Below, piece after piece: positions 1 to 64,000 of a stretch of DNA of 64,000 nucleotides. Source of the DNA: an uncultured archaeon (GTDB lineage Archaea > Altiarchaeota > Altiarchaeia > JAFGQM01). The stretch is taken from the NCBI GenBank assembly GCA_964619365.1, contig CAZUDQ010000001.1, positions 118,503 to 182,502 on the forward strand, given 5' to 3'. The position numbers were made by a program, and so were the translations under genes. The notes under the pieces are model-generated. The model had not been told where the DNA came from. It saw nothing but the letters and a program-made list of their open reading frames with translations, and did no database searches. How positions within the stretch are numbered: the first letter of the stretch is position 1; the number at the start of each line of letters is the position of its first letter.

Positions 1-625
1 TACGCCCGTCACAATCATTGTCAAGTCCGTCAGTACAGTTTTCATCTAAACCAGGATTTACTCGGGTCTCATTATCGTCACAGTCCCAGTCACCTGCGCA
101 GTCCTCAGCTACAAGCCATCCTTCTTCTGCCACATAATCGATTTTAACGTTAGTCATATTACAATAGCCATCACGGTCATAATCGCGGAATATATCTATT
201 AATGGCAGACAGTCTATGTAATCATTTAAATCCGTCTTGTTGTCACAGTCATTGTCAAGTCCGTCAGTACATTTTTCCGCCACTGGAAAATTGATTGGTT
301 TGCAAGGGCCGATAAAAAGTGAGGGTGTGCAGCGCCTCTCCCCCTCTGCGCAAATTCCAAAAAGTCCTGTATCACATTCAAAAGTCTCGCCGGGCGAACA
401 TTCTCTAAGGTTTGGGTTTATATGGCAAGTAGTGTTGCAAAGCACCACATTGTCCGAACGATAGGCCTGATCAATCTGGCATTTTGAACAGTCCACATTT
501 TGTGATGAAATATTTTTTGCTTCTTCGCTCCCAGTTTGAACAAAAACAAAGACTGCTGTCACAACCGCTATTGCTACAACGATTATTAATAGGTACTCAA
601 GAGCAGTCTGAGCTTTTTGTTTCAT
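1..625 (-). CDS. Window-truncated paralog of the giant surface adhesin: class III (type IV pilin-like) signal peptide plus Cys-rich module with DGLDNDCD repeats; rest of gene lies beyond position 1
   Basis: Minus-strand ATG at 623-625 gives MKQKAQTALEYLLIIVVAIAVVTAVFVF..CSKCQ..CSPGETFECDTGLFGICAEGE..DGLDNDCDN. This is ~75% identical to the N-terminus of the 675-5567 protein. The frame stays open to the window edge. The ORF track does not list it because it is edge-truncated. Confidence 0.6.
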   Translation of the reverse strand, partial: MKQKAQTALEYLLIIVVAIAVVTAVFVFVQTGSEEAKNISSQNVDCSKCQIDQAYRSDNVVLCNTTCHINPNLRECSPGETFECDTGLFGICAEGERRCTPSLFIGPCKPINFPVAEKCTDGLDNDCDNKTDLNDYIDCLPLIDIFRDYDRDGYCNMTNVKIDYVAEEGWLVAEDCAGDWDCDDNETRVNPGLDENCTDGLDNDCDGR

Positions 626-674
626 TCTAAGATTAATTACTAGGGATAAATTAAAAAGGAGTGAATGTCGTGGA

Positions 675-3600
675 TTAGTTACATACAACTTTTAAATCAA
701 AGTCATCATCGTGATTAACATCTCCGACAAAGTCCGTGAGGAGTGGGGTGTCATCAAAGTTAACACAATCCCACGGGGCGGTGTCTCGGCCGTTTACATC
801 GGCATAACGACGGCATAGCTGGCAGTCATTTTGCATTTGAGGTGAGACACAACTGACTTTTAAGTCAAAGTCGTCGTCATAATTAACATCTCCGACAAAG
901 TCCGTGAGGAGTGGGGTGTCATCAAAGTTAACACAGGACCACGGGGCGGTGTCTCGGCCGTTTACATCGGCATAACGACGGCATAATTGGCAGTCATTTT
1001 GCATTTGAGGTGAGACGCAACTGACTTTTAAGTCAAAGTCGTCGTCACCATTAACATTACCTGCAAAATTCGTAAGGAGGCTTATATTATTAAAGTTAAC
1101 ACAGGACCACGGGGCGGTGTCTCGGCCGTTTACATCGGCATAACGACGGCATAATTGGCAGTCATAGGAAGAATCCATGCACTCCCCGTAAAGGTCTTTT
1201 ATATCATCTTCTGAAAGCTCATAGTTGTATATTTTTAATTCGTCAATTGCGCCATTAAAATATTGAGTATTGTCCCGGAAATCGTTTCCAATGACAAAAT
1301 CGTTAGGTGAGTATGAACAATCTTTACTTGCAGTCACCGTTCCATCCGAATTTCCATCAAGATAATAAGTTCCTTCTTGTCCATTCTTTACAAAGCATAC
1401 ATAATGCCAGTTCCCATCATCTAAGGCTGTGTTTGAGGTTTGTGTAAACCCAAATCCATATGCATTATCATAATCCCAAAAATTCAATCTATGGTTATAG
1501 ACTCTAAACACATACTCTGAGTTTGCGTCCCCTGGTGACCTTCCTTGTTGTACAATTACTCCATTTGATGTGGTCTTTACCCACGAACATATACCCAGCT
1601 TAGACGAGGGGACACTATTGAAAGTGTCTTTGTGTATATAATCACTCCCATCAAATTCTCTTGCATAATCACATACCCCTTCTGTTGCTGTCGTACCCTG
1701 GTTTGTAAATGTTCCGGCAAGATTATCTGGGATAACCCCTTCATTAAGGTCATCTGGATCGTTAAACGGAAGGTATGCGACTAGATTGTCTGAAGCGCCG
1801 TACCTGCACTCCTCATAAAGCTCGTCTATCTCAGATTCTGAAAGCTCATAATCATATACTCTTACTTCATCAATCATGCCTTCAAAAAAGGTCCTGTCTT
1901 CTGTTATAGACTCAAAGAGATTCCAGTATAACTCTGCACCTATCGAATTCAGTTTTCCAGTTATGTCCCCATTGATATTCCCTGTATTCGTGTCTTCTAA
2001 ACTGCCGTCAATAAACAATTTAACAACGCTATTTTTCAAATCAACAATCCCCACAATATGATGCCAAAGACCGTCATTAATGTCAAATGATGAAGAAGCG
2101 CCGAATTCCTGAGCAAGTTCATTATCATCCCCCCTTACAAGTATGCCTATTTTGTTTGGAGGAGTACTTGCCCCACTGCCATCAAATCCTATTCCGATAT
2201 CCAGTACAGTCCTGCCATTATCGCCATCTCTAAAAGAAATCAAAGTGCCGTCTGACTCCCCACTATCGGCTTTCATCCATAATGAGATAGACGCCGCCCC
2301 TTCTTTTGAAAAAGTGAATTCGTTTTCTAGTTCAATGTAATTGTCAACTCCGTTAAACTCGCGCCCATAACTGCATGTCCCGTATGCTGAACTTGACCAG
2401 TGATTTGAAACAGCTCCTGCAAGAGCACTTGGTATGACTCCGGTGCGCACATTATCAGGATTATTAAATGGAAGGTAGATAACTGTATTCTTTGAAGCGC
2501 TGTCTTTACATTCATCATAAAGCTCATCTATTTCAGATGTAGTTAACGCCTTATTCCAAAATCTCATTTCATCAATCACGCCATTAAAAAACTCTGCAAG
2601 ATTGCCACTCGCGTGGTGTGGATCCCTTCCGATAAATAGATTAGATTCAGAATTGATATTTCCAACCGAAGCAAAAGACGCTGTCTCAATAGCATCTAAG
2701 TATGCATTGGCTACCTCATTTTCCCTAACAAAACATAGATGATACCATCTATTTGTGTTTATTTCAACATCAGCGTCCGTGCGAGGTATAATATCATTCA
2801 TATCATTGCCCGCTAGGAATGTTAGAACTCCATTATATATTTGTGCTTCGAAGTTTCCTGCATTCTCATCCCGCTTACTGAGGAGTTGGGCCACCTGGTC
2901 TGTTGTTGATGCCATCTGGTTAAACCAGAAACAATAGCTAAAGTTGCCCGTACCAAAATCGAACTCATCGGTATTTGATATTTCAATATAATCACTACCC
3001 CCATCAAACGCTCGTGCGTAGCTACACGTTCCGTCTGTTGAGATTGTGCCGTAGTCTGTAATATCTCCCTCAAAATCACTTGGAACGGAATCTCCCTTGA
3101 TATCGTCGGGGTCGTTAAATGGTAAATAAAGAACCTGATTCTTTGATAAACTGTCTTTACATTCATAATAAAGTTCGTCTATTTCAGTTTCTGAAAGCAC
3201 ACGATTGTAAACCCGCAGTTCATCAAGTGCCCCAGTGAAATAATATTCACCCATTCGGCGACCAATTTCCAGTGAATTGCCTATTGCACCTGCCCGTGGG
3301 GCTGAAAATGCAAACTCGTTGTCAACATAGATAAAAGCATCTGAGCCGTCATACCCATAAACAACATGATGCCATGTGTTAGCTGAATATGTATCTGGAG
3401 TGTCAATCCAATTGCTTTGTGCGGTTTGCAATCGATATGCGCCGGTGGAAAGGACTTGTAAGTCCATGGCGTAGTTATTCTCAAAAGTTACAAATGAGGC
3501 TACTGCAGGCAACGCTTCGGTTTTCACCCAGACAGAAGCTGTCCAGACAGAAGGCTGGCTAAATGATTTACTTAGGTAACTGCTACCGTCAAACTCTCTT

Positions 3601-5567
3601 GCGTAGCTACACATCCCATCTGTTGATGTAGTACCATGGTCCGTTACTCCCTCGCCCGGGTTTGACGGGTCGTCAAACGGCAAATAAAGGACTAATCCAT
3701 CTTCTAAAGTCAACGGCTGCACTGGCGCGCCACATATACCTATTTTATATATATAAGGGCCTCCTGCAGGGTCATTTATCGATAGTCCCCCACCGATTGC
3801 ATTAACACTACCGCGGCATTGCAAGCGCGAGAATGAGGTCATACTAAGTATCGGGATATCATATTGCATGTTATATGGGTTAACATAAGACTCTTTCACA
3901 CCGTCAATGTATATGGCTCCCCTATACGCAGCTGGGCAACCACCATGTGCGCCTATGCGGTCTTTATCATGATGAGCTATTGTCAATTTGCCATCATTCA
4001 TCAGGATAGAATCATGTCCGTCAACACACGCCTCAAAGACAAAACATTCATCATCACCAACTGGAGTCACTGGCGTACATGAGTCTCCCTGCCAGAGTAG
4101 CCTTGGGTACTCCTGCTCGTTGCACGATGCGTCCCATGGCGGGAAAGACCAGCTGTTGATTGGGTAATACGCGTAGTTCTTAAACACACTTGTCGTTGTC
4201 ATCTTGTGGCATCCCTCGTTCCCCCCATTATAGCAGTCATTTGGGGCATTTGTGTCAATATCCAACCAGTATGAATCCGCAATTGTCGTTCCAGCGTCTT
4301 TATTATAAGCTATACCTCCGGCCTTGAATGTACAAATAGTCGAACTGAACCTATTTTGGAATGTGGGTATTGCAAATGAACCCCGTATGCTCGAACCGCT
4401 CGCATCATATATCAGACCACCTACCCTGCATCCTTCTACAGTCCCTGTCACATAAGAGTTAATTACTGAGGAAGACTCATCTTCATAGATAAGGCCACCT
4501 GAATTCCAGCCAGTAACCTCCCCTGAGAAGTATGAGTTGGATATCGTTGAGCTGTAAGACTTATCGATAAATCCACCTGCATTGCTTGGACCGGTCACTG
4601 TCCCTGAAAAGTATGAGTCAGAAATCTGTGAGCTATGAGCCTCACCGATAATACCTCCAGTCTCTTCACCACTGACTGTTCCAGAATATGAGGATTCATA
4701 TATTGTAGAGCTGCTGTCATAACCAAAGAAGCCACCTATTATCGTTGCACTTGCAGAACTGCTTGTAGACCCAGAAATCAAAACAGACGTTATGCTCGCG
4801 CCATTTGCGTTTCCGGCAAGGGCGCCGACGTATTCTTCTCCCTTAACTGATACGCTTTCTAAGAGAATATCTTTTACCTCGCCCTCCAAGAAAGCAAAGA
4901 GTCCGGCATTGTTGCCTGCTATATCCACATTCAAGTTAGTTATAGAATTTCCATCCCCATCAAGAACTCCCTGGAACGGGTCAGCTTCTGTGCATAACGG
5001 CTGCCATGAAATTCCTGTAAGGTCAATGTCCTGTATTATTAAATATGAGAAATTGGAAACTTCACAAATTGCTTGCAAATCTGTTGGCGTTTCTACTAAA
5101 CAGGGTTCTGCGTACGTTCCATGACCATCCATTCCTGCCGGGCAGGCTGTTGCACAATCATCGTCATCATAGTCTGTTAAATTGTCGCAATCGTTGTCAA
5201 GGCCGTCATCACATATCTCTACTACCGGAAAATTGATTGGTTCGCATGGGCCAACAAAAAGAGAGGTTGTGCATTTCTCTTCGCCTTGTGCACAAATTCC
5301 AAAAAGTCCAGTGTCACACTCAAAAGTTTCGCCAGGCGAACATTCCCTGCGGCTTGAATCTATGTGACAAGTCGTGTTGCATAGTCCCAAGTTTTCTGTC
5401 CGGTAAGCCTTATCAACTTGGCATTTTGAACAGTCTATATTCTCAGATGAGATGTTTTTTGCTTCTTCGCTTGAACTTTGGATGAATACAAAGACTGCTG
5501 TTATGACCCCGAGGACAACGACAATTATGAGCAGGTACTCCAGTGATGTTTGAGCTTTATCTTTCAT
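675..5567 (-). CDS. Giant (1630 aa) secreted/surface adhesin-like protein: class III pilin-type signal peptide, Cys-rich module, GLUG-like repeats, beta-helix-like region, 4x LamG-like (concanavalin-type lectin) domains, 3x dockerin-like Ca-binding repeats
   Basis: The N-terminus MKDKA|QTSLEYLLIIVVVLGVITAVFVF has the charged-K/A-Q-hydrophobic pattern of archaeal prepilin (class III) signals. There is a DGLDNDCDNLTDYDDDDC metal-binding-type Cys motif. Repeated G[GL]xIG...NSY[FV][ST]G segments occur at aa ~245-400. Four ~215-aa repeats each start L(V)YLPF(N/D)DP and end EIDELYxEC. The C-terminus is three 56-aa repeats, CQLCRRYADVNGRDTAPW..DVNYDDDFDLK. Confidence 0.8.
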   Translation of the reverse strand: MKDKAQTSLEYLLIIVVVLGVITAVFVFIQSSSEEAKNISSENIDCSKCQVDKAYRTENLGLCNTTCHIDSSRRECSPGETFECDTGLFGICAQGEEKCTTSLFVGPCEPINFPVVEICDDGLDNDCDNLTDYDDDDCATACPAGMDGHGTYAEPCLVETPTDLQAICEVSNFSYLIIQDIDLTGISWQPLCTEADPFQGVLDGDGNSITNLNVDIAGNNAGLFAFLEGEVKDILLESVSVKGEEYVGALAGNANGASITSVLISGSTSSSASATIIGGFFGYDSSSTIYESSYSGTVSGEETGGIIGEAHSSQISDSYFSGTVTGPSNAGGFIDKSYSSTISNSYFSGEVTGWNSGGLIYEDESSSVINSYVTGTVEGCRVGGLIYDASGSSIRGSFAIPTFQNRFSSTICTFKAGGIAYNKDAGTTIADSYWLDIDTNAPNDCYNGGNEGCHKMTTTSVFKNYAYYPINSWSFPPWDASCNEQEYPRLLWQGDSCTPVTPVGDDECFVFEACVDGHDSILMNDGKLTIAHHDKDRIGAHGGCPAAYRGAIYIDGVKESYVNPYNMQYDIPILSMTSFSRLQCRGSVNAIGGGLSINDPAGGPYIYKIGICGAPVQPLTLEDGLVLYLPFDDPSNPGEGVTDHGTTSTDGMCSYAREFDGSSYLSKSFSQPSVWTASVWVKTEALPAVASFVTFENNYAMDLQVLSTGAYRLQTAQSNWIDTPDTYSANTWHHVVYGYDGSDAFIYVDNEFAFSAPRAGAIGNSLEIGRRMGEYYFTGALDELRVYNRVLSETEIDELYYECKDSLSKNQVLYLPFNDPDDIKGDSVPSDFEGDITDYGTISTDGTCSYARAFDGGSDYIEISNTDEFDFGTGNFSYCFWFNQMASTTDQVAQLLSKRDENAGNFEAQIYNGVLTFLAGNDMNDIIPRTDADVEINTNRWYHLCFVRENEVANAYLDAIETASFASVGNINSESNLFIGRDPHHASGNLAEFFNGVIDEMRFWNKALTTSEIDELYDECKDSASKNTVIYLPFNNPDNVRTGVIPSALAGAVSNHWSSSAYGTCSYGREFNGVDNYIELENEFTFSKEGAASISLWMKADSGESDGTLISFRDGDNGRTVLDIGIGFDGSGASTPPNKIGILVRGDDNELAQEFGASSSFDINDGLWHHIVGIVDLKNSVVKLFIDGSLEDTNTGNINGDITGKLNSIGAELYWNLFESITEDRTFFEGMIDEVRVYDYELSESEIDELYEECRYGASDNLVAYLPFNDPDDLNEGVIPDNLAGTFTNQGTTATEGVCDYAREFDGSDYIHKDTFNSVPSSKLGICSWVKTTSNGVIVQQGRSPGDANSEYVFRVYNHRLNFWDYDNAYGFGFTQTSNTALDDGNWHYVCFVKNGQEGTYYLDGNSDGTVTASKDCSYSPNDFVIGNDFRDNTQYFNGAIDELKIYNYELSEDDIKDLYGECMDSSYDCQLCRRYADVNGRDTAPWSCVNFNNISLLTNFAGNVNGDDDFDLKVSCVSPQMQNDCQLCRRYADVNGRDTAPWSCVNFDDTPLLTDFVGDVNYDDDFDLKVSCVSPQMQNDCQLCRRYADVNGRDTAPWDCVNFDDTPLLTDFVGDVNHDDDFDLKVVCN
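678..1160. repeat. Three near-identical 168-bp tandem repeats (encode the 56-aa dockerin-like repeats of the giant adhesin C-terminus)
   Basis: Direct reading shows units such as acgacggcataattggcagtcattttgcatttgaggtgagac...gacttttaagtcaaagtcgtcgtca...acggggcggtgtctcggccgtttacatcggcata recurring at a 168-bp period with a few substitutions. Confidence 0.85.
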
Positions 5568-5586
5568 TTATTTTTCGTTATGGCAT

Positions 5587-5904
5587 TTAGGGCATAGGAA
5601 CTTCCCAATTACCGCTATCTCCGTCGCAATTTAGGATTATTTCTTCTCCTGAATGGATTATTGTCTTTGTGTCGCCACTCTCACAAATTCCAGCATCGTT
5701 TGGGTCAAGGTCGCATTCGTATAACTCACCTGGCGTACATTTTTCCGGGCTTGTCTGGCAGGATATGCACGATTTTGAGCTTATTGCCTGCTGAGATATT
5801 TGCTTTGTTGAGCCCTGCTGGAAAGTGAGAATTGCAATAACGACAATTAGCGCGATTACAGAAACTAGCATATATTCTAGTGCAGTCTGACCTTTTTGGT
5901 TCAT
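5587..5904 (-). CDS. Small pilin-like protein (105 aa) with class III signal peptide and the same Cys-rich module as the giant adhesins
   Basis: MNQKG|QTALEYMLVSVIALIVVIAILTF is a prepilin-type signal. CISCQ...CTPGELYECD...GICESGD parallels CSKCQ...CSPGETFECDTGLFGICAQGE in the 1630-aa protein. Confidence 0.65.
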   Translation of the reverse strand: MNQKGQTALEYMLVSVIALIVVIAILTFQQGSTKQISQQAISSKSCISCQTSPEKCTPGELYECDLDPNDAGICESGDTKTIIHSGEEIILNCDGDSGNWEVPMP

Positions 5905-5942
5905 AATTTAATGATTAATTAATACCCTAATGTTAAAAAGAT
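5905..5942. promoter_or_regulatory. AT-rich divergent promoter region between the pilin-like gene (-) and thpR (+), with TATA-like ttaattaata
   Basis: 38-bp spacer, aatttaatgattaattaataccctaatgttaaaaag. Archaeal TATA boxes are A/T octamers ~25 nt upstream of the transcription start. Confidence 0.3.
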
Positions 5943-6473
5943 ATGAGGCTTTTTGTAGCAATTAGTATTCCGGATGAGATAAGAAAGAGACTTTGCACGA
6001 TTGAACTACCCCGTTCTGGCAGTATAAAGCCTGTTTCAGAGGAAAATCTGCATCTGACTCTTAAATTCCTTGGTGAATACGACGCATCTACAGTAAAGAA
6101 ACAAATATCGGATGTCCGAGGGGTGGCACCATTTAAGGTGAAAATAGAGGGTCTGGGGCTTTTTCCGAATATTTCACGGGCAAGGGTGCTTTGGGCAGGA
6201 ATCTCAGACGGGGAGACCGAAATAATGGGTTTGCACGACAAAATCGAAGAAACCCTCCGCGATTTTCCGGGGGATGATAAATTCTCGTCACATGCGACAA
6301 TTGCAAGGATGAAATGCCCTCCTGAAAAAGAGCTTCTTGATGACTTGTTGGGGCGTTATGAGAAAACTATTTTTGGCGAGTTTGAAGTATCTTCCTTTGA
6401 ACTCATGGCAAGCGAGCTTTCCGCTTCAGGTCCAAAATACTCGGTTGTAAAGTCTTATGATTTAATAAAATAG
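5943..6473 (+). CDS. thpR: RNA 2',3'-cyclic phosphodiesterase / 2'-5' RNA ligase family (2H phosphoesterase)
   Basis: Two H-x-T-x motifs (HLTLKF and HATIAR) about 80 aa apart, ~176 aa, typical LigT/ThpR layout. Confidence 0.65.
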   Translation: MRLFVAISIPDEIRKRLCTIELPRSGSIKPVSEENLHLTLKFLGEYDASTVKKQISDVRGVAPFKVKIEGLGLFPNISRARVLWAGISDGETEIMGLHDKIEETLRDFPGDDKFSSHATIARMKCPPEKELLDDLLGRYEKTIFGEFEVSSFELMASELSASGPKYSVVKSYDLIK

Positions 6474-6499
6474 CCCGGCAAAGTCTTGCGGTTAATAAA

Positions 6500-7597
6500 A
6501 TGTTTGGGGGACTAAAAAAGCTCTTTAAGAAGGCTGAGGATGAAGCCTTAGAAAAAGTAGAAGAGAAGATAGAGGAACTTCCAGAGGAAGAAATTGTTGA
6601 GGAAGAGTTAGAAGTAGAAACTCCCCTTCCTGAAAAAGAGCCTGAAGACCTCGCCTTGCGAAAAAGTATTGATGCGACAGAGGAATTCACGCGTGATGCC
6701 GATTCGCGCGTTGAAAAGAAAGTCAAAATCGGATTTAGGTCCAAACTCAAAACAAGCCTTGGCGCAAGCGCAAAGCTCTCAGAGTCAGAAATTGAAGATA
6801 TCACGTGGAACCTTCAGATGGGACTTCTTTCAAGCGACGTTGCATTGGAAGTCGCTGAGGTGATAACAGAAAGGCTAAAAGAAAGGCTTGGAAGCGAGTC
6901 TTTCAAAGATCCAAAAGGTCAGATTAGGCAGATATTTAAGGAGACTCTTGTTGAGATACTTGAATCTGGGGGCAAACTTGACTTTATGGATTTTATCAAA
7001 TCACAGGATAAGCCTGTAAAGATAGTATTTTTCGGAATAAACGGTTCTGGAAAGACGACAACTATTTCAAAAATCATAAAGATGCTTCAGGATTCGGGAA
7101 TGAGTGTTGTTGTTGCGGCAGGCGATACTTTCCGAGCCGGCGCGCAAGAGCAGCTTGGCGAGCACGCAAAAAGGCATGATGTAAAAATGATTCACCATCA
7201 GCGCGGGGGCGACGCCGCGGCCGTTGTCTTTGATGCAATAGAGCACGCAAAAGCCCAGGGAATTGACGTGATGCTTGCCGACACGTCAGGTAGAATGCAA
7301 TCAGATTCAGACCTTATGGGGGAAATGGAAAAGATAGTAAGAGTCAACCAGCCAGACTTAAAAGTGTTTGTGGGTGATGCCCTTTGTGGAAATGATGCTG
7401 TTGACCAAGGTCGTGAATTTTCAGATAAGATTGGAATTGATGCCTGCATACTCACAAAGTGTGATGCTTCTAGGGGTGGAGCTGCGCTGTCTGTAAGCTA
7501 TATAACAAAAAAACCCATAATATTTCTGGGAATGGGGCAGGGTTATGACGACCTTGAGATTTTTGATGCAAAATCCTTTGTTGACAGAGTAATCTAG
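6500..7597 (+). CDS. ftsY: Signal recognition particle receptor FtsY
   Basis: Acidic E-rich N-terminal region followed by the SRP-GTPase NG domain with FFGINGSGKTTTISK (G1), DTFRAGA, DTSGR and TKCD motifs. Confidence 0.9.
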   Translation: MFGGLKKLFKKAEDEALEKVEEKIEELPEEEIVEEELEVETPLPEKEPEDLALRKSIDATEEFTRDADSRVEKKVKIGFRSKLKTSLGASAKLSESEIEDITWNLQMGLLSSDVALEVAEVITERLKERLGSESFKDPKGQIRQIFKETLVEILESGGKLDFMDFIKSQDKPVKIVFFGINGSGKTTTISKIIKMLQDSGMSVVVAAGDTFRAGAQEQLGEHAKRHDVKMIHHQRGGDAAAVVFDAIEHAKAQGIDVMLADTSGRMQSDSDLMGEMEKIVRVNQPDLKVFVGDALCGNDAVDQGREFSDKIGIDACILTKCDASRGGAALSVSYITKKPIIFLGMGQGYDDLEIFDAKSFVDRVI

Positions 7598-7663
7598 AAT
7601 TTTGCCGGTTTTAAGGGCAAAAACAAGAGACCTTTTTATATTACACTACTCAAATTACCCGCA

Positions 7664-7834
7664 ATGACTGAAGCTCCAGAACAAAGGAAGCCAAGAAAGA
7701 CGCACGGGCACAAAGTCTGTGCACGCTGTGGCGAGAAGAGTTATCATGTCGGCAAGAAGAAATGCGCTTCTTGCGGATACGGACAAACTTCACGGAGGAA
7801 TGACACCTCCCCAAGATGCAAGCGAAAGAGCTAG
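7664..7834 (+). CDS. rpl37e: 50S ribosomal protein L37e (56 aa, C4 zinc ribbon); below the ORF-track size cutoff
   Basis: Translation MTEAPEQRKPRKTHGHKVCARCGEKSYHVGKKKCASCGYGQTSRRNDTSPRCKRKS. The KTH..C-RCG-SYH..K..C..CGY pattern is the L37e signature. Confidence 0.7.
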   Translation: MTEAPEQRKPRKTHGHKVCARCGEKSYHVGKKKCASCGYGQTSRRNDTSPRCKRKS

Positions 7835-7919
7835 GCTTTTACTTCTAAGTTCTTACAAGGAGAAATTCTCCAGGCACCCGCTTATAAGTATAAGTAGCAA
7901 TAGCTGTATAATTTAAGAT

Positions 7920-8555
7920 ATGGAAAGAGCGCCCGTACCCATGCCAAAAGTCAGTCCGCAAAGGCCGCAGACCCTCCGAAGACCCAGCCCTTGGAAATAT
8001 CCACAGGAAGAACCCACGATATCCTTTAGCTATGTTGAAATAGCATCTGTTCTTATCTCAATACTAACTGTAATATTCGCTTTTTCAGTATTTGGAATAA
8101 GCGACTCTGGCCTAATCCTTGGAGTTGCCCTTGGTTTTGCTGTGCATGAAATTGCCCACAAGCTTGTTGCCCAAAAGATGGGCTTTAAGTCTACATATAA
8201 AATCTGGCTGATTGGTCTTGTCCTTGTTCTTGCTATGGCACTGATAACAAAGGGGAAATTCATATTTGCGGCGCCGGGTTATGTTGTTACTTACGGTCCA
8301 GCCACAGTCGCTGACATCGGCAAGATATCTCTTGCGGCACCTCTTGCAAACCTTGCCCTTGCAGGAGTGTTTATATTGCTTGGAGGTTCCTTTTGGCTTG
8401 CGGGGGCCTATATCAACATACTTCTTGCAGTATTCAATTTGCTCCCTATTCCCCCACTTGACGGAAAGAAAGTAATAGACTGGAGTAAAGGTGCCTGGGG
8501 CGCGTCGTTCTTATGCTCGGTTCTAGCGGGCCTTTATCTTTTCTCGCTTGTTTAA
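7920..8555 (+). CDS. Site-2 protease family (M50) intramembrane zinc metalloprotease
   Basis: Polytopic membrane protein with HEIAH (HExxH) in a TM helix and a downstream LLPIPPLDG (LDG) motif. The Pro/Arg-rich N-terminal ~35 aa may be upstream of the true start. Confidence 0.6.
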
Positions 8556-9094
8556 GCCATAAGACCCGAAAAGAACTTGTTTAGTTCACGTACTCTTTTT
8601 GCAGGCTCGCTTCTTTTTCCGTGTTTTTTCTCAAAATCTACCTGAGCCCAAGACGCATCCATCAAAGTATCATCATCGACAAGATTGTCTGAATAAGCTA
8701 TTATTTTCTCTTCTATTGTTTTTGGAACATATCGCCCCGGAGGAAGTCCCATTTTTTCAGCTTCTTGTTCTGATATTCCTGCGCCAAGATGCCTTTCGCA
8801 TATTCTTGCTATCTTCTCAAAATTAACGTCATCTGGACCTCCATTTTTCATTGAGCGCATTATTTCGGCACCCACGATACCGTGGTCTATGCCATGGGAC
8901 TTAGCTCTTCCAATATCATGGAGGAGCGCGCCAGCTTTAACTAGTGTCAGATTGATTTTGAGGCTGGGATTTGTCTTCTTTATCTTTGAGACGGTCTTTA
9001 GACAGGATTTCAAAACTGCCTCCGAATGTGCCATGACTTCTGGGCAGGCTCCTTGCTCCAAAAGAAGTTTTCTGCCTGATTTTTCATCAAGCAT
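8552..9094 (-). CDS. HD-domain metal-dependent phosphohydrolase
   Basis: H...HDIGR...D motif set ([16 protein letters not shown]) in a ~180 aa protein. Confidence 0.55.
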
Positions 9095-9617
9095 TTTGAA
9101 GGCGAGAAGGTAAAGGGCCTATCAGCTCAAGCATTGCTTTTATTTCCTCCATCTCTTTTTTTATCTCGCGCCCTTCTGCTATCGGATCTACAGGTTTAAG
9201 CATGGCATTGCATTTCTGGCAGCGGAAATTGTTGTCGTATGCTTCAGTAAATGTTATCCTCTCACACTCATTCTCACACTTGAAGAAAGTAGAATCGGAT
9301 ATCTCCTGGAGCTCGCGCCTGAGGCGCATGAGTTTAGATGTTGCATGGTTTATGGTGCTTGGATGTATGTGCTCTTCGCAAAGAACCCATGTGTATTTGA
9401 ACCAGCCTTTTTCTGCATCGCGGTCTGAGTCATAAGAAACGATGTTGTGTTTATGGAGTAAATTTAATGTGGCGCGCACGCGGGTTATCGGAATTTGTGT
9501 TCGTTCCTGAATCATAAGATCTGTTGAAGGTGCTGAAAGGGATCTAATCACCTTTATTCCTTCATTGCCCACCATCTCATAAAGTATGAGAGAGATGGTT
9601 TCGTCTCTTGCCCCCAT
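9087..9617 (-). CDS. tfe: Transcription factor E (TFE, TFIIE-alpha homolog): winged helix plus zinc ribbon
   Basis: MGARDETISLILYEMVGNEGIKVIRSL is a winged-helix N-terminus. CENECERITF...CQKCNAML is a C4 zinc ribbon. The ORF-track start at 9734 adds 39 unlikely residues; the internal Met at 9617 fits. Confidence 0.7.
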   Translation of the reverse strand: MGARDETISLILYEMVGNEGIKVIRSLSAPSTDLMIQERTQIPITRVRATLNLLHKHNIVSYDSDRDAEKGWFKYTWVLCEEHIHPSTINHATSKLMRLRRELQEISDSTFFKCENECERITFTEAYDNNFRCQKCNAMLKPVDPIAEGREIKKEMEEIKAMLELIGPLPSRLQNA

Positions 9618-9700
9618 AGTGTTATTAGTTTGAAGGACACTACTTAAAAATAGGGGAAGTGGGGCTATTATTTTTCTATTCCTCTTTTTAGAAAATAAGC

Positions 9701-10237
9701 CTACGGTGTGAGTATATCCTTGCCTTGTTGGCAAGGCTTTATTGCAATTTTAGCGTCCGGGAAATCCTTGTCAAATTCCAAACCGTTTTGGAGCCTGTCA
9801 AGAAAGACTGCAAGTGCCGAAATCTCAGAATGCGGTTGTGATGTGACGGCAACATTAAAGTCAGAGGATTCATACACTTCAAAGGGCACTTTTTCGCCCC
9901 CGACAACGATTAAAACCTTGCCGTCTGGACCCGCCTTTTTTGCGACTTTTGGGGCGGTTTCCCGCACTGGCATGCCATACATTGTCAGGTGGGCAATAAC
10001 CCATCCGTTTTCTTTATATTCCTTTAATGTAGAGCGCCAAGACTTGACAAACTCTGCTGAAAAATCCCCACCCCATCGTTCTACAATTTTCATTAAAGAT
10101 TCTGCAAGGTGGGGGTCACGCTGCCCTCCAATAAGTATTTTTTCTGCGCCAAATGCACGACCCACGAGACCTAGATGTGTTGTCACGCGCTTGTCGCGCT
10201 CTGCTCGGTGCGAAAGACGCAATATATGAATTTCCAT
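9701..10237 (-). CDS. trm56: tRNA (cytidine56-2'-O)-methyltransferase aTrm56 (SPOUT family)
   Basis: ILRLSHRAERDKRVTTHLGLVGRAFGAEKILIGG...WGGDF...HLTMYG...VGGEKVP...YNVAVTSQPHSEISALAVFLDR matches aTrm56 end to end. Confidence 0.8.
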   Translation of the reverse strand: MEIHILRLSHRAERDKRVTTHLGLVGRAFGAEKILIGGQRDPHLAESLMKIVERWGGDFSAEFVKSWRSTLKEYKENGWVIAHLTMYGMPVRETAPKVAKKAGPDGKVLIVVGGEKVPFEVYESSDFNVAVTSQPHSEISALAVFLDRLQNGLEFDKDFPDAKIAIKPCQQGKDILTP

Positions 10238-10330
10238 TATGTCCGGGATTTATTCCTGTTTAGCTTCCTTTTTTGTGCTTTTATAATAAAAACGGCAATA
10301 TAAGAGGCTTTTAGGGGTCAAGATAAAGAA

Positions 10331-11557
10331 ATGGCACGAATTGTAGTAAAATTCGGAGGCACGTCCGTTGGAAACGGAGAGAAGGTGCGAAATGCTGCGC
10401 GAAGCATTGTTAAGGAAGCAGAGCGCGGAAATGAACTTATCGTTGTAACATCAGCCATGGGTAAGACCACTAACGGTCTTCTCGAGGCTCTTACCCTTTC
10501 TACTGAAGGAAAGTTCACAGCACAACAGAAAGACGAGGTGGCTGCAATGGGGGAGCGCACGGCAGTGCGCGTTCTTGCATCATCAATAGAGTCGCTTGGA
10601 AAGAAGGCGAAGTTCATAGACCCCTCCTCAGACGAGTGGCCAACAAGGACAGATTCAAAATTCACAAACGCAAATATCGATATTGACGCAACAAAAGCGG
10701 TATGTAAAGAGAAGATTGAGCCGCTGATTAAGGAAGGAATAATCCCTGTAGTTTGTGGCTTCCTTGGCACTGATGATGAAGGTAACATAACTACAATAGG
10801 ACGCGGAGGCAGTGATACAACGGCAGTAATGCTTGGGAACTGTCTTGATGCTGATGTAGTCATAATAGTTACTGATGTTGATGGAGTCTATTCAGGCGAC
10901 CCGCGTGTCGTTGACGACGCCGAGCTTGTGCCAGAAATCGATGTCTCGGTCCTTTGGGATCTTGCGATTGCAGGAGCAAAGGTAATGAAATGGGACTCTC
11001 TTCTCTACAAGGGAGACAAATGCACTCTAAAAATTGTTAACAACCGCCATATGGACCTTTCGGCCGATGGTACGGAGATAAAAGGAGAATTTATGGAAGT
11101 ATCTGTTTCAAAAATGGAAAAAGCTCTTGGCAGTGTTACTGTTGCGGGCAAGGAAATAATAGATTACCCCGGGCTTCTTGCAAAGACTAGCGAGATACTT
11201 GGCGACCTTGGAATAAACATCTGGGGGATAACTGTGGCTCCCGACTCAATGAGCTATTTCATTCTTGAAGACAAGATTGAAGAAGCGACAAAGGAGCTTC
11301 ATGAGTTTGTCCTAAAGGATGAGCATGCAATCTCAGTAGCTGGCGCAAAAGAAATTGGCTTGGCTTATGTTACAAGCCCCGATTTTCTTGACGAGCCTGG
11401 CGCCCTTGGAGAAATCACGGGAGCAATTGCTGAGGCTGGAATAAACATCAAGGAGATAACGACGTCAAAAAGCCAGATTATGGTATTTGTCGACTACGCT
11501 AACCTTGATGCAGTCTATGAGATTCTCAAGCTTATGTTTGAGAAAAGTAAAAAATAA
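10331..11557 (+). CDS. lysC: Aspartate kinase with C-terminal ACT domains
   Basis: VVKFGGTSVG N-terminus, amino-acid kinase fold motifs, two ACT-like repeats at the C-terminus. Confidence 0.9.
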   Translation: MARIVVKFGGTSVGNGEKVRNAARSIVKEAERGNELIVVTSAMGKTTNGLLEALTLSTEGKFTAQQKDEVAAMGERTAVRVLASSIESLGKKAKFIDPSSDEWPTRTDSKFTNANIDIDATKAVCKEKIEPLIKEGIIPVVCGFLGTDDEGNITTIGRGGSDTTAVMLGNCLDADVVIIVTDVDGVYSGDPRVVDDAELVPEIDVSVLWDLAIAGAKVMKWDSLLYKGDKCTLKIVNNRHMDLSADGTEIKGEFMEVSVSKMEKALGSVTVAGKEIIDYPGLLAKTSEILGDLGINIWGITVAPDSMSYFILEDKIEEATKELHEFVLKDEHAISVAGAKEIGLAYVTSPDFLDEPGALGEITGAIAEAGINIKEITTSKSQIMVFVDYANLDAVYEILKLMFEKSKK

Positions 11558-11562
11558 TTTAT

Positions 11563-11582
11563 TTTCTTTTTTTATGATTTGG
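11563..11582 (+). terminator. Oligo-T tract after lysC (archaeal intrinsic terminator-like)
   Basis: tttattttctttttttatg follows immediately after the lysC stop. Confidence 0.35.
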
Positions 11583-11623
11583 GTATTTCCCTAAAATCAA
11601 TAAAAATTAGCTAAAACGCCAAA

Positions 11624-12691
11624 ATGGATAAGTTAAAAGTCGGTGTCCTCGCGGGGACTGGAATGGTAGGTCAGAAGTATATAACTTTGCTTCAGGACCA
11701 CCCCTGGTTTGAGGTCACATTCGTCTCCGCGAGCCCCAGAAGTGCGGGGAAAAAATACGCGGAGGCCGTTTCCGGTCGCTGGCATATGCAAGAAGACATC
11801 CCTGAAAATGTCAGGGACATTGTAGTAGAAGATGCAGCAGACCTAGCCAAAGCTAAAGATTGCGATTTTCTCTTCTCTGCCCTTGGTTCGGGGCCTGCTA
11901 AAGAGCTTGAGCACAAATACGCAGAGATGGGAATCCCTGTTGTATCAAACGCGAGTGCGCACAGGCACACTCCAGATGTTCCTATGATAATCCCTGAAGT
12001 AAATCCAGAACATGCAGACATCATTCCGATTCAGCAGAAGAACCGCGGCTGGGATAATGGCTTTATTGCAGTTAAGCCAAACTGCTCGCTTCAAAGTTAC
12101 ATGACCCCACTTTTTGCCTTGGGCAAGGAATTTGGGTTAAAGAAGGTCATCATAACTACCCTTCAGGCAGTTTCAGGTGCAGGTTACCCTGGTGTTGCCT
12201 CGTGGGACGCAATTGATAACATAGTTCCTTACATCGGTGGCGAAGAGGAAAAAAGCGAGCGTGAACCGCTAAAGATACTCGGTAAGGTTGATGGGGATAA
12301 AATCTCATATGCACAAGGTATTGATATTTCTGCTCACTGTAACCGTGTTCCTGTCCTTGACGGGCACACGGCGTGCGTTTCAGTTGAGTTTGAGAACTCG
12401 CCTTCAAAAGAAGAGATACTTTCAATCTGGAAGGGTTTTAGGGGAGAACCGCAGAACTTAAAGCTTCCGTTTGCGCCAAGCCAGCCGATAATCTATCGCG
12501 AGGAAGAAAACAGGCCTCAGCCGCGCCTTGACCGTGATACTGATAAGGGTATGGCAGTAACTGTCGGACGCCTGCGCGAGTGTAATGTCTTTGACTGGCG
12601 CTTTGTGGGCCTTTCCCACAACATAATTAGAGGTGCTGCTGGCGGAGGAATTCTTAACGCAGAGCTTCTAAAGGCAAAGGGTTACCTCTAA
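11624..12691 (+). CDS. asd: Aspartate-semialdehyde dehydrogenase
   Basis: GxxGxVG NAD(P) fold (VLAGTGMVGQ), catalytic Cys context (KPNCSLQS), archaeal-type Asd length. Confidence 0.9.
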   Translation: MDKLKVGVLAGTGMVGQKYITLLQDHPWFEVTFVSASPRSAGKKYAEAVSGRWHMQEDIPENVRDIVVEDAADLAKAKDCDFLFSALGSGPAKELEHKYAEMGIPVVSNASAHRHTPDVPMIIPEVNPEHADIIPIQQKNRGWDNGFIAVKPNCSLQSYMTPLFALGKEFGLKKVIITTLQAVSGAGYPGVASWDAIDNIVPYIGGEEEKSEREPLKILGKVDGDKISYAQGIDISAHCNRVPVLDGHTACVSVEFENSPSKEEILSIWKGFRGEPQNLKLPFAPSQPIIYREEENRPQPRLDRDTDKGMAVTVGRLRECNVFDWRFVGLSHNIIRGAAGGGILNAELLKAKGYL

Positions 12692-12725
12692 GCCTTCTTT
12701 TCTTTATTTTTACTTTTTTATAAAA

Positions 12726-14378
12726 ATGGAAACCCCTAAAGGAATTTCAAAGGCATGTGAAAAAGAAGCCAGTGATGCTCTTTTTTGGGCGGACAAATAC
12801 GCAAGCGAAATAATAAACCGCAAGACTTACCTGTATTCGGATAAGGAATATGTGCTTCCAAAACATCCGACTGTAAAAACATCATCTTCACTTTCTGGAG
12901 TTCTTCATATCGGGCGACTTACTGATATCATACGGGGTGAAGCCGTACACCGTGCCCTTCAAAAGCAGGGTATTGATTCGACACTCATCTATGTCGCAGA
13001 AGATATGGACCCCTTGCGGAAGATTCCAAAGGGCGTCCCTGAAAGCTACCGTGAGTATATTGGAATGCCTGTTACTGATATACCAGATCCATTCGGATGC
13101 CATAAAACATATGCTGAACATCACGTTCAGGAATTCTTTAATATCTTCTCGGATTTTGTGGAGGAAGAGCCTACAAAATATTCCATGCGGGAAGAATATA
13201 TCAAGGGAAATTTTGACGATTCTATAAAAAACGTCCTTGACAATACTGCACATGTGCGTGAGATAATAAACGGCTTTAAGAGTGAGCCACTTGCCCCAGA
13301 CTGGACGCCTTATCAGGTAGTCTGTGAGAACTGCGGCAAGATAATGACGACAAAAGTGACTGGCTATAATCCTGAGACTGGAAAGGTTGCCTATAAGTGC
13401 GTCGATTATGATTTTAAGAAGGAAAAGGCCCTTGGCTGCGGTTATGAGGGTGAAGTTGAACCCAAAGGCAAGAACGGAAAGCTTGTCTGGAAAAGCGAGT
13501 GGGCATGCCAGTGGAAGAGATGGGATGTTGTAGCAGAGGGTGCGGGGAAGGAATACATTGTTCCAAATAGCGCATTTTTTGTTAACGCCCACATCTGCGA
13601 GGATGTTGTCGGCTACCCTGCAATAACCCCGATATTCTATGAATACATAACAATCGGTGGGGGCGATAAGATGAGTGCGTCAGTTGGAAACGTCGTTTAT
13701 CCAAAGGACTGGTTAAGAATTGCTCCACCTGAAGCATTGCGTCTTCTTTTCCTAAAAAGGATTACAAAGACACGCGACTTTAAGTGGGACGACGTCCCCC
13801 GACTATTAGATGAGCTTGATGAGATTGAACGTGTCTACTATGGACTTAAAGACGGTGGCAGCGCTACAGAGCATATAAAATGCCTTTATGAGGCGGCACT
13901 ACCGCACGCGCCTGCAAAAGAATACCTAGCAAGGGCGCCTTACTCTATCTGCTCTCTTGCTTGGCAGGTTGGAGGGGGAAACTTAGAGCACGCAAACGAA
14001 GTACTTTTGCGACTTGGATACACGCCAAATGAACGGACTGATGCCCTATTGCCACTTGCAGGAACCTGGGGCAAAGAACATGGGGACGCAATAACAATTC
14101 AAAAGGAGATTCCAAAGGAGGCTTTTGCTTTATCCCCCAGTCAGAAAAAAGCTCTCGAAGATATTGCAGGTCTTCTTGGTCAAAAGAACTCATGGGAAGC
14201 AAAGGAATTTGCCAAGGGAATGTTTGGGATAGCTAAGGAAAACGACCTAAAGCCGCCTGAACTCTTTAAATCCGTCTATATCACACTTCTTGGAAAAGAT
14301 CGCGGACCAAAAGCGGCGGCATTCATTCTTTCACTTGAACCGGAATTTGCAAAAAACCGGCTTTTGCTTAAGGAATAA
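12726..14378 (+). CDS. lysK: Lysyl-tRNA synthetase, class I (archaeal LysK type)
   Basis: HIGRLTD (HIGH-type) and GGDKMSASVGN (KMSKS-type) class I motifs, internal Cys-rich zinc knuckle, 550 aa. Confidence 0.85.
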   Translation: METPKGISKACEKEASDALFWADKYASEIINRKTYLYSDKEYVLPKHPTVKTSSSLSGVLHIGRLTDIIRGEAVHRALQKQGIDSTLIYVAEDMDPLRKIPKGVPESYREYIGMPVTDIPDPFGCHKTYAEHHVQEFFNIFSDFVEEEPTKYSMREEYIKGNFDDSIKNVLDNTAHVREIINGFKSEPLAPDWTPYQVVCENCGKIMTTKVTGYNPETGKVAYKCVDYDFKKEKALGCGYEGEVEPKGKNGKLVWKSEWACQWKRWDVVAEGAGKEYIVPNSAFFVNAHICEDVVGYPAITPIFYEYITIGGGDKMSASVGNVVYPKDWLRIAPPEALRLLFLKRITKTRDFKWDDVPRLLDELDEIERVYYGLKDGGSATEHIKCLYEAALPHAPAKEYLARAPYSICSLAWQVGGGNLEHANEVLLRLGYTPNERTDALLPLAGTWGKEHGDAITIQKEIPKEAFALSPSQKKALEDIAGLLGQKNSWEAKEFAKGMFGIAKENDLKPPELFKSVYITLLGKDRGPKAAAFILSLEPEFAKNRLLLKE

Positions 14379-14524
14379 CTGACATACGCGTTTCATTAAA
14401 TCAGGATTCGGTTTCAGGAATTTTTAGCTGGTGACAAGAAAACTGTTATCCTGTTTCGGACAAAATAAGAATAGGTTAGAGTGTAGTCTGCTTTTAACCC
14501 GAAAAATTAAAAAATAACAAAACA

Positions 14525-14884
14525 ATGACAATAATAGGAAACCTTATAAACGTTGGAGCAGAGCAAATTGAGGTGGTATCCAAAGCTGTGATGGGCTCGC
14601 AACGCAATGGCGGTGAATTCTTGTTCATCGGTAGAGGGGGCCCAACTCCTTATGCAATACTCATAATACAACTGATAATAATTGTGGCGGCAGTCGTGGT
14701 TCTTTGGTGGATATTCAAAAAACAAGAAGCTTCCTCAAAATTGCACCGCGGGGAAAGCCCTCTTGACATACTCAATAAGAGATATGCGACAGGGGGAATC
14801 TCAAAGGCACAGTTTGAAGAGATAAAAAAGGATATAGGAACTTCTGTAAAAACAACGGAGAAGAAAATAAAAAAAGATTCATAA
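14525..14884 (+). CDS. Small membrane protein with C-terminal SHOCT-like domain
   Basis: One TM helix (LIIIVAAVVVLWWIF) followed by LDILNKRYATGGISKAQFEEIKKDI, the SHOCT short C-terminal domain pattern. Confidence 0.4.
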   Translation: MTIIGNLINVGAEQIEVVSKAVMGSQRNGGEFLFIGRGGPTPYAILIIQLIIIVAAVVVLWWIFKKQEASSKLHRGESPLDILNKRYATGGISKAQFEEIKKDIGTSVKTTEKKIKKDS

Positions 14885-14891
14885 ATCATAA

Positions 14892-15305
14892 ATGGAGATA
14901 TCTGAAAAAAAACTTGCAATAGGGATTGCAACGCTTCTCGGGCTTGCTATAATCTTTGCTTGGATAAGCGGGAGTTATAGTGTAGAGACTGGAGAAGAGC
15001 TCTCATTTGAGGTATACTTAATAACAATTGTCGCATTTGTTGCGGGGGCTTTTGTCGCAATACTTTTCCAGTCTTCAAGAGGTAAAGCAGAGCTTGAGCG
15101 TGTGCTTAAGGTTCTCCCCGGAGACGAACGCACAGTCATAAAGATACTCCTTGAAAACAACGGTAAAATCGAACAGAACTATCTTGTCGTGCTTTCAGGT
15201 TTTAATAAAGTCAAGGTATCAAGAATAGTTGCAAAACTTGAAGAACGGGGCGTTATTGACAAAAAATTCCTCGGAAACACAAACTACCTCATCTTAAAAG
15301 TCTAG
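14892..15305 (+). CDS. Membrane-anchored winged-helix (MarR/ArsR-like) putative transcription regulator
   Basis: Two N-terminal TM helices, then VIKILLENNGKIEQNYLVVLSGFNKVKVSRIVAKLEERGVI (HTH plus wing). Confidence 0.4.
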   Translation: MEISEKKLAIGIATLLGLAIIFAWISGSYSVETGEELSFEVYLITIVAFVAGAFVAILFQSSRGKAELERVLKVLPGDERTVIKILLENNGKIEQNYLVVLSGFNKVKVSRIVAKLEERGVIDKKFLGNTNYLILKV

Positions 15306-15314
15306 AAGCTTTAT

Positions 15315-15620
15315 TCAATCTTTGACAGGACTTGTACTGCCACACCAAAAACAAAGAAGTTTAGCTCCGGTTTTTGAAACGGGCGCGTGGACATCTGTTG
15401 TGTTGTTTATGAAAAAATCGCCTTTTTTATGTTTTCCTTTTTCATCTTCGAGTTCGCCCTCTAAGACATACACCCATTCGATATCATCATGGTAATGTGG
15501 CTTGTCGGATAGGTTCGGGGCAATCTCGATTATATCCAGTTGCATCTTCTTTTCCTCGTATCTGGCAAGAGGCTTTCTGCGAACGCCGTCTCTAACCTGA
15601 ATCCACTCATCTTCTGTCAT
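15315..15620 (-). CDS. Cupin-domain protein
   Basis: ~100 aa with HYHDDIEWVYVLEGELE...H, a cupin two-His/Glu metal motif pair. Confidence 0.5.
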   Translation of the reverse strand: MTEDEWIQVRDGVRRKPLARYEEKKMQLDIIEIAPNLSDKPHYHDDIEWVYVLEGELEDEKGKHKKGDFFINNTTDVHAPVSKTGAKLLCFWCGSTSPVKD

Positions 15621-16138
15621 TCTGTTAAACTGCTTGCTATCTTTTGGCCGAATGCTTTTGCCGCACCCGGGCCATTTGCCGTGATTATCTTGCCATCTGC
15701 TTCTAGCTCAGTTCCCGTCCAAATGGCTCCATGCTCTTTTAGTGAGCCTTCTTGGGACGGCCATGCAGTCGCTTTTATGCCATCTAAGACTCCTGCGTTT
15801 GCAAGAGTTGTTGGGGCGATACATATCGCGGCAAGAATCTTTCCTTTTTCCTTAGCATCCCTTGCAATCGACCAGGCGTTTTGGTCTTTAAAAAATACTG
15901 AAGATCCCCCGCCTCCGATAAAGGCGATAGCTGCGTAATCATCAACATTAAGTTCTGGAAGAGTGATACTTGCCTCAGCGCGACCCCCAAGAACTCCCGT
16001 TAGCTCTCCTTTTTTTGTACTTGCGCTAACTACTTTTATTCCTTTCTTTTCCAGTTCCTCTTTTGTGTCGAAATATTCTTCGTCCCTGAAATCACTCGGG
16101 GCAACTATCAATAAAACTTTCATTTTCCAGTCCGTCAT
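15617..16138 (-). CDS. DJ-1/PfpI family protein (class I glutamine amidotransferase-like / intracellular protease)
   Basis: KVLLIVAPSDFRDEEY...AAICIAP nucleophile-elbow Cys, ~170 aa. Confidence 0.7.
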   Translation of the reverse strand: MTDWKMKVLLIVAPSDFRDEEYFDTKEELEKKGIKVVSASTKKGELTGVLGGRAEASITLPELNVDDYAAIAFIGGGGSSVFFKDQNAWSIARDAKEKGKILAAICIAPTTLANAGVLDGIKATAWPSQEGSLKEHGAIWTGTELEADGKIITANGPGAAKAFGQKIASSLTE

Positions 16139-16793
16139 TCGTTATTTTAAAGATACATGATGCGCCCTCTTTTTTTGTCGGGTGGCGAGTTAGGGTTGCT
16201 CGGCGCGATGTCCCTTCCTTTTCAAGTTTTATTGTTGTTTTTGTCCAGTATTTTAGTACGTCGCGGCCAACCGGAACGACTTCGCTTTTATTGTCTTTGG
16301 AGTCGCCTTTTGTAAATGAAGAATATACTTGATTGGTAACAATTACTGGAATCTTATACTTTCTTGCAATCTTAGAGAGAAGGGCGAGCTGGCGGGAAAG
16401 CTCCCTGTTTGTCCTGTATGCGTCTTCTCCTGATGACATTTCAAGGCGATAAAGTGAAACTAGTGAATCCACTATGACAAGACCGACGTTGCCATCTATG
16501 CATAAATCCTGAATTTTCCCTATTGCAATCTTTTGCTCGTCAAAATCAGCCGGTTCTGCAATCAATATTGATTTTAGAAGCTCCTGGGTATCGCTTTTTG
16601 TCAGTTGTTTAAAGCGTTCTGTTGAAAATGAGCCTTCGCTGTCAATGAAAACTGCGCGCTTGCCAGATTTTGCGCACTCTATTGCCGCAAGCATGCAGAT
16701 ATTTGTCTTGCCTGATGCCGCTTCCCCATATATCTGGGAAATTGTCTTTGGCAAAAAGTTTGTTAGTTCCTTGACTGAAAGTCCCTCATCCAT
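16092..16793 (-). CDS. radB: RadB-type recombinase paralog (RecA/RadA superfamily, no N-terminal HhH domain)
   Basis: Walker A GEAASGKTNICMLAA, Walker B LVIVDSL, ~230 aa. Confidence 0.7.
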   Translation of the reverse strand: MDEGLSVKELTNFLPKTISQIYGEAASGKTNICMLAAIECAKSGKRAVFIDSEGSFSTERFKQLTKSDTQELLKSILIAEPADFDEQKIAIGKIQDLCIDGNVGLVIVDSLVSLYRLEMSSGEDAYRTNRELSRQLALLSKIARKYKIPVIVTNQVYSSFTKGDSKDNKSEVVPVGRDVLKYWTKTTIKLEKEGTSRRATLTRHPTKKEGASCIFKITNDGLENESFIDSCPE

Positions 16794-16880
16794 TTCTCTT
16801 TAATTTTGGGGCTTGAAGGTAAAAAGATTGTTGGGCTATTGTTTTTTAGTCTTATGTCTGAATAATAATACAAGAGACAA

Positions 16881-19037
16881 ATGGTTTTTAAACTAAAGGT
16901 AGCAGAGGCTTTCAGAACTGATGTCGGGCGCGGTATCGTGCGTATCAGCGGCGATGTTATGGAGTCCCTTGGAATCGCAAGTGGGGGTGTTGTCGAGGTT
17001 CTCGGTAAAAGAAGGACTACTGCCGTTGCCTGGCGAGGTCATCCACAGGATGATGGACTTGATGTTGTTCGTATGGACGGTTTTGTCAGACACAATTGCG
17101 GCGTTTCGATGGGTGATAGCATTCTCATCAAGCGTGCAAATCCCCAGGAGGCTGAAAGCGTTGAATTTGCTCCTGTAGAAAAAGTCAAAATATCTGGCAA
17201 TTTTACCCAATACTTAAAACACAGGCTTCAGGGGAGAGCTCTTGTTGAAGGCGACAGAATAGTTGTCGGGGTTCTTGGCTCCACAATACCTTTTGTTGTT
17301 ACAAAAACTGTTCCTTCAGGAATTGTAAGTATAACAGAAAGGACAAAGGTTGGGAGTAGTGCTTTTGGCTCTGGCTCAAAAGAAGAGCGTCCCATGCCAA
17401 AAATAACTTATGAGGATATAGGCAGTCTTGATTCGGAGATAAAAAAGATCAGGGAAATGGTTGAGCTTCCCATGAAGCATCCTGAAATCTTTAAAAAACT
17501 TGGTATTGAACCACCAAAAGGTGTTCTTTTATATGGGCCACCGGGAACTGGAAAGACGCTTCTTGCAAAGGCTGTAGCTTCAGAGATTGATGTTAACTTT
17601 GTCGTACTCAATGGTCCTGAAATAGTATCAAAGTGGTATGGGCAATCAGAACAGAATCTAAGGAAAGTCTTTAAGGATGCAGAAGAGAGTGCACCGTCGG
17701 TGATATTCATTGATGAGATTGATGCCATTGCACCAAAACGCTCAGAAGTCCAGGGTGAAGTCGAAAAAAGAATAGTCGCTCAGCTTCTAACTCTTCTTGA
17801 CGGTCTTGAAAGCCGTGGGAATGTTATGGTTATAGGCGCAACAAACAGGGAAAGCGTATTAGATCCCGCCCTTAGACGCCCTGGGCGATTTGACCGTGAG
17901 ATATCACTCGGAGTTCCTGACAAAGCAGGAAGACGCGAGATACTTGAGATTCATACTCGCAGCATGCCTCTTGCAAAGAATGTAAAAATCGATGCGATTG
18001 CGGCAACTACCCATGGTTTTGTCGGGGCAGACCTTTCAGCACTTTGTAAGGAAGCCGCATTTGGCGTCCTCAGGCGACTCCTTCCCGAAATGGACCTTGA
18101 GAAGGGAGAGATTCCAGATGATGTGCTTGAGAAGCTCATAGTTACAAAAAACGACTTTGATGAAGCATTAAAGAATATAGAGCCTTCTGCAATGCGCGAG
18201 GTTCTTGTTGAGACGCCCTCTTGTTCCTGGAAAGATATTGGTGGCTTAAAACACGTAAAAAATAATCTTACTCGGGTTGTCGAAAAACCGATACGCGAGC
18301 CTGAAACTTTCAAAAAATATGGTATAAAACCGGCGCGCGGTGTGCTTTTATATGGACCCCCAGGATGTGGAAAGACGCTTCTTGCAAGAGCTGTTGCCGG
18401 GGAGAGTGAAGCTAATTTCATCTCAGTAAAGGGACCTGAAGTTCTTAGTATGTGGCTTGGGGAGAGTGAAAAGGCCATACGAAACATCTTTAAGAAAGCA
18501 AGACAGGTGGCGCCGTGTGTAATCTTTTTTGATGAGATTGATGCCTTGGCAGGAAAGCGTGGATTTGACAATAGCCGCGCTGGCGACCGCGTATTAAACC
18601 AGCTTTTAACAGAGATGGATGGGATAGAAGAACTGGAAAATGTAATAGTCCTTGCCGCGACAAACAGACCGGATCTTGTTGACGGGGCGCTTATGCGACC
18701 TGGAAGATTTGATCAGCTTGTTCTCGTGGGATCTCCTGATAAAGAGGCACGCCTTAATATCTTTAAAGTCCATACAAGGGAGATGCCCGTCCAGAAAGTC
18801 AATTTTTCAGAACTTACTGAACTTACTGAAGGATACAGCGGAGCAGATATTGAAGCGGTATGTAGAGAGGCTGCGTATGCGGCAATGGATGAAAAAAGTG
18901 AAAAGGTCACAAACAAACATTTCCTGTCTGCTCTTGGAAAAGTCAGGCCGTCAATAAACGAATCTGAAATACGGGCTTATATTGACTACTCAAGGAAGTC
19001 AGGAGAGGGACCTTTAAACGAAGCTAGTTATGCTTAG
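16881..19037 (+). CDS. cdc48: CDC48/VCP-like AAA+ ATPase (two AAA domains plus N domain)
   Basis: N-terminal double-psi barrel region, then two AAA modules each with GPPGTGKT / GPPGCGKT Walker A and DEID Walker B plus SRH. Confidence 0.9.
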   Translation: MVFKLKVAEAFRTDVGRGIVRISGDVMESLGIASGGVVEVLGKRRTTAVAWRGHPQDDGLDVVRMDGFVRHNCGVSMGDSILIKRANPQEAESVEFAPVEKVKISGNFTQYLKHRLQGRALVEGDRIVVGVLGSTIPFVVTKTVPSGIVSITERTKVGSSAFGSGSKEERPMPKITYEDIGSLDSEIKKIREMVELPMKHPEIFKKLGIEPPKGVLLYGPPGTGKTLLAKAVASEIDVNFVVLNGPEIVSKWYGQSEQNLRKVFKDAEESAPSVIFIDEIDAIAPKRSEVQGEVEKRIVAQLLTLLDGLESRGNVMVIGATNRESVLDPALRRPGRFDREISLGVPDKAGRREILEIHTRSMPLAKNVKIDAIAATTHGFVGADLSALCKEAAFGVLRRLLPEMDLEKGEIPDDVLEKLIVTKNDFDEALKNIEPSAMREVLVETPSCSWKDIGGLKHVKNNLTRVVEKPIREPETFKKYGIKPARGVLLYGPPGCGKTLLARAVAGESEANFISVKGPEVLSMWLGESEKAIRNIFKKARQVAPCVIFFDEIDALAGKRGFDNSRAGDRVLNQLLTEMDGIEELENVIVLAATNRPDLVDGALMRPGRFDQLVLVGSPDKEARLNIFKVHTREMPVQKVNFSELTELTEGYSGADIEAVCREAAYAAMDEKSEKVTNKHFLSALGKVRPSINESEIRAYIDYSRKSGEGPLNEASYA

Positions 19038-19086
19038 ACTGCATAAAGGATTAGTTCTGTTATAGGCCCAAGCTTTTAATCCACTG

Positions 19087-20481
19087 TTGGATAAATATAC
19101 ACCCAAACCAAGTTTATCCATTAATATGAGTCCTTGCTCCAAAATAGCGGTTTTTGGAATCGGTGGCGCAGGCTGTAAGATTGCAGGCAACTTAGCTGAG
19201 ATGGCACCGGAAGGTCTTGAGATAGGTGTTATAGACAAAGATGAGCGCGACTTTGCAGGTCTTCCAGAAAGTGTAAAAAGGATAGATATCGGACAGGCTG
19301 TGGCTTGCAAGAATGGAAAGCCTTCTGAAGTAAAAGAAGCTGTTTCGCGCGATATCAAAAAAATAGAAGATGCACTTGAGGGGGCTGATATTGCAATAAT
19401 CATTGCGAGCCTTGGCGGGAAAACTGGTGCTTGTCTTGCCGAATTTGTTTCAGAAGCATGTGAAAACATGGGTGTGACAACAATATTTGTCCCAATATAC
19501 CCCGCATCAAATATGGGTATGGGAACAGACTTTGCAGACTCGGTAATAAAACGCATGAGGAAAAAGGCAGACGCCGTTTTAATCATTGATAATAATTTGA
19601 AACTACGAAGTTCGGGAAAGCCCATGCTTTATGTTTTCAGAGAAGTAAACAGGCTTGTTGTCGAACTGGTTCTATTAATCTCCCATTCGGTTATGGGTCT
19701 TGGTGATACAAGTCTTGGCGAAGATGGTGTTCGCAGATTCTTTTGTGGCGAAAAGCAGTTCATTGTGACTTCTGGAAGAGAAGTCAGCCTTAAACGTGCT
19801 ATTGAAGGGGCAATAAACGAGGCTGGAATGTATGCTGAAAAACCTATGATAAAAAGGGCGCTTGCCCTAGTATCAAGCCCTCGCGAACTTGACATTCTTG
19901 AGATGCGGGAGCTTAACACTTCAATGAGAAGAGAACTTAATATTGACGATATTGAATGGTCATGTAGCTATGTTGGGGATGGCTATAACTCTTTTATTCT
20001 TGTTGCAGAAGTCGGAGAACTGCCGCTTGTAGACGGTGTTGAACTCCCGGCTGAGATTGAGCCCGAAGGGCCTGTTTCAATAAAGGAGGAAACCCCATAT
20101 CCCAAAGGAGAGTTTGAGGTACTTGAAAAGACTGCTAATGTAATAGATAAGAGCAACAATGACTTATTTGGCGGCATCATGCCTAAGGTTGAAACCGGAA
20201 AAGATATGCCTGGTCTTAATGTTAATCCATTGCCAGAGTGGAAGGGCGGTTCTGCAAGGGGCAGATTCAAGCGACAGGCTTTGATTGGTATAAACCGAGA
20301 AAAACCTAGGGACGCGCCAAAAGTAAAAGAAGAACCTGTTGTAGTTCCAGCCAAGGGCGAAGCGCGCCCTCCTGATGATGTATGGACTGCAGCATGTGAA
20401 CTTTCGGGTCATCCCCCGACACCAAAGCCAAAAGAGAAGGAAAAGCCAAAGAAGGACAACTTTGGTATAGAATATATCTAA
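19087..20481 (+). CDS. Divergent FtsZ/tubulin-superfamily GTPase with a long Pro/Lys-rich C-terminal extension
   Basis: IAVFGIGGAGCKIAGNL (T1 loop), SLGGKTGAC in place of canonical GGGTGTG (T4), and LIIDNNL matching the FtsZ NxDxxE region. The C-terminal ~130 aa are low complexity and end FGIEYI. Confidence 0.5.
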   Translation: MDKYTPKPSLSINMSPCSKIAVFGIGGAGCKIAGNLAEMAPEGLEIGVIDKDERDFAGLPESVKRIDIGQAVACKNGKPSEVKEAVSRDIKKIEDALEGADIAIIIASLGGKTGACLAEFVSEACENMGVTTIFVPIYPASNMGMGTDFADSVIKRMRKKADAVLIIDNNLKLRSSGKPMLYVFREVNRLVVELVLLISHSVMGLGDTSLGEDGVRRFFCGEKQFIVTSGREVSLKRAIEGAINEAGMYAEKPMIKRALALVSSPRELDILEMRELNTSMRRELNIDDIEWSCSYVGDGYNSFILVAEVGELPLVDGVELPAEIEPEGPVSIKEETPYPKGEFEVLEKTANVIDKSNNDLFGGIMPKVETGKDMPGLNVNPLPEWKGGSARGRFKRQALIGINREKPRDAPKVKEEPVVVPAKGEARPPDDVWTAACELSGHPPTPKPKEKEKPKKDNFGIEYI

Positions 20482-20500
20482 GATTGTCAGTGATTATAAA

Positions 20501-21724
20501 ATGAATGAACAAAAAGTTTTGATGATTTCTTGTGTTTTTGTATTGCTTTTTAGTGCCATTTGCCTCGGGGATGTCAGTATTACAGATGAAGGTGATGTCG
20601 GTGTCAACGGGAAAAACGTCGCAAGAATAGAAGTGAAAAACGAGTGCGATGGCGCAGCAAGCGTCTCTGCAAGCGTTGAGTGTTCAAGCCCGATAAGCTG
20701 CAGTGTTTCACCGACTAGCGCGACAATAGCTGAGAATGCTACAAAAAAGTTCACAGTAACGCTGACAGGAAGACTTTGGACGCAAACTTCCACAGTCACT
20801 TTTGAGATATCAGGTTCTTGTGAGGACGGTTCTGAGTTTACTGAATCAACATCATTTGACGCAACGCCTCCTGATTATGACCTGGAAATCATCAGTCCAA
20901 AAAAGAAGATATCCATTGTGGAAAAAGAGGGGATAAGCACAAGTTTTGATGCTGTTGTAAGAAACACTGGTGAGGGTGACTTAGAGGGTGTGGAAATAAC
21001 CATAAAAAGTGTTTATAACACAACAAACTGTGACTGGGATACCTCTCCAAATTCACTCAAGCCCGGAGAATCAGCAAGGTATAAGGTTACATGTCAAAAC
21101 CTCACATTTAGCGGTCGTGACATAAGTATAGAAGCCAGCGAATCCCATGATGTCGCATTTGACAGTGAGCTTTTGCGAATAAATGTTGTTGGAGCCATAA
21201 AGAACCCGGGTCTTGAAATTCTTGCCCCGCTTGAAAACGAGCTATTCGAATTTACAGAACTGCCGGGCAAAGTCACTCTTGAGATAAATAATACAGGAAA
21301 TGTTGATTTCTCGGACCTAAGTTTCCTTGTAGAAGGCATGGAATCGTCATCAGACTCATTTAATCTTGCTGTAAACGAAGCACTAAACGTGACTGTTTTC
21401 CTTATGGCCCCCACAGGAAACGGGTATGCACGAATAGCCATTCTTACTCCAGGTTCAAATTCAGCACTTGCTGAAGTCACTGTAAGGAGTTTTGTCGCAG
21501 AGTCCATTGAGATAACAGAACCTGTCTTAAATGAGACTCTAAATGAAACTGTCAATGAAACGATTGTTGAGAATAACACGACAAAAAGCGATGAAGAACT
21601 TCCTTTCTGGCTTGCAAGCAACATAATAAAGGGCATTCCTGATCTTGCTCTCTTTGTGGCAATTATCCTTGTTGTAGCAATAATTGTTTATATCGGATAT
21701 AGGGAAGGTCCGGTAGCCAACTAA
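20501..21724 (+). CDS. Secreted, C-terminally membrane-anchored surface protein with a dense cluster of N-glycosylation sequons
   Basis: Signal peptide MNEQKVLMISCVFVLLFSAICLG, C-terminal TM LALFVAIILVVAIIVYIGY, and NETLNETVNETIVENNTT just before the anchor. Confidence 0.55.
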   Translation: MNEQKVLMISCVFVLLFSAICLGDVSITDEGDVGVNGKNVARIEVKNECDGAASVSASVECSSPISCSVSPTSATIAENATKKFTVTLTGRLWTQTSTVTFEISGSCEDGSEFTESTSFDATPPDYDLEIISPKKKISIVEKEGISTSFDAVVRNTGEGDLEGVEITIKSVYNTTNCDWDTSPNSLKPGESARYKVTCQNLTFSGRDISIEASESHDVAFDSELLRINVVGAIKNPGLEILAPLENELFEFTELPGKVTLEINNTGNVDFSDLSFLVEGMESSSDSFNLAVNEALNVTVFLMAPTGNGYARIAILTPGSNSALAEVTVRSFVAESIEITEPVLNETLNETVNETIVENNTTKSDEELPFWLASNIIKGIPDLALFVAIILVVAIIVYIGYREGPVAN

Positions 21725-21730
21725 AGAAAA

Positions 21731-22363
21731 CTAGATACTTGTATCCGCGTGACGGGTTGCATAAATTATTCTTTGGATTGCGGTTAGGTTTGTAAGAACT
21801 GCGGTAAGTGCCAGAATGTATACCAAAAACGCTGGGTCAAAGTATCCAAGTATCATCGCAGCATAGACCAAAATAAGTCTTTCGGCGCGCTCAATAAATC
21901 CACCCATCGCCTTTAGTTTCTTTTCGTCTGTTATTACACTTTTGTGGTCGGCATAGGCTTTAACAAATGTTGTCATAAATGCACCGAATATCAGTAGTGC
22001 AACCCATATGCTGTTTGGAATTCCAAGGATTTCTGTTGGGACAAGTGTCACATACGTGTAGATTAAGATACCCATGTAGAGCAGTATTTCAATGTATCTA
22101 TCCACCACTCCGTCAAGAAACGCGCCAAAGTTTGTTGCCCTTCCCGTCGCACGGGCAACAGCGCCGTCTATCATATCCATTGCGCCTGCAAGAATAAAGA
22201 ATGCAGCGCCAATAAGAAGCTTTCCGTAACAAAGCGCGATAAGGCCTCCGAATGCTGGCAATATGGAGATAAGTGTCCACATGTTAGGTGACAAACCAAG
22301 TTTTGCAAATGCGATTCCGACTTTTATTGAAAAGCCGTTTGCAGTACCAGTATTCTTTAGCAT
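21731..22363 (-). CDS. CDP-alcohol phosphatidyltransferase family (probable archaetidylinositol-phosphate synthase)
   Basis: DGAVARATGRATNFGAFLDGVVDRY is the D-G-x2-A-R-x8-G-x3-D-x3-D signature. Multi-TM. Adjacent to IPS. Confidence 0.75.
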   Translation of the reverse strand: MLKNTGTANGFSIKVGIAFAKLGLSPNMWTLISILPAFGGLIALCYGKLLIGAAFFILAGAMDMIDGAVARATGRATNFGAFLDGVVDRYIEILLYMGILIYTYVTLVPTEILGIPNSIWVALLIFGAFMTTFVKAYADHKSVITDEKKLKAMGGFIERAERLILVYAAMILGYFDPAFLVYILALTAVLTNLTAIQRIIYATRHADTSI

Positions 22364-22380
22364 TTTGTTTTTGTCTTATT

Positions 22381-23469
22381 TTATCTTTCGCGCTCGCCTC
22401 TTATAAATTCCTCGACCATCTCTTTTGCAAGAGAATCCGGGTATTGTATGGGGGGCGACTTCATGAAATACGCTGACGGAGAAAGTAACATTCCGCCGAC
22501 ACCACGATCAAGACCAAGCTTTGCGCAGCGTATGGCATCAACTATTACTCCCGCCGAGTTTGGAGAGTCTTCGACTGAAAGGCGCATCTCAAGGTTCATT
22601 GGAACGTCGCCAAACTGCTTGCCTTCCATCCTGATAAAACAGACCTTATTGTCCTTAAGCCACGGTACCCAGTCAGACGGGCCAACATAGATATCTTCAT
22701 CGGGAAGCCTTTGTGGGAGCTGGCTTTGGACCGCATTTGTCTTTGAAATCCTTTTGCTCTTTAGCCGTGAGCGCATAAGCATATTCTTAAAATCTGTGTT
22801 GCCACCCACATTAAGCTGGTAAGTATGTGCTAGTGGCTCACCGCGGTCTACAAAGAGTTTTGTTAAGACACGATGAACTATTGTTGCTCCAACCTGACTT
22901 TTGATATCGCTTCCGATAACCGGAAGCTTCTTTTTCTCAAATTCAGCGATAAGCTCTTTTTCATCCTGGATAAATACCGGGATTGCGTTTACAAAAGCAA
23001 CGCCTGCTTCCATGCACTGGCGCGCATACCAACGAATGCCGTCTTCAGAGCCAACTGGAAGGTAGGCAACGGCGACTTCTGCCCCCGTTTCTTTAAGAAC
23101 TTTTTTAACGTCAACAGGGTTTTGCTTCGGGTCGACAAGGAATGAATCCTGTACTGTTTCACCTATTCCATCAAGAACCGGACCTTTCTGGACAGTAATT
23201 CCCCAGTTTGGGACGTCTGAAAACTTTGTTGTGCAGTTCGAGCCTGAAAAAACTGCTTCAGATAGGTCTTTTCCTACCTTTCTCTTGTCAACATCAAAGG
23301 CCGCGACAAACTCTATGTCTGATATCTTGTATCCGCCAAGCACGTTATGCATAAGGCCAGGTACTCTCTCATCACTATCTCCAACATCCTTGTAATACTC
23401 GACACCCTGCACAAGAGAACTCGCACAGTTGCCAATACCAATAAGTGCTACTTTTATTTTTCCGGGCAT
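22381..23469 (-). CDS. myo-Inositol-1-phosphate synthase (archaeal short type)
   Basis: N-terminal Rossmann [17 protein letters not shown], internal [10 protein letters not shown], ~360 aa. Confidence 0.75.
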
Positions 23470-23575
23470 TTTCTTAATCGTTTGTTTTACGTAAGTAAAT
23501 TTTACGGTTGTAAAATATAAGGGTAAATTAAGGCTTATAAAATAAAAATGAAAAAATCCGAAAATATGGGAAAAC

Positions 23576-24808
23576 TTAGTATATTTGCCCTTCTAAAAGT
23601 GCTTCATACGGCGCCCGCGCACGAATAAGGCGCGCCTTGCCTCCTGAAACCATGACTTCTGCTGGTTTGAGGAAGGAATTGTAGTTTGAGGCCATTGAAA
23701 ATCCGTAGGCGCCTGCGTTTTCTATTGCAATTATATCGCCTTCTTCTGCGTGCTCAACCTTTCTGTCCTTTGCAAAGAAGTCGCCAGTCTCACAGATATT
23801 GCCCACAACATCAACCGTTTCAAGAGGGCCGTTTTGACATTCCATATTAGATGCATTTTCTATGTGGTGGTATGCCCCGTACATTGAAGGGCGCACTAAG
23901 TGAGCCATATTGGCATCAAGACCTATAAAGGTCTTTTGAGGGTTCTTTTTTATCGTGTTGACTTTACCGAGAAGAACTCCTGCACTACACACCGAGTAGC
24001 GTCCGGGTTCAATCCTATACTCGACTTTTTTGCCATATGCCTTTGAGAAGGCTTCCATCTTTTCAGTCGCAAAGCGTCCAAACTCCTTTATGTCGACTTC
24101 TGGCTCGCCCGGCTTGTACTGAACTCCAATTCCACCGCCAAAATCTACAAAATCAAGGTCGGAAAATTCTTTTGCCGCGCTAAGGACAAGATTCATTGTC
24201 TCCTTAAAGGGGACGAGATCCATTATTGTTGTTCCGATATGTGCATGTATGCCCACTATCTTTAAATCGTACTTTGAAGCTATCTCGCGAATTTTTGGCG
24301 CTTCGCCAATCCAGATGCCAAACTTTGAGTCAAGGCCGCCGGTTTTAAGGTGAGGATGAACATCGGGGTTTACATCCGGGCAGACGCGCACGCAGACATC
24401 ACTTCCTGGGAATGCTTTCCCATATTTTTCAAGGCGCGAAAGGGAACCGATATTAAGAAGCACTCCTTTTTTATGTACCCATTCCATCTCAGAATCAGAC
24501 ATATTGTTGCCTGTAAAAAGAATATCTTCTTTTGGAAAGCCCGCTTCGAGGGCAAGGAAAACTTCTCCTGGTGAAACTGCATCAACCCCCCAGTTCTCAC
24601 TTAAAATCACCTTAAGGACAGCAAGGCTTGAATTTGCCTTGCATGCAAAAAGGAGCTTTTTTGGGTTATATGCTATCGCGTCTGAAAGAAGCTTGCACTT
24701 TTCCCTAATGATATCTTCTTCATAAACATAAAGCGGCGTACCAAATTCTTCTGCGAGTTCTTCAGCAGAAACTCCCCCAAGATTCATCTTACCCTCGCGG
24801 ATTTCCAT
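23576..24808 (-). CDS. lysA: Diaminopimelate decarboxylase
   Basis: Fold-III PLP decarboxylase: [13 protein letters not shown] with the PLP-Lys, GGGIG, CESGD-like [14 protein letters not shown]. Confidence 0.9.
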
Positions 24809-24816
24809 TTTTGATA

Positions 24817-25650
24817 TTAAATGTTGTTTAGTGTGCCTTCAAATACTGTTGTTGCAGGGCCTGTCATAAATATATGGTTTGTTTCTTTGTCCCATACTAC
24901 TTCAAGCGTTCCTCCAATCAGGTTTACTCGTATATTTCTTTTTGTCTTGCCATTTAGTGAACACGCAACAGCACTCGCGCAGGCTCCTGTCCCGCAAGCA
25001 AGGGTCTCGCCGCATCCGCGCTCCCATACGCGCATATTGATTTCCTCGTCTGAAAGTATTTCAACAAACTCCACATTTGTCTTTTTCGGAAAAAGCTTGT
25101 GAGTTTCTACTACAGTTCCTATTTCCTCGACGGGGTGCGATTCTGTTGAAGAAACAAAAGTCACCGCATGTGGGTTTCCCATGGAAACTGCAGTTATGTT
25201 TATGGTTTCGCCGTCTATTTCTATACCTTCGTTTATGACTTTCTCGCCATCTGGGCCGTTCATTGGAATCTCTTCGCGCAATAGACGTGGTTCTCCCATG
25301 TCAACTCGCACGCGCCCGTCTGCAAGTAACTCTGGCTTGATAACTCCTGCCAATGTTTCTACGCTAAGTTCTGTCTTCTCGGTTATTCCCTTCTCATAAA
25401 GGAATTTTGCAAAGCAGCGAATGCCGTTTCCGCACATTTCGGCTTCTGAGCCGTCGGCATTTATTATCTGCATGCGAAAATCGCAGGTTTCTGAAGGCAA
25501 TACCAGAATAAGCCCATCGGCACCCACACCAAACTTTCTCTCACAAAGCTTTCGTGTGGTTCCTTCTAAATCTGAAATATCTAAACTGCGTGCATCAACA
25601 AGGATAAAATCGTTTCCTGTGCCATGCATCTTTGTGAAATTTAGCTCCAT
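24817..25650 (-). CDS. dapF: Diaminopimelate epimerase
   Basis: FTKMHGTGNDFILVD N-terminus; two catalytic Cys contexts (MCGNGIRC and CGTGACA). Confidence 0.9.
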   Translation of the reverse strand: MELNFTKMHGTGNDFILVDARSLDISDLEGTTRKLCERKFGVGADGLILVLPSETCDFRMQIINADGSEAEMCGNGIRCFAKFLYEKGITEKTELSVETLAGVIKPELLADGRVRVDMGEPRLLREEIPMNGPDGEKVINEGIEIDGETINITAVSMGNPHAVTFVSSTESHPVEEIGTVVETHKLFPKKTNVEFVEILSDEEINMRVWERGCGETLACGTGACASAVACSLNGKTKRNIRVNLIGGTLEVVWDKETNHIFMTGPATTVFEGTLNNI

Positions 25651-25657
25651 CTTTATC

Positions 25658-26818
25658 TTATTTTAAGTTGCGTATTCTTTCGGCTGCCTCAATTATCCTT
25701 TCTGAGGGTGAAGTTATTGACGCCCTGAAGTATCCTTCCCCGTATTCACCAAATGCAGTTCCTGGGGTGAGTACGACATTTGCCGCCTCCATTACCTTAT
25801 TTACAAAAGAAGCTGAGGTTTCCCCTGCCGGGACTTTTGCCCATAAGTAAAAGGTTGCCGGGGGCTTTTTTGCTTCAATCCCGATATCGTTAAATGCTGC
25901 AACTAAGGTATCCATCCTTTTATTATACTCGTCAAGAGCTGGCGCCTCAGGATAATTCGTAAGTGCATATATCCCTGCCATTTGCACTGCCTCAAATACT
26001 CCTGAATCAATATTCTCTTTTACTTTTGAAAGGGCCGCAACAATCTCTGGGTTTCCATACGCGCTTCCAAGTCTCCAGCCTGTCATATTGTAAGTCTTTG
26101 AGAATGAATGAAGTTCTATTCCAACATCCATTGCCCCAGGCACCTCAAGGAATGAGATTGGCTTATTCTTCTTATCAAAGTATATCTCAGAATAGGGTAA
26201 ATCAGAGACTATGATTACCTCATTTTCTTCTGCAAAATCAACTACATCACTGTAAAATGCCTTGTCTGCAACGGCTCCTGTGGGGTTATTCGGGTAATTG
26301 ATATACATTAGTTTTGCGTCCTTAGCATCAGAGGCGTTTATTGCAGATAAGTCCGGTAAGTATCCATTCTCTTCAAGAAGTGGCATCTTTACTGGAATGC
26401 CGCCACTAAGTAAGCAAGCACCGTTTGCATAGCCCGGGTATCCTGGGTCCGGCACAAGTACCTTGTCCCCCGGGTTGACAAATGCACGGGCAAGATTGCA
26501 AAGACCTTCTTTTGAGCCAAGTGTCGCCTGAACATCAGAGGCGCTTATGCTTATACCAAATCTTTTTTTGCACCAATCAGCCCATGCCTGCCTAAAGTCC
26601 GGACGCCCGGCATCCATAGGGTATCTGTGAGTAGAGCTATCATTTATAGCATCAGACATTGCTGAGACTATTCCTTTTGGTGTTGGAAGGTCAGGATCCC
26701 CAATTCCTAAATCAACAAGATCCTTGCCCTTTTCACGAAGTGCTTTTTTCTTTCTTGAAATTTCAGCAAAAGCGTATGGAGGTATGCTTTTTAGATTATT
26801 TGAATATTCTATCTTCAT
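25658..26818 (-). CDS. dapL: PLP aminotransferase class I; within the dap operon, likely LL-diaminopimelate aminotransferase
   Basis: Fold-type I aminotransferase with SFSKTYNMTGWRLG (PLP-Lys). Sits between dapB and dapF on the same strand. No dapD/dapE genes are visible in this window. Confidence 0.7.
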   Translation of the reverse strand: MKIEYSNNLKSIPPYAFAEISRKKKALREKGKDLVDLGIGDPDLPTPKGIVSAMSDAINDSSTHRYPMDAGRPDFRQAWADWCKKRFGISISASDVQATLGSKEGLCNLARAFVNPGDKVLVPDPGYPGYANGACLLSGGIPVKMPLLEENGYLPDLSAINASDAKDAKLMYINYPNNPTGAVADKAFYSDVVDFAEENEVIIVSDLPYSEIYFDKKNKPISFLEVPGAMDVGIELHSFSKTYNMTGWRLGSAYGNPEIVAALSKVKENIDSGVFEAVQMAGIYALTNYPEAPALDEYNKRMDTLVAAFNDIGIEAKKPPATFYLWAKVPAGETSASFVNKVMEAANVVLTPGTAFGEYGEGYFRASITSPSERIIEAAERIRNLK

Positions 26819-26888
26819 TTCAATTTTTACCTTTATTCTAGCGCCTAATTTGAAGCTGACTCTAAAAATAGTTTAAATTGCGTGATAA

Positions 26889-27710
26889 TTAGTCTTTTAG
26901 GCCAATTACATCCCACATATCATAAAGGCCTGACTCTTTTCCCGCAAGCCATTTTGTAGCAAGTACGCATCCGCTTGCAAAGCAGTCGCGTGAGTGTGCT
27001 TGGTGACGAATTTCTATTCTCTCGCCAAGCGCCCCAAAAAGAAGAGTGTGGTCTCCTACAATATCTCCTGCGCGAATGGCGTGTATGCCAATCTCCTCGG
27101 GAGTCCTCTCTCCGACCATACCTTCTCGACCATAGACTGCAACATCGTCAAGATTGCGGCCTCTTGCTTCGGCAACTATCTTTGCTAGAGTCTTTGCTGT
27201 GCCTGAGGGTGCATCTTTTTTGAACCTGTGATGCGCTTCAATTAACTCAATGTCAAAGCCTTTTAATCCTTTTGCGGCATCTTCTGCGAGCTTGAAAAAT
27301 ACATTTACACCGACTGAAAAGTTTGATGCAATGATTCCTGCAATGCCTGAATCTGTAATTATCTTCTCAAGCTCTTTTAATTCTTCGCCTGCAAAGCCTG
27401 TTGTACCTATGATTACCTTGACATTATTTGCCGCGGCTATCTCTGCAGTTTTAATAGATACTTTGGGCGTGGTAAAGTCTATTAGAATATCGGGCTTTTT
27501 CTCTTTTATCTCTGAATCGATAGTGTCGCCTGAGACTACAAAAACACCAATATTCCCAATACCAAGAACATCTCCTATATCCTTTCCTATGCTTGGCGAA
27601 TTTGGGGCATCTATTGCTGAAACTACCTCAAGATTATCATCGTTTTGTGCATGAGACAAGACCATTCCTGCCATACGCCCACATGCGCCGTTTATTGCTA
27701 TCCTTGTCAT
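26889..27710 (-). CDS. dapB: 4-hydroxy-tetrahydrodipicolinate reductase
   Basis: MTRIAINGACGRMAG NAD-binding N-terminus and E(A)HHRFKKDAPSGTA signature. Confidence 0.85.
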   Translation of the reverse strand: MTRIAINGACGRMAGMVLSHAQNDDNLEVVSAIDAPNSPSIGKDIGDVLGIGNIGVFVVSGDTIDSEIKEKKPDILIDFTTPKVSIKTAEIAAANNVKVIIGTTGFAGEELKELEKIITDSGIAGIIASNFSVGVNVFFKLAEDAAKGLKGFDIELIEAHHRFKKDAPSGTAKTLAKIVAEARGRNLDDVAVYGREGMVGERTPEEIGIHAIRAGDIVGDHTLLFGALGERIEIRHQAHSRDCFASGCVLATKWLAGKESGLYDMWDVIGLKD

Positions 27711-27711
27711 C

Positions 27712-28587
27712 TTAAATGAGGTCTAAGGAAGAAAGGACTACGTCCATCTTTGCCTTATTTTCATTTGTCATCTCGACAAGAGGGAGTCGTGGTGCTCCAG
27801 CTGCAAAGCCCATCTTATCTAAAGCATATTTGACCGGGCACGGATTTGTGTCTACAAATACCACCTTAAAGAGATCAAGAAGCTCGTAATGAATGGCCTT
27901 TGAAGTTTCTAATTTACCGTCAAAAAATTCATGAACCATGTTTGCGACTTTTGCGGGAGCTATGTTTGATGCCACTGAAATAACACCGTGGCCACCAAGT
28001 GCCATCATAGGGTAAGTCCAGCTGTCCTCGCCTGAAAGGACTATGAAGTCTTCAGGCGCATCGCGCAAGATTCTCATTATCTGCTCAAGATTACATGAGG
28101 CTTCCTTTACGGCAACGATATTTGGAATCTTTGAAAGTCTGAGTGTCGTTTCTGCTTCAAGATTCTTTCCCGTCCTGCTGGGGACATTGTAAAGGACAAT
28201 AGGTATATCCACAGCCTCTGCTATCGCTTTATAGTGCTGGTATAAGCCTTCCTGGCTTGGCTTATTATAATAAGGGACAACGATAAGTGCCGCGTCGGCA
28301 CCAGCATCCTTTGCATGCTGAGTATACCTGATGGCCTCTTTTGTTGAATTTGAACCGGACCCTGCTATAACTTTACATTTGCCTTTTGCCTCTTCAACGG
28401 CAATGTCGATTACTCGCTCGTGTTCTTCCGGACTGAGCACTGGACATTCTCCTGTCGTTCCGACAGGCACAACTCCATCCATTCCCTGCTCAATCTGGAA
28501 GCGTATGTTTTTTCGCAAACCCTCTTCGTCGAGGGCCTCGCCTGAAAAAGGCGTTACAATTGCAGTATAGGCTCCAGATAGGTCCAT
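27712..28587 (-). CDS. dapA: 4-hydroxy-tetrahydrodipicolinate synthase
   Basis: DGVVPVGTTGE and the Schiff-base Lys context (IVAVKEAS), 291 aa. Confidence 0.9.
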   Translation of the reverse strand: MDLSGAYTAIVTPFSGEALDEEGLRKNIRFQIEQGMDGVVPVGTTGECPVLSPEEHERVIDIAVEEAKGKCKVIAGSGSNSTKEAIRYTQHAKDAGADAALIVVPYYNKPSQEGLYQHYKAIAEAVDIPIVLYNVPSRTGKNLEAETTLRLSKIPNIVAVKEASCNLEQIMRILRDAPEDFIVLSGEDSWTYPMMALGGHGVISVASNIAPAKVANMVHEFFDGKLETSKAIHYELLDLFKVVFVDTNPCPVKYALDKMGFAAGAPRLPLVEMTNENKAKMDVVLSSLDLI

Positions 28588-28595
28588 TTTTAGTC

Positions 28596-29240
28596 TTAAC
28601 GGCGCCTGTTATGTCCGCGCCTGTTATTTCTTTCTTCGTCTTCTTTGCCAAAATCGGGCACAAACAGCCTGTGATCAAGCTCCTTACCTTCGATTTCCTC
28701 AAGCACGCGCTCTGTTACAAGTTCTTTGGCATCCGGCATGCCTTTTACGCGCGCGTTGATATCTTTAAAACTCTTAAAAGGTTCAATCTCCCGTTCATCA
28801 AGAATACTTATAAGATGCTTCTTTCCTATTTTTGGCAGGAGCTCAAGCTGGTGATGCTTAAGGCTTATTGCCCTTGACTTGTTGTAAAAGTCCACGAATC
28901 TTTGCTCTTGGGTTTCGATAATCTGCTCTATTGCTTCTTCGAGTTCCTTTTTGGATGTATTTGAAAGCTCGTCATATCGAACGCGGCGTCTTATGGTCTT
29001 TACCTTTGGGCGCTCGCCATCCCCCACATAAACCCTTTCATGAAGATCGAATGTGGCCTCGTCTTTTGGACTGACTTCGAGTAACACAAAATAATGCTCG
29101 CCGACTGTCTGTGCTACAGGAACGCGCTTGTACATAGGCATAGAACCACTCCCATTCGGGAGATAATCTAAGACTACGGCATATTCTTCACGAATCTTTT
29201 CAGCCCTGCGGCCTCCATCTACCTTTGTGTCTTCGTCCAT
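28596..29240 (-). CDS. DUF655/COG1491-type RNA-binding protein (HhH), conserved partner of rpoF/L21e
   Basis: Conserved archaeal L21e-RpoF-COG1491 gene order. A helix-hairpin-helix-like segment (GKKHLISILDERE...). Confidence 0.5.
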   Translation of the reverse strand: MDEDTKVDGGRRAEKIREEYAVVLDYLPNGSGSMPMYKRVPVAQTVGEHYFVLLEVSPKDEATFDLHERVYVGDGERPKVKTIRRRVRYDELSNTSKKELEEAIEQIIETQEQRFVDFYNKSRAISLKHHQLELLPKIGKKHLISILDEREIEPFKSFKDINARVKGMPDAKELVTERVLEEIEGKELDHRLFVPDFGKEDEERNNRRGHNRRR

Positions 29241-29280
29241 TCTTTTAAAATCAGGGGGAACTTGACAATCGCTTTTTCCC

Positions 29281-29616
29281 TTATTTACGTTTTGCGATTA
29301 TCTCAAGTACCTTATCAACCATCTCTGTTTCAGGAGGTTTTCGTTCTTTTGCAAAAAAAGCGCGTAACTCGTCCCGTGTGTCGGGCATGCAATTTATTAT
29401 TTCAATTGCCTTTTCTTTATTTAGTCCGAGCTCTGTCATCTCTTTTTTCATTGCCTGAGCGTCTTTTACAGATACTTTTGCTGCATGCTGGGCATGCTCT
29501 AAAGCCTTCTTCTGCACGTATTCGAGCTCTTCTTTCTCCTTTGAGATATCTGTCAGAAGCTTTTTAACTTCGGCTACTGAAACAGGGTCCTCGGAATAGA
29601 ATTCCTTTGAGTTCAT
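29281..29616 (-). CDS. rpoF: DNA-directed RNA polymerase subunit F (Rpo4/RpoF)
   Basis: 111-aa acidic helical protein immediately downstream of L21e on the same strand, the conserved archaeal arrangement. HRDC-like C-terminal helices. Confidence 0.6.
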   Translation of the reverse strand: MNSKEFYSEDPVSVAEVKKLLTDISKEKEELEYVQKKALEHAQHAAKVSVKDAQAMKKEMTELGLNKEKAIEIINCMPDTRDELRAFFAKERKPPETEMVDKVLEIIAKRK

Positions 29617-29629
29617 CTTATTATAAAGA

Positions 29630-29923
29630 TTAGTTTACCTTTGCCCTCTTAAGGTGTGCTGAAGAGGTCACAGATGTCTTTTTCTTACCGCCGTCCTTTA
29701 TCTCGACTTCATAACAATCACCACGGATAACCTTGACTTCGCCCTCTTTACCCTGCCATCTTGGGTGGGGCATTGCATCCTGCGTGCTTGAATCTATGTC
29801 GATTATGACGCGGTCGCCAACTTCGAAAGTCTCAAGAAGCTGGTTTACTGTTGTCCTCTCCCTGTGCCTGGAGAGCTTGTTGCGGTTGTGGCGTCCACCT
29901 TTACCGCTGTTTCTGCTTACCAT
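29630..29923 (-). CDS. rpl21e: 50S ribosomal protein L21e
   Basis: MVSRNSGKGGRHNRNKLSRHRERTTVNQLLETFEVGDRV... is typical L21e. The ORF-track start at 30118 adds 65 implausible residues; the internal Met at 29923 fits. Confidence 0.8.
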   Translation of the reverse strand: MVSRNSGKGGRHNRNKLSRHRERTTVNQLLETFEVGDRVIIDIDSSTQDAMPHPRWQGKEGEVKVIRGDCYEVEIKDGGKKKTSVTSSAHLKRAKVN

Positions 29924-30076
29924 TTTTAATATTTTTAATCTAAGAACGATTATCCCCGACAAAGCGGTAAATCGCAAATAAACTCCTGTAAGTTTGCGTA
30001 TATTTTGAAGAGAGTCGTACAAAAAGGCAACTATTTGCCTCAAAATCAAAGTCCAGCGATAAAAATAGCGTATAAG

Positions 30077-30152
30077 AAGGCGCCCGAGAAAATAGAATTG
30101 CTGTGTTGGGGGGTCCAATCAAGAGACTTTTTCGTGATAGGACGGGCGCCTT
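30077..30152. promoter_or_regulatory. 10-bp perfect inverted repeat (aaggcgcccg ... cgggcgcctt) flanking 56 nt in the 285-bp rpl21e / P-type ATPase divergent intergenic region; candidate structured RNA or regulatory palindrome
   Basis: Read directly from the sequence. This is the longest non-coding gap in the window and lies upstream of the cation pump gene. Confidence 0.3.
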
Positions 30153-30249
30153 TTAGAGGGATTAACTTGTATTTCAATGGGAGATATTATAAAAATGCAG
30201 TTATATCTTTGTGATTATTCTTATATTGCTATTTGTAATCTATAAGAGT

Positions 30250-32952
30250 ATGCCTCCTTATTATTCAGTTGACGGAAAAGACGCGATAAAATCCCTAAAT
30301 AGTTCAGAAAAGGGTTTAACTGGAGGCGAAGCCACAAAAAGGCTTGAAAAATACGGTCCAAACGAACTGAAAAAAGAGGGTGGCATCCCTATCTGGAAGC
30401 TCTTTTTAGCGCAGTTTAAAAGCATACTCATTATAGTCCTTATAATAGCTGCTGTCGTCTCTTTTATAATTGATTTAGAAGAAGGAAAAGAGCCTATAGA
30501 CACAATAGTCATAACAATAATTGTGGTACTAAACGCCGTAATCGGCTTTGTGCAGGAATATAAGGCCGAAAAAAGCCTTGACGCCCTTAAGGCGCTTGTC
30601 AGCGCTCAGGCAAAAGTAATGCGCGAGGGGCACGAGATAAAAGTCTCTACAAGCGAGCTTGTTCCCGGCGACATAATACTTCTTGAGGCTGGTGACAAAG
30701 TTCCTTCCGACGGAAGAATCATAAGCGCACTTGACTTAAGGGTTGATGAAGCGGCCTTGACTGGAGAATCCCTTCCTGTTGAAAAAAGCACAAAAAAGTT
30801 TCCTATAAAGACAGTTCTTGCAGACAGGCTCTCCATGGTTTATTCCGGGACAGTAATCGTATATGGCAAGGCAACAGTCCTTGTCACGGCAACGGGAATG
30901 GAAACCGAACTTGGAAAGATAGCAAGTCTTGTTCAGGAAACAAGTGTTGAAGAAACCCCGCTTCAGGCAAGACTCGACAAAGTCGGAAAACAGCTTGCAG
31001 TAATGGTCCTTATTGTCTGTGTCGTTGTCTTTGCAACAGAAGTCCTAAAGAACGGAAGTGGTGAGATCATGGAGTTTTTCCTTGTTGCTGTTGCCCTGGC
31101 CGTTGCCGCAATCCCTGAAGGCCTGCCCGCAGTTGTCACAATGGCTCTTGCCCTTGGAACGCAGCGCATGGTCAAAAGAAAGGCGATAATAAGGAAGCTT
31201 CCGGCAGTTGAGACGCTTGGCTCCTGTGATGTTATCTGCAGTGATAAGACCGGGACATTTACTAAAAACGAGATGACCGTGCGAAAAATAGCGTACAATA
31301 ATCGTGAAATAAATGTTTCTGGCTCAGGATATGAACCAAAAGGGGACTTCAGTGAAAATGGAAAGCTTATTGATGTTTCGCGTGACGCGACCCTAATGTC
31401 CCTTCTTCGTGGAAGTGTGCTTTGCAACAACGCAAGCCTTGAGTCCGGAGGCATTGGAGACCCAACAGAAATCGCTCTTATAACCCTTGGAGGAAAAGCT
31501 GGAATTATTCAGGAAAGCGCAACGTCTGAATTCCCGCGGGAAAAAGAGGTTCAATTCGATTCTGAAAGAAAGCGCATGTCAACAGTAAACAAGATAGACG
31601 GCAAGGAAATGGTATATTGTAAAGGCGCAACAGAAATCATTTTGGATTTGTGTGACAGCGTCTTTGCCCGGGGCAAGAAAATAAAACTTGACGCGGCTGG
31701 GAAAAGAAAGCTCTTGGAAAAGAATGATGTCATGGCAAGTGATGCCCTCCGCGTCCTTGGAATAGCTACAAAGGAGCTAAAAAAGAAGGGTGAGGCTATT
31801 GAAACGGGTTTAACTTTCCTTGGAATGATTGGAATGATTGACCCGCCGCGCGAAGAAGTGAAGGGCGCAATATCATTATGTAAAGAGGCTGGAATCGCAG
31901 TTAAGATGATAACGGGAGACCACGCGATAACAGCAAGTGCCATTGCCCGCGAGATTGGTCTGCCAAAGGGTGAAACTGTTACCGGGACTGAACTGGAGTC
32001 TATGAGTGAGCCTGAGCTTGAAAAAAGAGTCGAATCAATAACAGTATTTGCAAGAGTGAACCCGGAGCATAAACTTAGAATTGTTGCGGCTCTAAAAAAG
32101 AACGGACATATTGTTGCAATGACGGGAGATGGAGTAAATGACGCTCCGGCCCTAAAGAAAGCTGATATCGGGATTGCGATGGGGATAAGCGGGACTGAAG
32201 TAACTAAGGAAGCTGCTGCAATGGTTCTTGCTGATGACAATTTTGCAACGATAGTCTCTGCTGTTGAAGAAGGGCGCGGTATTTATGACAACATCAAAAA
32301 ATTCATCTGTTTCTTACTCTCATCAAATTCCGGAGAGGTAATGTCTCTTTTCTTTGGAATATTGCTTTTCCCTCTTGTAGGCCCGTTTATCTCGGCAATA
32401 CAAATTCTTTGGATAAACTTGATAACAGACGGCGCGCCGGCTCTTGCCCTGGGTGTCGACCCAAAACCAAAAGACCTTATGAAAAGAGCCCCACGGAATC
32501 CAAAGGAGAGCATATTCTCAGGCATCATGCTGCGGACAATACTTTTGACGGGAATCGTACTTGCAGTGGGTACTCTTGGAGTCTATTATGCTTATAACCC
32601 TCTTTTTGTAGGTGAAGGCGAGATTGCACTTAAGGCGTCAACCATGGCATTTAGCGTGCTTGTAATGTTCCAGCTAGTCAATGTCTTTAACTGCAAGACT
32701 GAAAAAGAATCTTTGTTTTCTTCCCACCCCTTTAACAACAAGTGGCTCATCCTTGCAGTTATTGTCGGAATTGTACTTCAATGCCTCATAATCTACGTGC
32801 CGTTTTTGGCTGAAGCATTTGGAACGGTGCCACTCTCAGTTTTTGACTGGGGAGTCATTTTTGGGGTGGCACTTAGCGTACTTGTTGTAATTGAGATTTA
32901 TAAGGCCTTTGAGAGATGGCATGATAAGAACCTACATGCAACTTGCCGCTAA
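30250..32952 (+). CDS. Cation-transporting P-type ATPase (type II, SERCA/PMCA-like Ca2+ or cation pump)
   Basis: CSDKTGTFT phosphorylation motif, TGES, PEGLP, MITGD, GDGVNDAPALKKADIGIAMG. The more likely start is MPPYYSV... at 30250. Confidence 0.85.
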   Translation: MPPYYSVDGKDAIKSLNSSEKGLTGGEATKRLEKYGPNELKKEGGIPIWKLFLAQFKSILIIVLIIAAVVSFIIDLEEGKEPIDTIVITIIVVLNAVIGFVQEYKAEKSLDALKALVSAQAKVMREGHEIKVSTSELVPGDIILLEAGDKVPSDGRIISALDLRVDEAALTGESLPVEKSTKKFPIKTVLADRLSMVYSGTVIVYGKATVLVTATGMETELGKIASLVQETSVEETPLQARLDKVGKQLAVMVLIVCVVVFATEVLKNGSGEIMEFFLVAVALAVAAIPEGLPAVVTMALALGTQRMVKRKAIIRKLPAVETLGSCDVICSDKTGTFTKNEMTVRKIAYNNREINVSGSGYEPKGDFSENGKLIDVSRDATLMSLLRGSVLCNNASLESGGIGDPTEIALITLGGKAGIIQESATSEFPREKEVQFDSERKRMSTVNKIDGKEMVYCKGATEIILDLCDSVFARGKKIKLDAAGKRKLLEKNDVMASDALRVLGIATKELKKKGEAIETGLTFLGMIGMIDPPREEVKGAISLCKEAGIAVKMITGDHAITASAIAREIGLPKGETVTGTELESMSEPELEKRVESITVFARVNPEHKLRIVAALKKNGHIVAMTGDGVNDAPALKKADIGIAMGISGTEVTKEAAAMVLADDNFATIVSAVEEGRGIYDNIKKFICFLLSSNSGEVMSLFFGILLFPLVGPFISAIQILWINLITDGAPALALGVDPKPKDLMKRAPRNPKESIFSGIMLRTILLTGIVLAVGTLGVYYAYNPLFVGEGEIALKASTMAFSVLVMFQLVNVFNCKTEKESLFSSHPFNNKWLILAVIVGIVLQCLIIYVPFLAEAFGTVPLSVFDWGVIFGVALSVLVVIEIYKAFERWHDKNLHATCR

Positions 32953-32998
32953 AGCTTAGCTTAAGAAACCTAGAATTAAACAAAAGAAATAAATGAGT

Positions 32999-33550
32999 TT
33001 ATGAGACGTCTGTGTCGTCTTCTGTTGGTTCTTTTAAAACCACAGTTTCAATTGTGCACTTGCCTGGAAGCTTAGCGTTTGCCTTCCTTAAGGCTTCTCT
33101 TGCCACAGCTTCTTTTTCGCGCGGGATTTCAACTGAAAACACCGCTTGACCTACGTTAACGCGCGCAGCTTTGCCAACAGGTTTTCCAAATGACTCACGC
33201 ATACCGCTCTGAACACGGTCTGCCCCGGCTCCTGTTGCCATTTTGTTCTCCCTCATTACGTGGTGAGGGTAAACGTGAAGCTTGAAATGGAAACTGTTCT
33301 TACCTAATGCTTTTTCCAGACAACGAACAGCTGTCTGACGTGCTGCTTCAAGAGCGTTGTGGCGCATTTGAATCCGTTCTATACAAACAAGCTCTACGCG
33401 AATATCCCAGTCGCCGTTAAGCTCGCCCATGTCGAATTTTGTTATCTTGATACCAGGAATACCTGTGATAAACGAAGTTGATGGATTTTTTGAAACCCTT
33501 GTATATGGCTGACTGTCCCAATGGTAACAGTGAGCTCGTCTAAGACCCAT
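32999..33550 (-). CDS. rpl10e: 50S ribosomal protein L10e (uL16)
   Basis: MGLRRAHCYHWDSQPYTRVS...GDWDIRVELV, a full-length L10e match. Confidence 0.85.
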   Translation of the reverse strand: MGLRRAHCYHWDSQPYTRVSKNPSTSFITGIPGIKITKFDMGELNGDWDIRVELVCIERIQMRHNALEAARQTAVRCLEKALGKNSFHFKLHVYPHHVMRENKMATGAGADRVQSGMRESFGKPVGKAARVNVGQAVFSVEIPREKEAVAREALRKANAKLPGKCTIETVVLKEPTEDDTDVS

Positions 33551-33694
33551 TTTATAGATTTATTAATATTACAAGTAAAAATTGTGCCTTTTTAGAACTT
33601 GATAGTATAAAAAGGTTTGGGAATGTCTTTTCCCTAAGTAGTTTTTGTTTAGAAATATATAAAATTAAGAGGAGCTTTTTTTCAAGGGAAGAAT

Positions 33695-34765
33695 ATGATA
33701 CCTATTGCAAAACCACTTATTGGCCAGGAGGAAAAATCAGCCGTAAATGATGTCCTAAATTCCGGCATGATTGCAGAAGGGCCAAGGGTAAAAGAATTTG
33801 AAGAGAATTTCGCGGAGTTCTGTGGGACAAAACACGCAGTTGCGGTTAATTCGGGGACTGCTGCACTTCATGTAGCGCTCATGGCAGCGGGAATAAAGCC
33901 AGGTGATGAAGTCATAACAACACCGTTTAGCTTCATTGCAACAGGGAATTCTATTCTTATGGCGGGCGCAAAACCCGTCTTTTGCGATATTGATTCAAAA
34001 ACCTTCAACATCAGCCCAGAAAGCATTAAAGAGGCCATAAGCGACAAAACCAGGGCAATAATGCCTGTGCATCTTTTTGGGCAGTGTGCTGACATGAGTG
34101 CAATTAATGAAATCGCGCAAGACTCGGGTGTGCGAGTCATCGAAGACGCCTGTCAAGCACACGCTGCGGAGTGGAAAGGAGTAAAAGCGGGCGCTCTTGG
34201 AGATGTTGCCGGCTTCTCATTTTACCCGACAAAGAATATGACGACTTCAGAAGGTGGTATGGTTACGACAAACGATGATAAAATAGCCAAGATGTCAAGA
34301 ATATACCGCAATCACGGAATGGCACGCAGGTATTACCACGATTACATGGGCTTTAACTACCGGATGACAGATATCTGCGCTGCAATCGGTCTTGCTCAAC
34401 TAAGAAAGCTTGACGGCTTTACAAAAAAGCGCCGCGATAATGCAAATTATCTTGATAATAATCTAAACGGTGTTGTAACTCCATATGTCTCGCCTGATGC
34501 AAAGCATGTTTACCACCAGTACACAATAATGGTGGAGAATCGCGATACTGTTATCGAAAAACTAAAGGAAGCCGAAATCGGTTGCGGGGTGTATTATCCT
34601 GTTCCGATAAACGAGCAGACTTATTACAAAGAACTTGGATATTCTACACAAAGCACGCCAAACTCAAATGATGTCGCAAAAAAGGTTCTTTCACTTCCAG
34701 TTCATCCGTCTGTTACAGAAGACAATCTTAAGCTAATTGCAAATACGCTAAATAATATAGCATAA
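33695..34765 (+). CDS. wbpE: DegT/DnrJ/EryC1 PLP-dependent sugar aminotransferase (WbpE-like, UDP-2-acetamido-3-amino-uronate forming)
   Basis: DegT-family motifs (FCGTKHAVAVNSGTAALH, PLP-Lys context SFYPTKNMTTSEGG). Sits in an operon with WbpB/WbpA/WbpD homologs. Confidence 0.8.
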   Translation: MIPIAKPLIGQEEKSAVNDVLNSGMIAEGPRVKEFEENFAEFCGTKHAVAVNSGTAALHVALMAAGIKPGDEVITTPFSFIATGNSILMAGAKPVFCDIDSKTFNISPESIKEAISDKTRAIMPVHLFGQCADMSAINEIAQDSGVRVIEDACQAHAAEWKGVKAGALGDVAGFSFYPTKNMTTSEGGMVTTNDDKIAKMSRIYRNHGMARRYYHDYMGFNYRMTDICAAIGLAQLRKLDGFTKKRRDNANYLDNNLNGVVTPYVSPDAKHVYHQYTIMVENRDTVIEKLKEAEIGCGVYYPVPINEQTYYKELGYSTQSTPNSNDVAKKVLSLPVHPSVTEDNLKLIANTLNNIA

Positions 34766-34766
34766 A

Positions 34767-35390
34767 ATGAGGATATTATTACTTTCGCCACACACTGATG
34801 ATGTAGAACTTGGAGCTGGGGCAAGTGTCTCGCGTTTTGTCCGTGAGGGTCATGAGATAAAATGGATTGCATTCTCAAGTTGCGAGTCTTCACTACCTTC
34901 AGGTTTTGCTAAAGGTCAATTGAGGGGTGAGTTCGAAGAATCTGCAAAGGTTTTGGGCATTAAAGATATTACTTGTATGGACTTTTCTAACAGGACGTTT
35001 TTGGGTGGGCGCCAAAAGATACTCGATAAATTAATCGAAGTAAAAAAGGACTTTTCTCCGGAACTTATACTCTGCCCTTCGCGTTCTGATTTACATCAGG
35101 ATCACCAAGTTGTCTTTGAGGAAGCTTTTCGCGCATTTAAAAAAAGTTCGAGCATACTCGGGTATGAGGAGCCCTGGAATAATCTTGAATTCAAACCTTC
35201 TTTTTTCCAAAAGGTGACTGAAGAGGACATGAACAAAAAGTTGCTTGCATTATCAAAATACGAGACGCAAGGGACTCTCTCTCGCAATTACTTCGACGAA
35301 GATTTCATAAAGGGTCTTGGGCGCGTTCGTGGCGTACAGTGTAATTCACTATTTGCAGAGGCCTTTGAAGTATATAGATGGATTCAATAA
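34767..35390 (+). CDS. PIG-L/LmbE family N-acetylglucosaminyl deacetylase
   Basis: LSPHTDDVELGAG (HxDD-type zinc motif) and downstream HQDH. Confidence 0.7.
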   Translation: MRILLLSPHTDDVELGAGASVSRFVREGHEIKWIAFSSCESSLPSGFAKGQLRGEFEESAKVLGIKDITCMDFSNRTFLGGRQKILDKLIEVKKDFSPELILCPSRSDLHQDHQVVFEEAFRAFKKSSSILGYEEPWNNLEFKPSFFQKVTEEDMNKKLLALSKYETQGTLSRNYFDEDFIKGLGRVRGVQCNSLFAEAFEVYRWIQ

Positions 35391-36442
35391 CAGTTCTTGT
35401 AACAGGGGCGGGAGCGCCGGGCATTGCCGGGACGATATACTCACTTAAGAACAACCCTGACAACCGCAGTATCCGCATAGTAGGTGTTGATATGAAAGAA
35501 GACGTTGTTGGAAAATACCTCTGCGACGCTTTTTTTAAGATTCCTGCACCTTCTGAACGAGGTTATCTGGACACAGTTATACGAATCTGTGACAATGAAG
35601 GTGTTGATGTCATTTTACCTCAGACTACAAACGAACTTTATCCTCTTTCACAAGGAAAAGAGGCTCTGGAAAAAGCTGGAATAAAACTTGCTCTTTCAAA
35701 CGCGGATGCAATCGAAAAAAGTAACGATAAATACGAGCTTTTTAAGCTCTGTGAAAAGCTTGGCGTGCCTGTGCCAAAATACGCTCTTGTAAGTGATTTT
35801 GAGTCTCTCATGTCTTTTGCAGGCAAGCTAGGCTTTCCAAATAAGCCTTTTGTCATAAAACCGCCTGTTGCAAGCGGTATGCGGGGCCTTAGGATTGTGG
35901 ACGATGAAAAATCGCTTAAAGAAATGTTTTATGATGAAAAGCCAAATGGCGCGTATTGCAGAAGCGAACAACTGCGAACAACACTTGGCGAAAAGTTCCC
36001 GCCGCTTCTTGTTATGGAATACCTTCCTGGTGATGAGTACTCTGTTGACTGCTTTAGGGGAGAAAGCAAGAATGTTGCTATTCCACGAAAACGGGATCTC
36101 ATAAGAACGGGAATCACATTTAACGGAACGCTTGAAGAAAGAAAAGATATCATTGAGTGGTCCACTAAACTCGCTGAAGAAATTGGTCTTGAGTACTGCT
36201 TTGGGTTTCAGTATAAGCTTGACGAAAAGGGAGTGCCAAAGATGCTTGAAAGCAATCCACGAGTCCAGGGGACTATGGTTGCCGCAACAATTGGTGGGGC
36301 AAATGTCATATACGCTTCAATACTTCTTGGGCTGGGTGAAAGAGCACCGGAGTTTAACATAAAGTGGGGTGCGAGGATAATGAGATATTGGGGAGGTATT
36401 GGCAGCCTTGATGACAAACGAATAGCCGACATTCTAGTATGA
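35378..36442 (+). CDS. ATP-grasp domain ligase (carboxylate-amine ligase type)
   Basis: FVIKPPVASGMRGLRIV, EYLPGDEYSVDCF and the general ATP-grasp B/C-domain layout. Confidence 0.7.
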   Translation: MDSITVLVTGAGAPGIAGTIYSLKNNPDNRSIRIVGVDMKEDVVGKYLCDAFFKIPAPSERGYLDTVIRICDNEGVDVILPQTTNELYPLSQGKEALEKAGIKLALSNADAIEKSNDKYELFKLCEKLGVPVPKYALVSDFESLMSFAGKLGFPNKPFVIKPPVASGMRGLRIVDDEKSLKEMFYDEKPNGAYCRSEQLRTTLGEKFPPLLVMEYLPGDEYSVDCFRGESKNVAIPRKRDLIRTGITFNGTLEERKDIIEWSTKLAEEIGLEYCFGFQYKLDEKGVPKMLESNPRVQGTMVAATIGGANVIYASILLGLGERAPEFNIKWGARIMRYWGGIGSLDDKRIADILV

Positions 36443-37050
36443 AATCTTGGGAAAAATATCAGGGCCTTCTAATGACGGGAAACTGGCACGTCCACAGCAA
36501 TTATACTGATGGGCAGGATTCTGTGCTTCGTATGTGCGATGCTGCAGTTGGCGCCAGGCTCCCACTTCTTGCGTTTACAGAACACGTAAGAAAAGAACTC
36601 TCTTATGATTTTGACGCTTTTTTGTCTGATCTAAAATCAGTAAGAGCCGCGTTCCCGGAAATTGTTATTTTAAGTGGGTGTGAAGCAAAAATTCTTCCTG
36701 GGGGGGACATAGATGCTCCACCGGAACTGATAAAAACTGTTGATTATCCCATAGTTTCTTTCCATTCTTTTGAGGGTGGTCGGGACGAGTATCTTGAAGC
36801 CCTAAAAAAGGCAGTAAACGTTCCTGAGGTATGTGCATGGGGGCATCCTGGGGCTCTAGCAGAAAAAAGAGCTTTTGAGTTTTCTGATGAAGAATTAAAT
36901 GAAGTTTTTGGTATTATGGCAAAAAACAAGGTTCTTTTAGAATCAAACGAAAAATATGGGGTGCCAAAAAAGGACTGGGAAGACCTTGCTGTAAATGCGG
37001 GAGTCAGCTTGGTTCGGGGCCGCGATTCCCATTCTACAGGAGACATTTAG
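36439..37050 (+). CDS. PHP-domain phosphoesterase
   Basis: [13 protein letters not shown]...FTEHV metal-binding His/Asp pattern of PHP (polymerase/histidinol-phosphatase) domains. Confidence 0.5.
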
Positions 37051-37055
37051 AAAAG

Positions 37056-37553
37056 ATGGTAAAAATCCATGAGAGTGCAGAAGTCTCAGAAAAGGCGAAA
37101 ATCGGTGAAGGAACAAGTATATGGCATCAAGCTCAAGTTCGTGAGAATGCAGTAATCGGAAAGGACTGTAATATTGGAAAGGGCGTCTATATAGACTCTG
37201 GTGTAAAAATCGGGGACGCCTGCAAAATCCAGAATTATGTTTCAGTCTATCACGGTGTTGAGATAGAAGATGACGTATTTGTCGGACCGTCGGCAACATT
37301 CACAAACGACTTTAGGCCTCGCGCATTCATCTGGAATGAAGAAAAGGTTGGGAAGACACTTGTCAAAAAAGGCGCATCAATCGGAGCGAATTCCACAATA
37401 GTCTGTGGTGTTGAGATTGGAGAATATGCTATGGTCGGTGCGGGAAGCGTTGTTACAAAAGACGTTCCACCTTTTGGGCTTGTCTATGGAAACCCTGCAA
37501 AGCTGTGCGGGAAGGTAAATAAAGAAGGTGAAGTAATTGAAAGATATGATTAA
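37056..37553 (+). CDS. wbpD: Hexapeptide-repeat (LbH) sugar N-acetyltransferase (WbpD-like)
   Basis: Repeated [LIV]G-x4 hexapeptides ([25 protein letters not shown]...). Adjacent to WbpB/WbpA homologs. Confidence 0.75.
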
Positions 37554-38484
37554 AGCGGCAGTTATCGGTGTCGGTAACATGGGTAAGCATCACGCCCGAG
37601 TTTATTCAGAATTAAAGGACTGCGCGCTTGTAGCAGTTGTTGATAAGAACGAAAAAGCGGCAAAGGAAGTCGCAACACAATTTGACTGTGATTATTATAC
37701 TGATGTATCAGACATTATTGGAAAGGTAGACTGCGCGAGTGTTGTAGTACCAACCTTCCTGCACAGGGATGTCGCAATCACTCTTCTTGAAAACGGGATT
37801 GATGTGCTTCTTGAAAAGCCTATTGCAATGTCAACAGGGGAAGCTGATGAAATAATACGTTGCGCCGAGGAAAACGGGAGAATACTACAAATTGGACATA
37901 TAGAGCGCTTCAACCCGGCAATAATTGCAGCAAGAGACGAAATTAACGATAACCCGATAGCTCTTGAAGCAAATCGTATTGGACCTTCTGGAGGTCGCAT
38001 ATCTGATTGTGGCGTTATCTTAGACCTTATGATCCATGACGTGGATTTGATTTTAAGTCTTGTCGATTCGGCGGTCAAAGATGTTTATGCGAGCTCAAAA
38101 ACAATGTCGGGAAAGCATGAAGATTACGCAAAGGCTCTCCTCACTTTTGAAAACGGGACTATTGCAAGTGTTTGTGCCAGCAGGATAAGCCAAAAGAGGG
38201 AAAGAACGCTTAACATCACACTTCCGGATAAGTATTTATGTGTTGACTGCATGTCAAAATCACTTTCCATACACAAACAAGGCAAATACGAAAAGGAAGA
38301 TGGCGTCACCAGTTTCAGTGACATTGTAGAACGTCCACTTATCAGGCAAAGTGAACCCTTAAAGCTTGAACTTGAAAGTTTCTTGTCATGTGTCAGAGAA
38401 AGGACCGTGCCTGTTGTGACGGGTGCCCAGGGAAAACTAGCACTTGAGATTGTAGAAGGGATTTTAGAGGCGGCAAATGGGTGA
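37537..38484 (+). CDS. wbpB: Gfo/Idh/MocA family oxidoreductase (WbpB-like UDP-GlcNAcA 3-dehydrogenase)
   Basis: N-terminal Rossmann [15 protein letters not shown] motif (LLEKPIAMS), ~315 aa. Confidence 0.8.
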
Positions 38485-39739
38485 AGTTATAGCAGTCTAC
38501 GGCCAGGGGAAGATGGGACTACCTCTAGCACAAGTCTTAGCAAAATATTTTAAGGTTTATGGTGTTGACATCAATAAATCCCTGATTGATGCACTTTCCC
38601 GCGGGGAAGACGTTCTCCCAGAAGAGCCTGGGGTTGGCGAACTCATAAAGAAGAACTCTGAATCTGGAAGTTATGTTGCAACAACAGATTTTAGTCTGGC
38701 ATCAAAAAACGCAACTATCCACATTATCCTTGTTCCAACCCTTATCAAAGAAAATAAGGTTGATTTATCGATTGCAAAAAGCGTTGCGCGTGAGATATCA
38801 AAGAGATTAAAAAAAGGAGATATTGTTATTACAGAATGTACTATGCCTCCGGGCTCAACAAAATTACTACTACCTATTCTTGAGGAGTCTGGACTTAAGC
38901 TTGGCGATTTTTCAATCGCGCATGCCCCTGAAAGAACGTACTCTGGCCATGCTATTCGTGATATTGAAGGCGAGTATCCAAAGATACTTGGAACAAGCGA
39001 CGCGCGTTCCTTAGACAGGCTAAAAAAGGTCTATGAAACGATAAATTCAAAGGGCGTCATTACTATGCCAGGCGTCAAAGAGGCTGAGCTTGTAAAAGTC
39101 TTTGAAGGCTGCTACCGTGACCTTAATATCGCTCTTGCAAACGAGCTTTCCTATGTCTGTGAAAGAGAAGGAGTCGATGCCGCAAGCGTCTTTTCGGCAG
39201 CAAATACTCAAAAGTATTGCAAAATACATAATCCAGGTTATGTTGGAGGGCACTGCATCCCATATTACCCATGGTTTGTGATTGATGAGAAAACAAAACT
39301 CATGAAAACTGGGAGGGGAATAAACGAAGCAGTAATAGAACGCCTGATATCTAAATGCGATGGGGGACTAAAAGATGTTGGGATAATTCCAAAGGATGCA
39401 AAAATAGTCGTTTTGGGACTTACTTTTAGGGGTGGCGTGCGCGAGTTTGAGCATAGCGCTGCGTTTCCGTTTGTCAAAAGGGCAAAAGAAGAGTTTGAGG
39501 AGGTACTTGCTTATGACCCACTATGTTCTAAGGAGGATTATGCCCGTTTTGGAGTAGAGAAAATAGAGCTGCCATGCGAGGCTGATTGTGCAATAGTACT
39601 TGCAGACCATGATGAGTTCTTGGGGACTGGGGTTTTGAAATCATGCCCAACAATCAAGGTTCTAATTGACGGCAGGGGTATCTGTGACCTTAATGAGCTG
39701 CGCAAGAGAGGAATTATCTGCGGAGGTCTTGGTAAATGA
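38477..39739 (+). CDS. wbpA: UDP-N-acetyl-D-glucosamine/mannosamine 6-dehydrogenase (UDP-glucose/GDP-mannose dehydrogenase family; WbpA/WecC-like)
   Basis: Three-domain UDPGDH architecture with catalytic Cys context (GGHCIPYYP), 420 aa. Confidence 0.85.
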   Translation: MGEVIAVYGQGKMGLPLAQVLAKYFKVYGVDINKSLIDALSRGEDVLPEEPGVGELIKKNSESGSYVATTDFSLASKNATIHIILVPTLIKENKVDLSIAKSVAREISKRLKKGDIVITECTMPPGSTKLLLPILEESGLKLGDFSIAHAPERTYSGHAIRDIEGEYPKILGTSDARSLDRLKKVYETINSKGVITMPGVKEAELVKVFEGCYRDLNIALANELSYVCEREGVDAASVFSAANTQKYCKIHNPGYVGGHCIPYYPWFVIDEKTKLMKTGRGINEAVIERLISKCDGGLKDVGIIPKDAKIVVLGLTFRGGVREFEHSAAFPFVKRAKEEFEEVLAYDPLCSKEDYARFGVEKIELPCEADCAIVLADHDEFLGTGVLKSCPTIKVLIDGRGICDLNELRKRGIICGGLGK

Positions 39740-41004
39740 ATATCTTAATCATGTGTCGCTGGTATTACCCACATTGCGGTGGGGCGACAGTGCGTGTTCA
39801 TAACTTCGCAAAATACTTGACAAAGGCCGGACATAATGTCCACATTCTGACACACAATCCAAAAAGTATCGAACAGTGCAACAAAGATGATGTGGCGCCC
39901 TTATTTGAAGAAAGTGCAGAAGGGTTTAAGATAACTCGCCTGCCTTACCGTAGTTTTTTGGGGTTGAAAGGCAACTGGGGAACATCAATCCCTGAAATGG
40001 CAGTTCTTGCAACAAAGATAATTGAGAAGGAAAATATCGATATAATCATGTCGCATAACCCACCTTATCTTGTCGGAGCTTCAAGCTACAAAGCCTCATT
40101 TGCAACAGGCGTTCCGTTTGTGACTATTGTCCATGACATTTGGGGGGCATCACACTACGGCGCTTTAGAAAACGCAGTCGGAAAGACTCTTGAAGCATTC
40201 GTACTTAAGAAATCAAAGAAAATCATTGTTCCTGTCGAAGGAATAGGAAAAGAGCTTTCAGAAACTTATGGCATCCCAAAAGAAAGGTTTGCAACAGCAA
40301 AAACAGGCGTTGATTCAAATGAATTTAGGCCTATTGCAATCGGTCTTAAGGAGAAAGCCATTTTAAGGGAAAAGCTTCTTGAAAATGGAGCGCCTAAGGA
40401 AAAGATTAATGACTGCCTTTCTGCAAAATCAAGACCTATTCTTTTCTTGGGAAACCTTGCACCATGGAAAGGTGGGATGTTTTTCTTGCGTGCTGCAAAA
40501 GAGATTCTGAAGGAAGAACCTAGTGCGTTTTTTGTTCTTGTTGGCCACGGCGCGCAGTTTGAGGAGCTTATAAGTGAAACAAAGAAACTGGGTATATCGG
40601 ACCGCGTTCTTTTTGCAGGCGTCCTTAGGCACGAAGACTTGCCACTCATAATAAACCTTGCAAAAGTCTGTGTTTCAACATTCCCAAAGCCAAGCTCTGT
40701 GGGGAGGAAAGCTAACATGCAGGCAAGGCCTGTTTCAACATTAGAGTTTCTATCCTGCGGAAGGCCTGTTGTCGTAAGTGACGTTCCGGGAATCCGCGAC
40801 ATAATAATAAAGGATGGAGAAAGTGGTATTTTATTCGAGCCAGAGAACATCGGCGAACTGACAAAAGGAGTTCTTTTGTTACTGAAAAAGAAGGGTAAAG
40901 CAGAATCCCTTGGACGGGAAGCAAGAAAGAATATTAAGGACGAAACTTGGGAAGTGACTGCAAAAGTCGTTGAAATGGTATTAAACGAAGTTCTAAAAGA
41001 TTAA
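39736..41004 (+). CDS. Glycosyltransferase family 4 (GT-B, retaining)
   Basis: E-x7-E motif region STLEFLSCGRPVVVSDVPGIRD, typical GT4 N-terminal acceptor domain. Confidence 0.8.
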   Translation: MNILIMCRWYYPHCGGATVRVHNFAKYLTKAGHNVHILTHNPKSIEQCNKDDVAPLFEESAEGFKITRLPYRSFLGLKGNWGTSIPEMAVLATKIIEKENIDIIMSHNPPYLVGASSYKASFATGVPFVTIVHDIWGASHYGALENAVGKTLEAFVLKKSKKIIVPVEGIGKELSETYGIPKERFATAKTGVDSNEFRPIAIGLKEKAILREKLLENGAPKEKINDCLSAKSRPILFLGNLAPWKGGMFFLRAAKEILKEEPSAFFVLVGHGAQFEELISETKKLGISDRVLFAGVLRHEDLPLIINLAKVCVSTFPKPSSVGRKANMQARPVSTLEFLSCGRPVVVSDVPGIRDIIIKDGESGILFEPENIGELTKGVLLLLKKKGKAESLGREARKNIKDETWEVTAKVVEMVLNEVLKD

Positions 41005-41010
41005 CTGATT

Positions 41011-42159
41011 ATGGATGTATTAATGCTTCTTGCCAATGGTTTTCCACCAGACATCAGAGTTTATAAGGAAGCAAAGACTCTAACTGAAAACGGAAAAGAT
41101 GTGGAGATTTTTTGCTGGGATCGGCTTGGGGAATTTAAAGCTGATGATAAGCTAGATGACATTAAAGTTACGCGCGTAGGACCCAAATCAAGTTATGGCA
41201 ACACTAATGAAAACATGCTTATGATGCCTTTTTTTTGGAAAAAGTGTTTCTTTAAATGTTTAAATAGTGGTGCAAAAGTCATACATTGTCATGATTTTGA
41301 TACACTTATCCCTGGATTTTTAGCGGCAAAACTTTCGGGTAAGAAAATAGTATATGATTCGCATGAGAATTATACTGCAAGCATAAAAAATAAAGTACCA
41401 TCCCCCATATGTAAGATAATATCCATAACCGAAAAATTTATGTCAAAAAGATGTGATTATGTCATAACAATTAATCAACTTATTGGAGATATATTTGAGT
41501 CTAATGGCGCAAAAGTTTTAATCATTATGAACGCACAGGATTCACGTCAGTATGATATAGAATATCTTCAACTAGAAAAAATACGAGAAAAGTTTGCAGG
41601 TAAAGATAAGTTTGTCATATGTTATATCGGTGGATTGCGCAAAGAACGATGTTTAGGTGAGTTATTGGAATCAATAGATTATCTAAGTAAAACAGAAAAA
41701 AATAAGGTAAAAATACTCATTATAGGTAGAGGTCCAGACAAGGAAGAATTAGAAAAGACTATAAATACAAAATATAACAAAAATGCGTGCATCAAAGACT
41801 TTATAGATCCTTTTTTAGTTCCAGCATATACTCTTGCAAGTGATGGAGTTTATTGTGTCGGAAATCCTAAACTTTATAAAAATGTAGAATATGCCGCATC
41901 AAATAAGCTTTTTGAGTCAATATGTGCCCATAAACCAATAATCGTAAATGATGTTGGCATAATGGGGGATGTAATCTCAGAAAATAGAATTGGGGCTATA
42001 GTTAAGAATACTCCACAAAGCATAGCAGGGGGTATACGCAAAATAATGCAAATGTCCAAATCAAAAGAATTTTACCAGAAGTCAAAGAAAGCGGAGATAA
42101 AATATAATTGGGAATCTGAGAGTAAAAAACTTCTTAATATGTATTCAAAAATAATTTGA
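41011..42159 (+). CDS. Glycosyltransferase, GT4-like (GT-B fold)
   Basis: N-terminal GT4-like domain (IHCHDFDTLIPGFLAAKLSGKKIVYDSHE) and C-terminal Rossmann-like half. AT-rich gene. Confidence 0.65.
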   Translation: MDVLMLLANGFPPDIRVYKEAKTLTENGKDVEIFCWDRLGEFKADDKLDDIKVTRVGPKSSYGNTNENMLMMPFFWKKCFFKCLNSGAKVIHCHDFDTLIPGFLAAKLSGKKIVYDSHENYTASIKNKVPSPICKIISITEKFMSKRCDYVITINQLIGDIFESNGAKVLIIMNAQDSRQYDIEYLQLEKIREKFAGKDKFVICYIGGLRKERCLGELLESIDYLSKTEKNKVKILIIGRGPDKEELEKTINTKYNKNACIKDFIDPFLVPAYTLASDGVYCVGNPKLYKNVEYAASNKLFESICAHKPIIVNDVGIMGDVISENRIGAIVKNTPQSIAGGIRKIMQMSKSKEFYQKSKKAEIKYNWESESKKLLNMYSKII

Positions 42160-42361
42160 ACTAACCCATAAAAAACTAAAATGATACACAAGAAAAAGGA
42201 ATTAAAAGAATGGTGTGAGGAATCCGCAATAGAATTTGGTAATATCAATGTGGAATTAGGAAAAGTTATTGTTGAATATGATAGATTGCTTAACCAAGGT
42301 AATAAAATTTGAATGGTCCTTATAAAACGTGTTTTAGTAAAAAACAATCCAAATAATAGCG

Positions 42362-43126
42362 ATGAAAACTGTCATTCTTGCTGGTGGTTTGGGAACCAGG
42401 TTAAGTGAGGAAACCGAGGTGCGCCCAAAACCTATGGTCGAAATCGGTGGAAAGCCGATACTTTGGCATATAATGAAAACATATTCACATTGTGGTTTTA
42501 ATGATTTTGTTATATGTCTTGGATATAAGGGATATATGATAAAGGAATGGTTCTCTCATTATTCCCTTCACAATTCTGATCTCTCAATAGACCTTAAGAA
42601 AAACAATATAGAAATCCTTAACAATAAGACTGAGGACTGGAAAGTTACTCTTGTTGATACTGGAAAAGACACTATGACTGGGGGGCGTTTAAAACGCGTA
42701 AAAGAGTATCTTGATGATGAGACCTTCATGATGACTTATGGTGATGGGGTTGGAGATATTGATATAAAATCACTTGTCAATTTCCATAAATCCCATAGAA
42801 AACTCGCAACAGTTACTGCGTGCAACCCAGAAGGCCGCTTTGGGGTAATAAAACTAGGTGGTGAGAAAGCAACGAGCTTCGGTGAAAAAAAGGATACTGA
42901 TGAATGGATTAATGCTGGTTTTTTTGTTCTTGAACCAAATGTATTGGATTACATATCAGGGGACGCTATGCCTTGGGAAAAAGACCCACTTGAGAATCTC
43001 TCAAAAGATGGAGAACTAATGGTTAATCGCCACACGGGCTTTTGGAAACCGATGGATAAATATAGTGATAAATTAGAGCTTGAAAGGATTTGGGGGACTG
43101 GAAAGGCTCCTTGGAAAACATGGTAA
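42362..43126 (+). CDS. rfbF: Glucose-1-phosphate cytidylyltransferase
   Basis: MKTVILAGGLGTRLSEETEVRPKPMVEIGGKPILWHIMK..., a full-length match to RfbF/DdhA. Confidence 0.9.
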   Translation: MKTVILAGGLGTRLSEETEVRPKPMVEIGGKPILWHIMKTYSHCGFNDFVICLGYKGYMIKEWFSHYSLHNSDLSIDLKKNNIEILNNKTEDWKVTLVDTGKDTMTGGRLKRVKEYLDDETFMMTYGDGVGDIDIKSLVNFHKSHRKLATVTACNPEGRFGVIKLGGEKATSFGEKKDTDEWINAGFFVLEPNVLDYISGDAMPWEKDPLENLSKDGELMVNRHTGFWKPMDKYSDKLELERIWGTGKAPWKTW

Positions 43127-43127
43127 A

Positions 43128-43961
43128 ATGGATTGGAAAGAAAAAAACGTGCTTGTGACGGGAGGTAATGGTCTTGTGGGCTCTCATTTAGTAAAAAATT
43201 TATGTGAAAAGGGGGCAAATGTCATATGTTTAAGCCGTTCACATAATCCAAATAGTTATTTTGCAAGCGAGAAGCTAGAAACCCTCTGTGCTGAAGAATA
43301 TGGCGACTTAAAGGACTTTGCTCGTATTCTTGATGTGGTATGTAAAAATGAGGTTGATTATATATTCCATCTCGGTGCTCAGGCAATTGTTAAAACGGGT
43401 ATAAAAAATCCACTTGAAACTTTTGATAGTAATATCATGGGCACAGCAAATATATTAGAAGCTGCAAGGTTATACGGAGAAGTGGAAGGCATTGTTGTTG
43501 CATCTTCAGACAAAGCTTATGGGAGTTCTGAAAAATTGCCATATACTGAAGATATGCCACTGCATGGCGATTATCCATATGATGTTTCTAAATCCTGCAC
43601 AGATCTTATCTCACAAAGTTATTCCAAAAGTTATGGTCTTCCCGTTTGTGTGGCAAGGTTTGGAAATATTTATGGGGAAGGGGATCTTAATTTCAATCGT
43701 ATAATACCCGGATGCATACGTGCAGGTATTCTTAACGAATGTCTGAACATCAGGAGTAATGGAAAGCTTATACGTGAATATGTTTATGTAGGAGATGTAG
43801 TGTCAGGTTATTTATCATTATCGGAAAACATGAAAAAGACCTGTGGGGAAGCATTTAATCTTTCAAGTGGTGAGGAACTAACTGTACTTGATGTCGTAAA
43901 ACAAGTTTCCAGCGTACTTGGTAAAAATGTAAAATACTTGATAATTCACCCTGTGAAATAA
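43128..43961 (+). pseudogene. rfbG: CDP-glucose 4,6-dehydratase with a frameshift near the 3' end; the C-terminal ~45 aa are encoded in another frame at 43925-44080
   Basis: VLVTGGNGLVGSHL Rossmann and SDKAYG / Y..SK catalytic region in frame 0 up to a stop at 43959-61. The conserved C-terminus CEIRKQTLSSKKVKEKLGWEPKFSFADGMKRTVSWY reads in the -1 frame up to the stop at 44078-80. Confidence 0.75.
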
Positions 43962-44090
43962 GAAAACAGACACTTTCGTCAAAAAAGGTAAAAGAAAAAT
44001 TGGGTTGGGAACCAAAATTTAGTTTCGCAGACGGTATGAAAAGGACTGTTAGTTGGTATACAGACTTCTTCTTCAAATAAACTATTAACA

Positions 44091-45017
44091 ATGCCGTTTA
44101 AAGGAGAGCGTGTAGTAGTCACCGGGGCCTCTGGTTTTATTGGTAAGCATCTAACCGAAAGGCTTGCTTTAGAAGATTGTAAAGTTTATAGCTTCTGCCA
44201 CGAATGTCCAGTTACCAAGCAGGAGAAATCCACCACAATAAATGTAGATATCGCAAAAGATACGGAGAAACTTAAGGCCACACTTAATGAAATAGAACCT
44301 GAAATAATATTCCATTTAGCTGCGAAAGTTGATAGATCGCGCGATTTAGGAATTTTAGGTGAAATAGTAAAAAATAATATTTTGGGTACAACAAATCTTC
44401 TGAGCGCTCTTGATAACACTGATTTTTTACATTTTATAAATACAGGTTCTTCTGAAGAATATGGGGTGGGAGTCGTACCTTTGAGTGAGGACCAAGAGCC
44501 AAATCCATTATCTCCGTATTCTGCTGCAAAAGCATCAACAACGTTAATATGCCAAATGCTTGCAAACAACATGGGGCTTCCAATAACAACACTTAGGCCT
44601 TTTTTGACTTACGGGCCCGGCCAAGGGCCAAAAATGTTCATACCCTCACTAATAATCTCAGCAATTAAACTCCAAGATTTTAACATGACTGACGGAATGC
44701 AATCCCGTGAGTTCAACTATGTTGAAGATATAGTGGAGGGGTACGTATCAACCGCCCTGAATAAGAAGACTTTTGGCGAGGTTATAAACCTTGGTAGTGG
44801 GAAAGAATATCTTGTTAGGGATGTAGCTAAAATGATAAATGATTTTTTGGATAATCCAATAGAACTAAACTTTGGCGCAATCGCTCGCCGAGAAGGAGAA
44901 CCCGCCCGTCATTATTGTTCTAATAAGAAGGCGCGAGATCTTCTTGGGTGGGAACCAAAGGTCGATTTGGAAACCGGCCTTAAACAAACTATCTCTTGGT
45001 ATAAGGAGAATTGTTAG
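44091..45017 (+). CDS. NAD-dependent epimerase/dehydratase (SDR) family; probable CDP-4-keto-6-deoxyglucose reductase/epimerase
   Basis: VVVTGASGFIGKHL, YSAAK catalytic dyad, C-terminal LGWEPKVDLETGLKQTISWY. Directly follows rfbF-rfbG. Confidence 0.7.
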   Translation: MPFKGERVVVTGASGFIGKHLTERLALEDCKVYSFCHECPVTKQEKSTTINVDIAKDTEKLKATLNEIEPEIIFHLAAKVDRSRDLGILGEIVKNNILGTTNLLSALDNTDFLHFINTGSSEEYGVGVVPLSEDQEPNPLSPYSAAKASTTLICQMLANNMGLPITTLRPFLTYGPGQGPKMFIPSLIISAIKLQDFNMTDGMQSREFNYVEDIVEGYVSTALNKKTFGEVINLGSGKEYLVRDVAKMINDFLDNPIELNFGAIARREGEPARHYCSNKKARDLLGWEPKVDLETGLKQTISWYKENC

Positions 45018-46115
45018 ATGAATATCAAGAGCGATAAAGGGGGGGCTAAAGGGAAAACATTATCCATTTGTATACCTACTTGGAATAGAAAGGACGACCT
45101 ACTCAAGAACCTTGATATTATAAATCTTCGTGCAAAAGAGGCTTCGTGTAATGATGAAATTGAAATTTGTATTTCAGATAACGCCTCACACGATGGGACA
45201 TGGGAGGCAGTACTAAATTATTCTAAAAATAGTAAAGTAAACATTCAATACCAAAGGAATAATGAAAACCTTGGACATGATAGAAACATACTAAAGGTAG
45301 CCAATCTCGCAACTGGTAAATATATTTGGTTTTTGGGTGATGATGATTTTATAGGGGTGGGTTCCCTTAAGTTTTTATTCGATATTATGGGGACTAGCAA
45401 TGAGATTAATGTCATAAATTTGATAAACAATGAAAGCTTGAAAAAAGACGTGCATTTTGAGATAATAAAGTCGCCCTGGACAACTGCAATATCTTATAAT
45501 TTTTTAGATGGTTACACCATCTCTAATGTTATATGCAATAGGGAAATGCTATCTCAAGTTATGAAACGTCACGGGGATATCATTGAGGAGGGCATTGGTT
45601 GTCTATATATACATCGATTCTTGTACAGTTTAATACTTTTGGAAAATTCAAACAGTACACATTACTTCCTCAGAGGCAAAGTTATGGAATTTGGGCAAAA
45701 GCGCCATATGTTTGGTATTAAAAATGAGATGAAAGTTCGTCTTGGACGCAACAAAATATCGACAATACTTAGAAAATACTTCCCAGAATATTCAAATATT
45801 TTGAAAACTAACTCGAGGTGGGAGATGATATTTGCAATTGAAGTTTTTGAGCGAAGTTGTTACGGGGCAGTATGCCCAAAGGAAATAACTAACTCCTTAA
45901 TTGACTACATTTGGGATAATATGAGTATAAACGGCGCACTTTTAAACACACTGTCCTTATTGAAAATAAAGTTTACGCCTGAAGATTTGAGGTATGTCTT
46001 TATGGAAATGATATTCAAAACTACTATACTAAAAAACAAACAGGGTATTATACAAAGGATTAGGGCTGAGCGCAAAAAACGTGGTGAAAGCTTCATTTCG
46101 CCAAGGGAATATTGA
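45018..46115 (+). CDS. Glycosyltransferase family 2 (GT-A)
   Basis: LSICIPTWNRKDDL...ICISDNASHDGT...FLGDDDF (DxD). Confidence 0.7.
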   Translation: MNIKSDKGGAKGKTLSICIPTWNRKDDLLKNLDIINLRAKEASCNDEIEICISDNASHDGTWEAVLNYSKNSKVNIQYQRNNENLGHDRNILKVANLATGKYIWFLGDDDFIGVGSLKFLFDIMGTSNEINVINLINNESLKKDVHFEIIKSPWTTAISYNFLDGYTISNVICNREMLSQVMKRHGDIIEEGIGCLYIHRFLYSLILLENSNSTHYFLRGKVMEFGQKRHMFGIKNEMKVRLGRNKISTILRKYFPEYSNILKTNSRWEMIFAIEVFERSCYGAVCPKEITNSLIDYIWDNMSINGALLNTLSLLKIKFTPEDLRYVFMEMIFKTTILKNKQGIIQRIRAERKKRGESFISPREY

Positions 46116-47950
46116 TGGGTGCAGTTATATTTGGTAGTTGTGGGGATAGTAAAAAACTAGAAAATCCAGGTGAAGATTTTGATTTCTATACCAAAGGTGA
46201 GATCAATATCTGGAGAAAATGCTCGCCATTCTTCTTCTCAGGCAAAATGCCAATTTTAAACAATGATGAAGATGTGGGTATAATAATACAGGGTTATGTA
46301 ATTCTAAATGAAGATATACAGGATTCTACTAAGAATTGGAAGGAAACGGCTAGTAGGCTTATTGCGGAATATGAACGAGGGGGCACCGAATCTATTTTAA
46401 ATTCTATAAAAACTGGAGCATTCAATATCATTTTATTTGATTTTAGAACGAATCTGATGTTTGTTATAAATGATAGATTTGGGTTATTCCCACTTTTTTA
46501 TCATCAAGATAAATACAATCTGGTATTTGGTACAAGGACCAAAGAAATTTTAAATATAAAAAAATTTGAACCAGATTGGACATCTATAGCAGAGTTCTTA
46601 GAATATGGGTATGTTCTCGGGGATAGAACATACTTCGAGGGGGTCAGGCTTATGGGGCCTGGATCAGTATTAAGTTACAATCTTGGTGACAAGACAATTA
46701 AAATAGAAAGTTATTGGGAAATTAATTATGATAAAAATATATCAGAAAAAGATATGGCGAGTGAAGCTCTAAGATTATTTAAAACTTCGTGCAAGCGCTT
46801 ATATACAAAAGATTATGGATACATTATACCGTTAAGCGGTGGACTTGATTCAAGGCTAAATGCGTATGGATTTTCCAATGTGGGCAAGATTACTACACTT
46901 ACCTTCGACCGGAGCAAAAGTGGCAAGGAGTATAAGATAGCAAAAAAGATTTCAGATAAAATTGGGTGTAATCATATTTTTAAAAGTATAGAATCCAAAG
47001 GTATACTTGACTCGCCAAATAATTTTTTAAGGATAACTGAGGGGTATGAAGACATGTCACTTAATTTTCTAAAGTTATACCAAGAGTTCGAGGGCAAAGT
47101 TATTGTGGATGGTTACCTTGGTGATGTAGTTTTAGGTGGAACGTATTATAGTAAATTAAAAAAGAGGCCTGGAGATATCCTAAACCAGTTTTTAGGGAAG
47201 TCTAAGGTGACCGATGGGTGTAATGGATTAAAAAAGGAACTAAATGTTTCTTTTTTCACAGAAAAGGAATTAGAAAACCTGTTTTCTAATGAAATATCTA
47301 AAAAAATAAAGGATGGGATTAATGCCCATAATGATTTCTTAACAAAAGAAATGGAAATTCTATCCAATAAATTTAAGTATAAGGAAGAGATGATTGAGTT
47401 TTTTAAGATAAATAATCGGGGCCGACGTTTTATAAATCTGGGGGGGCATTGGCAGGAGGATAAAAATGAACGCATAGTACCTTTCTTTGACTATGATTTC
47501 TTTGATTTTTGTATGAATATTCCTATTGAAGAGCGAGCCTTTCACAAAGTATATTATAAACTTCTGTCAAAAATGGATGATTTGGGTAAAATAGTTTATA
47601 ACCACAGCGGTATAAGCGCAAACTCGCCATATAAATTACAACTTATGACTGAATATTTAAATGAGATATGGCTTAAACAAAAGAAGTTTATAAATCGTCT
47701 TACAAAAGGCAGATATTGTAAACCCGATACCTATGCCCCAATAGCTGAGTGGGTTAGAGACTCTGAGAACGAAAAAACTATAATGGATTCAATGAATTGG
47801 ACTCTTATAAACAAGAGCGAAGTTGAAAGATTATTCAATGAACACAAGAATTTTACGGGGGATAATAGTAAAAAGATAGTCAGACTTTTCTCATTTTCAC
47901 TTTGGTGGGATAAAATCTATTTGAAACATTTAGAAGAACATCAAACATGA
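46112..47950 (+). CDS. Asparagine synthetase (AsnB)-like amidotransferase lacking the N-terminal Cys nucleophile
   Basis: PP-loop synthetase domain IPLSGGLDSRLNAY is conserved. The N-terminus is MMGAVIFG rather than MCGI, so the glutaminase Cys2 is absent. 612 aa. Confidence 0.7.
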   Translation: MMGAVIFGSCGDSKKLENPGEDFDFYTKGEINIWRKCSPFFFSGKMPILNNDEDVGIIIQGYVILNEDIQDSTKNWKETASRLIAEYERGGTESILNSIKTGAFNIILFDFRTNLMFVINDRFGLFPLFYHQDKYNLVFGTRTKEILNIKKFEPDWTSIAEFLEYGYVLGDRTYFEGVRLMGPGSVLSYNLGDKTIKIESYWEINYDKNISEKDMASEALRLFKTSCKRLYTKDYGYIIPLSGGLDSRLNAYGFSNVGKITTLTFDRSKSGKEYKIAKKISDKIGCNHIFKSIESKGILDSPNNFLRITEGYEDMSLNFLKLYQEFEGKVIVDGYLGDVVLGGTYYSKLKKRPGDILNQFLGKSKVTDGCNGLKKELNVSFFTEKELENLFSNEISKKIKDGINAHNDFLTKEMEILSNKFKYKEEMIEFFKINNRGRRFINLGGHWQEDKNERIVPFFDYDFFDFCMNIPIEERAFHKVYYKLLSKMDDLGKIVYNHSGISANSPYKLQLMTEYLNEIWLKQKKFINRLTKGRYCKPDTYAPIAEWVRDSENEKTIMDSMNWTLINKSEVERLFNEHKNFTGDNSKKIVRLFSFSLWWDKIYLKHLEEHQT

Positions 47951-47973
47951 TATATCCTAGCCTCTAATCAAGA

Positions 47974-49467
47974 CTATATTGAATTCGCATCAGCTTCTCC
48001 AAAGAACTTATCTTCAAGCTTAAGGAAAGAAAGGAAAAATCGCATCTCTTTTTCGCTAAATGCCTTAAGAACTCCCATGAGTGCAAAATAAAAGAGTGCT
48101 CCAATGCCACATACGAGGATTATCTCTATCCAGCCTGAAGGGGAAAACGCTAAGACAATAAATGCCATTGCAATTGACGAGATAACTGCCTTTAGAAGGA
48201 ATGGCGCACTTACTTCAAGTTTTACAAACTTCTTTGAGATTATTTGTGAGCTTATGTAAAGTCCGACAAAGGCAATAAATGTTGAAATGGCAGCACCAAT
48301 CAGTCCAAGTGTTGGTACAAGGAATAGGTTAAGTGCTATATTGAGTATTCCAAAGGCTGCAAGTAAAATAGCGTTCCAATAAACTTTTTTCTCTATGAAA
48401 AACACTGTTGAATTTATTGTAAAAAGAGATAGGAATATTGTCGAAATGGCAACAATCGGTGTCACCCACGCAGCACCTGCCAAAAACTCGTTTGTTGCCA
48501 TAGATCTTGTGAACTCAGTTGCAAGGATACTAAGACCAAATGCTGCAGGTATTGCAAGAAGCATGAAATATCGGAAACTGTAGCTTAGGTATTTCATGAC
48601 ATCTTTGCTTCTTGCCTCATCATGGGCGCGCGTGAGTGGGACAAGAAGGTTTATACGTATGGGGTTAAGAAGGATGGAGACTGATGCCCCTATTGTATAG
48701 GCTACAGAATAGACACCAACGGCTGAGGCCCCCAGGAAAAAACCTATGACGTACCTATCGCCAAGATTAAGGAGGTTTGATGAAAAGCTTCCTGCAACCA
48801 TTGGAAAACCAAACTTGACATACTCAAGAGACTGTCTGATGCTTGGTACGGAAGGACCAAAGGTCTTACATACTGCAAGTACACAAAAAATCAGAACTGA
48901 AAGTTGGACTACAATAAAGGACATTACAACCTCATATAAACCCATTCCAAAAAGCAAGAAAATTGATGCCAGTAAAAGAGGACCAAGACTATAGATTATA
49001 AGAAGCGTCGAATAACTGCCCATGCGGCGTTTTATGCGGAATGACTCAAGGAAAGGAGTTAATGGTGCTTGAACTATGAGTAGAATCGCTCCAAGTTGTA
49101 TCACTGCCGTTGCGTCTGGTGCTCCAAAGACCGTATTTGCCAAAAAACTAGCTGAAAAAAATAATACAAGAGCTCCAATAAAAGACATCAATAATGAAAA
49201 GGTTCCGGCAGAGAATATCCCCTTTGAAATCTTCTTTTTGTCATTTTCAGATGACAGCATGCGTATAACACCATAGTTGGAACCCAGATTTATAAATGGC
49301 TGGATAAACGCCAAGGTTACAATAAGGGTTGAATAAACGCCGTACCCTGCCACGCCAAGATAAAGAGTAAGTATCGGAAGAAAGATTATTGGCCTAAGGC
49401 GCATTACTGCCTCTGATATCGCGACTATTCCGACATCCTTTGTAAATTTCTTATATTTGTCACTCAT
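47974..49467 (-). CDS. Wzx/AglR-type oligosaccharide flippase (MOP superfamily, Polysacc_synt)
   Basis: 497 aa with ~14 predicted TM helices. Polysaccharide-biosynthesis flippase-like N-terminus. Located in the glycan locus. Confidence 0.75.
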   Translation of the reverse strand: MSDKYKKFTKDVGIVAISEAVMRLRPIIFLPILTLYLGVAGYGVYSTLIVTLAFIQPFINLGSNYGVIRMLSSENDKKKISKGIFSAGTFSLLMSFIGALVLFFSASFLANTVFGAPDATAVIQLGAILLIVQAPLTPFLESFRIKRRMGSYSTLLIIYSLGPLLLASIFLLFGMGLYEVVMSFIVVQLSVLIFCVLAVCKTFGPSVPSIRQSLEYVKFGFPMVAGSFSSNLLNLGDRYVIGFFLGASAVGVYSVAYTIGASVSILLNPIRINLLVPLTRAHDEARSKDVMKYLSYSFRYFMLLAIPAAFGLSILATEFTRSMATNEFLAGAAWVTPIVAISTIFLSLFTINSTVFFIEKKVYWNAILLAAFGILNIALNLFLVPTLGLIGAAISTFIAFVGLYISSQIISKKFVKLEVSAPFLLKAVISSIAMAFIVLAFSPSGWIEIILVCGIGALFYFALMGVLKAFSEKEMRFFLSFLKLEDKFFGEADANSI

Positions 49468-50369
49468 TGTCTACAGAGTTCCTTAATACCCAGTTCCAGT
49501 GGGGTTTTTGGTTCCCATAAAAGTTCTTTTTTCGCTTTTGAAATATCTGCATGTGAATGCAATATATCTCCTAGTCTAGGCGGCTCAAATGTTATTTTTG
49601 AATTTGATTCACGAGCTAGGACTATTATTTCGGCAAGCTCAAGAACACTTATAGGCGTTCCAGAGGCTATGTTATAAACTCCGGTTTTTCCGACTGCGGC
49701 TACGTTCGCGCGCGCGACATCGCGCGCGTTGACAAAATCGCGCGTTGCCGTGCCATCACCATATATCACGAGAGGCTCTTTTGTTTTTGCGCGTTCTATG
49801 AATTTTGGAATGACTGCGGCATAATCTGATTTTGGATTCTGACGCGCACCATAAACATTAAAATATCTTAGAGAGACACAATTAATACCATAAAGGGAGG
49901 AATATTCCTGCATTAATTCTTCGCCATCAAGCTTGCTCTGTGCATATGGACTCATGGGAAAGGTCTTTGAATCCTCTTTTTTAGGAAGTCCTGGCAAGTC
50001 GCCATAAACAGCTGAGGACGATGCGAAAACTACGTTTTTTGTTCCTGAAGAACGCGCGGCCTCAAGAACGTTTTTTGTGCCTTCAACATTTATCTTATAG
50101 CAAAGATCAGGTTCTGCAATGCTTTGGGGTACACTTGCCATTGCCGCTTCATGGAATACCGTTTCAATGCCCCTAAAAGAGTCTAAAAGGTTTTGCTTGT
50201 CGGTTATATCGCCTTTTACTAGTTCGATGCCCAATGTTTGGAGGAATTGCTTTGAGGGGTTGCCGGGCGCGCTAAGATTATCGAGCACCCTTACTTCCTT
50301 AGAGTCAGAAACCAAGTGTTCTGCTATATGGCTTCCAATAAAGCCCGCACCACCAGTTACAAGATACAT
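49464..50369 (-). CDS. NAD-dependent nucleotide-sugar epimerase (UDP-Glc/GlcNAc 4-epimerase-like SDR)
   Basis: MYLVTGGAGFIGSHIAEHL, YAQSK catalytic motif, 301 aa. Confidence 0.8.
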   Translation of the reverse strand: MYLVTGGAGFIGSHIAEHLVSDSKEVRVLDNLSAPGNPSKQFLQTLGIELVKGDITDKQNLLDSFRGIETVFHEAAMASVPQSIAEPDLCYKINVEGTKNVLEAARSSGTKNVVFASSSAVYGDLPGLPKKEDSKTFPMSPYAQSKLDGEELMQEYSSLYGINCVSLRYFNVYGARQNPKSDYAAVIPKFIERAKTKEPLVIYGDGTATRDFVNARDVARANVAAVGKTGVYNIASGTPISVLELAEIIVLARESNSKITFEPPRLGDILHSHADISKAKKELLWEPKTPLELGIKELCRQ

Positions 50370-50428
50370 TTCCCTTTATTTTTAGTGCCTAGACAAATAA
50401 ACCCGCCAGTCTGTGCTTATTAAAAAGG

Positions 50429-51385
50429 TCAGAATGGGGCGTAAAGAAGAATCGCCAGAAGGACAAACGGTATTTCCATAAGTCCGAAATACTCAACAAG
50501 ACGCTTTTCTGAGATTGGTCCAAACTTTTTTATCATGATTTGTGCAAGACCTACTGGTTTTCCTGGACATGTAAGCTTGCCCCCCTTTGGCGTGCCCCAC
50601 CAGCCTGTTGTTGGAAAGCCGTTTTTTGCCTTTATGACAAAATCCACTATGTATGGAATCATCACGACGACAAGAGCAATCTCAAAGTGTCCTAAGATGC
50701 CCGCACATGCGATTGTAGCGCCAATCATGAGTGTTCCTACATCTCCCATAAAGACTCGCGCTGGATGCTTGTTAAAGCACATAAAGGCTATAAGTGCGCC
50801 AGAGAGCGCAAGGAGTAGTGCTATTGATGCTAAACTGCCTGACCATATCGCAAGAGGTAAGAGTCCAAAAGAGATTATTATCCCTAGACCCGCCTCCATT
50901 CCATTAAAGCCTGCAAACATGTTTGTGAGATTTGCCATTACAGTAACGCCAAGCGGGACAAGAACCAAAGGATAGATTATCGGTAAAGAAACAATACCCA
51001 CAAAGGGCACAAGAAACTCTGGTGAGGATATCGCAAAAAGCGCTATTGGTATTGCTGCAATGACTGGAAGAACCGTCTTTACAGAGTGTCTTATTGAAAA
51101 AAGGTCGTCAATAAGGCCGATAAAGGAAGCAAGAATTGCAGTAAGCGCCCCCGCAATCAATCCAGAATAAAGTCCTGCCGGCGCAACAAAAACAAAAAAA
51201 GCTATTGCGAGGGCAAATCCAAATACAATAGAAAGTCCGCCTATCTCGGCAAGCTCTGGGTGGCCTTCTTTGTTTACATCTTTTCCTACGCGCCCTGCTG
51301 CCTTTAAACGTGGTATTATAAGTGGCAGTAAGGCAAATGTGCCCACAAAGGCTACTAGAAAGGTTCCAAATAGAAGAACTGACAT
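50429..51385 (-). CDS. aglH: UDP-GlcNAc:dolichyl-phosphate GlcNAc-1-phosphate transferase (AglH / GPT / MraY-WecA superfamily)
   Basis: Polytopic membrane protein with NMFAGFNG and FMGDVGTLMIGA signatures of polyprenyl-phosphate HexNAc-1-P transferases. Confidence 0.8.
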   Translation of the reverse strand: MSVLLFGTFLVAFVGTFALLPLIIPRLKAAGRVGKDVNKEGHPELAEIGGLSIVFGFALAIAFFVFVAPAGLYSGLIAGALTAILASFIGLIDDLFSIRHSVKTVLPVIAAIPIALFAISSPEFLVPFVGIVSLPIIYPLVLVPLGVTVMANLTNMFAGFNGMEAGLGIIISFGLLPLAIWSGSLASIALLLALSGALIAFMCFNKHPARVFMGDVGTLMIGATIACAGILGHFEIALVVVMIPYIVDFVIKAKNGFPTTGWWGTPKGGKLTCPGKPVGLAQIMIKKFGPISEKRLVEYFGLMEIPFVLLAILLYAPF

Positions 51386-51399
51386 TTTAGTCTTATTTC

Positions 51400-54300
51400 T
51401 TATTGTATGCGGCTTTTACAGAACTCATCTGTTCCAACACAATAGAAAGTCACATCAACCAGACCTGCAAGATCAGATTTTAACTGCTCGACAATCTCCC
51501 TTTGGATTTCGCAGCTCGCATCACATTCTTCCGTGTAGAAAGCTTCGATTACGGTTTTGCCATCACTTAAGCAGGACTCGCTATCTAACATCTTAAGTGC
51601 CGCAACGTATTCTTCGAGTTCCTTATTTAGTGTGAGTTTTTCTGTTTTGTTGTCATGGGCCACCCCTATTGTCGAACAAAGCTCTTTTGGCTCGCCGTTT
51701 GTTGCAATACATGTGAACGCAGCAAGGACGCCACCTTCGGGCCCTACGATGCCTTCTTTTGCAAAGCGACAGTCCCAGACTACTGCAGGGAAGGTAGAAA
51801 GGTTGTATTCTTTGGCCTTTGCATTGCCGTTGGCATCAAACTTCATCTCAAGCTCCTCCTTATAAGCGTCTGCGACCTTGTCACCTATTGAAACTAGCGT
51901 TACTTCAAAATGAAGTGTTTCATTCTGGAGCGGGTGTCCTTCTGATGCACCATAAGCTTCTTCTGGCGGGAGCGTTAGGTTCTTTGTCTCACCAAGCTTC
52001 ATGTCATTTACTCCAGCGTCAAACCCTGCAATCATCTGTCCGGCACCGATAGTAAACTCAAGAGGTGACCCCCCTATTGAAGACTCAAAGACTGTACCGT
52101 CATCAAGAGTACCTGTGTAATGCACCTTTACTAAAGAGCCTTCTCTTGCAAGGTTCGGGTCAACTGAAAAAAGCCCTTCTTCTGAAACTAGAGGCTCTGA
52201 AATATCTTCTGAACCTGGGACAGGGACCTTATCCGGATAATTTATCCTAAATATTTTAACATTTGGGTACGCGCCGTTTACTGCATCTGCATCAGTCACA
52301 AGTTCGTAATACTCAAGGTCTCTTGCATCTTTGACATAAAGCTCAAAGAACATGGAGTCGCTCCAGCGCTCTGGAGCATGTATGAGTAACTGCGAATCAA
52401 GCCGTGCTAGTTCATCTTTGCCTAAAGAAAGAACGTCGTTTAAGGGAACGCGCTCGCAGTTCTCAGATATCAGGAACTCTCCTGTTGAGCCGTCTGCATA
52501 TTCAAATAGGAGTATGCCACCATAGGCATTTCCATCAGCAAAAGGAAGTCCTCCCGAATTTATCGCGTAAAGCTGGCTTTGTGTTATTGTCTTTCTTTCT
52601 CCATTTTCGACAAGGAATGTCGTCTTAGATGAAGTTGTATATTCCGGGCGGCATATATATTGCCCTTCTTTTGCAAGAGAATATTGGTTAAAGACAGGAT
52701 ATCCTGCTGAGCGGGTAACATGCCCTGTGCCGTTTTCCTCGCGGGCAACGTGCCAGTCAAGAGTCATGTCGCAACATTCTGTTGGCTGCTCTTGGCAACA
52801 CTTTTTGTCAACAACTTTAGTCAAAGCATCGCGCAGGCAGACAATTCCGGAGTCGCATGAGTAAGTTCCATCCTCACTCTTCTTTGCACGCTCTCCTGTT
52901 TCTATATTCTGGCAGACAAACCCTTGGTCGCATGTGCCATTGGAATTTGTCATAAAGCCATTTTGATACTCATAGAAGTTTGTGCCGAGGAACGTGAGTG
53001 CTCCTGCTTTTCCAACAAGTGAATAGTCAAGGATTATATATTTTGTCTTTAAGTCCTTGTTCCAGGGCTGCTCCATTAGCCACTTTGTCGCGGCGTCTTC
53101 GCCACTTTCATTATAGAAGAACCTTGCCGTGCGCATTATGTATTCTTCATTTGCCTGCGTAGGCTCGGTGATTACAGTCGTGTCTGAAAGCGCAGTTATA
53201 ATGTGGCCGTAATCCCACCATGTAAAGACATAATCCCCCGGAACATACGTTCCGTCAATAAACTGGCCGTTTTCTACATTATTTGAAAGCCACTCTATAC
53301 CTGTGACCCATGCCGGGTCGATTGAAGGCGTTCTTGCCGCATAGCCCCAGGAATATGCCGGAGACATCGGCGCGAAGACAAAAATTGCAATAAGTGGGAT
53401 TATTACTATTGGAAGAATAACATTTATCTTTGAAAATTCTGTTCTGTCCTTGGGGAAGAATATTCCGACTAAGGAACCTAAGAGAAGGAAACCAAGTGAC
53501 TGAGAGAATCCAAGTCTTGCCTCACCCCATACAAAGACCATAGCAACTATAAAGAACATAAGGGTTATACAGTAGGCAAGAAGATAGTTATAAAATTTCT
53601 CTTTTTCCTGTTTAAGAAACCAGTAGATTAGCGTTACTGGAAGTAGTATTAGCATAAAGAGTGAAAGACCTTCTGCGATGCCGTAATAATCAAGACCTAC
53701 ATTAAGCTTCTGAGCTATTGAACCTGACGCAAGAGCACCCTGCTCTGAAATAGTCTTTTCGACAAGGAAATTTCTTGTGCCTTCTCCAGCTATGTTGCTG
53801 TAAAGAGAAGATACTGAATTGACTATGTTTGATGGGCCATAATAAACAAGAGCCCCTATTGCCACAACCAGTATGACAACAAAAAGAGGCAACAAGAACT
53901 TCTTTTCAATCGGTTTTTTGGAGTCTTCTTTTTCCTTAAAGAAGTATACTCTTGATACTTCAGAAAGTACTGCAAAAAGAGCGAAGAACCCGAATGAGCC
54001 TATATAGAATATTGAAGGTAAGCCTCCTCCGATTGCAGTTATCCCGCAAAGCGAGACTATTCCTGCGATAAGTCCTGCGCGCGTTATTTTCCACATGTCA
54101 TAACGTCCGATTATTGTAAAGACTGCGAATATGCCAAGTGCGACAAACGGGACTGCATATAAGAACTGTGCACCCCCTGACCAGGTTATGGCAAGCATCA
54201 TAAGTGTGATTCCAGACAATGCGGCAAAAATGACTGAATCACGCGTGCGCTCAACCTTAAATGACTTGGTAAGAAGATAGAAGGCAAAAACTGCTATTGC

Positions 54301-55098
54301 CATACCCATTATATCTTCTTCTATGGCGCCAGCCGTTGACTTTGTAAGAATCATTGGCATTGTTGCAAAGAGGAAGCCTGCTATAACGCCTGTCTTCCAG
54401 TCGCCTGAAAGCTCTTTCATAAAGAAATAAATCATAATTGCGGCAAACGCTGAAATCAAAAGCGGATACAAGATTATTGCCTGCTCAATTCCGATTCCTG
54501 AAGTAAATGCCAGGAACGCATTGTAATAATAAGGCAGGAGTTGACTACCCACTAACCCATAGGGTGGGTTTACGCGGTAATCGGTCGCCAGAATTTCGCC
54601 GTTTTGGTAAAGATCGTGGGTGAATTTATAGTGGTAATACGGGTCGTCCATAGAAATCGGATTTCCAGCCATCGTTCCTTCCATTGCAGGATATGCTCTG
54701 AAACAAACGGCTGTTGCGACAAGAAAGATTATGATTGTCATCTGCAAGCCCAGCTTCTTTGAGACAAGAAGGAGCGCAAGGAGAGTATATACTGCAAAAA
54801 GGAGTATCAAAAGAGGGTTAGCTCCCGTAAACACCGCAATTGCGGCAAGAATTGCTGTTAAGAATATAATGAGATTTGAAAGGTCGCCTTCATAGGGGCC
54901 AATGTTTGTGACTGTCAATATAAGTCCCGCGACAGCAATGACTGCGCAGACTAGGCCCAGAATGATTTGAAATGGTGCAAAAATCGCCCATATGACAAGG
55001 CAGGCAAGAAGCCCCGCAGCAAACAAATAGTGTATAGGCATCCCAGATATACTTGAGATATCTAGAGTCTTTGCCGTTGTTTCGTTTTTTGAGACCAT
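51400..55098 (-). CDS. aglB: AglB/STT3 oligosaccharyltransferase fused to a C-terminal FKBP-type peptidyl-prolyl isomerase domain and a terminal 8-Cys domain (1232 aa)
   Basis: About 17 TM helices, then the WWDYGH catalytic motif (DNA ~53207-53224). Downstream is an FKBP domain VKVHYTGTLDDGTVFESSIGGSPLEFTIGAGQMIAGFDAGVNDMKLGE...LHFEVTLVSI (DNA ~51880-52150). After that comes a ~150-aa domain with 8 Cys. Confidence 0.85.
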   Translation of the reverse strand: MVSKNETTAKTLDISSISGMPIHYLFAAGLLACLVIWAIFAPFQIILGLVCAVIAVAGLILTVTNIGPYEGDLSNLIIFLTAILAAIAVFTGANPLLILLFAVYTLLALLLVSKKLGLQMTIIIFLVATAVCFRAYPAMEGTMAGNPISMDDPYYHYKFTHDLYQNGEILATDYRVNPPYGLVGSQLLPYYYNAFLAFTSGIGIEQAIILYPLLISAFAAIMIYFFMKELSGDWKTGVIAGFLFATMPMILTKSTAGAIEEDIMGMAIAVFAFYLLTKSFKVERTRDSVIFAALSGITLMMLAITWSGGAQFLYAVPFVALGIFAVFTIIGRYDMWKITRAGLIAGIVSLCGITAIGGGLPSIFYIGSFGFFALFAVLSEVSRVYFFKEKEDSKKPIEKKFLLPLFVVILVVAIGALVYYGPSNIVNSVSSLYSNIAGEGTRNFLVEKTISEQGALASGSIAQKLNVGLDYYGIAEGLSLFMLILLPVTLIYWFLKQEKEKFYNYLLAYCITLMFFIVAMVFVWGEARLGFSQSLGFLLLGSLVGIFFPKDRTEFSKINVILPIVIIPLIAIFVFAPMSPAYSWGYAARTPSIDPAWVTGIEWLSNNVENGQFIDGTYVPGDYVFTWWDYGHIITALSDTTVITEPTQANEEYIMRTARFFYNESGEDAATKWLMEQPWNKDLKTKYIILDYSLVGKAGALTFLGTNFYEYQNGFMTNSNGTCDQGFVCQNIETGERAKKSEDGTYSCDSGIVCLRDALTKVVDKKCCQEQPTECCDMTLDWHVAREENGTGHVTRSAGYPVFNQYSLAKEGQYICRPEYTTSSKTTFLVENGERKTITQSQLYAINSGGLPFADGNAYGGILLFEYADGSTGEFLISENCERVPLNDVLSLGKDELARLDSQLLIHAPERWSDSMFFELYVKDARDLEYYELVTDADAVNGAYPNVKIFRINYPDKVPVPGSEDISEPLVSEEGLFSVDPNLAREGSLVKVHYTGTLDDGTVFESSIGGSPLEFTIGAGQMIAGFDAGVNDMKLGETKNLTLPPEEAYGASEGHPLQNETLHFEVTLVSIGDKVADAYKEELEMKFDANGNAKAKEYNLSTFPAVVWDCRFAKEGIVGPEGGVLAAFTCIATNGEPKELCSTIGVAHDNKTEKLTLNKELEEYVAALKMLDSESCLSDGKTVIEAFYTEECDASCEIQREIVEQLKSDLAGLVDVTFYCVGTDEFCKSRIQ

Positions 55099-55119
55099 TT
55101 TATTAAGCTTAAGTTCTTT

Positions 55120-55746
55120 TTACAATAGTTCTGAGAGGTCGAAAATCACTTCGTCTGGATCAGCCTCTTTTGCCACGTCATTGCGCCCGTTAAGCTTAAG
55201 CACTGTATGGCATCCGGCAGCCCTGCCTGCGATTATATCGTACTCTGTATCGCCGATAAATATTGCCTCTTCTGGTTTTACACCAAGCACGGACAATGCT
55301 TTTTCGACTGGTTCTTTGTGTGGTTTTTTGAACTCTGCGTCCTCTTCCCCCACAATTGCGTCAAAAAAGTGCAGGATACCGACTTCGGCTAAGGTCTTTT
55401 CAATCACCCCTCTTGGAGACGTTGAAACGACTGCGAGTTTGCAGTTCCTGTCTTTTAACGACTGTAATGTTTCTGTTATGTTCTTAAAAATCTTAATCTG
55501 CGGTATACCCTCTATCCATACCTCTTTAAAGTCTTCTCTTATCTTTTCTTTTTCGGGGTCTGAAAGGCCGCCAACAAGACGAGGAAGGGTCTCATCTACG
55601 GATTTTCCGAAAAGCTCGCGGGAGAATTCATCTTCAGAGAGTTCCCTTTTGCCATTTAACCTTAATGCAGCGTTAAATGACTCGTGAATATTTTGAAAGG
55701 TGTCGACAAGTGTGCCGTCCATATCAAAAAGAAAAGCTTTATACAT
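55120..55746 (-). CDS. HAD-superfamily hydrolase (phosphoglycolate phosphatase / beta-PGM-like subfamily IA)
   Basis: FLFDMDGTLVDT motif I, STS motif II, GDTEYDI motif IV. Confidence 0.7.
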   Translation of the reverse strand: MYKAFLFDMDGTLVDTFQNIHESFNAALRLNGKRELSEDEFSRELFGKSVDETLPRLVGGLSDPEKEKIREDFKEVWIEGIPQIKIFKNITETLQSLKDRNCKLAVVSTSPRGVIEKTLAEVGILHFFDAIVGEEDAEFKKPHKEPVEKALSVLGVKPEEAIFIGDTEYDIIAGRAAGCHTVLKLNGRNDVAKEADPDEVIFDLSELL

Positions 55747-55805
55747 ATTGCCTCACAAATTTAGCGGCTTATTAGAAGACGTTATTATAAAAGTCAAAGA
55801 ATACC

Positions 55806-57566
55806 ATGAGAATCGCTGTTATTGACAGGGAAAAGTGCAGGAAAGACATCTGTGGGTTTTTGTGTCAGCGTATGTGTCCACGCGTTAGAAGCGGGGATGA
55901 GACGATAATTGCTGATGAAGAGGACGAAACGGGTCGCCCCCTTATAATCGAAAGCCTTTGTGTTGGCTGTGGGATATGTGTCAATAAATGCCCGTTTGGC
56001 GCAATAACTATAACAAATACGCCTGAAGCAGCTGGCGTCCTCACACACCAGTATGGACAAAATGGATTCAGGCTTTTTGGATTGCCAGGTCCACGAGAGG
56101 GAAGTGTTGTTGGTATTCTTGGTGTTAATGGAATAGGTAAATCTACTGCCATAAAGATTCTGTCAAGGCAAGAAGACGCCAATATGGGAAATCTTGAAAA
56201 GACTCCCGAGTGGAGAGAGATTATCGAAGCCTTCCGTGGAAATGAAGTGCAGGCATATCTTGAAAAACTCGCTTCAGGCGCTGCAAAAACTGCATATAAG
56301 CCACAGTATGTTGATATTCTGACAAAGATGCCAGGAACCGTTAAAGACGCCCTTTCAAAGGTATCTAAGGACTATTTGATTGTCGCAAAGGAGCTTGAGC
56401 TTGAAAATATTCTTAGTCGGAAGTTAAAGAATTTATCGGGGGGGGAGCTTCAGCGCGTTGCGATTGCCGTTGCAATGCTTAGGGACGTTGACCTTTACTT
56501 CTTTGACGAGCCAACCTCGTTTCTTGACATATCTCAAAGGCTAAAAGTCGCAAAGAGGATTCGGGCTCTAGCTAAAACCGGAAAAAGTGTTGTTGCCGTA
56601 GAGCACGATTTGATTATCCTTGACTACCTATCCGACTACATCAATATCGCTTTTGGTGAGAAAGGTGCTTTTGGAGTCCTCTCAAAATTAAAAAACACCC
56701 GCGTCGGGATAAACGAATTCTTATCAGGAAAACTTCGCACAGAAAACGTCAGGATTAGGGACTACCCCATACACTATGAGGTAACTGGTGCCAATAAGTT
56801 TTCCGGGGGTGAACTCATGTGTAAGTTCCCAAAGGTCGTTAAGGACTTTGGGGAATTCTCTTTTGAAGCAGAAGCCGGGGAGATACATGCTGGAACAATA
56901 ACTGGCATCCTGGGTCCAAATGCGACTGGAAAGACTACCTTCATGAAGATTCTTACTGGCGCACTGAAAAATGACGGGGAGGATATTGATTTGACTCTTG
57001 ATATTTCATACAAACCTCAATATATCGAGGCCACGCCAGGTACTGTACGGGATGTCCTTAAAGCGGCAACACCCGACCTTTATAAGTCTCATTACAAAAC
57101 TGAAGTTCTTGAACCTATGGGCCTTGAACCGTTCCTTGACCGGGAATTAGGAGAACTCTCTGGAGGAGAGCTTCAGCGTGTAGCGATTGCCGAATGTATC
57201 TCCAGAGATGCTGACATCTATTTCCTTGACGAGCCTTCAGCATACCTTGATGTTGAACAAAGGCTTATTGCGGCGCGTATGATAAGACGCAGAATGGAAA
57301 ACTCACGTAAAAGTGCTATTGTAATCGACCACGACATAGGCTTTATAGATTACATATCAGACAGGATAATGGTCTTTTCCGGAGAGCCAGGAATGCGCGG
57401 CTTTGCAAGTACGCCCAAAGGAATGCGCGCCGGGATGAATGAGTTCCTTAAGCTTATGGAAATAACTTTCAGGCGGGATGAAGAAACAAAACGCCCGAGG
57501 GCAAATAAGCTGGACAGCCAGAAGGACAAAGAACAACGCGCCAAAGGCGAATATTATTATAATTAG
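55806..57566 (+). CDS. abcE1: ABCE1 (RNase L inhibitor / ribosome recycling ATPase): N-terminal 4Fe-4S ferredoxin domains plus twin ABC cassettes
   Basis: CVGCGICVNKCPFGAI Fe-S motif. Two Walker A (GVNGIGKST, GPNATGKTT) and two LSGGELQRVAIA signatures. Confidence 0.9.
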   Translation: MRIAVIDREKCRKDICGFLCQRMCPRVRSGDETIIADEEDETGRPLIIESLCVGCGICVNKCPFGAITITNTPEAAGVLTHQYGQNGFRLFGLPGPREGSVVGILGVNGIGKSTAIKILSRQEDANMGNLEKTPEWREIIEAFRGNEVQAYLEKLASGAAKTAYKPQYVDILTKMPGTVKDALSKVSKDYLIVAKELELENILSRKLKNLSGGELQRVAIAVAMLRDVDLYFFDEPTSFLDISQRLKVAKRIRALAKTGKSVVAVEHDLIILDYLSDYINIAFGEKGAFGVLSKLKNTRVGINEFLSGKLRTENVRIRDYPIHYEVTGANKFSGGELMCKFPKVVKDFGEFSFEAEAGEIHAGTITGILGPNATGKTTFMKILTGALKNDGEDIDLTLDISYKPQYIEATPGTVRDVLKAATPDLYKSHYKTEVLEPMGLEPFLDRELGELSGGELQRVAIAECISRDADIYFLDEPSAYLDVEQRLIAARMIRRRMENSRKSAIVIDHDIGFIDYISDRIMVFSGEPGMRGFASTPKGMRAGMNEFLKLMEITFRRDEETKRPRANKLDSQKDKEQRAKGEYYYN

Positions 57567-57570
57567 TTCA

Positions 57571-57590
57571 ACCCTCGGATGTGCGAGGGT
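57571..57590. terminator. Perfect 7-bp stem / 6-nt loop hairpin between convergent abcE1 and rps27ae
   Basis: accctcg-gatgtg-cgagggt lies 5 nt after the ABCE1 stop and ~37 nt before the S27ae stop on the opposite strand. Confidence 0.4.
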
Positions 57591-57626
57591 CGTACTTAAA
57601 ATCTGTTTATAAATTTCCTTAGAAGA

Positions 57627-57824
57627 TTATTCCTTCTTTGGTATGGATTTTTTCTCCATATACCCGCAGCGTCCGCAGGCTATACGGTCTTTATGTTCTG
57701 CAAGGAATACACCAGGTCCACACTTAGGACAAAACTTGTTTTTCTTTTTGATAGCGTCTCCCTCAATCTCATAGACTTTCCACTTCTGTGAAACTTTCTT
57801 TTTCTTTGTTTCTTTTGCTGCCAT
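57627..57824 (-). CDS. rps27ae: 30S ribosomal protein S27ae (eS31)
   Basis: C4 zinc finger CPKCGPGVFLAEHKDRIACGRCGY in a 65-aa basic protein. Confidence 0.8.
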   Translation of the reverse strand: MAAKETKKKKVSQKWKVYEIEGDAIKKKNKFCPKCGPGVFLAEHKDRIACGRCGYMEKKSIPKKE

Positions 57825-57834
57825 TTTATTCTTA

Positions 57835-58368
57835 TTATTCTGCCTTTGGCTCTTCTACTGGAGCTTCAGGGGCTACTGCTTCTGGAGCGGGAGTTGGTGC
57901 AGGGGTTTCTTCTTTTGGAGCTTCCTGTGCAGGCTCTTTTGGAGCGGCTTCTGCAGGGGATTTTGCTGCTGGCTCTTCTACTGGAGCTTCAGGGGCTGCT
58001 GCCTCTGGCGCTGGTGCTTCTGGCGCTGGTGCGGGAGATTCTTCTTTTGGAGCAGGAGTTGGTGCAGGGGTTTCTTCTTTTGGGGCTTCTGGCTCTTTTG
58101 TGCGCTTAGCATGATATCCAAGTTCTATTTTGTCCATTATCTCCTTAGACTCATAAATTCTAGCCGTTCCTTTTGTCAGGTTAGACCCTGTTTGCTGGTC
58201 CACCTTAGTGATTACGGTTAGTTCCGGCTTTCCTTTTGCGGCCTTTGCAACGGCGTCTTTTATTACCGTGCGCGCTGGCGTTACTTTTTCTACTACTGAG
58301 AATTCAATCTCTTTCCTGCCAAAACAGGGATTGGTCTCATTTTTGATTATCTCGATATTCATTTTCAA
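57835..58368 (-). CDS. rps24e: 30S ribosomal protein S24e with a ~80-aa Pro/Ala/Glu-rich C-terminal extension
   Basis: The N-terminal ~100 aa (MKMNIEIIKNETNPCFGRKEIEFSV...YHAKRTK) match S24e. The tail is PEAPKEETPAPTPAPKEESPAPAPEAPAPEAAAPEAPVEEP... with internal DNA duplications. Confidence 0.75.
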   Translation of the reverse strand: MKMNIEIIKNETNPCFGRKEIEFSVVEKVTPARTVIKDAVAKAAKGKPELTVITKVDQQTGSNLTKGTARIYESKEIMDKIELGYHAKRTKEPEAPKEETPAPTPAPKEESPAPAPEAPAPEAAAPEAPVEEPAAKSPAEAAPKEPAQEAPKEETPAPTPAPEAVAPEAPVEEPKAE

Positions 58369-58373
58369 GTTTT

Positions 58374-58898
58374 TTAAAGTGATTCAAGGCGTGAAGCTAT
58401 GTCTTCGAAGACAGACTTTATTTTTCGATTGACAAGTATTAAAATCGCGCCGTTGCCCGGGGGGTGCCCATATACTATCCAGCTTCCTTCCGGAGCCGCG
58501 ATGACAGCGGGTATTGTCAGGAGGTCTTCTTCGCCTGTTACTTTAAGGCTTATAGGACCTTTTGACGATGCTGCGGCGATGACTGCATTATATGCCTCAC
58601 GCGTTATTATTCCCGCAGGATTTGTTATTACCCTTGGCTCTGCATAACTGCTAAGGCGTTCGATTCGCACGTCATGGCATGGCGCGCGCCGGGTTTGTCC
58701 GTCCCAGATTATAAGACTTGGAGAAATACCGCGCTTAATGAGTGCAGAAGACACATAGTCTCCTATAGTTATAACGTTGGACTCGTCGTCCCGCAAGCGG
58801 TTTGCGATTTCCTCGCATTCAAGAACGGGGCCATAGGGCTGCGCAAGTTCTGCCCTCATTTCTTCAGGCAGGCGAAACCCATTGGCATGATTTGCCAT
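58374..58898 (-). CDS. DUF359 / GTP-dependent dephospho-CoA kinase (archaeal CoA biosynthesis)
   Basis: VITIGDYVSSALIKRGISPSLIIWDGQTRR and the downstream GhPPG-like segment match the COG1909 family. Confidence 0.65.
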   Translation of the reverse strand: MANHANGFRLPEEMRAELAQPYGPVLECEEIANRLRDDESNVITIGDYVSSALIKRGISPSLIIWDGQTRRAPCHDVRIERLSSYAEPRVITNPAGIITREAYNAVIAAASSKGPISLKVTGEEDLLTIPAVIAAPEGSWIVYGHPPGNGAILILVNRKIKSVFEDIASRLESL

Positions 58899-58926
58899 AA
58901 AATAATTTCTAAGGTTCTTTTCGAGC

Positions 58927-59106
58927 TTAGATTTTTAAGGCGTAGACTCCTTTTTCGGGGATATCCATCTCCTTTGCAATCTTGCTCTTCTCTGGATCTA
59001 CGACTGCAGCCTTTCCACTCCAGTCGCGCGTTAAAGGAACATTACAGTGTGGGCATATTTGCGCTTCTCCGTACACCCGTCCGCATTTGTGGCATGCAAG
59101 GTCCAT
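58927..59106 (-). CDS. spt4: Transcription elongation factor Spt4 (RpoE'' zinc-ribbon subunit), 59 aa; below the ORF-track cutoff
   Basis: Minus-strand translation MDLACHKCGRVYGEAQICPHCNVPLTRDWSGKAAVVDPEKSKIAKEMDIPEKGVYALKI (C4 zinc ribbon). Its ATG directly abuts the Rpo7 stop, the conserved rpoE-spt4 pairing. Coordinates +/-1 nt. Confidence 0.65.
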   Translation of the reverse strand: MDLACHKCGRVYGEAQICPHCNVPLTRDWSGKAAVVDPEKSKIAKEMDIPEKGVYALKI

Positions 59107-59235
59107 TTACTTTTTAGCCTCCTTTTTGGGTGCTCCCTTTCCTTTGGGTGCTTCCTTTCCTTTGGGAGCTTCCTTTCCTTTGGGAGCTTCTTTTCCTTTG
59201 AGTGCTTCCTTTTCTTTGGGAGCTTCCTTTCCGGG
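59107..59235. repeat. 18-bp tandem repeats (tcctttgggagcttcctt x ~6) encoding the Rpo7 KGKEAP tail
   Basis: Visible periodicity cctttcctttgggtgcttcctttcctttgggagcttcctttcctttgggagc... Confidence 0.8.
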
Positions 59236-59778
59236 TTTTTTTGCCTCTTGATCTAGCCAGTCAAGGGCACCAAGACCTGGTTGGCGCATCGTAAGGCCGA
59301 TTTTTGTGTCAAGGAGTGTTGACTTCTTGCTTATTGTAACAACACGCGTTCGCACGACATCACCAAGTTTTAGGGTGTGGTTTGACTCTTTGCCGTTAAA
59401 TTGCTGTTCTTTCTCATTATAGCTGACAAAGTCTTCCATTATCTGGGAAACGTGAACAAGTCCGTCAATCGGACCCATTGAAATAAAGGCTCCAAACTCT
59501 GCAATCTCTTTAAACTCACCGTCGACAATCTCCTGAAGCTTCGGGCGATATGTCAGCATTGTAAACTTCGTATCATAATATGCACCGCCATCGCCCTGTA
59601 TGATTTCACTTTCTCCAATCTCCTGAACGTCAATTGCGGCAACTATTACCCCCATCTCGGGGTCCATCCTTCCAACGTACTCTTTATCGAGAATCTCCTT
59701 CATGCTCTTGACAGGGTCAAGACCAAACATTTTGGGAGGTACTCTCACAGAGTCTCTAAGCTCTACTTTGTAATACAT
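59107..59778 (-). CDS. rpoE: DNA-directed RNA polymerase subunit E' (Rpo7) with S1 domain and a C-terminal KGKEAP-repeat tail
   Basis: MYYKVELRDSVRVPPKMFG...GRMDPEMGVIV (Rpb7 N domain), then an S1 fold (GDVVRTRVVTISK). The tail is KGKEAPKGKEAPKGKEAPKGKGAPKKEAKK, encoded by 18-bp tandem DNA repeats. Confidence 0.85.
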   Translation of the reverse strand: MYYKVELRDSVRVPPKMFGLDPVKSMKEILDKEYVGRMDPEMGVIVAAIDVQEIGESEIIQGDGGAYYDTKFTMLTYRPKLQEIVDGEFKEIAEFGAFISMGPIDGLVHVSQIMEDFVSYNEKEQQFNGKESNHTLKLGDVVRTRVVTISKKSTLLDTKIGLTMRQPGLGALDWLDQEAKKPGKEAPKEKEALKGKEAPKGKEAPKGKEAPKGKGAPKKEAKK

Positions 59779-59860
59779 TTTTAGATAGCTCAGTCTAAGT
59801 AGAATTAAGCGTTTATTTAGAAAAGGGCGGTTTAAAAATAAAAGGGTGCCCGCGCGAGTA

Positions 59861-60178
59861 TTAAAACTCGGGCGGATTTATCCCAACAAGGGTTATTTCA
59901 AAGATTAGAGTCTTGCCTGCCATGGGGTGCGGTCCGCTTGTCCCGTAGGCTTTTTCGGGGGGCAATTCTGCAGTCTTTGACTCGCCAAGTCCCATGCCAA
60001 GAACAGCTTCTTCAAAACCAGGTATCATCTGCCCTGCGCCAAGCTCGAAAACAAGAGGGTCACGCCCCTGGCTTGAATCAAATACTTCACCGTCAGTAAA
60101 CTTACCTGTGTAGTCGACCTCAACAATATCACCTTTCTTTGCGATTTCGTCCATTTTATTTGTTGGCGATATTTCCAA
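59861..60178 (-). CDS. FKBP-type peptidyl-prolyl cis-trans isomerase (short SlyD/FKBP12-like, 105 aa)
   Basis: VDYTGKFTDGEVFDSS...FELGAGQMIPGFEEAVLGM...LIFEITLVGI. Confidence 0.8.
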   Translation of the reverse strand: MEISPTNKMDEIAKKGDIVEVDYTGKFTDGEVFDSSQGRDPLVFELGAGQMIPGFEEAVLGMGLGESKTAELPPEKAYGTSGPHPMAGKTLIFEITLVGINPPEF

Positions 60179-60198
60179 AAAAGACTATAAAAATCAAA

Positions 60199-62319
60199 TT
60201 AAAGAGGTATGCCATGAATCATGATTACAACACCTGCAAATACTATCGAAATCATGGACATCAATTTTATGAGGATATCGATGCTGGGGCCTGCCGTATC
60301 CTTAAATGGGTCACCGATGGTGTCGCCAATCACTGATGCCTTGTGGCTGTCACTGCCTTTACCTCCATAGTTGCCATCTTCGATGAACTTTTTGGCATTA
60401 TCCCAGGCGCCGCCTGAATTCGCCATGAATATTGCCATGACAATCCCTGTGACAAGAGCTCCGGCAAGAAGTGCGACAACAGCTGATGGCCCCAGTAAGA
60501 TTCCTATGACAAGAGGGGATGCAAGGGCGACAATTGCAGGAGGTATCATTTCTTTTTCTGCGGCTTTTGTTGATATTTCGACGCAACGGGCATAATCAGG
60601 TTCGGCTTTGCCTTCCATAAGGCCTTTTATCTCCTTGAACTGACGCCTGACTTCCTCAACTATGCCGCCTGCAGCCTTTCCAACTGATTTCATGAGCATT
60701 GACGAAAAGAAAAAGGGAAGTGCGCCGCCTATGAACAGGCATATCATGATAATAGGGTTTGAAAGGCTTAAGTCCATTGGAACAGAAACTGCCATCTCAC
60801 CTGAGACTACACTTATGTGTGAAGTATATGCGGCAAGAAGCGCCATTGCAGTTAACGCCGCAGAACCTATGGCAAAGCCTTTTCCAGTAGCCGCAGTCGT
60901 ATTTCCAAGCGCGTCAAGAGCATCAGTCCTCTTTCTGACTATTGGCAGCTGCTTAGTCATCTCGGCAATCCCTCCTGCGTTATCTGCAACCGGGCCATAT
61001 GCGTCTGTTGCAAGGGTTATTCCAAGTGTTGAAAGCATTCCGACTGCCGCAATACCAATACCATAAAGCCCCATCATCGGGTTTTCTGCGCCGCCTGAAA
61101 GGGTATAAGAAACAAAGATTGCAAGAGCAAGGACTATCACAACAGAAAATGTTGATTCCATGCCAGTTGCAAGACCGCTTATGATAACTGTTGCAGGACC
61201 TGTTTTGGCGTGTTCTGCAATCTTTTGAGTCGGGCCGTATTTATGCGAGGTGAAATATTCACTTATTATTCCAATAAAGATTCCCGCCGCAAGACCCGCA
61301 AGGACTGCAGCATATATCCCAAACCAATAAACTGGACCCATTATGAAATAGATTACTGGTGCCGAGAATATCGCAATAAGTATTGCTGCAACATATATAC
61401 CCCTCCTTAGCGCCCAAAGAAGGCTGTGCTGGGTTGCGTCCTCTTTTGCCTTTATGAAAAATGCGCCGATTATTGAAGCGAATGCGCCGATTGCCGCTAT
61501 TACAAGAGGTACTGAAAGGGCTTCTAAGGAAAGACCCGCTACGGCAAAAGCAGTTGTTCCAAGAGCCATTGCAGCAACAAGAGAACCAATATAGGATTCA
61601 AAAAGGTCGGCTCCGAGTCCTGCTACATCACCTACATTATCCCCGACGTTGTCTGCTATTACTGCAGGGTTTCTCGGGTCGTCTTCAGGGATGCCGCACT
61701 CGACTTTTCCAACAAGGTCTGCTCCGACATCTGCTGCCTTTGTATATATCCCGCCGCCGACTCTTGCAAAAAGCGCCATGGCCGAAGCACCCATACCAAA
61801 AGTAAGCATGGTTGTTGTAAGGGCTTCAAGGCTGGCAGGATCCGTTGCCCCCCCGCCAAGTGCCATTAAAAGATAGTACCAGATGGATAAGTCTAGAAGA
61901 GCAAAGCCAACAACACAAAGACCCATAACAGCACCTGATGAAAAGGCTACGTTAAGACCGTCATTAAGGCTTTTTGTGCAAGCATGAGTAGTCCTGACAT
62001 TTGCCTTTGTCGCAACACGCATGCCGACATATCCTGCGAGCGCCGAAAAGAACCCACCTGTAAGGAATGCGAAAGGCACATAGATTGTTACAGCATTTGC
62101 AAAAGAGAGTAGTATTAGGACTATAAACATCAGAAAGAAGAAGACGCCGACTGTCTTATACTGCTGGCGTATGTATGTTCTTGCACCGAGTTTTATCGCA
62201 TCTGAGATATGCACCATCTCATCTGTGCCTTTTTCTTCCTTAACCACGCGCAAATAGAAATAAAGTGCGAAAAGAAGGGAAACAACTGAACCTACTGGAG
62301 CAAGCCATAAGATATCCAT
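60199..62319 (-). CDS. hppA: Membrane-bound H+/Na+-translocating pyrophosphatase
   Basis: 706 aa and ~16 TM helices, with [29 protein letters not shown] and [11 protein letters not shown] signatures. Confidence 0.9.
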
Positions 62320-62519
62320 TTAACACCATTTTCGAGCCAAATAATCGGAAAAACTGGCAAAGGTTACCTCTAAGGGTCATTATGATATTTCCCCGGGTTA
62401 GGCGCCTTTGTCGCTTTTTGTTCTGACTCATAACGCCGAATGACGGCTGTTTTGTAGAAATTTAATGTCAGCCTTAATAAAAATACATAGGGTACATGGG
62501 TGTATACCTAAGTACTAGT

Positions 62520-62927
62520 CTACTCTATTGCGAGCTTGCATCTACCCCTTACAAAGATAGTTTTTACCCCTTCCTTTCGTGCTTCCTTCCTTAGACGGGA
62601 ATCGTTTGTCGCAATTATTGCGTAGGGTCTTTCGCGGGCATAAGCGATTATGGCTTCATCAGCCCTTCCATCGGCTCGGCCGGGGGCATCGATTATTTTG
62701 ACGTTTTGGGCCATCTGGAGAGCTAGCTTTGCCTGAACCTTTTGCTCGCCTTTGCCGCGGGTACTAAGGCGCTCAAGCTCGCTGACAACGGGAGTAAGCG
62801 TCACAATTTCAGAAGGGCCGTCAACAAGGAGTCTGCTTTCGGTTATGATATCAAGCCGCAACTGAAATGGGGTAAAGAAGAAATTCGTGTCAAAGATTAT
62901 CTGTTTTGTTTTCTTTCCCTCGTCCAT
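62520..62927 (-). CDS. PIN-domain protein (Fcf1/NOB1-like putative ribonuclease)
   Basis: IIFDTNFF...DEAIIAYAR...ATNDSRL acidic residues in PIN spacing. The ORF-track extension to 63110 overlaps trmI and is probably not translated. Confidence 0.55.
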   Translation of the reverse strand: MDEGKKTKQIIFDTNFFFTPFQLRLDIITESRLLVDGPSEIVTLTPVVSELERLSTRGKGEQKVQAKLALQMAQNVKIIDAPGRADGRADEAIIAYARERPYAIIATNDSRLRKEARKEGVKTIFVRGRCKLAIE

Positions 62928-62938
62928 ATTCACTTTTC

Positions 62939-63760
62939 TTATTCTTTGGTACTTGTCTTTTGTGCAGGTTCTTCTGTAGGCTGCTCGCCAAGCTTCCTTG
63001 TGATTGGTTCTTCTGTAGGCTGCTCGCCAAGCTTCCTTGTGATTGTTACAAAGCCTGTGTGCCCAACCATTCTTGTCTTTGGACGCACCCTTTGTTCTGA
63101 GACTTCCCATTCCCTAAGGAGAATTTCAATTGTTTCAGTCTGCCAGAATCCTTGCGGGAGTCCTGTGACAAACTTTTTTACCTGTTCGATTGAAGGGGAA
63201 TACGCGACAAGATGCCCTCCGAATTTAAGCTTTTTGTATGCGTCTTCTGAAACCATCCATGGTTCGGGGAGGTCAAGAATTACTGCGTCAAGGTCGTCTT
63301 CTTCTATACCGTCATAGACGCTCTTGTTATGCATTGTAACACAATCCATTAAATCTGCTTCTTCAATGTGCGACTTAGATTCTTTAAAATGGTCTTCGCG
63401 AATCTCGTAAGTGTATATCTTTCCTTCGGGAGATACCGTGTTTGCTAGCATCATTGTCATTCCGGCAACACCAGTTCCCGCCTCAACAACACGCGAACCT
63501 GAGCGAAGACCACATAAGCCTATTATAATGGCCGAATCTTTTGGATATATTATCTGGGCGCTTTTTTGCATCTTTTCTATGAAGTCGACAACAGTCGGAG
63601 ATACTATGTTAAACGGAGCTCCTGTGTGGCTTCTTACATATCCACCATAATCGATTGCTTCAAGATCTTTTTGAGAAATTACACCGTAGTGTGTGTGCAG
63701 GTCTTTTCCTTCTTCAACAAGCTGGCGCTTGCCTTTTTTGTCAATCAAAAGTTTTTTCAT
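62939..63760 (-). CDS. trmI: tRNA (adenine57/58-N1)-methyltransferase TrmI (Gcd14 family) with a duplicated acidic C-terminal tail
   Basis: SAM-binding VVEAGTGVAGMTMMLA and TrmI catalytic-core pattern. The tail ..TRKLGEQPTEEPITRKLGEQPTEEPAQ comes from a 39-bp perfect tandem duplication. Confidence 0.8.
   Translation of the reverse strand: MKKLLIDKKGKRQLVEEGKDLHTHYGVISQKDLEAIDYGGYVRSHTGAPFNIVSPTVVDFIEKMQKSAQIIYPKDSAIIIGLCGLRSGSRVVEAGTGVAGMTMMLANTVSPEGKIYTYEIREDHFKESKSHIEEADLMDCVTMHNKSVYDGIEEDDLDAVILDLPEPWMVSEDAYKKLKFGGHLVAYSPSIEQVKKFVTGLPQGFWQTETIEILLREWEVSEQRVRPKTRMVGHTGFVTITRKLGEQPTEEPITRKLGEQPTEEPAQKTSTKE
62969..63046. repeat. Perfect 39-bp tandem duplication inside the trmI 3' end
   Basis: ttcttctgtaggctgctcgccaagcttccttgtgattg occurs twice back to back. 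Confidence 0.85.
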
Positions 63761-63793
63761 TGTGGGCTTATTTCCATAGTCGAAGTATTAAAC

Positions 63794-63976
63794 CTACCAT
63801 CTCTTTTCAACGCCAAGCTCGCGGTCAATTTCTGCTGCGACTTTCCTCATCCTCTCAAAACAGCGCTGTGCATCTCGCATCATTTCTGAAACTGTATCTT
63901 CAAGGCAAGTATCACGAAGAACGTACTTTCGCCCTTCTCCCTGGCGCACAAGACCTGATGCGCTGAATTTCTTCAT
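63794..63976 (-). CDS. Hypothetical small protein (60 aa)
   Basis: Only an open frame at the window edge (MKKFSASGLVRQGEGRKYVLRDTCLEDTV...). No recognizable motif. Confidence 0.25.
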   Translation of the reverse strand: MKKFSASGLVRQGEGRKYVLRDTCLEDTVSEMMRDAQRCFERMRKVAAEIDRELGVEKRW

Positions 63977-64000
63977 GTGAAAAAGTACAGCCCCGCGAGT

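What the first reader, a model, noticed from the sequence alone, without database searches (positions are those of the whole stretch)
1..5904. Tandem trio of pilin-signal proteins sharing a Cys-rich N-terminal module, two of them giant modular adhesins
Three consecutive minus-strand genes (1-625 partial, 675-5567, 5587-5904) all start with an archaeal class III (type IV prepilin-like) signal, M-K-x-K-(A/G)|Q-T-(A/S)-L-E-Y-(L/M)-L plus a hydrophobic helix. All three carry the same module just after the helix: CxxCQ...C(S/T)PGE(L/T)(F/Y)ECD...GIC..GE. The 105-aa gene looks like a pilin subunit. The two large genes attach the same pilin head to >1500-aa passengers. This suggests a pilus-displayed or pilus-pathway-secreted adhesin set, which could serve cell-cell or symbiont-host attachment. 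The N-terminal module shared by a minor pilin and the giant proteins is not a domain combination I can name.
Basis: partly seen in the sequence, partly recalled or inferred. Interest (0 to 1): 0.75.

Follow-up and report, generated by a model that had tools for sequence, protein, structure and literature searches.

The report
Pilin-headed adhesin gene trio, archaeal
Three neighbouring genes of an uncultured archaeon all begin with the cleavable signal and greasy helix that pilus subunits use; one is a tiny cysteine-rich subunit and two carry that head in front of large sticky-looking domains, an archaeal version of the "modular pilins" known from bacteria, but no experiment shows that they sit on a pilus.

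Summary
The three minus-strand genes exist as described, with one correction. The gene cut by the window edge is 678 aa when complete, so only one gene is giant (1630 aa).

All three start with a 5-residue leader ending in Gly/Ala, then Gln+1, Glu+5, Tyr+6 and about 22 hydrophobic residues. This matches the signature reported for substrates of the Methanococcus prepilin peptidase EppA, and the G-x4-E-Y Flp/Tad motif as I recall it.

A profile of the three N-termini found 65 proteins with the same invariant site among 1.84 billion cluster representatives. Forty-five are 61-130 aa "mini-pilins", about half with six Cys. Twenty are larger, and the 1630-aa protein is the largest.

The shared Cys region has two parts. 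One is a family-specific CxxC...C...C stretch modelled as short helices. The other is an EGF-like unit plus MopE motif that is a common repeat of Sec-secreted bacterial surface proteins.

The passengers are a GLUG region, four Laminin_G_3 lectin-like domains and three unassigned 56-aa repeats. GLUG regions are also found on bacterial pilins, archaeal pilins and flagellins.

Best reading: an Epd/Tad-like pilin plus two modular pilin adhesins. No pilus machinery lies in the 64 kb, and filament display is untested. It is a new variant of a known kind.

The parts
5587..5904 (-). 105-aa mini-pilin-like gene. Leader MNQKG (5890-5904), hydrophobic helix residues 6-30 (5815-5889), 6-Cys region residues 46-93 (5626-5769).
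   Evidence: ORF. Identical to P0003. Family alignment A3. AF2 model: helix 5-51 plus small beta unit 79-101, mean pLDDT 70.7.
675..5567 (-). 1630-aa gene with a pilin-type head and a large passenger. It starts 19 nt after the stop of the small gene.
   Evidence: ORF. Identical to P0002. Pfam hits. Single N-terminal hydrophobic segment and no C-terminal anchor.
5478..5567 (-). Class III-type signal of the big protein: leader MKDKA (5553-5567), then Q-T-S-L-E-Y and the hydrophobic helix (residues 6-30).
   Evidence: AF2 helix 3-51, with pLDDT block means 87-97 over residues 11-60. PF04021 hit is sub-threshold.
5367..5432 (-). Cys sub-module A (residues 46-67, CxxC...C...C). It is modelled as the end of the long helix plus two short helices. 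Also present in P0004 and P0005.
   Evidence: Disulfide stapling is inferred, not shown.
5244..5342 (-). EGF-like Cys unit (residues 76-108, C-S-P-G-E-T-F-E-C-D-T-G-L-F-G-I-C-A-Q-G-E-E-K-C...C).
   Evidence: Profile positions 66-109 match tandem repeats in the Sec-signal surface proteins P0017, P0024, P0052, P0061 and P0062. The AF2 model is low-confidence here.
5142..5222 (-). MopE-like acidic Cys motif (residues 116-142, CDDGLDNDCDNLTDYDDDDC).
   Evidence: The motif is visible in the sequence. PF11617 passes its cut-off in the paralogue, but PF11617 was not among the hits at E <= 0.1 for this protein. There is only a weak NCBIfam acid_disulf_rpt hit.
4068..5120 (-). GLUG-motif region (residues about 150-500).
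   Evidence: Weak Pfam Glug and Peptidase_M26_N hits. 88 homologues down to E = 1e-33, nearly all annotated PF07581.
3711..4067 (-). Unassigned Cys-containing domain (residues 501-619).
   Evidence: No family hit.
1173..3710 (-). Four Laminin_G_3 / concanavalin A-like lectin-fold domains (residues about 620-1465). Each starts with ...YLPF[DN][DN]P. The first three end with EIDELYxEC and the fourth with DIKDLYGEC.
   Evidence: PF13385 E = 8e-90, 4 stretches. Repeat landmarks. Weak PDB LamG hits.
678..1163 (-). Three tandem 56-aa Cys/Asp-rich repeats at the C-terminus (DCQLCRRYADVNGRD...DDDFDLKVSC).
   Evidence: TRF period 168, 2.8 copies, 90% matches. Sequence. No family match.
2..625 (-). First 208 codons of a 678-aa gene. 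Leader MKQKA (611-625), helix (536-610), Cys sub-module A (425-490), EGF-like unit (302-400), MopE motifs (209-280 and 2-85). The rest lies left of the window.
   Evidence: Translation. Full length from P0001. PF11617 39.9 bits against cut-off 27, and 81.5 bits in the full protein.
5905..5942 (.). 38-bp AT-rich spacer between the small gene and the divergent LigT gene. It contains TATTAATTAATC. A similar TAATTAATC lies before the 678-aa gene (626-674).
   Evidence: Read from the sequence. A promoter role is inference only.

Best explanation
The trio encodes substrates of a prepilin (class III signal) peptidase of the EppA/Epd type, in an uncultured archaeon whose closest labelled relatives are Altiarchaeota MAGs.

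Each precursor would be inserted in the membrane by its N-terminal helix. It would be cut after Gly/Ala(-1), leaving a mature N-terminus Gln-Thr-Ala/Ser-Leu-Glu-Tyr.

The 105-aa protein is a filament subunit of the small Epd/Tad-like kind: one long helix plus a disulfide-rich mini-domain instead of a globular pilin domain.

The 1630-aa and 678-aa proteins are modular pilins. They carry the same head, followed by an EGF-like/MopE stalk and different passengers. The 1630-aa passenger is a GLUG region, four Laminin_G_3 lectin-like domains and three Cys/Asp repeats. The 678-aa passenger is MopE repeats, a Gly-rich linker and a 380-aa domain with no family match. The head would plug them into the filament, most likely at the tip or sparsely along it, so that the passengers bind glycans or surfaces.

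Shown: the sequence anatomy, family membership and domain content.
Inferred: cleavage, polymerisation, position in the filament and ligand.
For: (1) Motif. M-x-x-K-[AG]|Q-T-[AS]-L-E-Y plus about 22 hydrophobic residues in all three proteins. It matches the EppA substrate sites KG|Q and RA|Q, with conserved +1 Gln and +5 Glu (PMC4371748).

(2) Constraint. A 3-sequence profile found 70 proteins at E < 1e-3 among 1.84e9 representatives. Of these, 65 carry the motif with invariant -1 G/A, +1 Q, +5 E and +6 Y. P0005, P0006, P0014 and P0032 pass Pfam PF04021's gathering score. JGI names P0004 and P0006 'UPF0333 family'.

(3) Family shape. 45 of the 65 are 61-130 aa, and 23 of those have 6 Cys.

(4) Gene context of the family. 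In L085, four mini-pilins stand in tandem. They are followed by a membrane protein and seven ORFs with KGQ/KG class III-like N-termini, in an archaeal contig that also carries MCM and TBP.

(5) Structure models. A long N-terminal helix, 5-51 in the small protein and 3-51 in the big one, with pLDDT block means 87-97 over residues 11-60 of the big one.

(6) Solved relatives. The best sequence matches in the PDB are Tad/Flp pilins 8u1k and 8u2b, but weakly (E 0.11-0.23). The small protein also has a weak Pfam Flp_Fap hit.

(7) Head reuse. The two large proteins share only the first ~139 aa and then diverge. P0063, from an archaeal contig with a 16S-23S operon, has the same signal + EGF-like + MopE arrangement in front of a right-handed beta-helix.

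(8) Passenger precedent. GLUG regions homologous to residues 150-640 are fused to a bacterial N_methyl pilin (P0076), to archaeal Pilin_N proteins (P0078, P0091, P0147) and to bacterial flagellins. Modular pilins carrying PF13385 lectin modules are described in bacteria (PMC8179133).

(9) No other anchor. There is no second hydrophobic segment in any of the three proteins.
Against: - No Peptidase_A24, secretion ATPase or platform protein gene is in the 64-kb window. The rest of the genome could not be read.
- The window proteins themselves score below the Pfam PF04021 and Flp_Fap cut-offs.
- The structure models are of medium or low confidence outside the helix, and gave no fold match.
- The trio is absent from the syntenic position in eight related MAG loci, so there is no conserved operon context.
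- Class III signals in archaea also serve non-filament surface proteins, such as flagellins and bindosome subunits (PMC4371748).
- A 1600-aa passenger on a helix-only pilin has no experimental precedent that I found.
Confidence: 0.6

Rival explanations
1. The signals are of class III type, but the proteins are not part of a long pilus. After cleavage the helix holds them at the membrane or in a short pseudopilus-like stub, like the sugar-binding proteins of the Sulfolobus bindosome. The large proteins would then be envelope-anchored adhesins.
For: Archaeal prepilin peptidases also process non-pilus proteins such as bindosome subunits (PMC4371748). No assembly genes lie nearby. The N-terminal helix is the only possible anchor. 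The passengers are very large.
Against: Glu+5 and Tyr+6 are invariant across 65 relatives, and the family is dominated by 61-130-aa proteins that can do little except polymerise. In L085 the family sits at the head of a cluster of seven minor-pilin-like genes.
Confidence: 0.25
2. The N-termini are ordinary Sec signal peptides or uncleaved signal anchors. The resemblance to prepilin signals is superficial, and the three genes are simply paralogous surface proteins.
For: Pfam Class_IIIsignal hits are below threshold. The EGF-like/MopE unit is otherwise found in proteins with classical Sec signals.
Against: The leader has only 5 residues. A charged Glu sits at the start of a ~22-residue hydrophobic stretch, and I saw no small-x-small cleavage region after it (read from the sequences; hydrophobic segment). 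The strict conservation of G/A-Q-x-x-x-E-Y in 65 relatives is unexplained by a generic anchor. Relatives pass the PF04021 cut-off.
Confidence: 0.08
3. The proteins are exported and released through a type II secretion-like use of the filament machinery. The head is removed, and the passengers act as free lectins or matrix proteins in a biofilm.
For: The passengers are built from extracellular matrix-type modules: LamG, EGF-like, MopE.
Against: No second cleavage site or separate secretion signal was identified. I know of no archaeal type II secretion-like cargo export (my own knowledge, not checked here). The head is conserved as one unit with the stalk.
Confidence: 0.05

Closest known systems
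Epd pilins of Methanococcus maripaludis (EppA substrates; archaeal type IV filament 'system 1')
   Same: Short leader ending in G/A, +1 Gln, +5 Glu, and a small subunit without a globular domain (PMC4371748; bioRxiv 10.64898/2026.04.22.720090). Sub-threshold to threshold PF04021 / UPF0333 similarity.
   Different: The proteins here have a disulfide-rich mini-domain (6 Cys), and two paralogues have 570- to 1520-aa passengers. No EppA or Epd assembly genes are seen in the window. The lineage is Altiarchaeota-like, not Methanococcales.
Modular type IV pilins of bacteria (Streptococcus sanguinis PilB with a vWA module, PilC with a concanavalin A-like lectin module)
   Same: A pilin-type N-terminus with functional modules grafted behind it. 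PF13385 / ConA-like lectin modules are among the described passengers, and a tip location is proposed (PMC8179133).
   Different: The bacterial examples have the N-methylation motif IPR012902 and a small globular pilin module. Here the signal is the archaeal Gln+1 type and the head is helix-only plus Cys units. The passenger is much larger: 1630 aa against the 860-residue protein that the survey singles out as its most extreme multi-domain case.
Flp/Tad pilins (for example Caulobacter PilA 8u1k, Flp pilin 8u2b)
   Same: The G-x-x-x-x-E-Y motif at the cleavage site (motif definition from my own knowledge). Helix-dominated tiny subunits. These are the best, though weak, solved-structure sequence matches. 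The literature derives Tad from Epd-like archaeal pili.
   Different: Pfam Flp_Fap scores 14 bits against a cut-off of 32.2. Flp pilins have no Cys domain and no large passengers.
Archaeal Pilin_N (PF07790) + GLUG proteins (P0078, P0091, P0147) and the bacterial N_methyl + GLUG pilin (P0076)
   Same: The same GLUG passenger type behind a type IV pilin N-terminus.
   Different: The signal class differs: GVSPVIGV-type in the archaeal Pilin_N proteins and the bacterial FTLIEL type in P0076. They have no Cys/EGF/MopE stalk and no LamG array. They are database entries only, with no experiments.
TafC of haloarchaeal Tat-fimbriae
   Same: A fimbrial subunit that matches the LamG part of the big protein (NCBIfam NF052521, E = 2.4e-34). 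Tafi are described in PMC11821415.
   Different: The match covers only the C-terminal part of the TafC profile (positions 196-368 of 373 in the best stretch), 119 bits against a cut-off of 410. Tafi use the Tat pathway, and no twin-arginine signal is present here.
Hami (grappling hooks) of Candidatus Altiarchaeum hamiconexum
   Same: A surface appendage of the phylum that supplies the closest labelled relatives, with an adhesion role (PMC4460559).
   Different: The hamus protein is reported with a Sec signal peptide and S-layer-like beta-sandwich regions, not a class III signal.

Membership tests
Class III signal peptide proteins / UPF0333 (Pfam PF04021), EppA-type | Short charged leader ending in Gly/Ala at -1 | tested here: met
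   Leaders MKDKA, MKQKA and MNQKG. -1 is G or A in 65 of 65 relatives.
Class III signal peptide proteins / UPF0333 (Pfam PF04021), EppA-type | Gln at +1 and Glu at +5 (EppA substrates; PMC4371748) | tested here: met
   Q-T-[AS]-L-E in all three proteins, invariant in 65 relatives.
Class III signal peptide proteins / UPF0333 (Pfam PF04021), EppA-type | About 20 hydrophobic residues directly after the cleavage site, forming a long N-terminal helix | tested here: met
   Kyte-Doolittle scan. AF2 helices 5-51 and 3-51.
Class III signal peptide proteins / UPF0333 (Pfam PF04021), EppA-type | Score at or above Pfam's gathering threshold (23.7 bits) | tested here: not met
   15.6-16.4 bits for the window proteins. 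Relatives P0005, P0006, P0014 and P0032 score 24.2-26.6 bits.
Class III signal peptide proteins / UPF0333 (Pfam PF04021), EppA-type | A prepilin peptidase (A24/EppA), assembly ATPase and platform protein in the same genome | tested here: inconclusive
   None in the 64-kb window. The remainder of the 242.5-kb source contig and the genome was not retrievable.
Class III signal peptide proteins / UPF0333 (Pfam PF04021), EppA-type | Actual cleavage at G/A|Q and incorporation into a filament | not testable with these tools
   Needs mass spectrometry and microscopy.
Modular type IV pilins (sensu Raynaud et al. 2021) | N-terminal pilin-type signal and helix, followed by a domain not specific to pilus biology | tested here: met
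   GLUG, 4 x Laminin_G_3 and MopE motifs behind the head.
Modular type IV pilins (sensu Raynaud et al. 2021) | Bacterial N-methylation motif IPR012902 / PF07963 and a globular pilin module | tested here: not met
   No N_methyl hit. The head is a helix plus Cys units. It is therefore an archaeal analogue, not a member of the surveyed set.
Flp/Tad pilins (Pfam PF04964) | G-x-x-x-x-E-Y processing motif (definition from my own knowledge) | tested here: met
   G/A-Q-T-A-L-E-Y.
Flp/Tad pilins (Pfam PF04964) | Pfam gathering score (32.2 bits) | tested here: not met
   14.0 bits, small protein only. PDB Flp matches at E = 0.11-0.23.
TafC fimbrial protein (NCBIfam NF052521) | Full-length match at or above 410 bits | tested here: not met
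   119 bits. The best stretch covers profile positions 196-368 of 373 and lies in the LamG region. No RR motif is visible in the N-terminus.
MopE-type 'putative metal-binding motif' (Pfam PF11617) | Score at or above 27 bits | tested here: met
   678-aa gene: 39.9 bits in the window fragment and 81.5 bits full length. PF11617 was not among the hits at E <= 0.1 for the 1630-aa protein, where only the motif is visible.
Hamus (Altiarchaeum grappling-hook protein) | Sequence similarity to the 97-kDa hamus subunit; Sec signal | not tested
The published description (Sec signal, S-layer-like) differs.

The most novel reading that the evidence does not exclude
The mini-proteins with the KGQTALEY head and six Cys are the building blocks of an undescribed disulfide-stapled subclass of Epd/Tad-like archaeal pili. 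In this Altiarchaeota-like lineage the filament would directly polymerise giant lectin-type adhesins (up to 1630 aa) through a helix-only head. That would be a filament-borne adhesion system functionally comparable to the hami of Altiarchaeum, and the largest pilin known.
Probability: 0.2. Interest if true: 0.6.

Novelty: new variant of a known kind. Interest (0 to 1): 0.4.

Why it matters
Modular pilins explain how simple filaments gain new binding functions, but they have been surveyed only through the bacterial pilin signature.

Here the same strategy appears on the archaeal Gln+1 (EppA/Epd, Tad-like) type of head, which has no globular pilin domain. One head is reused on two different passengers next to a mini-pilin gene.

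If confirmed, three things would follow:
- It would extend modular pilins to archaeal Epd-like pili.
- It would define a cysteine-rich mini-pilin family found in metagenomes; the two member contexts read here are archaeal.
- It would give candidate adhesins for an uncultured subsurface or sediment archaeal lineage whose attachment biology, outside the hami of one genus, is unknown to me.

It is not a new principle. The value lies in a testable set of genes and a family definition.

Tried and rejected
- **Word-indexed protein search.** The N-terminal 133 aa and the C-terminal 380 aa of P0001 gave no hits. These searches did not even return the query's own protein, which one search confirms for P0001 and implies for the 1630-aa protein. 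These negatives therefore carry little weight.
- **Genome-collection scan with the head alignment.** Nothing found.
- **Metagenome scan.** Two loci matched only the signal. Their gene neighbourhoods look bacterial to me, with Flp-like 71-aa proteins.
- **Fold searches of both AF2 models against the PDB.** No match at E <= 0.001. The models are only confident in the helix.
- **PDB sequence search of the large proteins.** Only weak LamG and MopE matches.
- **Extending the window leftward** to read the rest of the 678-aa gene and what follows. The 1630-aa and 678-aa proteins are not in the position index. Only short contigs that break inside the big gene were returned.
- **Synteny in relatives.** LigT-FtsY-M50-HD-TFE-Trm56 is conserved in eight related loci, but the trio is absent. 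There is no comparative operon evidence.
- **Pfam on the eight ORFs after the L085 pilins.** Nothing above threshold.
- **Neighbours of other modular members.** P0063 and P0057 have no adjacent pilin genes.
- **Rejected: TafC membership.** The match is partial, in the LamG region only.
- **Rejected: an IgA-protease-like enzyme.** Only the N-terminal GLUG-type region matches, weakly, and no M26 catalytic-domain family was among the Pfam hits.
- **Rejected: a mobile-element or viral origin.** GC content of the trio is 42-44%, like its surroundings, and the context is housekeeping genes.


Full report
**What is in the sequence**

Three consecutive minus-strand ORFs occupy the left end of the window:
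- 5587-5904 encodes 105 aa.
- 675-5567 encodes 1630 aa and starts 19 nt after the small gene's stop.
- 2-625 holds the first 208 codons of a gene that runs off the window. Its start lies 49 nt after the big gene's stop.

All three begin M-[KN]-x-K-[AG]-Q-T-[AS]-L-E-Y-[LM]-L followed by about 22 hydrophobic residues. A regular-expression scan of all six frames finds this motif, followed by a hydrophobic stretch, nowhere else in the 64 kb. Each protein has a single hydrophobic segment, at the N-terminus, and no C-terminal anchor.

The two larger proteins are 76% identical over their first 112 residues. Their similarity stops at about residue 139, after which they are unrelated.

The small protein shares the helix and the pattern C-[TS]-P-G-E-x-[FY]-E-C-D...G-I-C-x-x-G with them. 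Taking only the post-helix parts, the local alignment scores 65 against 31.5 +/- 6.1 for 2000 shuffles that keep the Cys content, and 1 of 2000 shuffles reaches it. So the shared module is real.

One correction is needed. The cut gene corresponds to a 678-aa protein (P0001) whose first 208 residues are identical to the window fragment. Only one of the three is giant.

The small gene and the first 850 and 536 codons of the big gene are identical in two assemblies from other samples. Those contigs break inside the big gene.

**Whose genome**

The window encodes TFE-alpha, aTrm56, class I LysRS, Cdc48, a RadA/RadB-type (Rad51-family) recombinase, a CetZ-like tubulin, ribosomal proteins L10e and S24e, and an STT3/AglB oligosaccharyltransferase. 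It is therefore archaeal.

The FtsY gene lies two genes from the trio. Its best relatives in a one-genome-per-species collection are unnamed archaeal MAGs at 60-75% identity and two MAGs labelled Candidatus Altiarchaeota at 64% and 52%. Methanosarcinales follow at 53% or less. I therefore call the lineage Altiarchaeota-like, tentatively.

The block LigT-FtsY-M50-HD-TFE-Trm56 is syntenic in eight of these loci. None has the trio or any class III motif. In L008, NAC, GlmS and NadA lie upstream of LigT instead. The trio is thus lineage-specific at this position. Its GC content does not stand out.

**The N-terminus is a class III, EppA-type signal by every sequence criterion I could test**

Pfam's Class_IIIsignal model hits all three proteins, but below threshold: 15.6-16.4 bits against 23.7.

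A profile of the three N-termini (112 positions) was scored by HMMER against 1.84 billion cluster representatives. It returned 70 proteins at E < 1e-3. The window's own three proteins are among them.

Sixty-five of the 70 carry the motif within their N-terminal region. Gly/Ala at -1, Gln at +1, Glu at +5 and Tyr at +6 are invariant. The helix varies only among hydrophobic residues. A plain membrane anchor would not need that pattern of constraint.

P0005, P0006, P0014 and P0032 pass the Pfam cut-off. JGI names P0004 and P0006 'UPF0333 family'.

The review PMC4371748 states the following:
- Substrates of the second Methanococcus prepilin peptidase, EppA, have processing sites such as KG|QV, KG|QI and RA|QI.
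- They have a highly conserved +1 Gln and a +5 Glu.
- EppA needs the +1 Gln.

The same residues also satisfy the G-x4-E-Y Flp motif of bacterial Tad pilins, as I know it. Consistent with that, the best sequence matches of the family profile among solved structures are the Tad/Flp pilins 8u1k and 8u2b, although only at E = 0.11-0.23. A 2026 preprint notes that the main Epd pilin lacks a globular domain like Tad pilins, and that this 'system 1' occurs in methanogens, DPANN and deep-branching euryarchaea.

**The family**

- Of the 65 relatives, 45 are 61-130 aa long.
- Twenty-three of those 45 have exactly six Cys, in a C...C...C...C...C...C mini-domain about 20 residues after the helix.
- The other 20 are larger, from 158 to 1630 aa. 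The window's big protein is the largest.

In an archaeal contig that also carries MCM and TBP (L085), four such mini-proteins stand in tandem. They are followed by one membrane protein and seven ORFs whose N-termini are again KGQ...E or KG... plus a hydrophobic stretch. That is what a major-pilin plus minor-pilin cluster looks like. These ORFs have no Pfam match, so this reading rests on their N-termini alone.

P0063 comes from a contig carrying an archaeal 16S-23S operon. It has the same order of signal, helix, EGF-like Cys unit and MopE motif, followed by a right-handed beta-helix (BLASTP E = 3e-10 over the head). Reuse of this head on different passengers is therefore not confined to this genome.

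**The shared Cys region has two parts**

Part A (residues 46-67 of the large proteins, CxxC...C...C) also occurs in P0004 and P0005. AlphaFold2 models it as the end of the long helix plus two short helices. I infer a disulfide-stapled hairpin, but I could not inspect coordinates.

Part B (residues 76-142) is C-x-P-G-[DE]-T-x-x-C-x-T-G-L-x-G-[IV]-C-x-x-G-x-x-x-C...C followed by C-D-D-G-x-D-N-D-C-D. Exactly this unit is tandemly repeated in proteins with ordinary Sec signals: P0017, P0024, P0052, P0061 and P0062. Its second half is Pfam PF11617, the 'putative metal-binding motif' first seen in MopE. That model passes its cut-off in the 678-aa gene.

This meets one of its own refutation conditions for the module, but not for the signal.

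**Structure models**

The small protein was modelled with a 31-sequence alignment. The result is a helix 5-51 and a small three-stranded unit 79-101, mean pLDDT 70.7.

Residues 1-160 of the big protein give a helix 3-51, with pLDDT block means of 87-97 over residues 11-60. Short helices follow to residue 67. The EGF-like part is low-confidence.

A helix of about 50 residues at the N-terminus is the hallmark of type IV pilins. Neither model found a fold match in the PDB, so the models add only the helix.

**The passengers**

The 1630-aa protein contains, in order:
- a GLUG-motif region, residues about 150-500, with weak Pfam Glug and Peptidase_M26_N hits and 88 homologues down to E = 1e-33, nearly all annotated PF07581;
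- an unassigned Cys-containing stretch, residues 501-619;
- four Laminin_G_3 domains of the concanavalin A-like lectin fold (PF13385, E = 8e-90);
- three 56-aa Cys/Asp-rich repeats with no family match, encoded by a 168-nt tandem repeat at 90% identity.

The GLUG homologues are informative. The same region is fused to a bacterial type IV pilin (P0076, N_methyl), to archaeal Pilin_N proteins (P0078, P0091, P0147) and to bacterial flagellins. It is also fused to T9SS, SLH and dockerin anchors. It is thus a module that evolution repeatedly hangs on filaments and cell surfaces.

Raynaud et al. (PMC8179133) defined 'modular pilins' in bacteria: more than 1,200 proteins in 264 architectures. PF13385 lectin modules are among the frequent passengers, and S. 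sanguinis PilC carries a ConA-like module. They argued that such subunits are probably tip-exposed.

The NCBIfam hit to TafC, a subunit of haloarchaeal Tat-fimbriae, covers only the LamG part, at 119 bits against a cut-off of 410. It is an analogy, not membership.

The 678-aa protein continues with further MopE motifs, a Gly-rich linker and a 380-aa domain with no match anywhere I could search.

**How it most likely works (confidence 0.6)**

1. The precursors are inserted in the membrane by the helix.
2. An EppA-like peptidase cuts after G/A(-1).
3. The 105-aa protein polymerises through its helix into an Epd/Tad-like filament, with its disulfide-rich mini-domain on the surface.
4. The two large paralogues use the same head to enter the filament at low frequency or at the tip. 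They present lectin-like and GLUG modules on an EGF/MopE stalk for binding to glycans or surfaces.

The sequence anatomy, family membership and domain content are shown. Cleavage, polymerisation, position in the filament and ligand are inferred.

The main rival (0.25) is that the class III signal serves only as a processed membrane or pseudopilus anchor, as in bindosome proteins. An ordinary Sec signal or signal anchor (0.08) fits poorly, given the 5-residue leader, Glu at the start of the hydrophobic stretch and the invariant G/A-Q-x3-E-Y. Release as soluble cargo (0.05) has nothing specific in its favour.

**Weak points**

- No prepilin peptidase, ATPase or platform gene lies in the window.
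- I could not read the rest of the 242.5-kb source contig.
- There is no conserved operon context in relatives.

**Novelty and score**

Large proteins with class III signals, read as 'minor pilin or adhesin', have been noted in archaeal type IV pilus loci (PMC4858521). Modular pilins are established in bacteria.

The new elements are these:
- the combination of a Gln+1, helix-only Epd/Tad-like head with very large passengers;
- reuse of one head on two passengers beside a mini-pilin gene;
- the six-Cys mini-pilin family, for which my literature searches found no description.

I rate it a new variant of a known kind, interest 0.4.

Noticed in passing
window 51400-55098 (-): A 1232-aa protein combines an STT3/AglB oligosaccharyltransferase N-terminal region (PF02516, residues 149-523) with a C-terminal FKBP-type peptidyl-prolyl isomerase domain (PF00254, residues 984-1069). 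This fusion looked unusual to me.
   Followed up: no
window 33695-51385: A glycan-biosynthesis island: DegT aminotransferase, PIG-L deacetylase, ATP-grasp, hexapeptide transferase, UDP-sugar dehydrogenase, GT1/GT2/GT4 transferases, epimerases, an Asn-synthase-like protein and a flippase. The stretch 40-48 kb has GC 33-37%, against 43-45% in most of the rest, which suggests acquired or fast-evolving surface-glycan genes.
   Followed up: partly
window 688-1165: A 168-nt tandem repeat (2.8 copies, 90% identical) encodes the three C-terminal 56-aa Cys/Asp-rich repeats of the big protein, which have no family match. Two independent assemblies stop well upstream of it, inside the gene after codons 850 and 536.
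   Followed up: partly
L085 9438-16031: In another archaeal contig, four tandem KGQTALEY six-Cys mini-pilin genes are followed by a 224-aa membrane protein and seven ORFs with KGQ/KG class III-like N-termini. It looks like a complete pilin operon, with no Pfam annotation.
   Followed up: partly
L093 2884-10081: The modular family member P0063 (696 aa; signal + EGF-like + MopE + NosD/beta-helix) lies directly downstream of a complete archaeal 16S-23S rRNA operon and a tRNA.
   Followed up: partly
L081 1355-1570; L082 5565-5729: Proteins starting MNQKGQT[AS]VEYILL were found in metagenome contigs whose neighbouring genes look bacterial to me. One is a 71-aa Flp-like protein; the other runs off the contig end. 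They share the window's leader almost residue for residue, which illustrates the Epd/Tad continuity.
   Followed up: no
window 19087-21724: A CetZ-like tubulin/FtsZ-family gene lies next to Cdc48. It is followed by a 407-aa protein with weak, sub-threshold Ig-like domain hits (DUF7507, HYDIN/VesB-like). The protein also looks as if it has an N-terminal signal and a C-terminal hydrophobic anchor, and it carries many N-x-S/T sequons.
   Followed up: no
window 5905-5942 and 626-674: The small gene and the divergent LigT gene are only 38 bp apart. The spacer contains TATTAATTAATC, and a similar TAATTAATC precedes the 678-aa gene. These may be promoter elements duplicated along with the head.
   Followed up: no
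tool behaviour (against 35, 40): The word-indexed protein search did not return the query's own protein for two queries, although P0001 is confirmed in the collection and the 1630-aa protein appears in the derived representative library. Negative results from that tool for these low-redundancy sequences should not be read as absence.
   Followed up: yes

Follow-up and report, generated by a model that had tools for sequence, protein, structure and literature searches.

N-glycosylation in Methanococcus maripaludis and M. voltae is carried by agl genes that comprise AglB, AglH-type priming, and the acetamido-sugar genes MMP0350 to MMP0353, and the N-glycan contains GlcNAc3NAcA and ManNAc3NAmA6Thr. 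Related amino sugars are made in bacteria, where the Wbp enzymes of Pseudomonas aeruginosa (WbpA/B/E/D/I) and the Wlb enzymes of Bordetella lead to UDP-ManNAc3NAcA, and where GnnA/GnnB convert UDP-GlcNAc to UDP-GlcNAc3N for lipid A. In the eukaryotic oligosaccharyltransferase (OST), the STT3 catalytic subunit associates with the thioredoxin-fold subunits Ost3/Ost6 (TUSC3/MagT1). Here, we analyzed a 64,000-nucleotide stretch of archaeal DNA (the window), of which region 33695-55098 is probably an agl island for protein N-glycosylation in an uncultivated archaeon near Candidatus Altiarchaeota, composed of a conserved core and a lineage-specific biosynthetic block. The locus is mostly of a known kind, and its most novel element is an AglB fused to further domains.

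The first-pass annotation had placed 18 genes in this region, and ORF calling reproduced their coordinates, order, and orientation exactly, with no unassigned ORF of at least 100 residues within the block. All of its domain assignments were borne out at the family level by Pfam, against which 50 window ORFs were scanned, and NCBIfam: DegT, PIG-L/LmbE, ATP-grasp, PHP, hexapeptide acetyltransferase, GFO/IDH/MocA, NDP-sugar 6-dehydrogenase, GT4, GT4, glucose-1-phosphate cytidylyltransferase, extended SDR, SDR, GT2, and AsnB-like on the plus strand and MOP flippase, GalE-like SDR, PF00953 phosphosugar transferase, and STT3/AglB on the minus strand. All biosynthetic enzymes score below the NCBIfam equivalog cutoffs, except RfbF and the 6-dehydrogenase (subfamily model). 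The plus-strand block and the minus-strand core are convergent, with 24 nucleotides between their two stop codons. Per-gene GC is 0.32 to 0.40 across 41011-49467, compared with 0.41 to 0.46 in the other genes measured, and this low-GC island begins at the second of three glycosyltransferase genes:

39736-41004, plus strand: GT4 glycosyltransferase 1 (PF00534 and PF13439; GC 0.425, genome-like)
41011-42159, plus strand: GT4 glycosyltransferase 2 (PF00534 and PF13439; GC 0.324)
45018-46115, plus strand: GT2 glycosyltransferase (PF00535, E = 2.6e-18; GC 0.347)

Four further plus-strand genes bear on the uronic acid that had been proposed for the glycan:

33695-34765, plus strand: DegT/DnrJ/EryC1 sugar aminotransferase, candidate C-3 (WbpE/QdtB-like) (PF01041, E = 1.5e-136)
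37056-37553, plus strand: left-handed beta-helix N-acetyltransferase, WbpD/WlbB-like (Hexapep, E = 1e-27)
37537-38484, plus strand: GFO/IDH/MocA oxidoreductase of the GnnA/archaeal UDP-GlcNAc 3-dehydrogenase type (NF040723, 7bvj)
38477-39739, plus strand: UDP-HexNAc-type nucleotide-sugar 6-dehydrogenase (TIGR03026, 306 bits, above the cutoff of 190)

From this set we infer that UDP-GlcNAc would be converted to a UDP-2,3-diamino-2,3-dideoxy-hexuronic acid by, in the order envisaged, a GnnA-type 3-dehydrogenase, the DegT aminotransferase, the WlbB-like N-acetyltransferase, and the 6-dehydrogenase. The acetyltransferase was correctly called WbpD-like, as its best solved match, over its full length (residues 1 to 161), is 3mqg (160 bits, E = 3.5e-46), which we take to be Bordetella WlbB. 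The oxidoreductase, in contrast to its earlier label of WbpB-like, is of the GnnA/archaeal type: NF040723 is its top model by about 50 orders of magnitude (273 bits, below the cutoff of 450), its best PDB match is 7bvj, that is, GnnA (165 bits), and the PDB search returned no WbpB or WlbA at E ≤ 1e-10. The aminotransferase matches 7b0d (299 bits), QdtB (259), WbpE (256), and perosamine synthase (255), scoring about equally against C-3 and C-4 aminotransferases, and the C-3 position is putative. Nearest to the 6-dehydrogenase among solved structures are the Pyrococcus horikoshii UDP-ManNAc(A) dehydrogenase 4r16 and Cap5O. A WbpI-type 2-epimerase is missing from the window, as Pfam detected no Epimerase_2 domain in the 50 window ORFs scanned, although such a gene may lie elsewhere in the genome. 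Thus, the chemistry predicted here is that of the Wbp/Wlb route, with an acetyltransferase nearest 3mqg and with WbpE among the top solved relatives of the aminotransferase, but the 3-dehydrogenase is nearest GnnA, WbpI is absent from the window, and the 6-dehydrogenase is closer to UDP-ManNAc dehydrogenases. A GnnA-like oxidoreductase combined with a DegT aminotransferase also recalls the GnnA/GnnB route, although here the pair would be coupled to N-acetylation and C-6 oxidation in a probable protein-glycosylation island rather than serving lipid A.

While the enzymes for a 2,3-diamino-2,3-dideoxy-hexuronic acid are in place, the plain di-N-acetylation that the first-pass annotation assumed is probably not the final state of this sugar, because the block also contains a three-gene cassette:

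34767-35390, plus strand: PIG-L/LmbE-family zinc de-N-acetylase (PF02585, E = 5e-17; PHTDD and HQDH motifs present)
35378-36442, plus strand: ATP-grasp carboxylate-amine ligase (ATPgrasp_Ter/CPS-like) (PF15632, E = 1.6e-33)
36439-37050, plus strand: PHP-domain phosphoesterase, predicted phosphatase partner of the ATP-grasp enzyme (PF02811, E = 3e-10; HVH motif present)

The best solved relatives of the PIG-L protein are, weakly, BshB-like and diacetylchitobiose deacetylases, and BshB1 is its sole NCBIfam match. The ATP-grasp protein has more than 1,400 homologs at E ≤ 1e-20 in archaea and some bacteria (the best being 50 to 58% identical among the matches listed), and we found no close solved or characterized relative of it, nor a characterized homolog of the cassette, which is a widespread, uncharacterized deacetylase-ligase-phosphatase unit. 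In each of the five contexts compared, PIG-L is directly coupled to ATP-grasp, the two genes overlapping or lying almost side by side. In Thermococcus gammatolerans and Methanolobus, the hexapeptide-DegT-GFO-UDPG dehydrogenase set adjoins the PIG-L/ATP-grasp cassette as well. In a Calditrichia locus, the position of the PHP gene is taken by a HAD phosphatase, a replacement that points to a phosphatase as the third enzyme.

Most likely, the three enzymes would exchange one N-acetyl group for a different acyl group whose donor is a phosphorylated acid. Such a scheme follows the logic of mycothiol and bacillithiol synthesis, in which a PIG-L deacetylase is followed by an ATP-dependent ligase, with PIG-L freeing the amine for re-acylation. 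It also resembles Neisseria PglB2, where, within an amino-sugar pathway, an ATP-grasp enzyme replaces the acetyltransferase and gives a glyceramido group on the sugar (PMC11130364). The window's cassette differs from all three in its dedicated phosphatase and belongs to a separate family; the likeness is one of logic, with no sequence-level membership claimed. Alternatively, the ATP-grasp and PHP enzymes might attach, in amide linkage to the uronic acid's carboxylate at C-6, a phosphorylated amine (ethanolamine phosphate, serinol phosphate, or a phospho-amino acid) and then dephosphorylate the product, with no re-acylation, much as in Campylobacter glucuronamide formation or the Thr-amide of Methanococcus N-glycans. 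Carboxylates are what ATP-grasp enzymes activate, and the ligase that amidates glucuronic acid in C. jejuni is one of these enzymes. A phosphatase partner suits a phosphorylated amine, and of the five cassette contexts only the Calditrichia locus lacks a 6-dehydrogenase, which is found in the other four, the window among them. In C. jejuni, the amide on glucuronic acid is reported to be one of ethanolamine or serinol. However, this alternative would leave the coupling of PIG-L to ATP-grasp unexplained in all five contexts, and carboxylate amidation already has a candidate enzyme in the block:

46112-47950, plus strand: divergent AsnB-family amidoligase, candidate for uronic acid amidation (PF00733, E = 1e-12; PF13537, E = 4e-8)

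We therefore consider C-6 amidation by the cassette rather unlikely and favor acyl exchange, with the carboxylate probably amidated by the AsnB-like enzyme. The family assignment of the latter holds, but its N terminus reads L/MGAVIFG with no MCG, so that the N-terminal Cys nucleophile is missing.

Priming, outward movement, and transfer of the glycan would fall to the minus-strand core, which is preceded upstream by a hydrolase gene outside the region delimited in the first-pass annotation:

47974-49467, minus strand: MOP-superfamily (Wzx-like) flippase candidate (PF01943, E = 1e-24)
49464-50369, minus strand: GalE-like NDP-sugar 4-epimerase (TIGR01179, 197 bits, cutoff 262)
50429-51385, minus strand: polyprenyl-phosphate HexNAc-1-P transferase of the AglH/WecA/Alg7 family, transferred sugar putative (PF00953, E = 1e-32)
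51403-55098, minus strand: AglB, a 1,232-residue fusion of an STT3 core, an FKBP prolyl isomerase, and a Cys-rich domain
55120-55746, minus strand: HAD-family hydrolase directly upstream of AglB (PF13419, E = 1e-43)

In the proposed pathway, lipid-linked HexNAc would be extended to about a tetrasaccharide by the two GT4 enzymes and the GT2 enzyme, moved outward by the flippase, and then transferred to asparagine by AglB. The order ABCE1(minus strand)-HAD-AglB-AglH is kept in at least 10 related loci, followed by the GalE-like epimerase in most and by the flippase in some. In all related loci, a HAD relative (49 to 58% identical) separates ABCE1 from AglB, the PF00953 transferase lies directly 3' of AglB wherever a related locus extends far enough to include that position, epimerase relatives (48 to 52% identical) adjoin AglH in most, and flippase relatives (43% identical) come after AglH in L008 and L009. 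The sugar genes that follow the core differ by locus, with NeuB/CMP genes in L008, methyltransferases in L009, and UDPG dehydrogenase-GT4-GT4-GT2-GtrA-PMT in L010. This combination of a conserved core order with lineage-varying sugar genes supports the N-glycosylation reading and marks the window's plus-strand block, which fills the same slot between flippase and uL16, as the lineage-specific variable part. When the related AglB loci were compared with its genes (E ≤ 1e-10, at least half of the gene covered), the only matches were weak ones, 23 to 33% identical, for the 6-dehydrogenase, SDR paralogs, and a GT4. The earlier reading of a complete N-glycosylation inventory therefore stands for an AglB-linked assembly island (priming PF00953 enzyme, three further glycosyltransferases, MOP flippase, AglB motifs, syntenic core, and no Wzy or Wzz), whereas the plus-strand block, having no counterpart in relatives and converging on the core, is linked to AglB by adjacency only.

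Given this arrangement, block 33695-47950 could instead build another glycoconjugate (EPS or capsule, a glycolipid, or an O-linked or S-layer glycan), with the neighboring core using sugars made elsewhere. The convergence of the two gene sets, the absence of the block from every related AglB locus, and its partly low GC would all fit, and Candidatus Altiarchaeum cells sit in an EPS matrix (PMC6098224), making a nonprotein acceptor possible. Yet neither ORF calling nor Pfam revealed a Wzy polymerase, a Wzz chain-length regulator, or an export gene in the block, the 64-kb window has no flippase or priming transferase other than those of the core, and the slot occupied by the block is the one that relatives fill with variable sugar genes. 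We thus judge a separate glycoconjugate to be unlikely and retain N-glycosylation as the probable role of the island.

The glycan had further been predicted to contain a CDP-derived 6-deoxyhexose, which is doubtful for this organism in view of the three genes concerned:

42362-43126, plus strand: glucose-1-phosphate cytidylyltransferase RfbF/DdhA (TIGR02623, 399 bits, above the cutoff of 300, full length)
43128-44080, plus strand: CDP-glucose 4,6-dehydratase-like gene (rfbG), frameshifted near 43925-43940 (TIGR02622)
44091-45017, plus strand: extended SDR, candidate NDP-4-keto-6-deoxyhexose 4-reductase or uronate 4-epimerase (PF01370)

RfbF is a bona fide equivalog. For rfbG, the top-scoring model is that of CDP-glucose 4,6-dehydratase, but the gene is not intact: the ORF at 43128-43961 (277 residues) covers only model positions 2 to 278 of 352, and the C terminus, LGWEPKFSFADGMKRTVSWY (47 codons), lies in another frame at 43937-44080. 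The rebuilt protein (317 residues) can be aligned over its whole length to extended SDRs and scores 211.7 bits against TIGR02622, below the cutoff of 278. The frameshift sequence is identical in two other public assemblies (L011 and L012) and hence common to three assemblies from different datasets, one of which differs by 6 SNPs over 13.3 kb; this shared lesion suggests that the CDP-6-deoxyhexose branch is probably inactive. The branch (rfbF, frameshifted rfbG, and SDR) lies in the low-GC segment and was probably acquired and has probably since decayed. In the PDB, the SDR comes closest to 6zl6 (120 bits) and to the GDP-6-deoxy-D-lyxo-4-hexulose reductase 2pk3 (116 bits). Neither E1 nor E3 (DdhC/DdhD) was found in the block, where the DegT aminotransferase is the only PLP enzyme (only 217 bits against RfbH, cutoff 423) and Pfam detects no E3 reductase, so that at most a 6-deoxyhexose, and not a 3,6-dideoxyhexose, would be possible. 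Like the Salmonella/Yersinia Rfb/Ddh pathway, the locus thus has an RfbF equivalog and a neighbor with a dehydratase match and the Asp-Lys active-site signature SSDKAYG, but its dehydratase is frameshifted and DdhC/DdhD are missing. It is improbable that the branch still works, through an active truncated dehydratase or a bypassed frameshift, and supplies a CDP-derived 6-deoxyhexose, because, even though RfbF is undamaged, as are the SDR, GT2, and AsnB-like genes that follow, and the rfbG remnant keeps its signature with no further stops in either frame, the main ORF has lost about 47 conserved C-terminal residues in all three assemblies.

The name AglB given to the minus-strand OST was apt, as all catalytic motifs of STT3/AglB are present, but the fusion with two unusual domains had been missed:

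54742-55098, minus strand: N-terminal hydrophobic extension before the STT3 core
52939-54741, minus strand: STT3 catalytic core, residues ~120 to 720 (PF02516, E = 2e-13)
51892-52149, minus strand: FKBP-type peptidyl-prolyl isomerase domain, residues 984 to 1069 (PF00254, E = 2e-25)
51403-51852, minus strand: C-terminal Cys-rich domain, residues ~1083 to 1232 (profile search, AF2 model, Foldseek)

The STT3 core is very distant from any solved AglB/STT3 (E of about 1e-4), with its WWDYG region aligning to the Archaeoglobus fulgidus fragment 3vgp, but the DxD-type EL1 motif SMDDPYYHYK (149 to 158), the TIXE motif TISEQ (449 to 453), WWDYG (627 to 631), and the DK motif D691..K697 are invariant across six homologs; no hydrophobic segment extends past residue 583. 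Residues 984 to 1069 are, by sequence, an FKBP_C domain and a predicted isomerase (89 bits against a cutoff of 21), well conserved among homologs, with invariant residues that include Y994, F1015, I1023, G1025, F1026, and Y1049. According to the precomputed Pfam list, PF02516 and PF00254 occur together in five of the six homologs, and the sixth lists PF00254 only. The Cys-rich domain likely adopts a circularly permuted thioredoxin/DsbA-like fold: its profile search reaches thioredoxin-fold proteins, the order of its elements is permuted (FP(S/T)LVW-C first, FYxxxCxxC last), and the top Foldseek match of its AF2 model (pLDDT 78) is a circularly permuted DsbA, 1un2, albeit weakly (E = 0.02, TM 0.41). 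Where the homologs have CxxC, the window's own protein has CDASC (CxxxC). About a dozen public loci carry the fusion, their nearest named members being Candidatus Altiarchaeota MAGs, and we found no description anywhere of an STT3 fused to protein-folding domains.

Taken together, the island shares with Methanococcus agl the AglB dependence, the PF00953 priming enzyme, and a 3-dehydrogenase/aminotransferase/acetyltransferase/6-dehydrogenase set for a 2,3-diamino uronic acid, and the top NCBIfam match of its oxidoreductase is the archaeal UDP-GlcNAc 3-dehydrogenase model. It differs in that it belongs to another phylum, scores below the equivalog cutoffs, lacks 2-epimerase and acetamidino (AglXYZ-type) genes in the window, and adds the PIG-L/ATP-grasp/PHP cassette, the probably decayed CDP-hexose branch, and the folding-catalyst domains on AglB. 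It is tempting to speculate, if only tentatively, that the OST of this clade captured an FKBP domain and a permuted thioredoxin/DsbA-like CxxC domain and that the cassette represents an undescribed non-acetyl N-acylation route for amino-uronic acids in archaeal glycans. If so, N-glycosylation would be mechanically coupled to prolyl isomerization and disulfide handling on substrates emerging into a periplasm-like space. As in the eukaryotic OST, STT3 would be physically tied to a thioredoxin-like CxxC module on the glycosylation side of the membrane, whereas here the module is covalently fused, likely circularly permuted, accompanied by an FKBP domain, and, in the window's own copy, of the CxxxC type. 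This likeness to Ost3/Ost6 is one of architecture, with no homology claimed, and archaea would then have evolved, on their own and within a single polypeptide, an analogue of the eukaryotic OST with Ost3/Ost6-TUSC3.

The interval 33695-55098 contains 18 closely packed ORFs in two convergent sets separated by a gap of 24 nt, and every gene family that the first-pass annotation had named there is borne out by Pfam and NCBIfam.

Features of the island and its edge.
33695-47950, plus strand: 14 ORFs, encoding a DegT aminotransferase, PIG-L/LmbE, ATP-grasp (ATPgrasp_Ter / CPS-like), PHP, a hexapeptide acetyltransferase, a GFO/IDH/MocA oxidoreductase, an NDP-sugar 6-dehydrogenase, two GT4, a glucose-1-phosphate cytidylyltransferase, two extended SDRs, a GT2 and an AsnB-like protein
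43128-44080, plus strand: rfbG-like gene, one of the two extended SDRs
47974-55098, minus strand: four ORFs, encoding a MOP flippase, a GalE-like SDR, a PF00953 phosphosugar transferase (AglH, 50429-51385) and STT3/AglB
51403-52149, minus strand: FKBP and Cys-rich end of AglB
55120-55746, minus strand: HAD hydrolase

Both flanks consist of housekeeping genes: one carries a Ca-ATPase and uL16, the other HAD, ABCE1, Rpo7 and an H+-pyrophosphatase. Among the 50 window ORFs scanned with Pfam, no glycan-related family was found beyond the block and the neighbouring HAD gene, and an Rfam scan at the gathering threshold found no RNA families in the window. Since polymerase and chain-length genes are absent (no Wzy- or Wzz-type gene was found in the window), we rejected a Wzy-dependent polysaccharide locus.

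The proteins closest to ABCE1 share 64-70% identity with it, and those of them that bear a name all come from MAGs labelled Candidatus Altiarchaeota; the next group, Thermococcus, is ~55% identical. From these ABCE1 relatives, we place the host as an uncultivated archaeon related to Altiarchaeota. To our knowledge, the experimental characterisation of archaeal N-glycosylation is limited to a small number of cultivated lineages. The locus provides a set of testable parts for a lineage without a cultivated representative, whose best-known relatives are double-membraned with a periplasm, as described for the best-studied member of the Altiarchaeota (PMC6098224).

Wherever a related locus extends far enough, its order is ABCE1(-), HAD, AglB-FKBP, AglH, followed by a GalE-like epimerase in most loci and a flippase in some, and this conserved synteny supports the N-glycosylation reading of the core. 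The HAD hydrolase, whose relatives (49-58% identical) likewise separate ABCE1 from AglB in every related locus, may itself be part of the glycosylation core. Further sugar genes vary by lineage, being NeuB/CMP-sugar genes, methyltransferases, or a UDPG dehydrogenase-GT4-GT4-GT2-GtrA-PMT series, so that the plus-strand block of the window sits in a variable slot. Because no counterpart of this block was found in the related AglB loci, it is by position that we assign it to the AglB system. GC per gene is 0.32-0.40 across 41011-49467, versus 0.41-0.46 in the other genes measured. The genes of this low-GC stretch run from the second GT4 through rfbF, the rfbG remnant, an SDR, the GT2 and the AsnB-like gene to the flippase. 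Such a drop is typical of variable glycan segments that have been acquired, and suggests that the variable part came in by horizontal transfer. Taken as a whole, the locus is a genuine agl-type island.

Three further features of the window were noted. A 1630-residue putative surface protein with four Laminin_G_3 domains (675-5567, minus strand) carries at its N-terminus a sequence, MKDKAQTSLEYLLIIVVV, that is similar to archaeal class III (type IV pilin-like) signal peptides, and is depleted in N-X-S/T sequons (6 versus 17.6 +/- 3.7 expected from shuffles) despite sharing the window with a glycosylation island. At 19087-21724 (plus strand), a divergent and possibly CetZ-like member of the tubulin/FtsZ family (464 residues, E 6e-17) precedes a 407-residue ORF without a Pfam family. 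Finally, a myo-inositol-1-phosphate synthase adjoins a CDP-alcohol phosphatidyltransferase at 21731-23469 (minus strand), a pairing suggestive of the synthesis of inositol phospholipids or di-myo-inositol phosphate and without a visible connection to the glycan locus.

Within the plus-strand block, the hexapeptide acetyltransferase has as its best solved relative 3mqg, which we take to be Bordetella WlbB, and the 6-dehydrogenase is closest to UDP-ManNAc dehydrogenases. For the DegT aminotransferase, WbpE, QdtB and perosamine synthases are matches of about the same quality. The best relatives of the GFO oxidoreductase are GnnA (7bvj) and the archaeal UDP-GlcNAc 3-dehydrogenase model, with no match to any WbpB/WlbA entry, and no 2-epimerase was found within the 64-kb window. 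The most economical reading, for which we infer the order of the steps, is that C-3 is oxidised first, in the manner of GnnA or Methanococcus, to give a gluco-configured 2,3-diamino uronic acid. Of the diacetamido-uronic acid proposed at first pass, the diamino-uronic acid is likely, but this sugar is probably modified further. The AsnB-like protein, which has no N-terminal Cys, would take ammonia or an amine directly and plausibly amidate a uronic acid.

The PIG-L, ATP-grasp and PHP genes form a cassette that is not confined to this locus. The ATP-grasp protein has >1400 homologs at E<=1e-20, and those best listed, 50-58% identical, come from Methanoculleus, Methanofollis, Methanosarcina, Methanolobus, Thermococcus, Thermoplasmatales, DPANN lineages and Calditrichia.

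Gene order around ATP-grasp homologs.
Thermococcus gammatolerans: GT2-DUF354-PIG-L-ATP-grasp (the record stops at ATP-grasp, hence PHP is out of view); hexapeptide, DegT, GFO and UDPG dehydrogenase diamino-sugar genes adjoin PIG-L/ATP-grasp
Methanofollis: GT2-DUF354-PIG-L-ATP-grasp-PHP, then UDPG dehydrogenase; DegT and GFO genes absent from the stretch examined
Methanolobus: DUF354-PIG-L-ATP-grasp-PHP; DegT, GFO and UDPG dehydrogenase genes adjoining
Calditrichia: PIG-L-ATP-grasp-HAD, with HAD in the PHP position; GFO gene close by

Directly upstream of the Methanolobus cassette (L013, 6131-7300) are genes for another ATP-grasp paralog, an AsnB-like protein and a polysaccharide deacetylase, and AsnB-like and ATP-grasp amidoligases recur together in clusters of this type. 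The UDP-sugar 6-dehydrogenase of the homologous diamino-sugar cluster in T. gammatolerans (L006, 4252-7011) contains an intein, with Intein_splicing and LAGLIDADG_3 matches.

No characterised close relative was found for the PIG-L, ATP-grasp or PHP protein, and a literature search on a DUF354/ATP-grasp glycosylation cassette gave nothing relevant. In bacillithiol and mycothiol synthesis, a PIG-L enzyme acts first and a ligase next. In Neisseria PglB2, an ATP-grasp takes the place of an acetyltransferase and installs a glyceramido group (PMC11130364). The replacement of PHP by HAD in Calditrichia speaks for a phosphatase as the third enzyme. From these analogies, we propose that the trio would exchange the acyl group on an amino group of the sugar: the N-acetyl group would be removed, the amine re-acylated with a phosphorylated acid and the product dephosphorylated. 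Alternatively, the ATP-grasp/PHP pair might amidate the C-6 carboxylate. The cassette of deacetylase, ATP-grasp and phosphatase is conserved and may perform a widespread, as yet undescribed sugar modification.

The CDP-hexose branch begins with a clear glucose-1-phosphate cytidylyltransferase (TIGR02623, 399 bits versus a cutoff of 300). The rfbG-like ORF ends at 43961 and spans only positions 2-278 of the 352-position CDP-glucose 4,6-dehydratase model; its missing C-terminus, ...EIRKQTLSSKKVKEKLGWEPKFSFADGMKRTVSWY, is found in another frame up to 44080. When the two frames are joined near 43937, the resulting 317-residue protein aligns end to end with extended SDRs, retains the motif SSDKAYG (the Asp-Lys signature of CDP-glucose dehydratases) and scores 211.7 bits on TIGR02622, which is its best family by 11 orders of magnitude, with the score below the cutoff. 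An assembly artefact was rejected since the frameshift recurs in two further assemblies. A Logan contig (run SRR5581654) is 100% identical over the frameshifted sequence, and an ENA contig of another assembly has the same frameshift, with 6 SNPs in 13.3 kb and no gaps. The lesion is therefore real in this population. Given that no E1/E3 genes are present, we rejected a 3,6-dideoxyhexose pathway, and the product of the branch is at best a 6-deoxyhexose. The SDR after rfbG is closest to 6zl6, which we take to be a UDP-GlcA 4-epimerase, and to a GDP-4-keto-6-deoxymannose reductase. A search for literature on CDP-glucose in archaeal N-glycans gave nothing relevant. The first-pass reading is partly supported: it holds for the agl-type island and, likely, for the diamino-uronic acid, but the CDP-6-deoxyhexose becomes doubtful because its dehydratase is a pseudogene, a caution against deducing glycan composition directly from gene inventories.

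The feature of most interest to specialists, missed at first pass, would be an AglB predicted from its sequence to carry its own prolyl isomerase and a thioredoxin-like module. The 1232-residue protein has an N-terminal hydrophobic extension ahead of a catalytic core whose motifs (MDDPYYHY, TISEQ, WWDYG and D..K) are invariant in homologs, and no hydrophobic segment beyond residue 583. An FKBP_C domain (residues 984-1069, E 2e-25) is followed by a C-terminal domain of ~150 residues with eight invariant cysteines; Pfam gave nothing significant for the N-terminal extension, the middle Cys-rich region or the C-terminal domain. In the latter, a cis-Pro-like FP(S/T)(L/V)VW-C comes first and F(Y/F)xxxCxxC last, the CxxC being present in five homologs and reading CDASC in the window's copy.

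The link to thioredoxins came only from a profile search against 1.84 billion representatives, which gave 118 matches. The strong ones fall at the C-terminal ends of further AglB fusions and of genuine membrane-anchored proteins such as P0264 and P0284 (P0260 and P0257, considered as stand-alone FKBP-plus-domain proteins, were rejected as contig-edge fragments of AglB fusions); the weak ones are thioredoxin-fold proteins. In colinear matches such as P0284 and P0289, the thioredoxin C-terminal half precedes the CxxC half, and thioredoxins of normal order match in two segments that are swapped. We modelled the domain from six sequences with AlphaFold (pLDDT 78, pTM 0.75); the top Foldseek PDB match of the model was the engineered circularly permuted DsbA 1un2, a concordant but weak match (probability 0.94 but E 0.02, TM 0.41). 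In appearance, the domain resembles a thioredoxin/DsbA fold that is circularly permuted.

The overall fusion architecture was found in only six proteins among 5.8 billion at E<=1e-10, and a metagenome scan gave about a dozen public loci with the AglB extension. Some 60 more distant AglB loci (21-32% identical) do not have it, save one (L039, 5786-9075), in which an AglB relative ~24% identical apparently precedes an FKBP domain that shares 45% identity with that of the window; the FKBP fusion may have arisen or spread outside the immediate clade. The literature searched contained no description of AglB fused to FKBP, PPIase or thioredoxin. If functional, the fusion would be a compact single-chain system in which to study the coupling of glycosylation to folding, and would imply that coupling to oxidative or prolyl folding arose in archaea too, besides the eukaryotic OST.

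Follow-up and report, generated by a model that had tools for sequence, protein, structure and literature searches.

What a de-N-acetylase, an ATP-grasp ligase and a phosphoesterase do together in the middle of a sugar operon is the question raised by a locus in the 64,000-nucleotide stretch of an uncultured archaeon's genome that we analyzed (hereafter the window). The unit lies on the forward strand and begins with a DegT/WbpE-like PLP aminotransferase gene (33695-34765; PF01041, E = 1.5e-136), which is separated by 1 nt from the trio: an LmbE/PIG-L family zinc de-N-acetylase (34767-35390; 207 aa, PF02585), an ATP-grasp carboxylate-amine ligase of a CPS/PylC-like family (35378-36442; 354 aa, PF15632 and PF21360), and a PHP-family metal-dependent phosphoesterase (36439-37050; 203 aa, PF02811). 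On the same strand follow a hexapeptide-repeat, WbpD-like N-acetyltransferase (37056-37553; PF00132, NeuD/PglB/VioB family at 111 bits), a GFO/IDH/MocA oxidoreductase resembling the WbpB UDP-GlcNAc(A) 3-dehydrogenase (37537-38484, with a likely true start at the ATG at 37546; NF040723 at 272.9 bits, below the 450 cut-off), an NDP-sugar 6-dehydrogenase of the WbpA/WecC type (38477-39739; TIGR03026 at 306 bits, above cut-off), and two GT4 glycosyltransferases that end the tightly packed unit (39736-42159; PF00534/PF13439). The trio is thus flanked by a WbpE-like gene on its 5' side and by WbpD-, WbpB- and WbpA-like genes on its 3' side, next to AglB, and all four enzyme families of the UDP-GlcNAc3NAcA (WbpA/B/E/D) pathway, predicted here from the genes alone, are present and contiguous. 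The same locus also encodes, on the forward strand, a divergent AsnB-like amidotransferase (46112-47950; PF00733 at 48.6 bits, PF13537), a candidate enzyme for amidating the uronate at C-6 or for forming an amidine. The reading frames of the deacetylase and ligase genes overlap by 13 bp (35378-35390) and those of the ligase and PHP genes by 4 bp (the ATGA at 36439-36442), as an earlier sequence-only reading of this DNA had stated. Together with a single TATA-like box (approximately 33653-33665) upstream of the aminotransferase gene at 33695, this spacing suggests that the unit is co-transcribed.

The domain assignments of that reading held throughout, with Pfam scores above gathering thresholds and intact motifs. 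The first protein matches PF02585 with 62.9 bits (cut-off 28.2), and its P8-H9-T-D11-D12 and H110-Q-D112-H113 motifs, assessed against the zinc/catalytic pattern (A/P)H(P/T)DD plus HxDH, are at least 95% conserved among 64 orthologues. It is a member of the LmbE/PIG-L de-N-acetylases, with 2ixd and diacetylchitobiose deacetylase as its relatives in the PDB, and is predicted to act on a GlcNAc-type substrate. Its NCBIfam equivalog scores fall far short of the cut-offs for the bacillithiol enzymes BshB1 and BshB2 (60.7 versus 182.5 and 24.2 versus 195). The third protein scores 41 bits against PF02811 (cut-off 26.4) and belongs to the PHP phosphoesterase family by its sequence; its predicted metal-cluster His/Asp/Glu ligands are present, and H17, H19, D24, E48, H49, E82, H109, H136, E168, D196, and H198 are conserved in 35 full-length orthologues.

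The central ligase matches the Pfam families ATPgrasp_Ter (115.7 bits) and PylC-like_N (46.1 bits) above gathering score. Its AF2 model (pLDDT 93) predicts a three-domain fold that Foldseek matches to 2pn1, CPS, PurK, RizA, and PylC with E values of 1e-17 to 1e-21, and the ATP-binding lysine (K161), the E-x-N Mg2+ motif (E291, N293), and an arginine (R295) are invariant; fold and motifs together place it in the ATP-grasp superfamily. An N-terminal TGAGAPGIxGT loop is also invariant and, with R30, R237, and R239, is a candidate ligand-binding element. The possibility that it is a housekeeping enzyme such as PurK or a CarB fragment was rejected, as its scores fall far under the model cut-offs (CPSase 35.9 versus 1027, purD 31.9 versus 288, accC 36.5 versus 626) and a 1077-aa CarB-like frame is present on another contig of the same genome. 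Instead, the protein represents a separate CPS/PylC-like family, distinct from PurK and CarB, with homologues in 419 clusters at E ≤ 1e-30 among 1.84 billion proteins. The closest solved structure, 2pn1 from Exiguobacterium ("carbamoylphosphate synthase large subunit-like"), is 20% identical, and the nearest named model is NCBIfam PRK12767 ("CPS-like proteins"), for which the ligase scores below the family cut-offs; both are themselves functionally uncharacterised. Sequence and fold searches of the PDB returned only generic ATP-grasp relatives, which give no clue to the substrate.

To place the trio in a broader context, we assembled 80 comparable loci from archaea and bacteria. Denominators below are 75 loci for the deacetylase, 74 for the phosphatase, and 49 long loci for the neighborhood. 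In 67 of the 75 loci the ATP-grasp gene has an LmbE deacetylase gene no more than 3 kb away, and in 52 of them this gene is the one immediately upstream. A PHP or HAD phosphatase gene is found at most 3 kb away in 62 of 74 loci and immediately downstream in 59. Three more divergent HADs downstream of the ATP-grasp gene bring the number of loci with a phosphatase to about 65 of 74, leaving nine to twelve loci that lack a nearby phosphatase. In no fewer than 10 phyla the genes keep the order deacetylase, ATP-grasp, phosphatase and lie side by side, with reading frames that overlap. Since dozens of unrelated genomes share this arrangement, the association is far beyond chance.

Both accessory slots have been refilled in the course of evolution. 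On the ATP-grasp tree, PHP and HAD phosphatases replace each other at least four times, and LmbE and CE4/NodB-like deacetylases likewise at least four times. The CE4-like proteins carry RHDxD, GHxxGxH, HRP, and LxHP motifs, and nearly all of the best ~35 Foldseek matches to their AF2 models are CE4 de-N-acetylases. One protein, P0231, is a natural (Rosetta-stone) fusion of a CE4-like domain with an ATP-grasp of the cassette family; a dedicated search found no fused forms longer than 620 aa. An apparent LmbE-ATP-grasp fusion (locus L051) turned out to be wrong-frame read-through in GC-rich DNA.

The surroundings point to glycans in general. At least two recognised glycan genes are found in 36 of the 49 long loci, and at least two of the DegT, GFO, and hexapeptide genes in 17 (11 of the 21 archaeal ones). 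The sequence-only reading had placed the trio inside a diacetamido-sugar operon; this stands for the window, but across the loci only about one in three has Wbp-type genes alongside the trio. Its distribution is patchy, and it is absent from a same-genus relative of the source archaeon. Cultured organisms that carry orthologues include Haloferax sp. YSSS75, Thermococcus gammatolerans, Methanofollis formosanus, Syntrophaceticus schinkii, and Lutimonas saemankumensis. The trio is a mobile cassette that recurs in archaea and bacteria without a tie to one operon. Our literature searches found no description of cassettes combining LmbE, ATP-grasp, and phosphatase genes. The earlier view of an uncharacterised sugar-tailoring module is supported.

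We propose, with a probability of roughly 0.45 and thus tentatively, that the cassette is a self-contained, horizontally transferred unit acting on amino sugars of surface glycans, which exchanges their N-acetyl for an acyl group derived from a phosphorylated acid and then dephosphorylates the product; its substrates, step order, and product are what we infer from the enzyme families and their conservation. In such a scheme, LmbE would take the N-acetyl group off a GlcNAc-derived residue, as its family and conserved zinc motif suggest; in the window, the 2,3-diacetamido uronate is the probable target. The ATP-grasp enzyme would then form the acyl-phosphate of a carboxylic acid and couple it to the freed amine. 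No further gene is conserved alongside the cassette across loci, so the co-substrate would have to be a common metabolite, and the conserved phosphatase slot suggests a phosphorylated one, such as 3- or 2-phosphoglycerate, O-phosphoserine, O-phosphothreonine, or a similar compound. PHP would finally strip the phosphate ester from the N-acyl product, and the modified sugar would enter the N-glycan via the downstream GT4s and AglB. The leading candidate product is an N-glyceroyl group from 3-phosphoglycerate. The replacement of PHP by HAD phosphatases in other loci shows that a phosphatase step is part of the cassette chemistry, and the same exchange lends indirect support to a predicted role of PHP as a small-molecule phosphomonoesterase, although its target could also be another phosphate, for example that of a sugar phosphate or of a glycosyltransferase acceptor. 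The PHP protein had no part in the earlier explanation of the locus; the proposed phosphatase step would account for its gene.

Re-acylation, one of two chemistries put forward by the sequence-only reading, fits the comparative data well and is favoured because no partner of the ATP-grasp gene is better conserved than the deacetylase, which has been displaced at least four times by a deacetylase of unrelated fold and is fused to the ATP-grasp once. The other, amidation of a uronate with threonine as in Methanococcus, is less supported, so that the interpretation as a whole is partly supported. In a version resembling the Campylobacter HS:2 capsule, the ATP-grasp would join the C-6 carboxylate of the diacetamido-uronic acid to a phosphorylated amine (phospho-serine, phospho-threonine, or ethanolamine-P), PHP would dephosphorylate the adduct, and LmbE would carry out an unrelated deacetylation. 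There is a direct biochemical precedent in Campylobacter jejuni, where the ATP-grasp Cj1438C ligates serinol-P or ethanolamine-P and Cj1435 then dephosphorylates the product (PMC11800379); moreover, the window operon includes a uronate-forming dehydrogenase, threonine is known on Methanococcus uronates, and an Asgard archaeon is suspected to carry a HexNAc modified with threonine. However, amidation would leave the best-conserved partner, with its displacements and fusion, idle, and only 13 of the 49 long loci have an NDP-sugar 6-dehydrogenase close to the cassette. An AsnB-like gene is already available in the same locus, and the TupA-like profile typical of Cj1438C is absent from the six Pfam families that the window ATP-grasp matches at E ≤ 0.01. 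We therefore consider uronate amidation quite unlikely.

Somewhat less unlikely is a pathway ordered as in mycothiol or bacillithiol synthesis, in which a glycosyltransferase would put GlcNAc on a phosphorylated acceptor, the phosphatase would remove that phosphate, LmbE would deacetylate, and the ATP-grasp would add an unphosphorylated amino acid or other acid to the GlcN amine, with either a glycan residue or a small, soluble glycoside as the product. Glycosyltransferase, phosphatase, LmbE, and ATP-dependent ligase correspond to the established MshA/MshA2/MshB/MshC set. By our own reading of gene-order strings, roughly 30-40 of 79 loci have a glycosyltransferase (DUF354, GT4, or GT2) next to the cassette, with DUF354, where present, always beside LmbE, and FemAB-family aminoacyl transferases in six loci hint at amino-acid side chains. 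Yet these glycosyltransferases come from three unrelated families and none adjoins the window cassette, the phosphatase gene is coupled to the ATP-grasp gene rather than to a glycosyltransferase gene, the loci are typical multi-glycosyltransferase glycan clusters, and the patchy distribution argues against a housekeeping small molecule. It is very improbable that the three genes are unrelated, with PHP being a regulatory or repair phosphoesterase (a CpsB-like tyrosine phosphatase or a nucleotidase) and the ATP-grasp making another metabolite: the best named relatives of PHP are indeed PolX PHP domains and uncharacterised proteins, and the HADs in its slot have nucleotidases among their relatives, but the conserved adjacency and the displacement in both accessory slots are hard to explain outside a shared pathway.

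By analogy, the proposed N-acyl swap can be viewed as a variation on a known deacetylate-and-re-acylate logic. In the mycothiol (MshA-MshA2-MshB-MshC) and bacillithiol (BshA-BshB-BshC) pathways, an LmbE-family enzyme frees the GlcNAc amine and an ATP-dependent ligase acylates it, as suggested for the cassette, and mycothiol synthesis additionally involves a GT4 and a phosphatase. Their ligases are the aaRS-like MshC or BshC, whereas the cassette would use the acyl-phosphate chemistry of an ATP-grasp, is found patchily in surface-glycan loci, is mobile, and has its phosphatase gene bound to the ligase gene. LpxC/LpxD of lipid A synthesis, TunE/TunC of tunicamycin, and the teicoplanin-type Dbv21/Dbv8 also deacetylate and then re-acylate a UDP-GlcNAc-derived unit, exchanging acetyl for another N-acyl group; these systems employ acyl-ACP/CoA transferases with thioester donors and no phosphatase, in contrast to the ATP-grasp-dependent activation proposed here. 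Glyceryl groups are drawn from 1,3-bisphosphoglycerate by the HAD glyceryl transferase-phosphatases of the FkbH/OzmB type, which thus start from a glycolytic acid in phosphorylated form and include a phosphatase step; were an ATP-grasp to activate 3-phosphoglycerate, the same acyl-phosphate would result. FkbH, however, works in polyketide pathways, where it charges an acyl carrier protein, and has no homology to the window ATP-grasp or PHP. The C. jejuni HS:2 system (the C-terminal ATP-grasp of Cj1438 and Cj1435; PMC11800379) shares an amide on a glycan sugar made from a phosphorylated block and a subsequent phosphatase, and in this respect is a biochemical precedent for the proposed swap as well, but its chemistry is the reverse of that proposed for the cassette: the sugar (GlcA) gives the carboxylate and the small molecule the amine. 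Its ATP-grasp is of the TupA-like family and fused to a GT2, and the system has dedicated phospho-amine enzymes and no deacetylase.

The one known N-glyceroyl diaminouronate comes from Methanoculleus marisnigri. Of 48 Methanoculleus species genomes, only 2 encode the window-type ATP-grasp, so this family is not supported as the maker of that sugar. It is also absent from a 2,478,101-bp Methanoculleus genome that we take to be M. marisnigri JR1; the known sugar would then be made without this exact family. In another glycan locus, the same presumed JR1 genome encodes an ATP-grasp of 22% identity followed by a different PHP. Upstream of the ATP-grasp in Methanoculleus lies a 466-aa protein whose similarity to CE4 enzymes was not significant.

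A bolder version of the proposal, which we hold to be unlikely, is that the cassette serves as general N-glyceroyl (or related hydroxyacyl or aminoacyl) machinery for archaeal N-glycans and bacterial surface glycans, with the deacetylase followed by an ATP-grasp acting on 3-phosphoglycerate and a PHP or HAD enzyme removing the 3-phosphate. According to a 2017 paper, N-glyceroyl biosynthetic genes were still unidentified in Tannerella and Vibrio vulnificus (PMC5378307). If true, this version would account for those sugars, and glycans would be decorated straight from glycolytic intermediates by a previously undescribed route.

Unusual N-acyl groups such as glyceroyl, aminoacyl, and hydroxybutyryl are common on archaeal and bacterial surface glycans, and most lack assigned genes. 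If the N-acyl swap is correct, the cassette would allow such decorations to be predicted from genomes, offer a pathway testable in vitro with three small, soluble, and well-modelled proteins, and possibly serve as a tool for glyco-engineering. With both accessory enzymes repeatedly displaced, it also offers a clean case of conserved function with swapped folds.

The three genes proposed by the sequence-only reading are borne out at the exact coordinates, all on the plus strand: a 207-aa LmbE/PIG-L de-N-acetylase (34767-35390; Pfam PIG-L, 62.9 bits), a 354-aa ATP-grasp protein (35378-36442; ATPgrasp_Ter, 115.7 bits, and PylC-like_N, 46.1 bits) and a 203-aa PHP phosphoesterase (36439-37050; PHP, 41 bits), each scoring above the curated Pfam thresholds. 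The overlaps that it described can likewise be read from the sequence, with 13 bp shared by LmbE and ATP-grasp and a classical 4-bp ATGA shared by ATP-grasp and PHP, and LmbE starts 1 nt after the stop of the upstream DegT gene. Pfam and named-model profiles identify the neighbors as a DegT aminotransferase, a hexapeptide acetyltransferase, an NDP-sugar 6-dehydrogenase, two GT4 transferases and a GFO-family enzyme, for which the archaeal UDP-GlcNAc 3-dehydrogenase is the best named match. Further along, CDP-hexose genes, a GT2 gene and the gene of a divergent AsnB-like protein lie in an AT-rich block, and the opposite strand carries a Wzx-type flippase, a 4-epimerase, an AglH-type GlcNAc-1-P transferase and AglB. 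We therefore place the trio among the genes of a WbpA/B/E/D-type pathway in an N-glycosylation locus. The genes at 33695-42159 overlap or leave gaps of no more than 6 nt, and a single TATA-like box was seen, upstream of 33695; from this spacing and the single box, their co-transcription can reasonably be inferred.

Several further features of the locus were recorded. The cassette has the genome's own composition (43% GC), and GC falls to 33-37% at 40000-48000 compared with 43-45% elsewhere. For the WbpB-like gene, ATG 37546, which is preceded by GGTGA and gives an 8-bp overlap with the acetyltransferase, is a likelier start than the mechanically listed TTG 37537. A CDP-glucose 4,6-dehydratase-like ORF (43080-43961 and 43920-44080) ends early and covers the GDP_Man_Dehyd profile (332 positions) only from 1 to 270, consistent with the frameshift noted in the sequence-only reading. 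The AsnB-like protein (46112-47950) is very divergent, matching only part of the Asn_synthase profile (48.6 bits), and is a candidate for amidation of a uronate at C-6. A strong HAD_2 hydrolase (150 bits; 55120-55746, minus strand) directly adjoins AglB.

Judged by motif conservation, all three proteins appear to be intact enzymes. LmbE has both the zinc and the general-base motifs typical of its family (P8-H9-x-D11-D12 and H110-x-D112-H113), and in 64 orthologues each shows at least 95% conservation. The ATP-grasp protein (structure model with a pLDDT of 93) keeps the ATP lysine K161, the magnesium motif E291-x-N293 and R295, alongside further invariants specific to its family (the loop TGAGAPGIxGT at the N-terminus, R30, R237 and R239). 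In PHP, eleven acidic or histidine residues are conserved, among them those of the motifs H17-x-H19 and D196-x-H198, as would be expected for the metal-cluster ligands of the family. A housekeeping role for the ATP-grasp protein was rejected, because its scores with CarB, PurD, AccC and PylC models are in the tens of bits, where the cut-offs are in the hundreds; a 1077-aa CarB-like frame is present on another contig of the same genome. The nearest solved structure, 2pn1, is an uncharacterized CPS-like protein, and every named homologue carries the annotation "ATP-grasp domain-containing" or "carbamoyl-phosphate synthase-like".

Among 40 genomes related to this 1.2-Mb archaeal one, the same-genus genome included, none has a close counterpart of the ATP-grasp protein. 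Homologues with 50-58% identity number more than 1400, from very diverse archaea and bacteria, and a search of 1.84 billion representatives gives 419 clusters at E ≤ 1e-30. We retrieved 80 loci with an alignment of the homologues, clustered all their ORFs and counted partners with sensitive HMMs. LmbE lies within 3 kb in 67 of the 75 loci with room, directly upstream in 52. The slot directly downstream holds PHP in 44 of 74 loci and a HAD_2 phosphatase in 15; one or the other occurs within 3 kb in 62 of 74, directly downstream in 59 of these. Divergent HADs occupy the phosphatase slot in three further loci, and in one Thermotogaceae locus (L083:9062-9619) that slot contains a MobA-like nucleotidyltransferase and no phosphatase. 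An apparent ATP-grasp/HAD fusion cluster in a protein atlas was counted only as a lead.

Where LmbE is missing, another deacetylase may take over. In all six loci that lack LmbE, a 244-aa protein adjoins ATP-grasp, occupying the LmbE slot itself in four. No Pfam or NCBIfam model matched its family (~240-260 aa), which shares the motifs RHDxD, GHxxGxH, HRP and LxHP. Of the top ~35 Foldseek matches to its AF2 model (pLDDT 84), nearly all are chitin or peptidoglycan GlcNAc deacetylases, at modest TM-scores of 0.4-0.55. Motifs and model point to a putative CE4/NodB-type de-N-acetylase. A second group in nine more loci (hhalign 99.6%) brings the family to 15 of 80 loci (e.g., L085:7267-8001 and L087:9685-10461; alignments A2 and A4), and the natural 591-aa protein P0231 fuses such a domain to ATP-grasp.

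In a quick maximum-likelihood tree of the ATP-grasp proteins, in which changes are minimum numbers, the archaea/bacteria label requires at least 5-10 changes, and phosphatase and deacetylase types each change at least four times. The nearest neighbors of the window protein come from Aenigmarchaeota, Woesearchaeota and Methanobacteriaceae MAGs. By these comparisons, the trio is a mobile cassette. Since both helper types switch repeatedly, what the ligase needs beside it is a de-N-acetylase and a phosphatase, whatever their fold.

At least two recognized glycan genes accompany the cassette in 36 of 49 long loci, at least two of DegT, GFO and hexapeptide acetyltransferase in 17 (archaeal 11/21, bacterial 6/28), and an NDP-sugar dehydrogenase in 13. 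Often a glycosyltransferase of one of three families (DUF354, GT4 or GT2) lies directly beside it, and AsnB, a WbuX-type amidotransferase, UDP-GlcNAc 2-epimerase and FemAB-family proteins recur nearby. This context argues that the cassette serves surface-glycan synthesis; it is enriched beside 2,3-diamino-sugar genes and independent both of them and of a uronate. The FemAB-family transferases, which are aminoacyl-tRNA-dependent and occur in six loci (including L036:5237-6265), suggest peptide-like extensions on a free amine in some glycans.

We infer the chemistry, substrates and acyl group included, as follows. Most strongly argued is that deacetylase and ligase would act in sequence on the same amine, because we see no other reason for their adjacency, the displacement by an unrelated deacetylase fold and the fusion. 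ATP-grasp would then be the acylating enzyme. As the phosphatase gene is bound to the ligase rather than to a glycosyltransferase, and no further gene is conserved, we propose that the acid may be a phosphorylated common metabolite that loses its phosphate after ligation. The acyl-phosphate of 3-phosphoglycerate is 1,3-bisphosphoglycerate, the donor for FkbH-type glyceryl transferase/phosphatases. This acyl-phosphate, the existence of N-glyceroyl amino sugars and the 2017 statement that their genes were still unidentified (PMC5378307) would make 3-phosphoglycerate an attractive candidate.

The N-glycan of Methanoculleus marisnigri contains 2,3-diaminoglucuronic acid with one acetyl and one glyceroyl group, amidated at C-6 (PMC11407970), a composition that matches the Wbp, cassette and AsnB-like enzymes of the window locus. 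A direct link between the cassette and that sugar was not supported: of 48 Methanoculleus species genomes, only 2 have an ATP-grasp of the window type, and it is absent from a 2,478,101-bp single-contig genome that we take, by its size, to be M. marisnigri strain JR1. A second, distant ATP-grasp clade (~390 aa) is present in 26 of the 48. In the 2,478,101-bp genome, its member (22% identity) is followed by a different PHP (PHP+PHP_C), a GT4 and UDP-GlcNAc 2-epimerase in another glycan cluster, which adjoins TagF-like and glycerol-3-phosphate dehydrogenase genes; thus, the ATP-grasp/PHP pairing recurs there. Recorded members of this clade include one on the minus strand of genome G048, contig C1 (L106:9597-10748), and those of three methanogen loci (L021:5131-6300, L022:4291-5544 and L027:4099-5277), where they are paired with a CE4-like protein and lie immediately upstream of an LmbE-ATP-grasp-PHP cassette.

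Three rival schemes were weighed. A mycothiol-like order would begin with glycosyl transfer to a phosphorylated acceptor, after which the phosphatase, the deacetylase and finally the ligation of a plain amino acid would follow. It draws on the same enzymes and fits less well with the gene order and the variable glycosyltransferase. Amidation of a uronate with a phospho-amine, or with threonine as the sequence-only reading suggested, has precedent; however, it leaves the deacetylase without explanation, and most cassettes have no uronate-forming dehydrogenase nearby. Unrelated functions for the three genes are hard to reconcile with the displacement of the helper enzymes.

Deacetylation followed by acylation is the logic of MshB/MshC, BshB/BshC, LpxC/LpxD and TunE/TunC, and the cassette would share it with an ATP-grasp as the acylating enzyme. 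In Campylobacter jejuni, the ATP-grasp domain of Cj1438 forms an amide between glucuronate and either serinol phosphate or ethanolamine phosphate, after which Cj1435 takes the phosphate off (PMC11800379), a proven mirror image of the proposed ligate-then-dephosphorylate order. We found no description of a deacetylase-ATP-grasp-phosphatase cassette in the searchable literature. What is new beside the established deacetylate/re-acylate logic would be an ATP-grasp ligase that always needs a phosphatase, and helpers that can both be replaced as modules. The significance of the cassette extends beyond the coordinates at which it was noticed, and it is directly testable.
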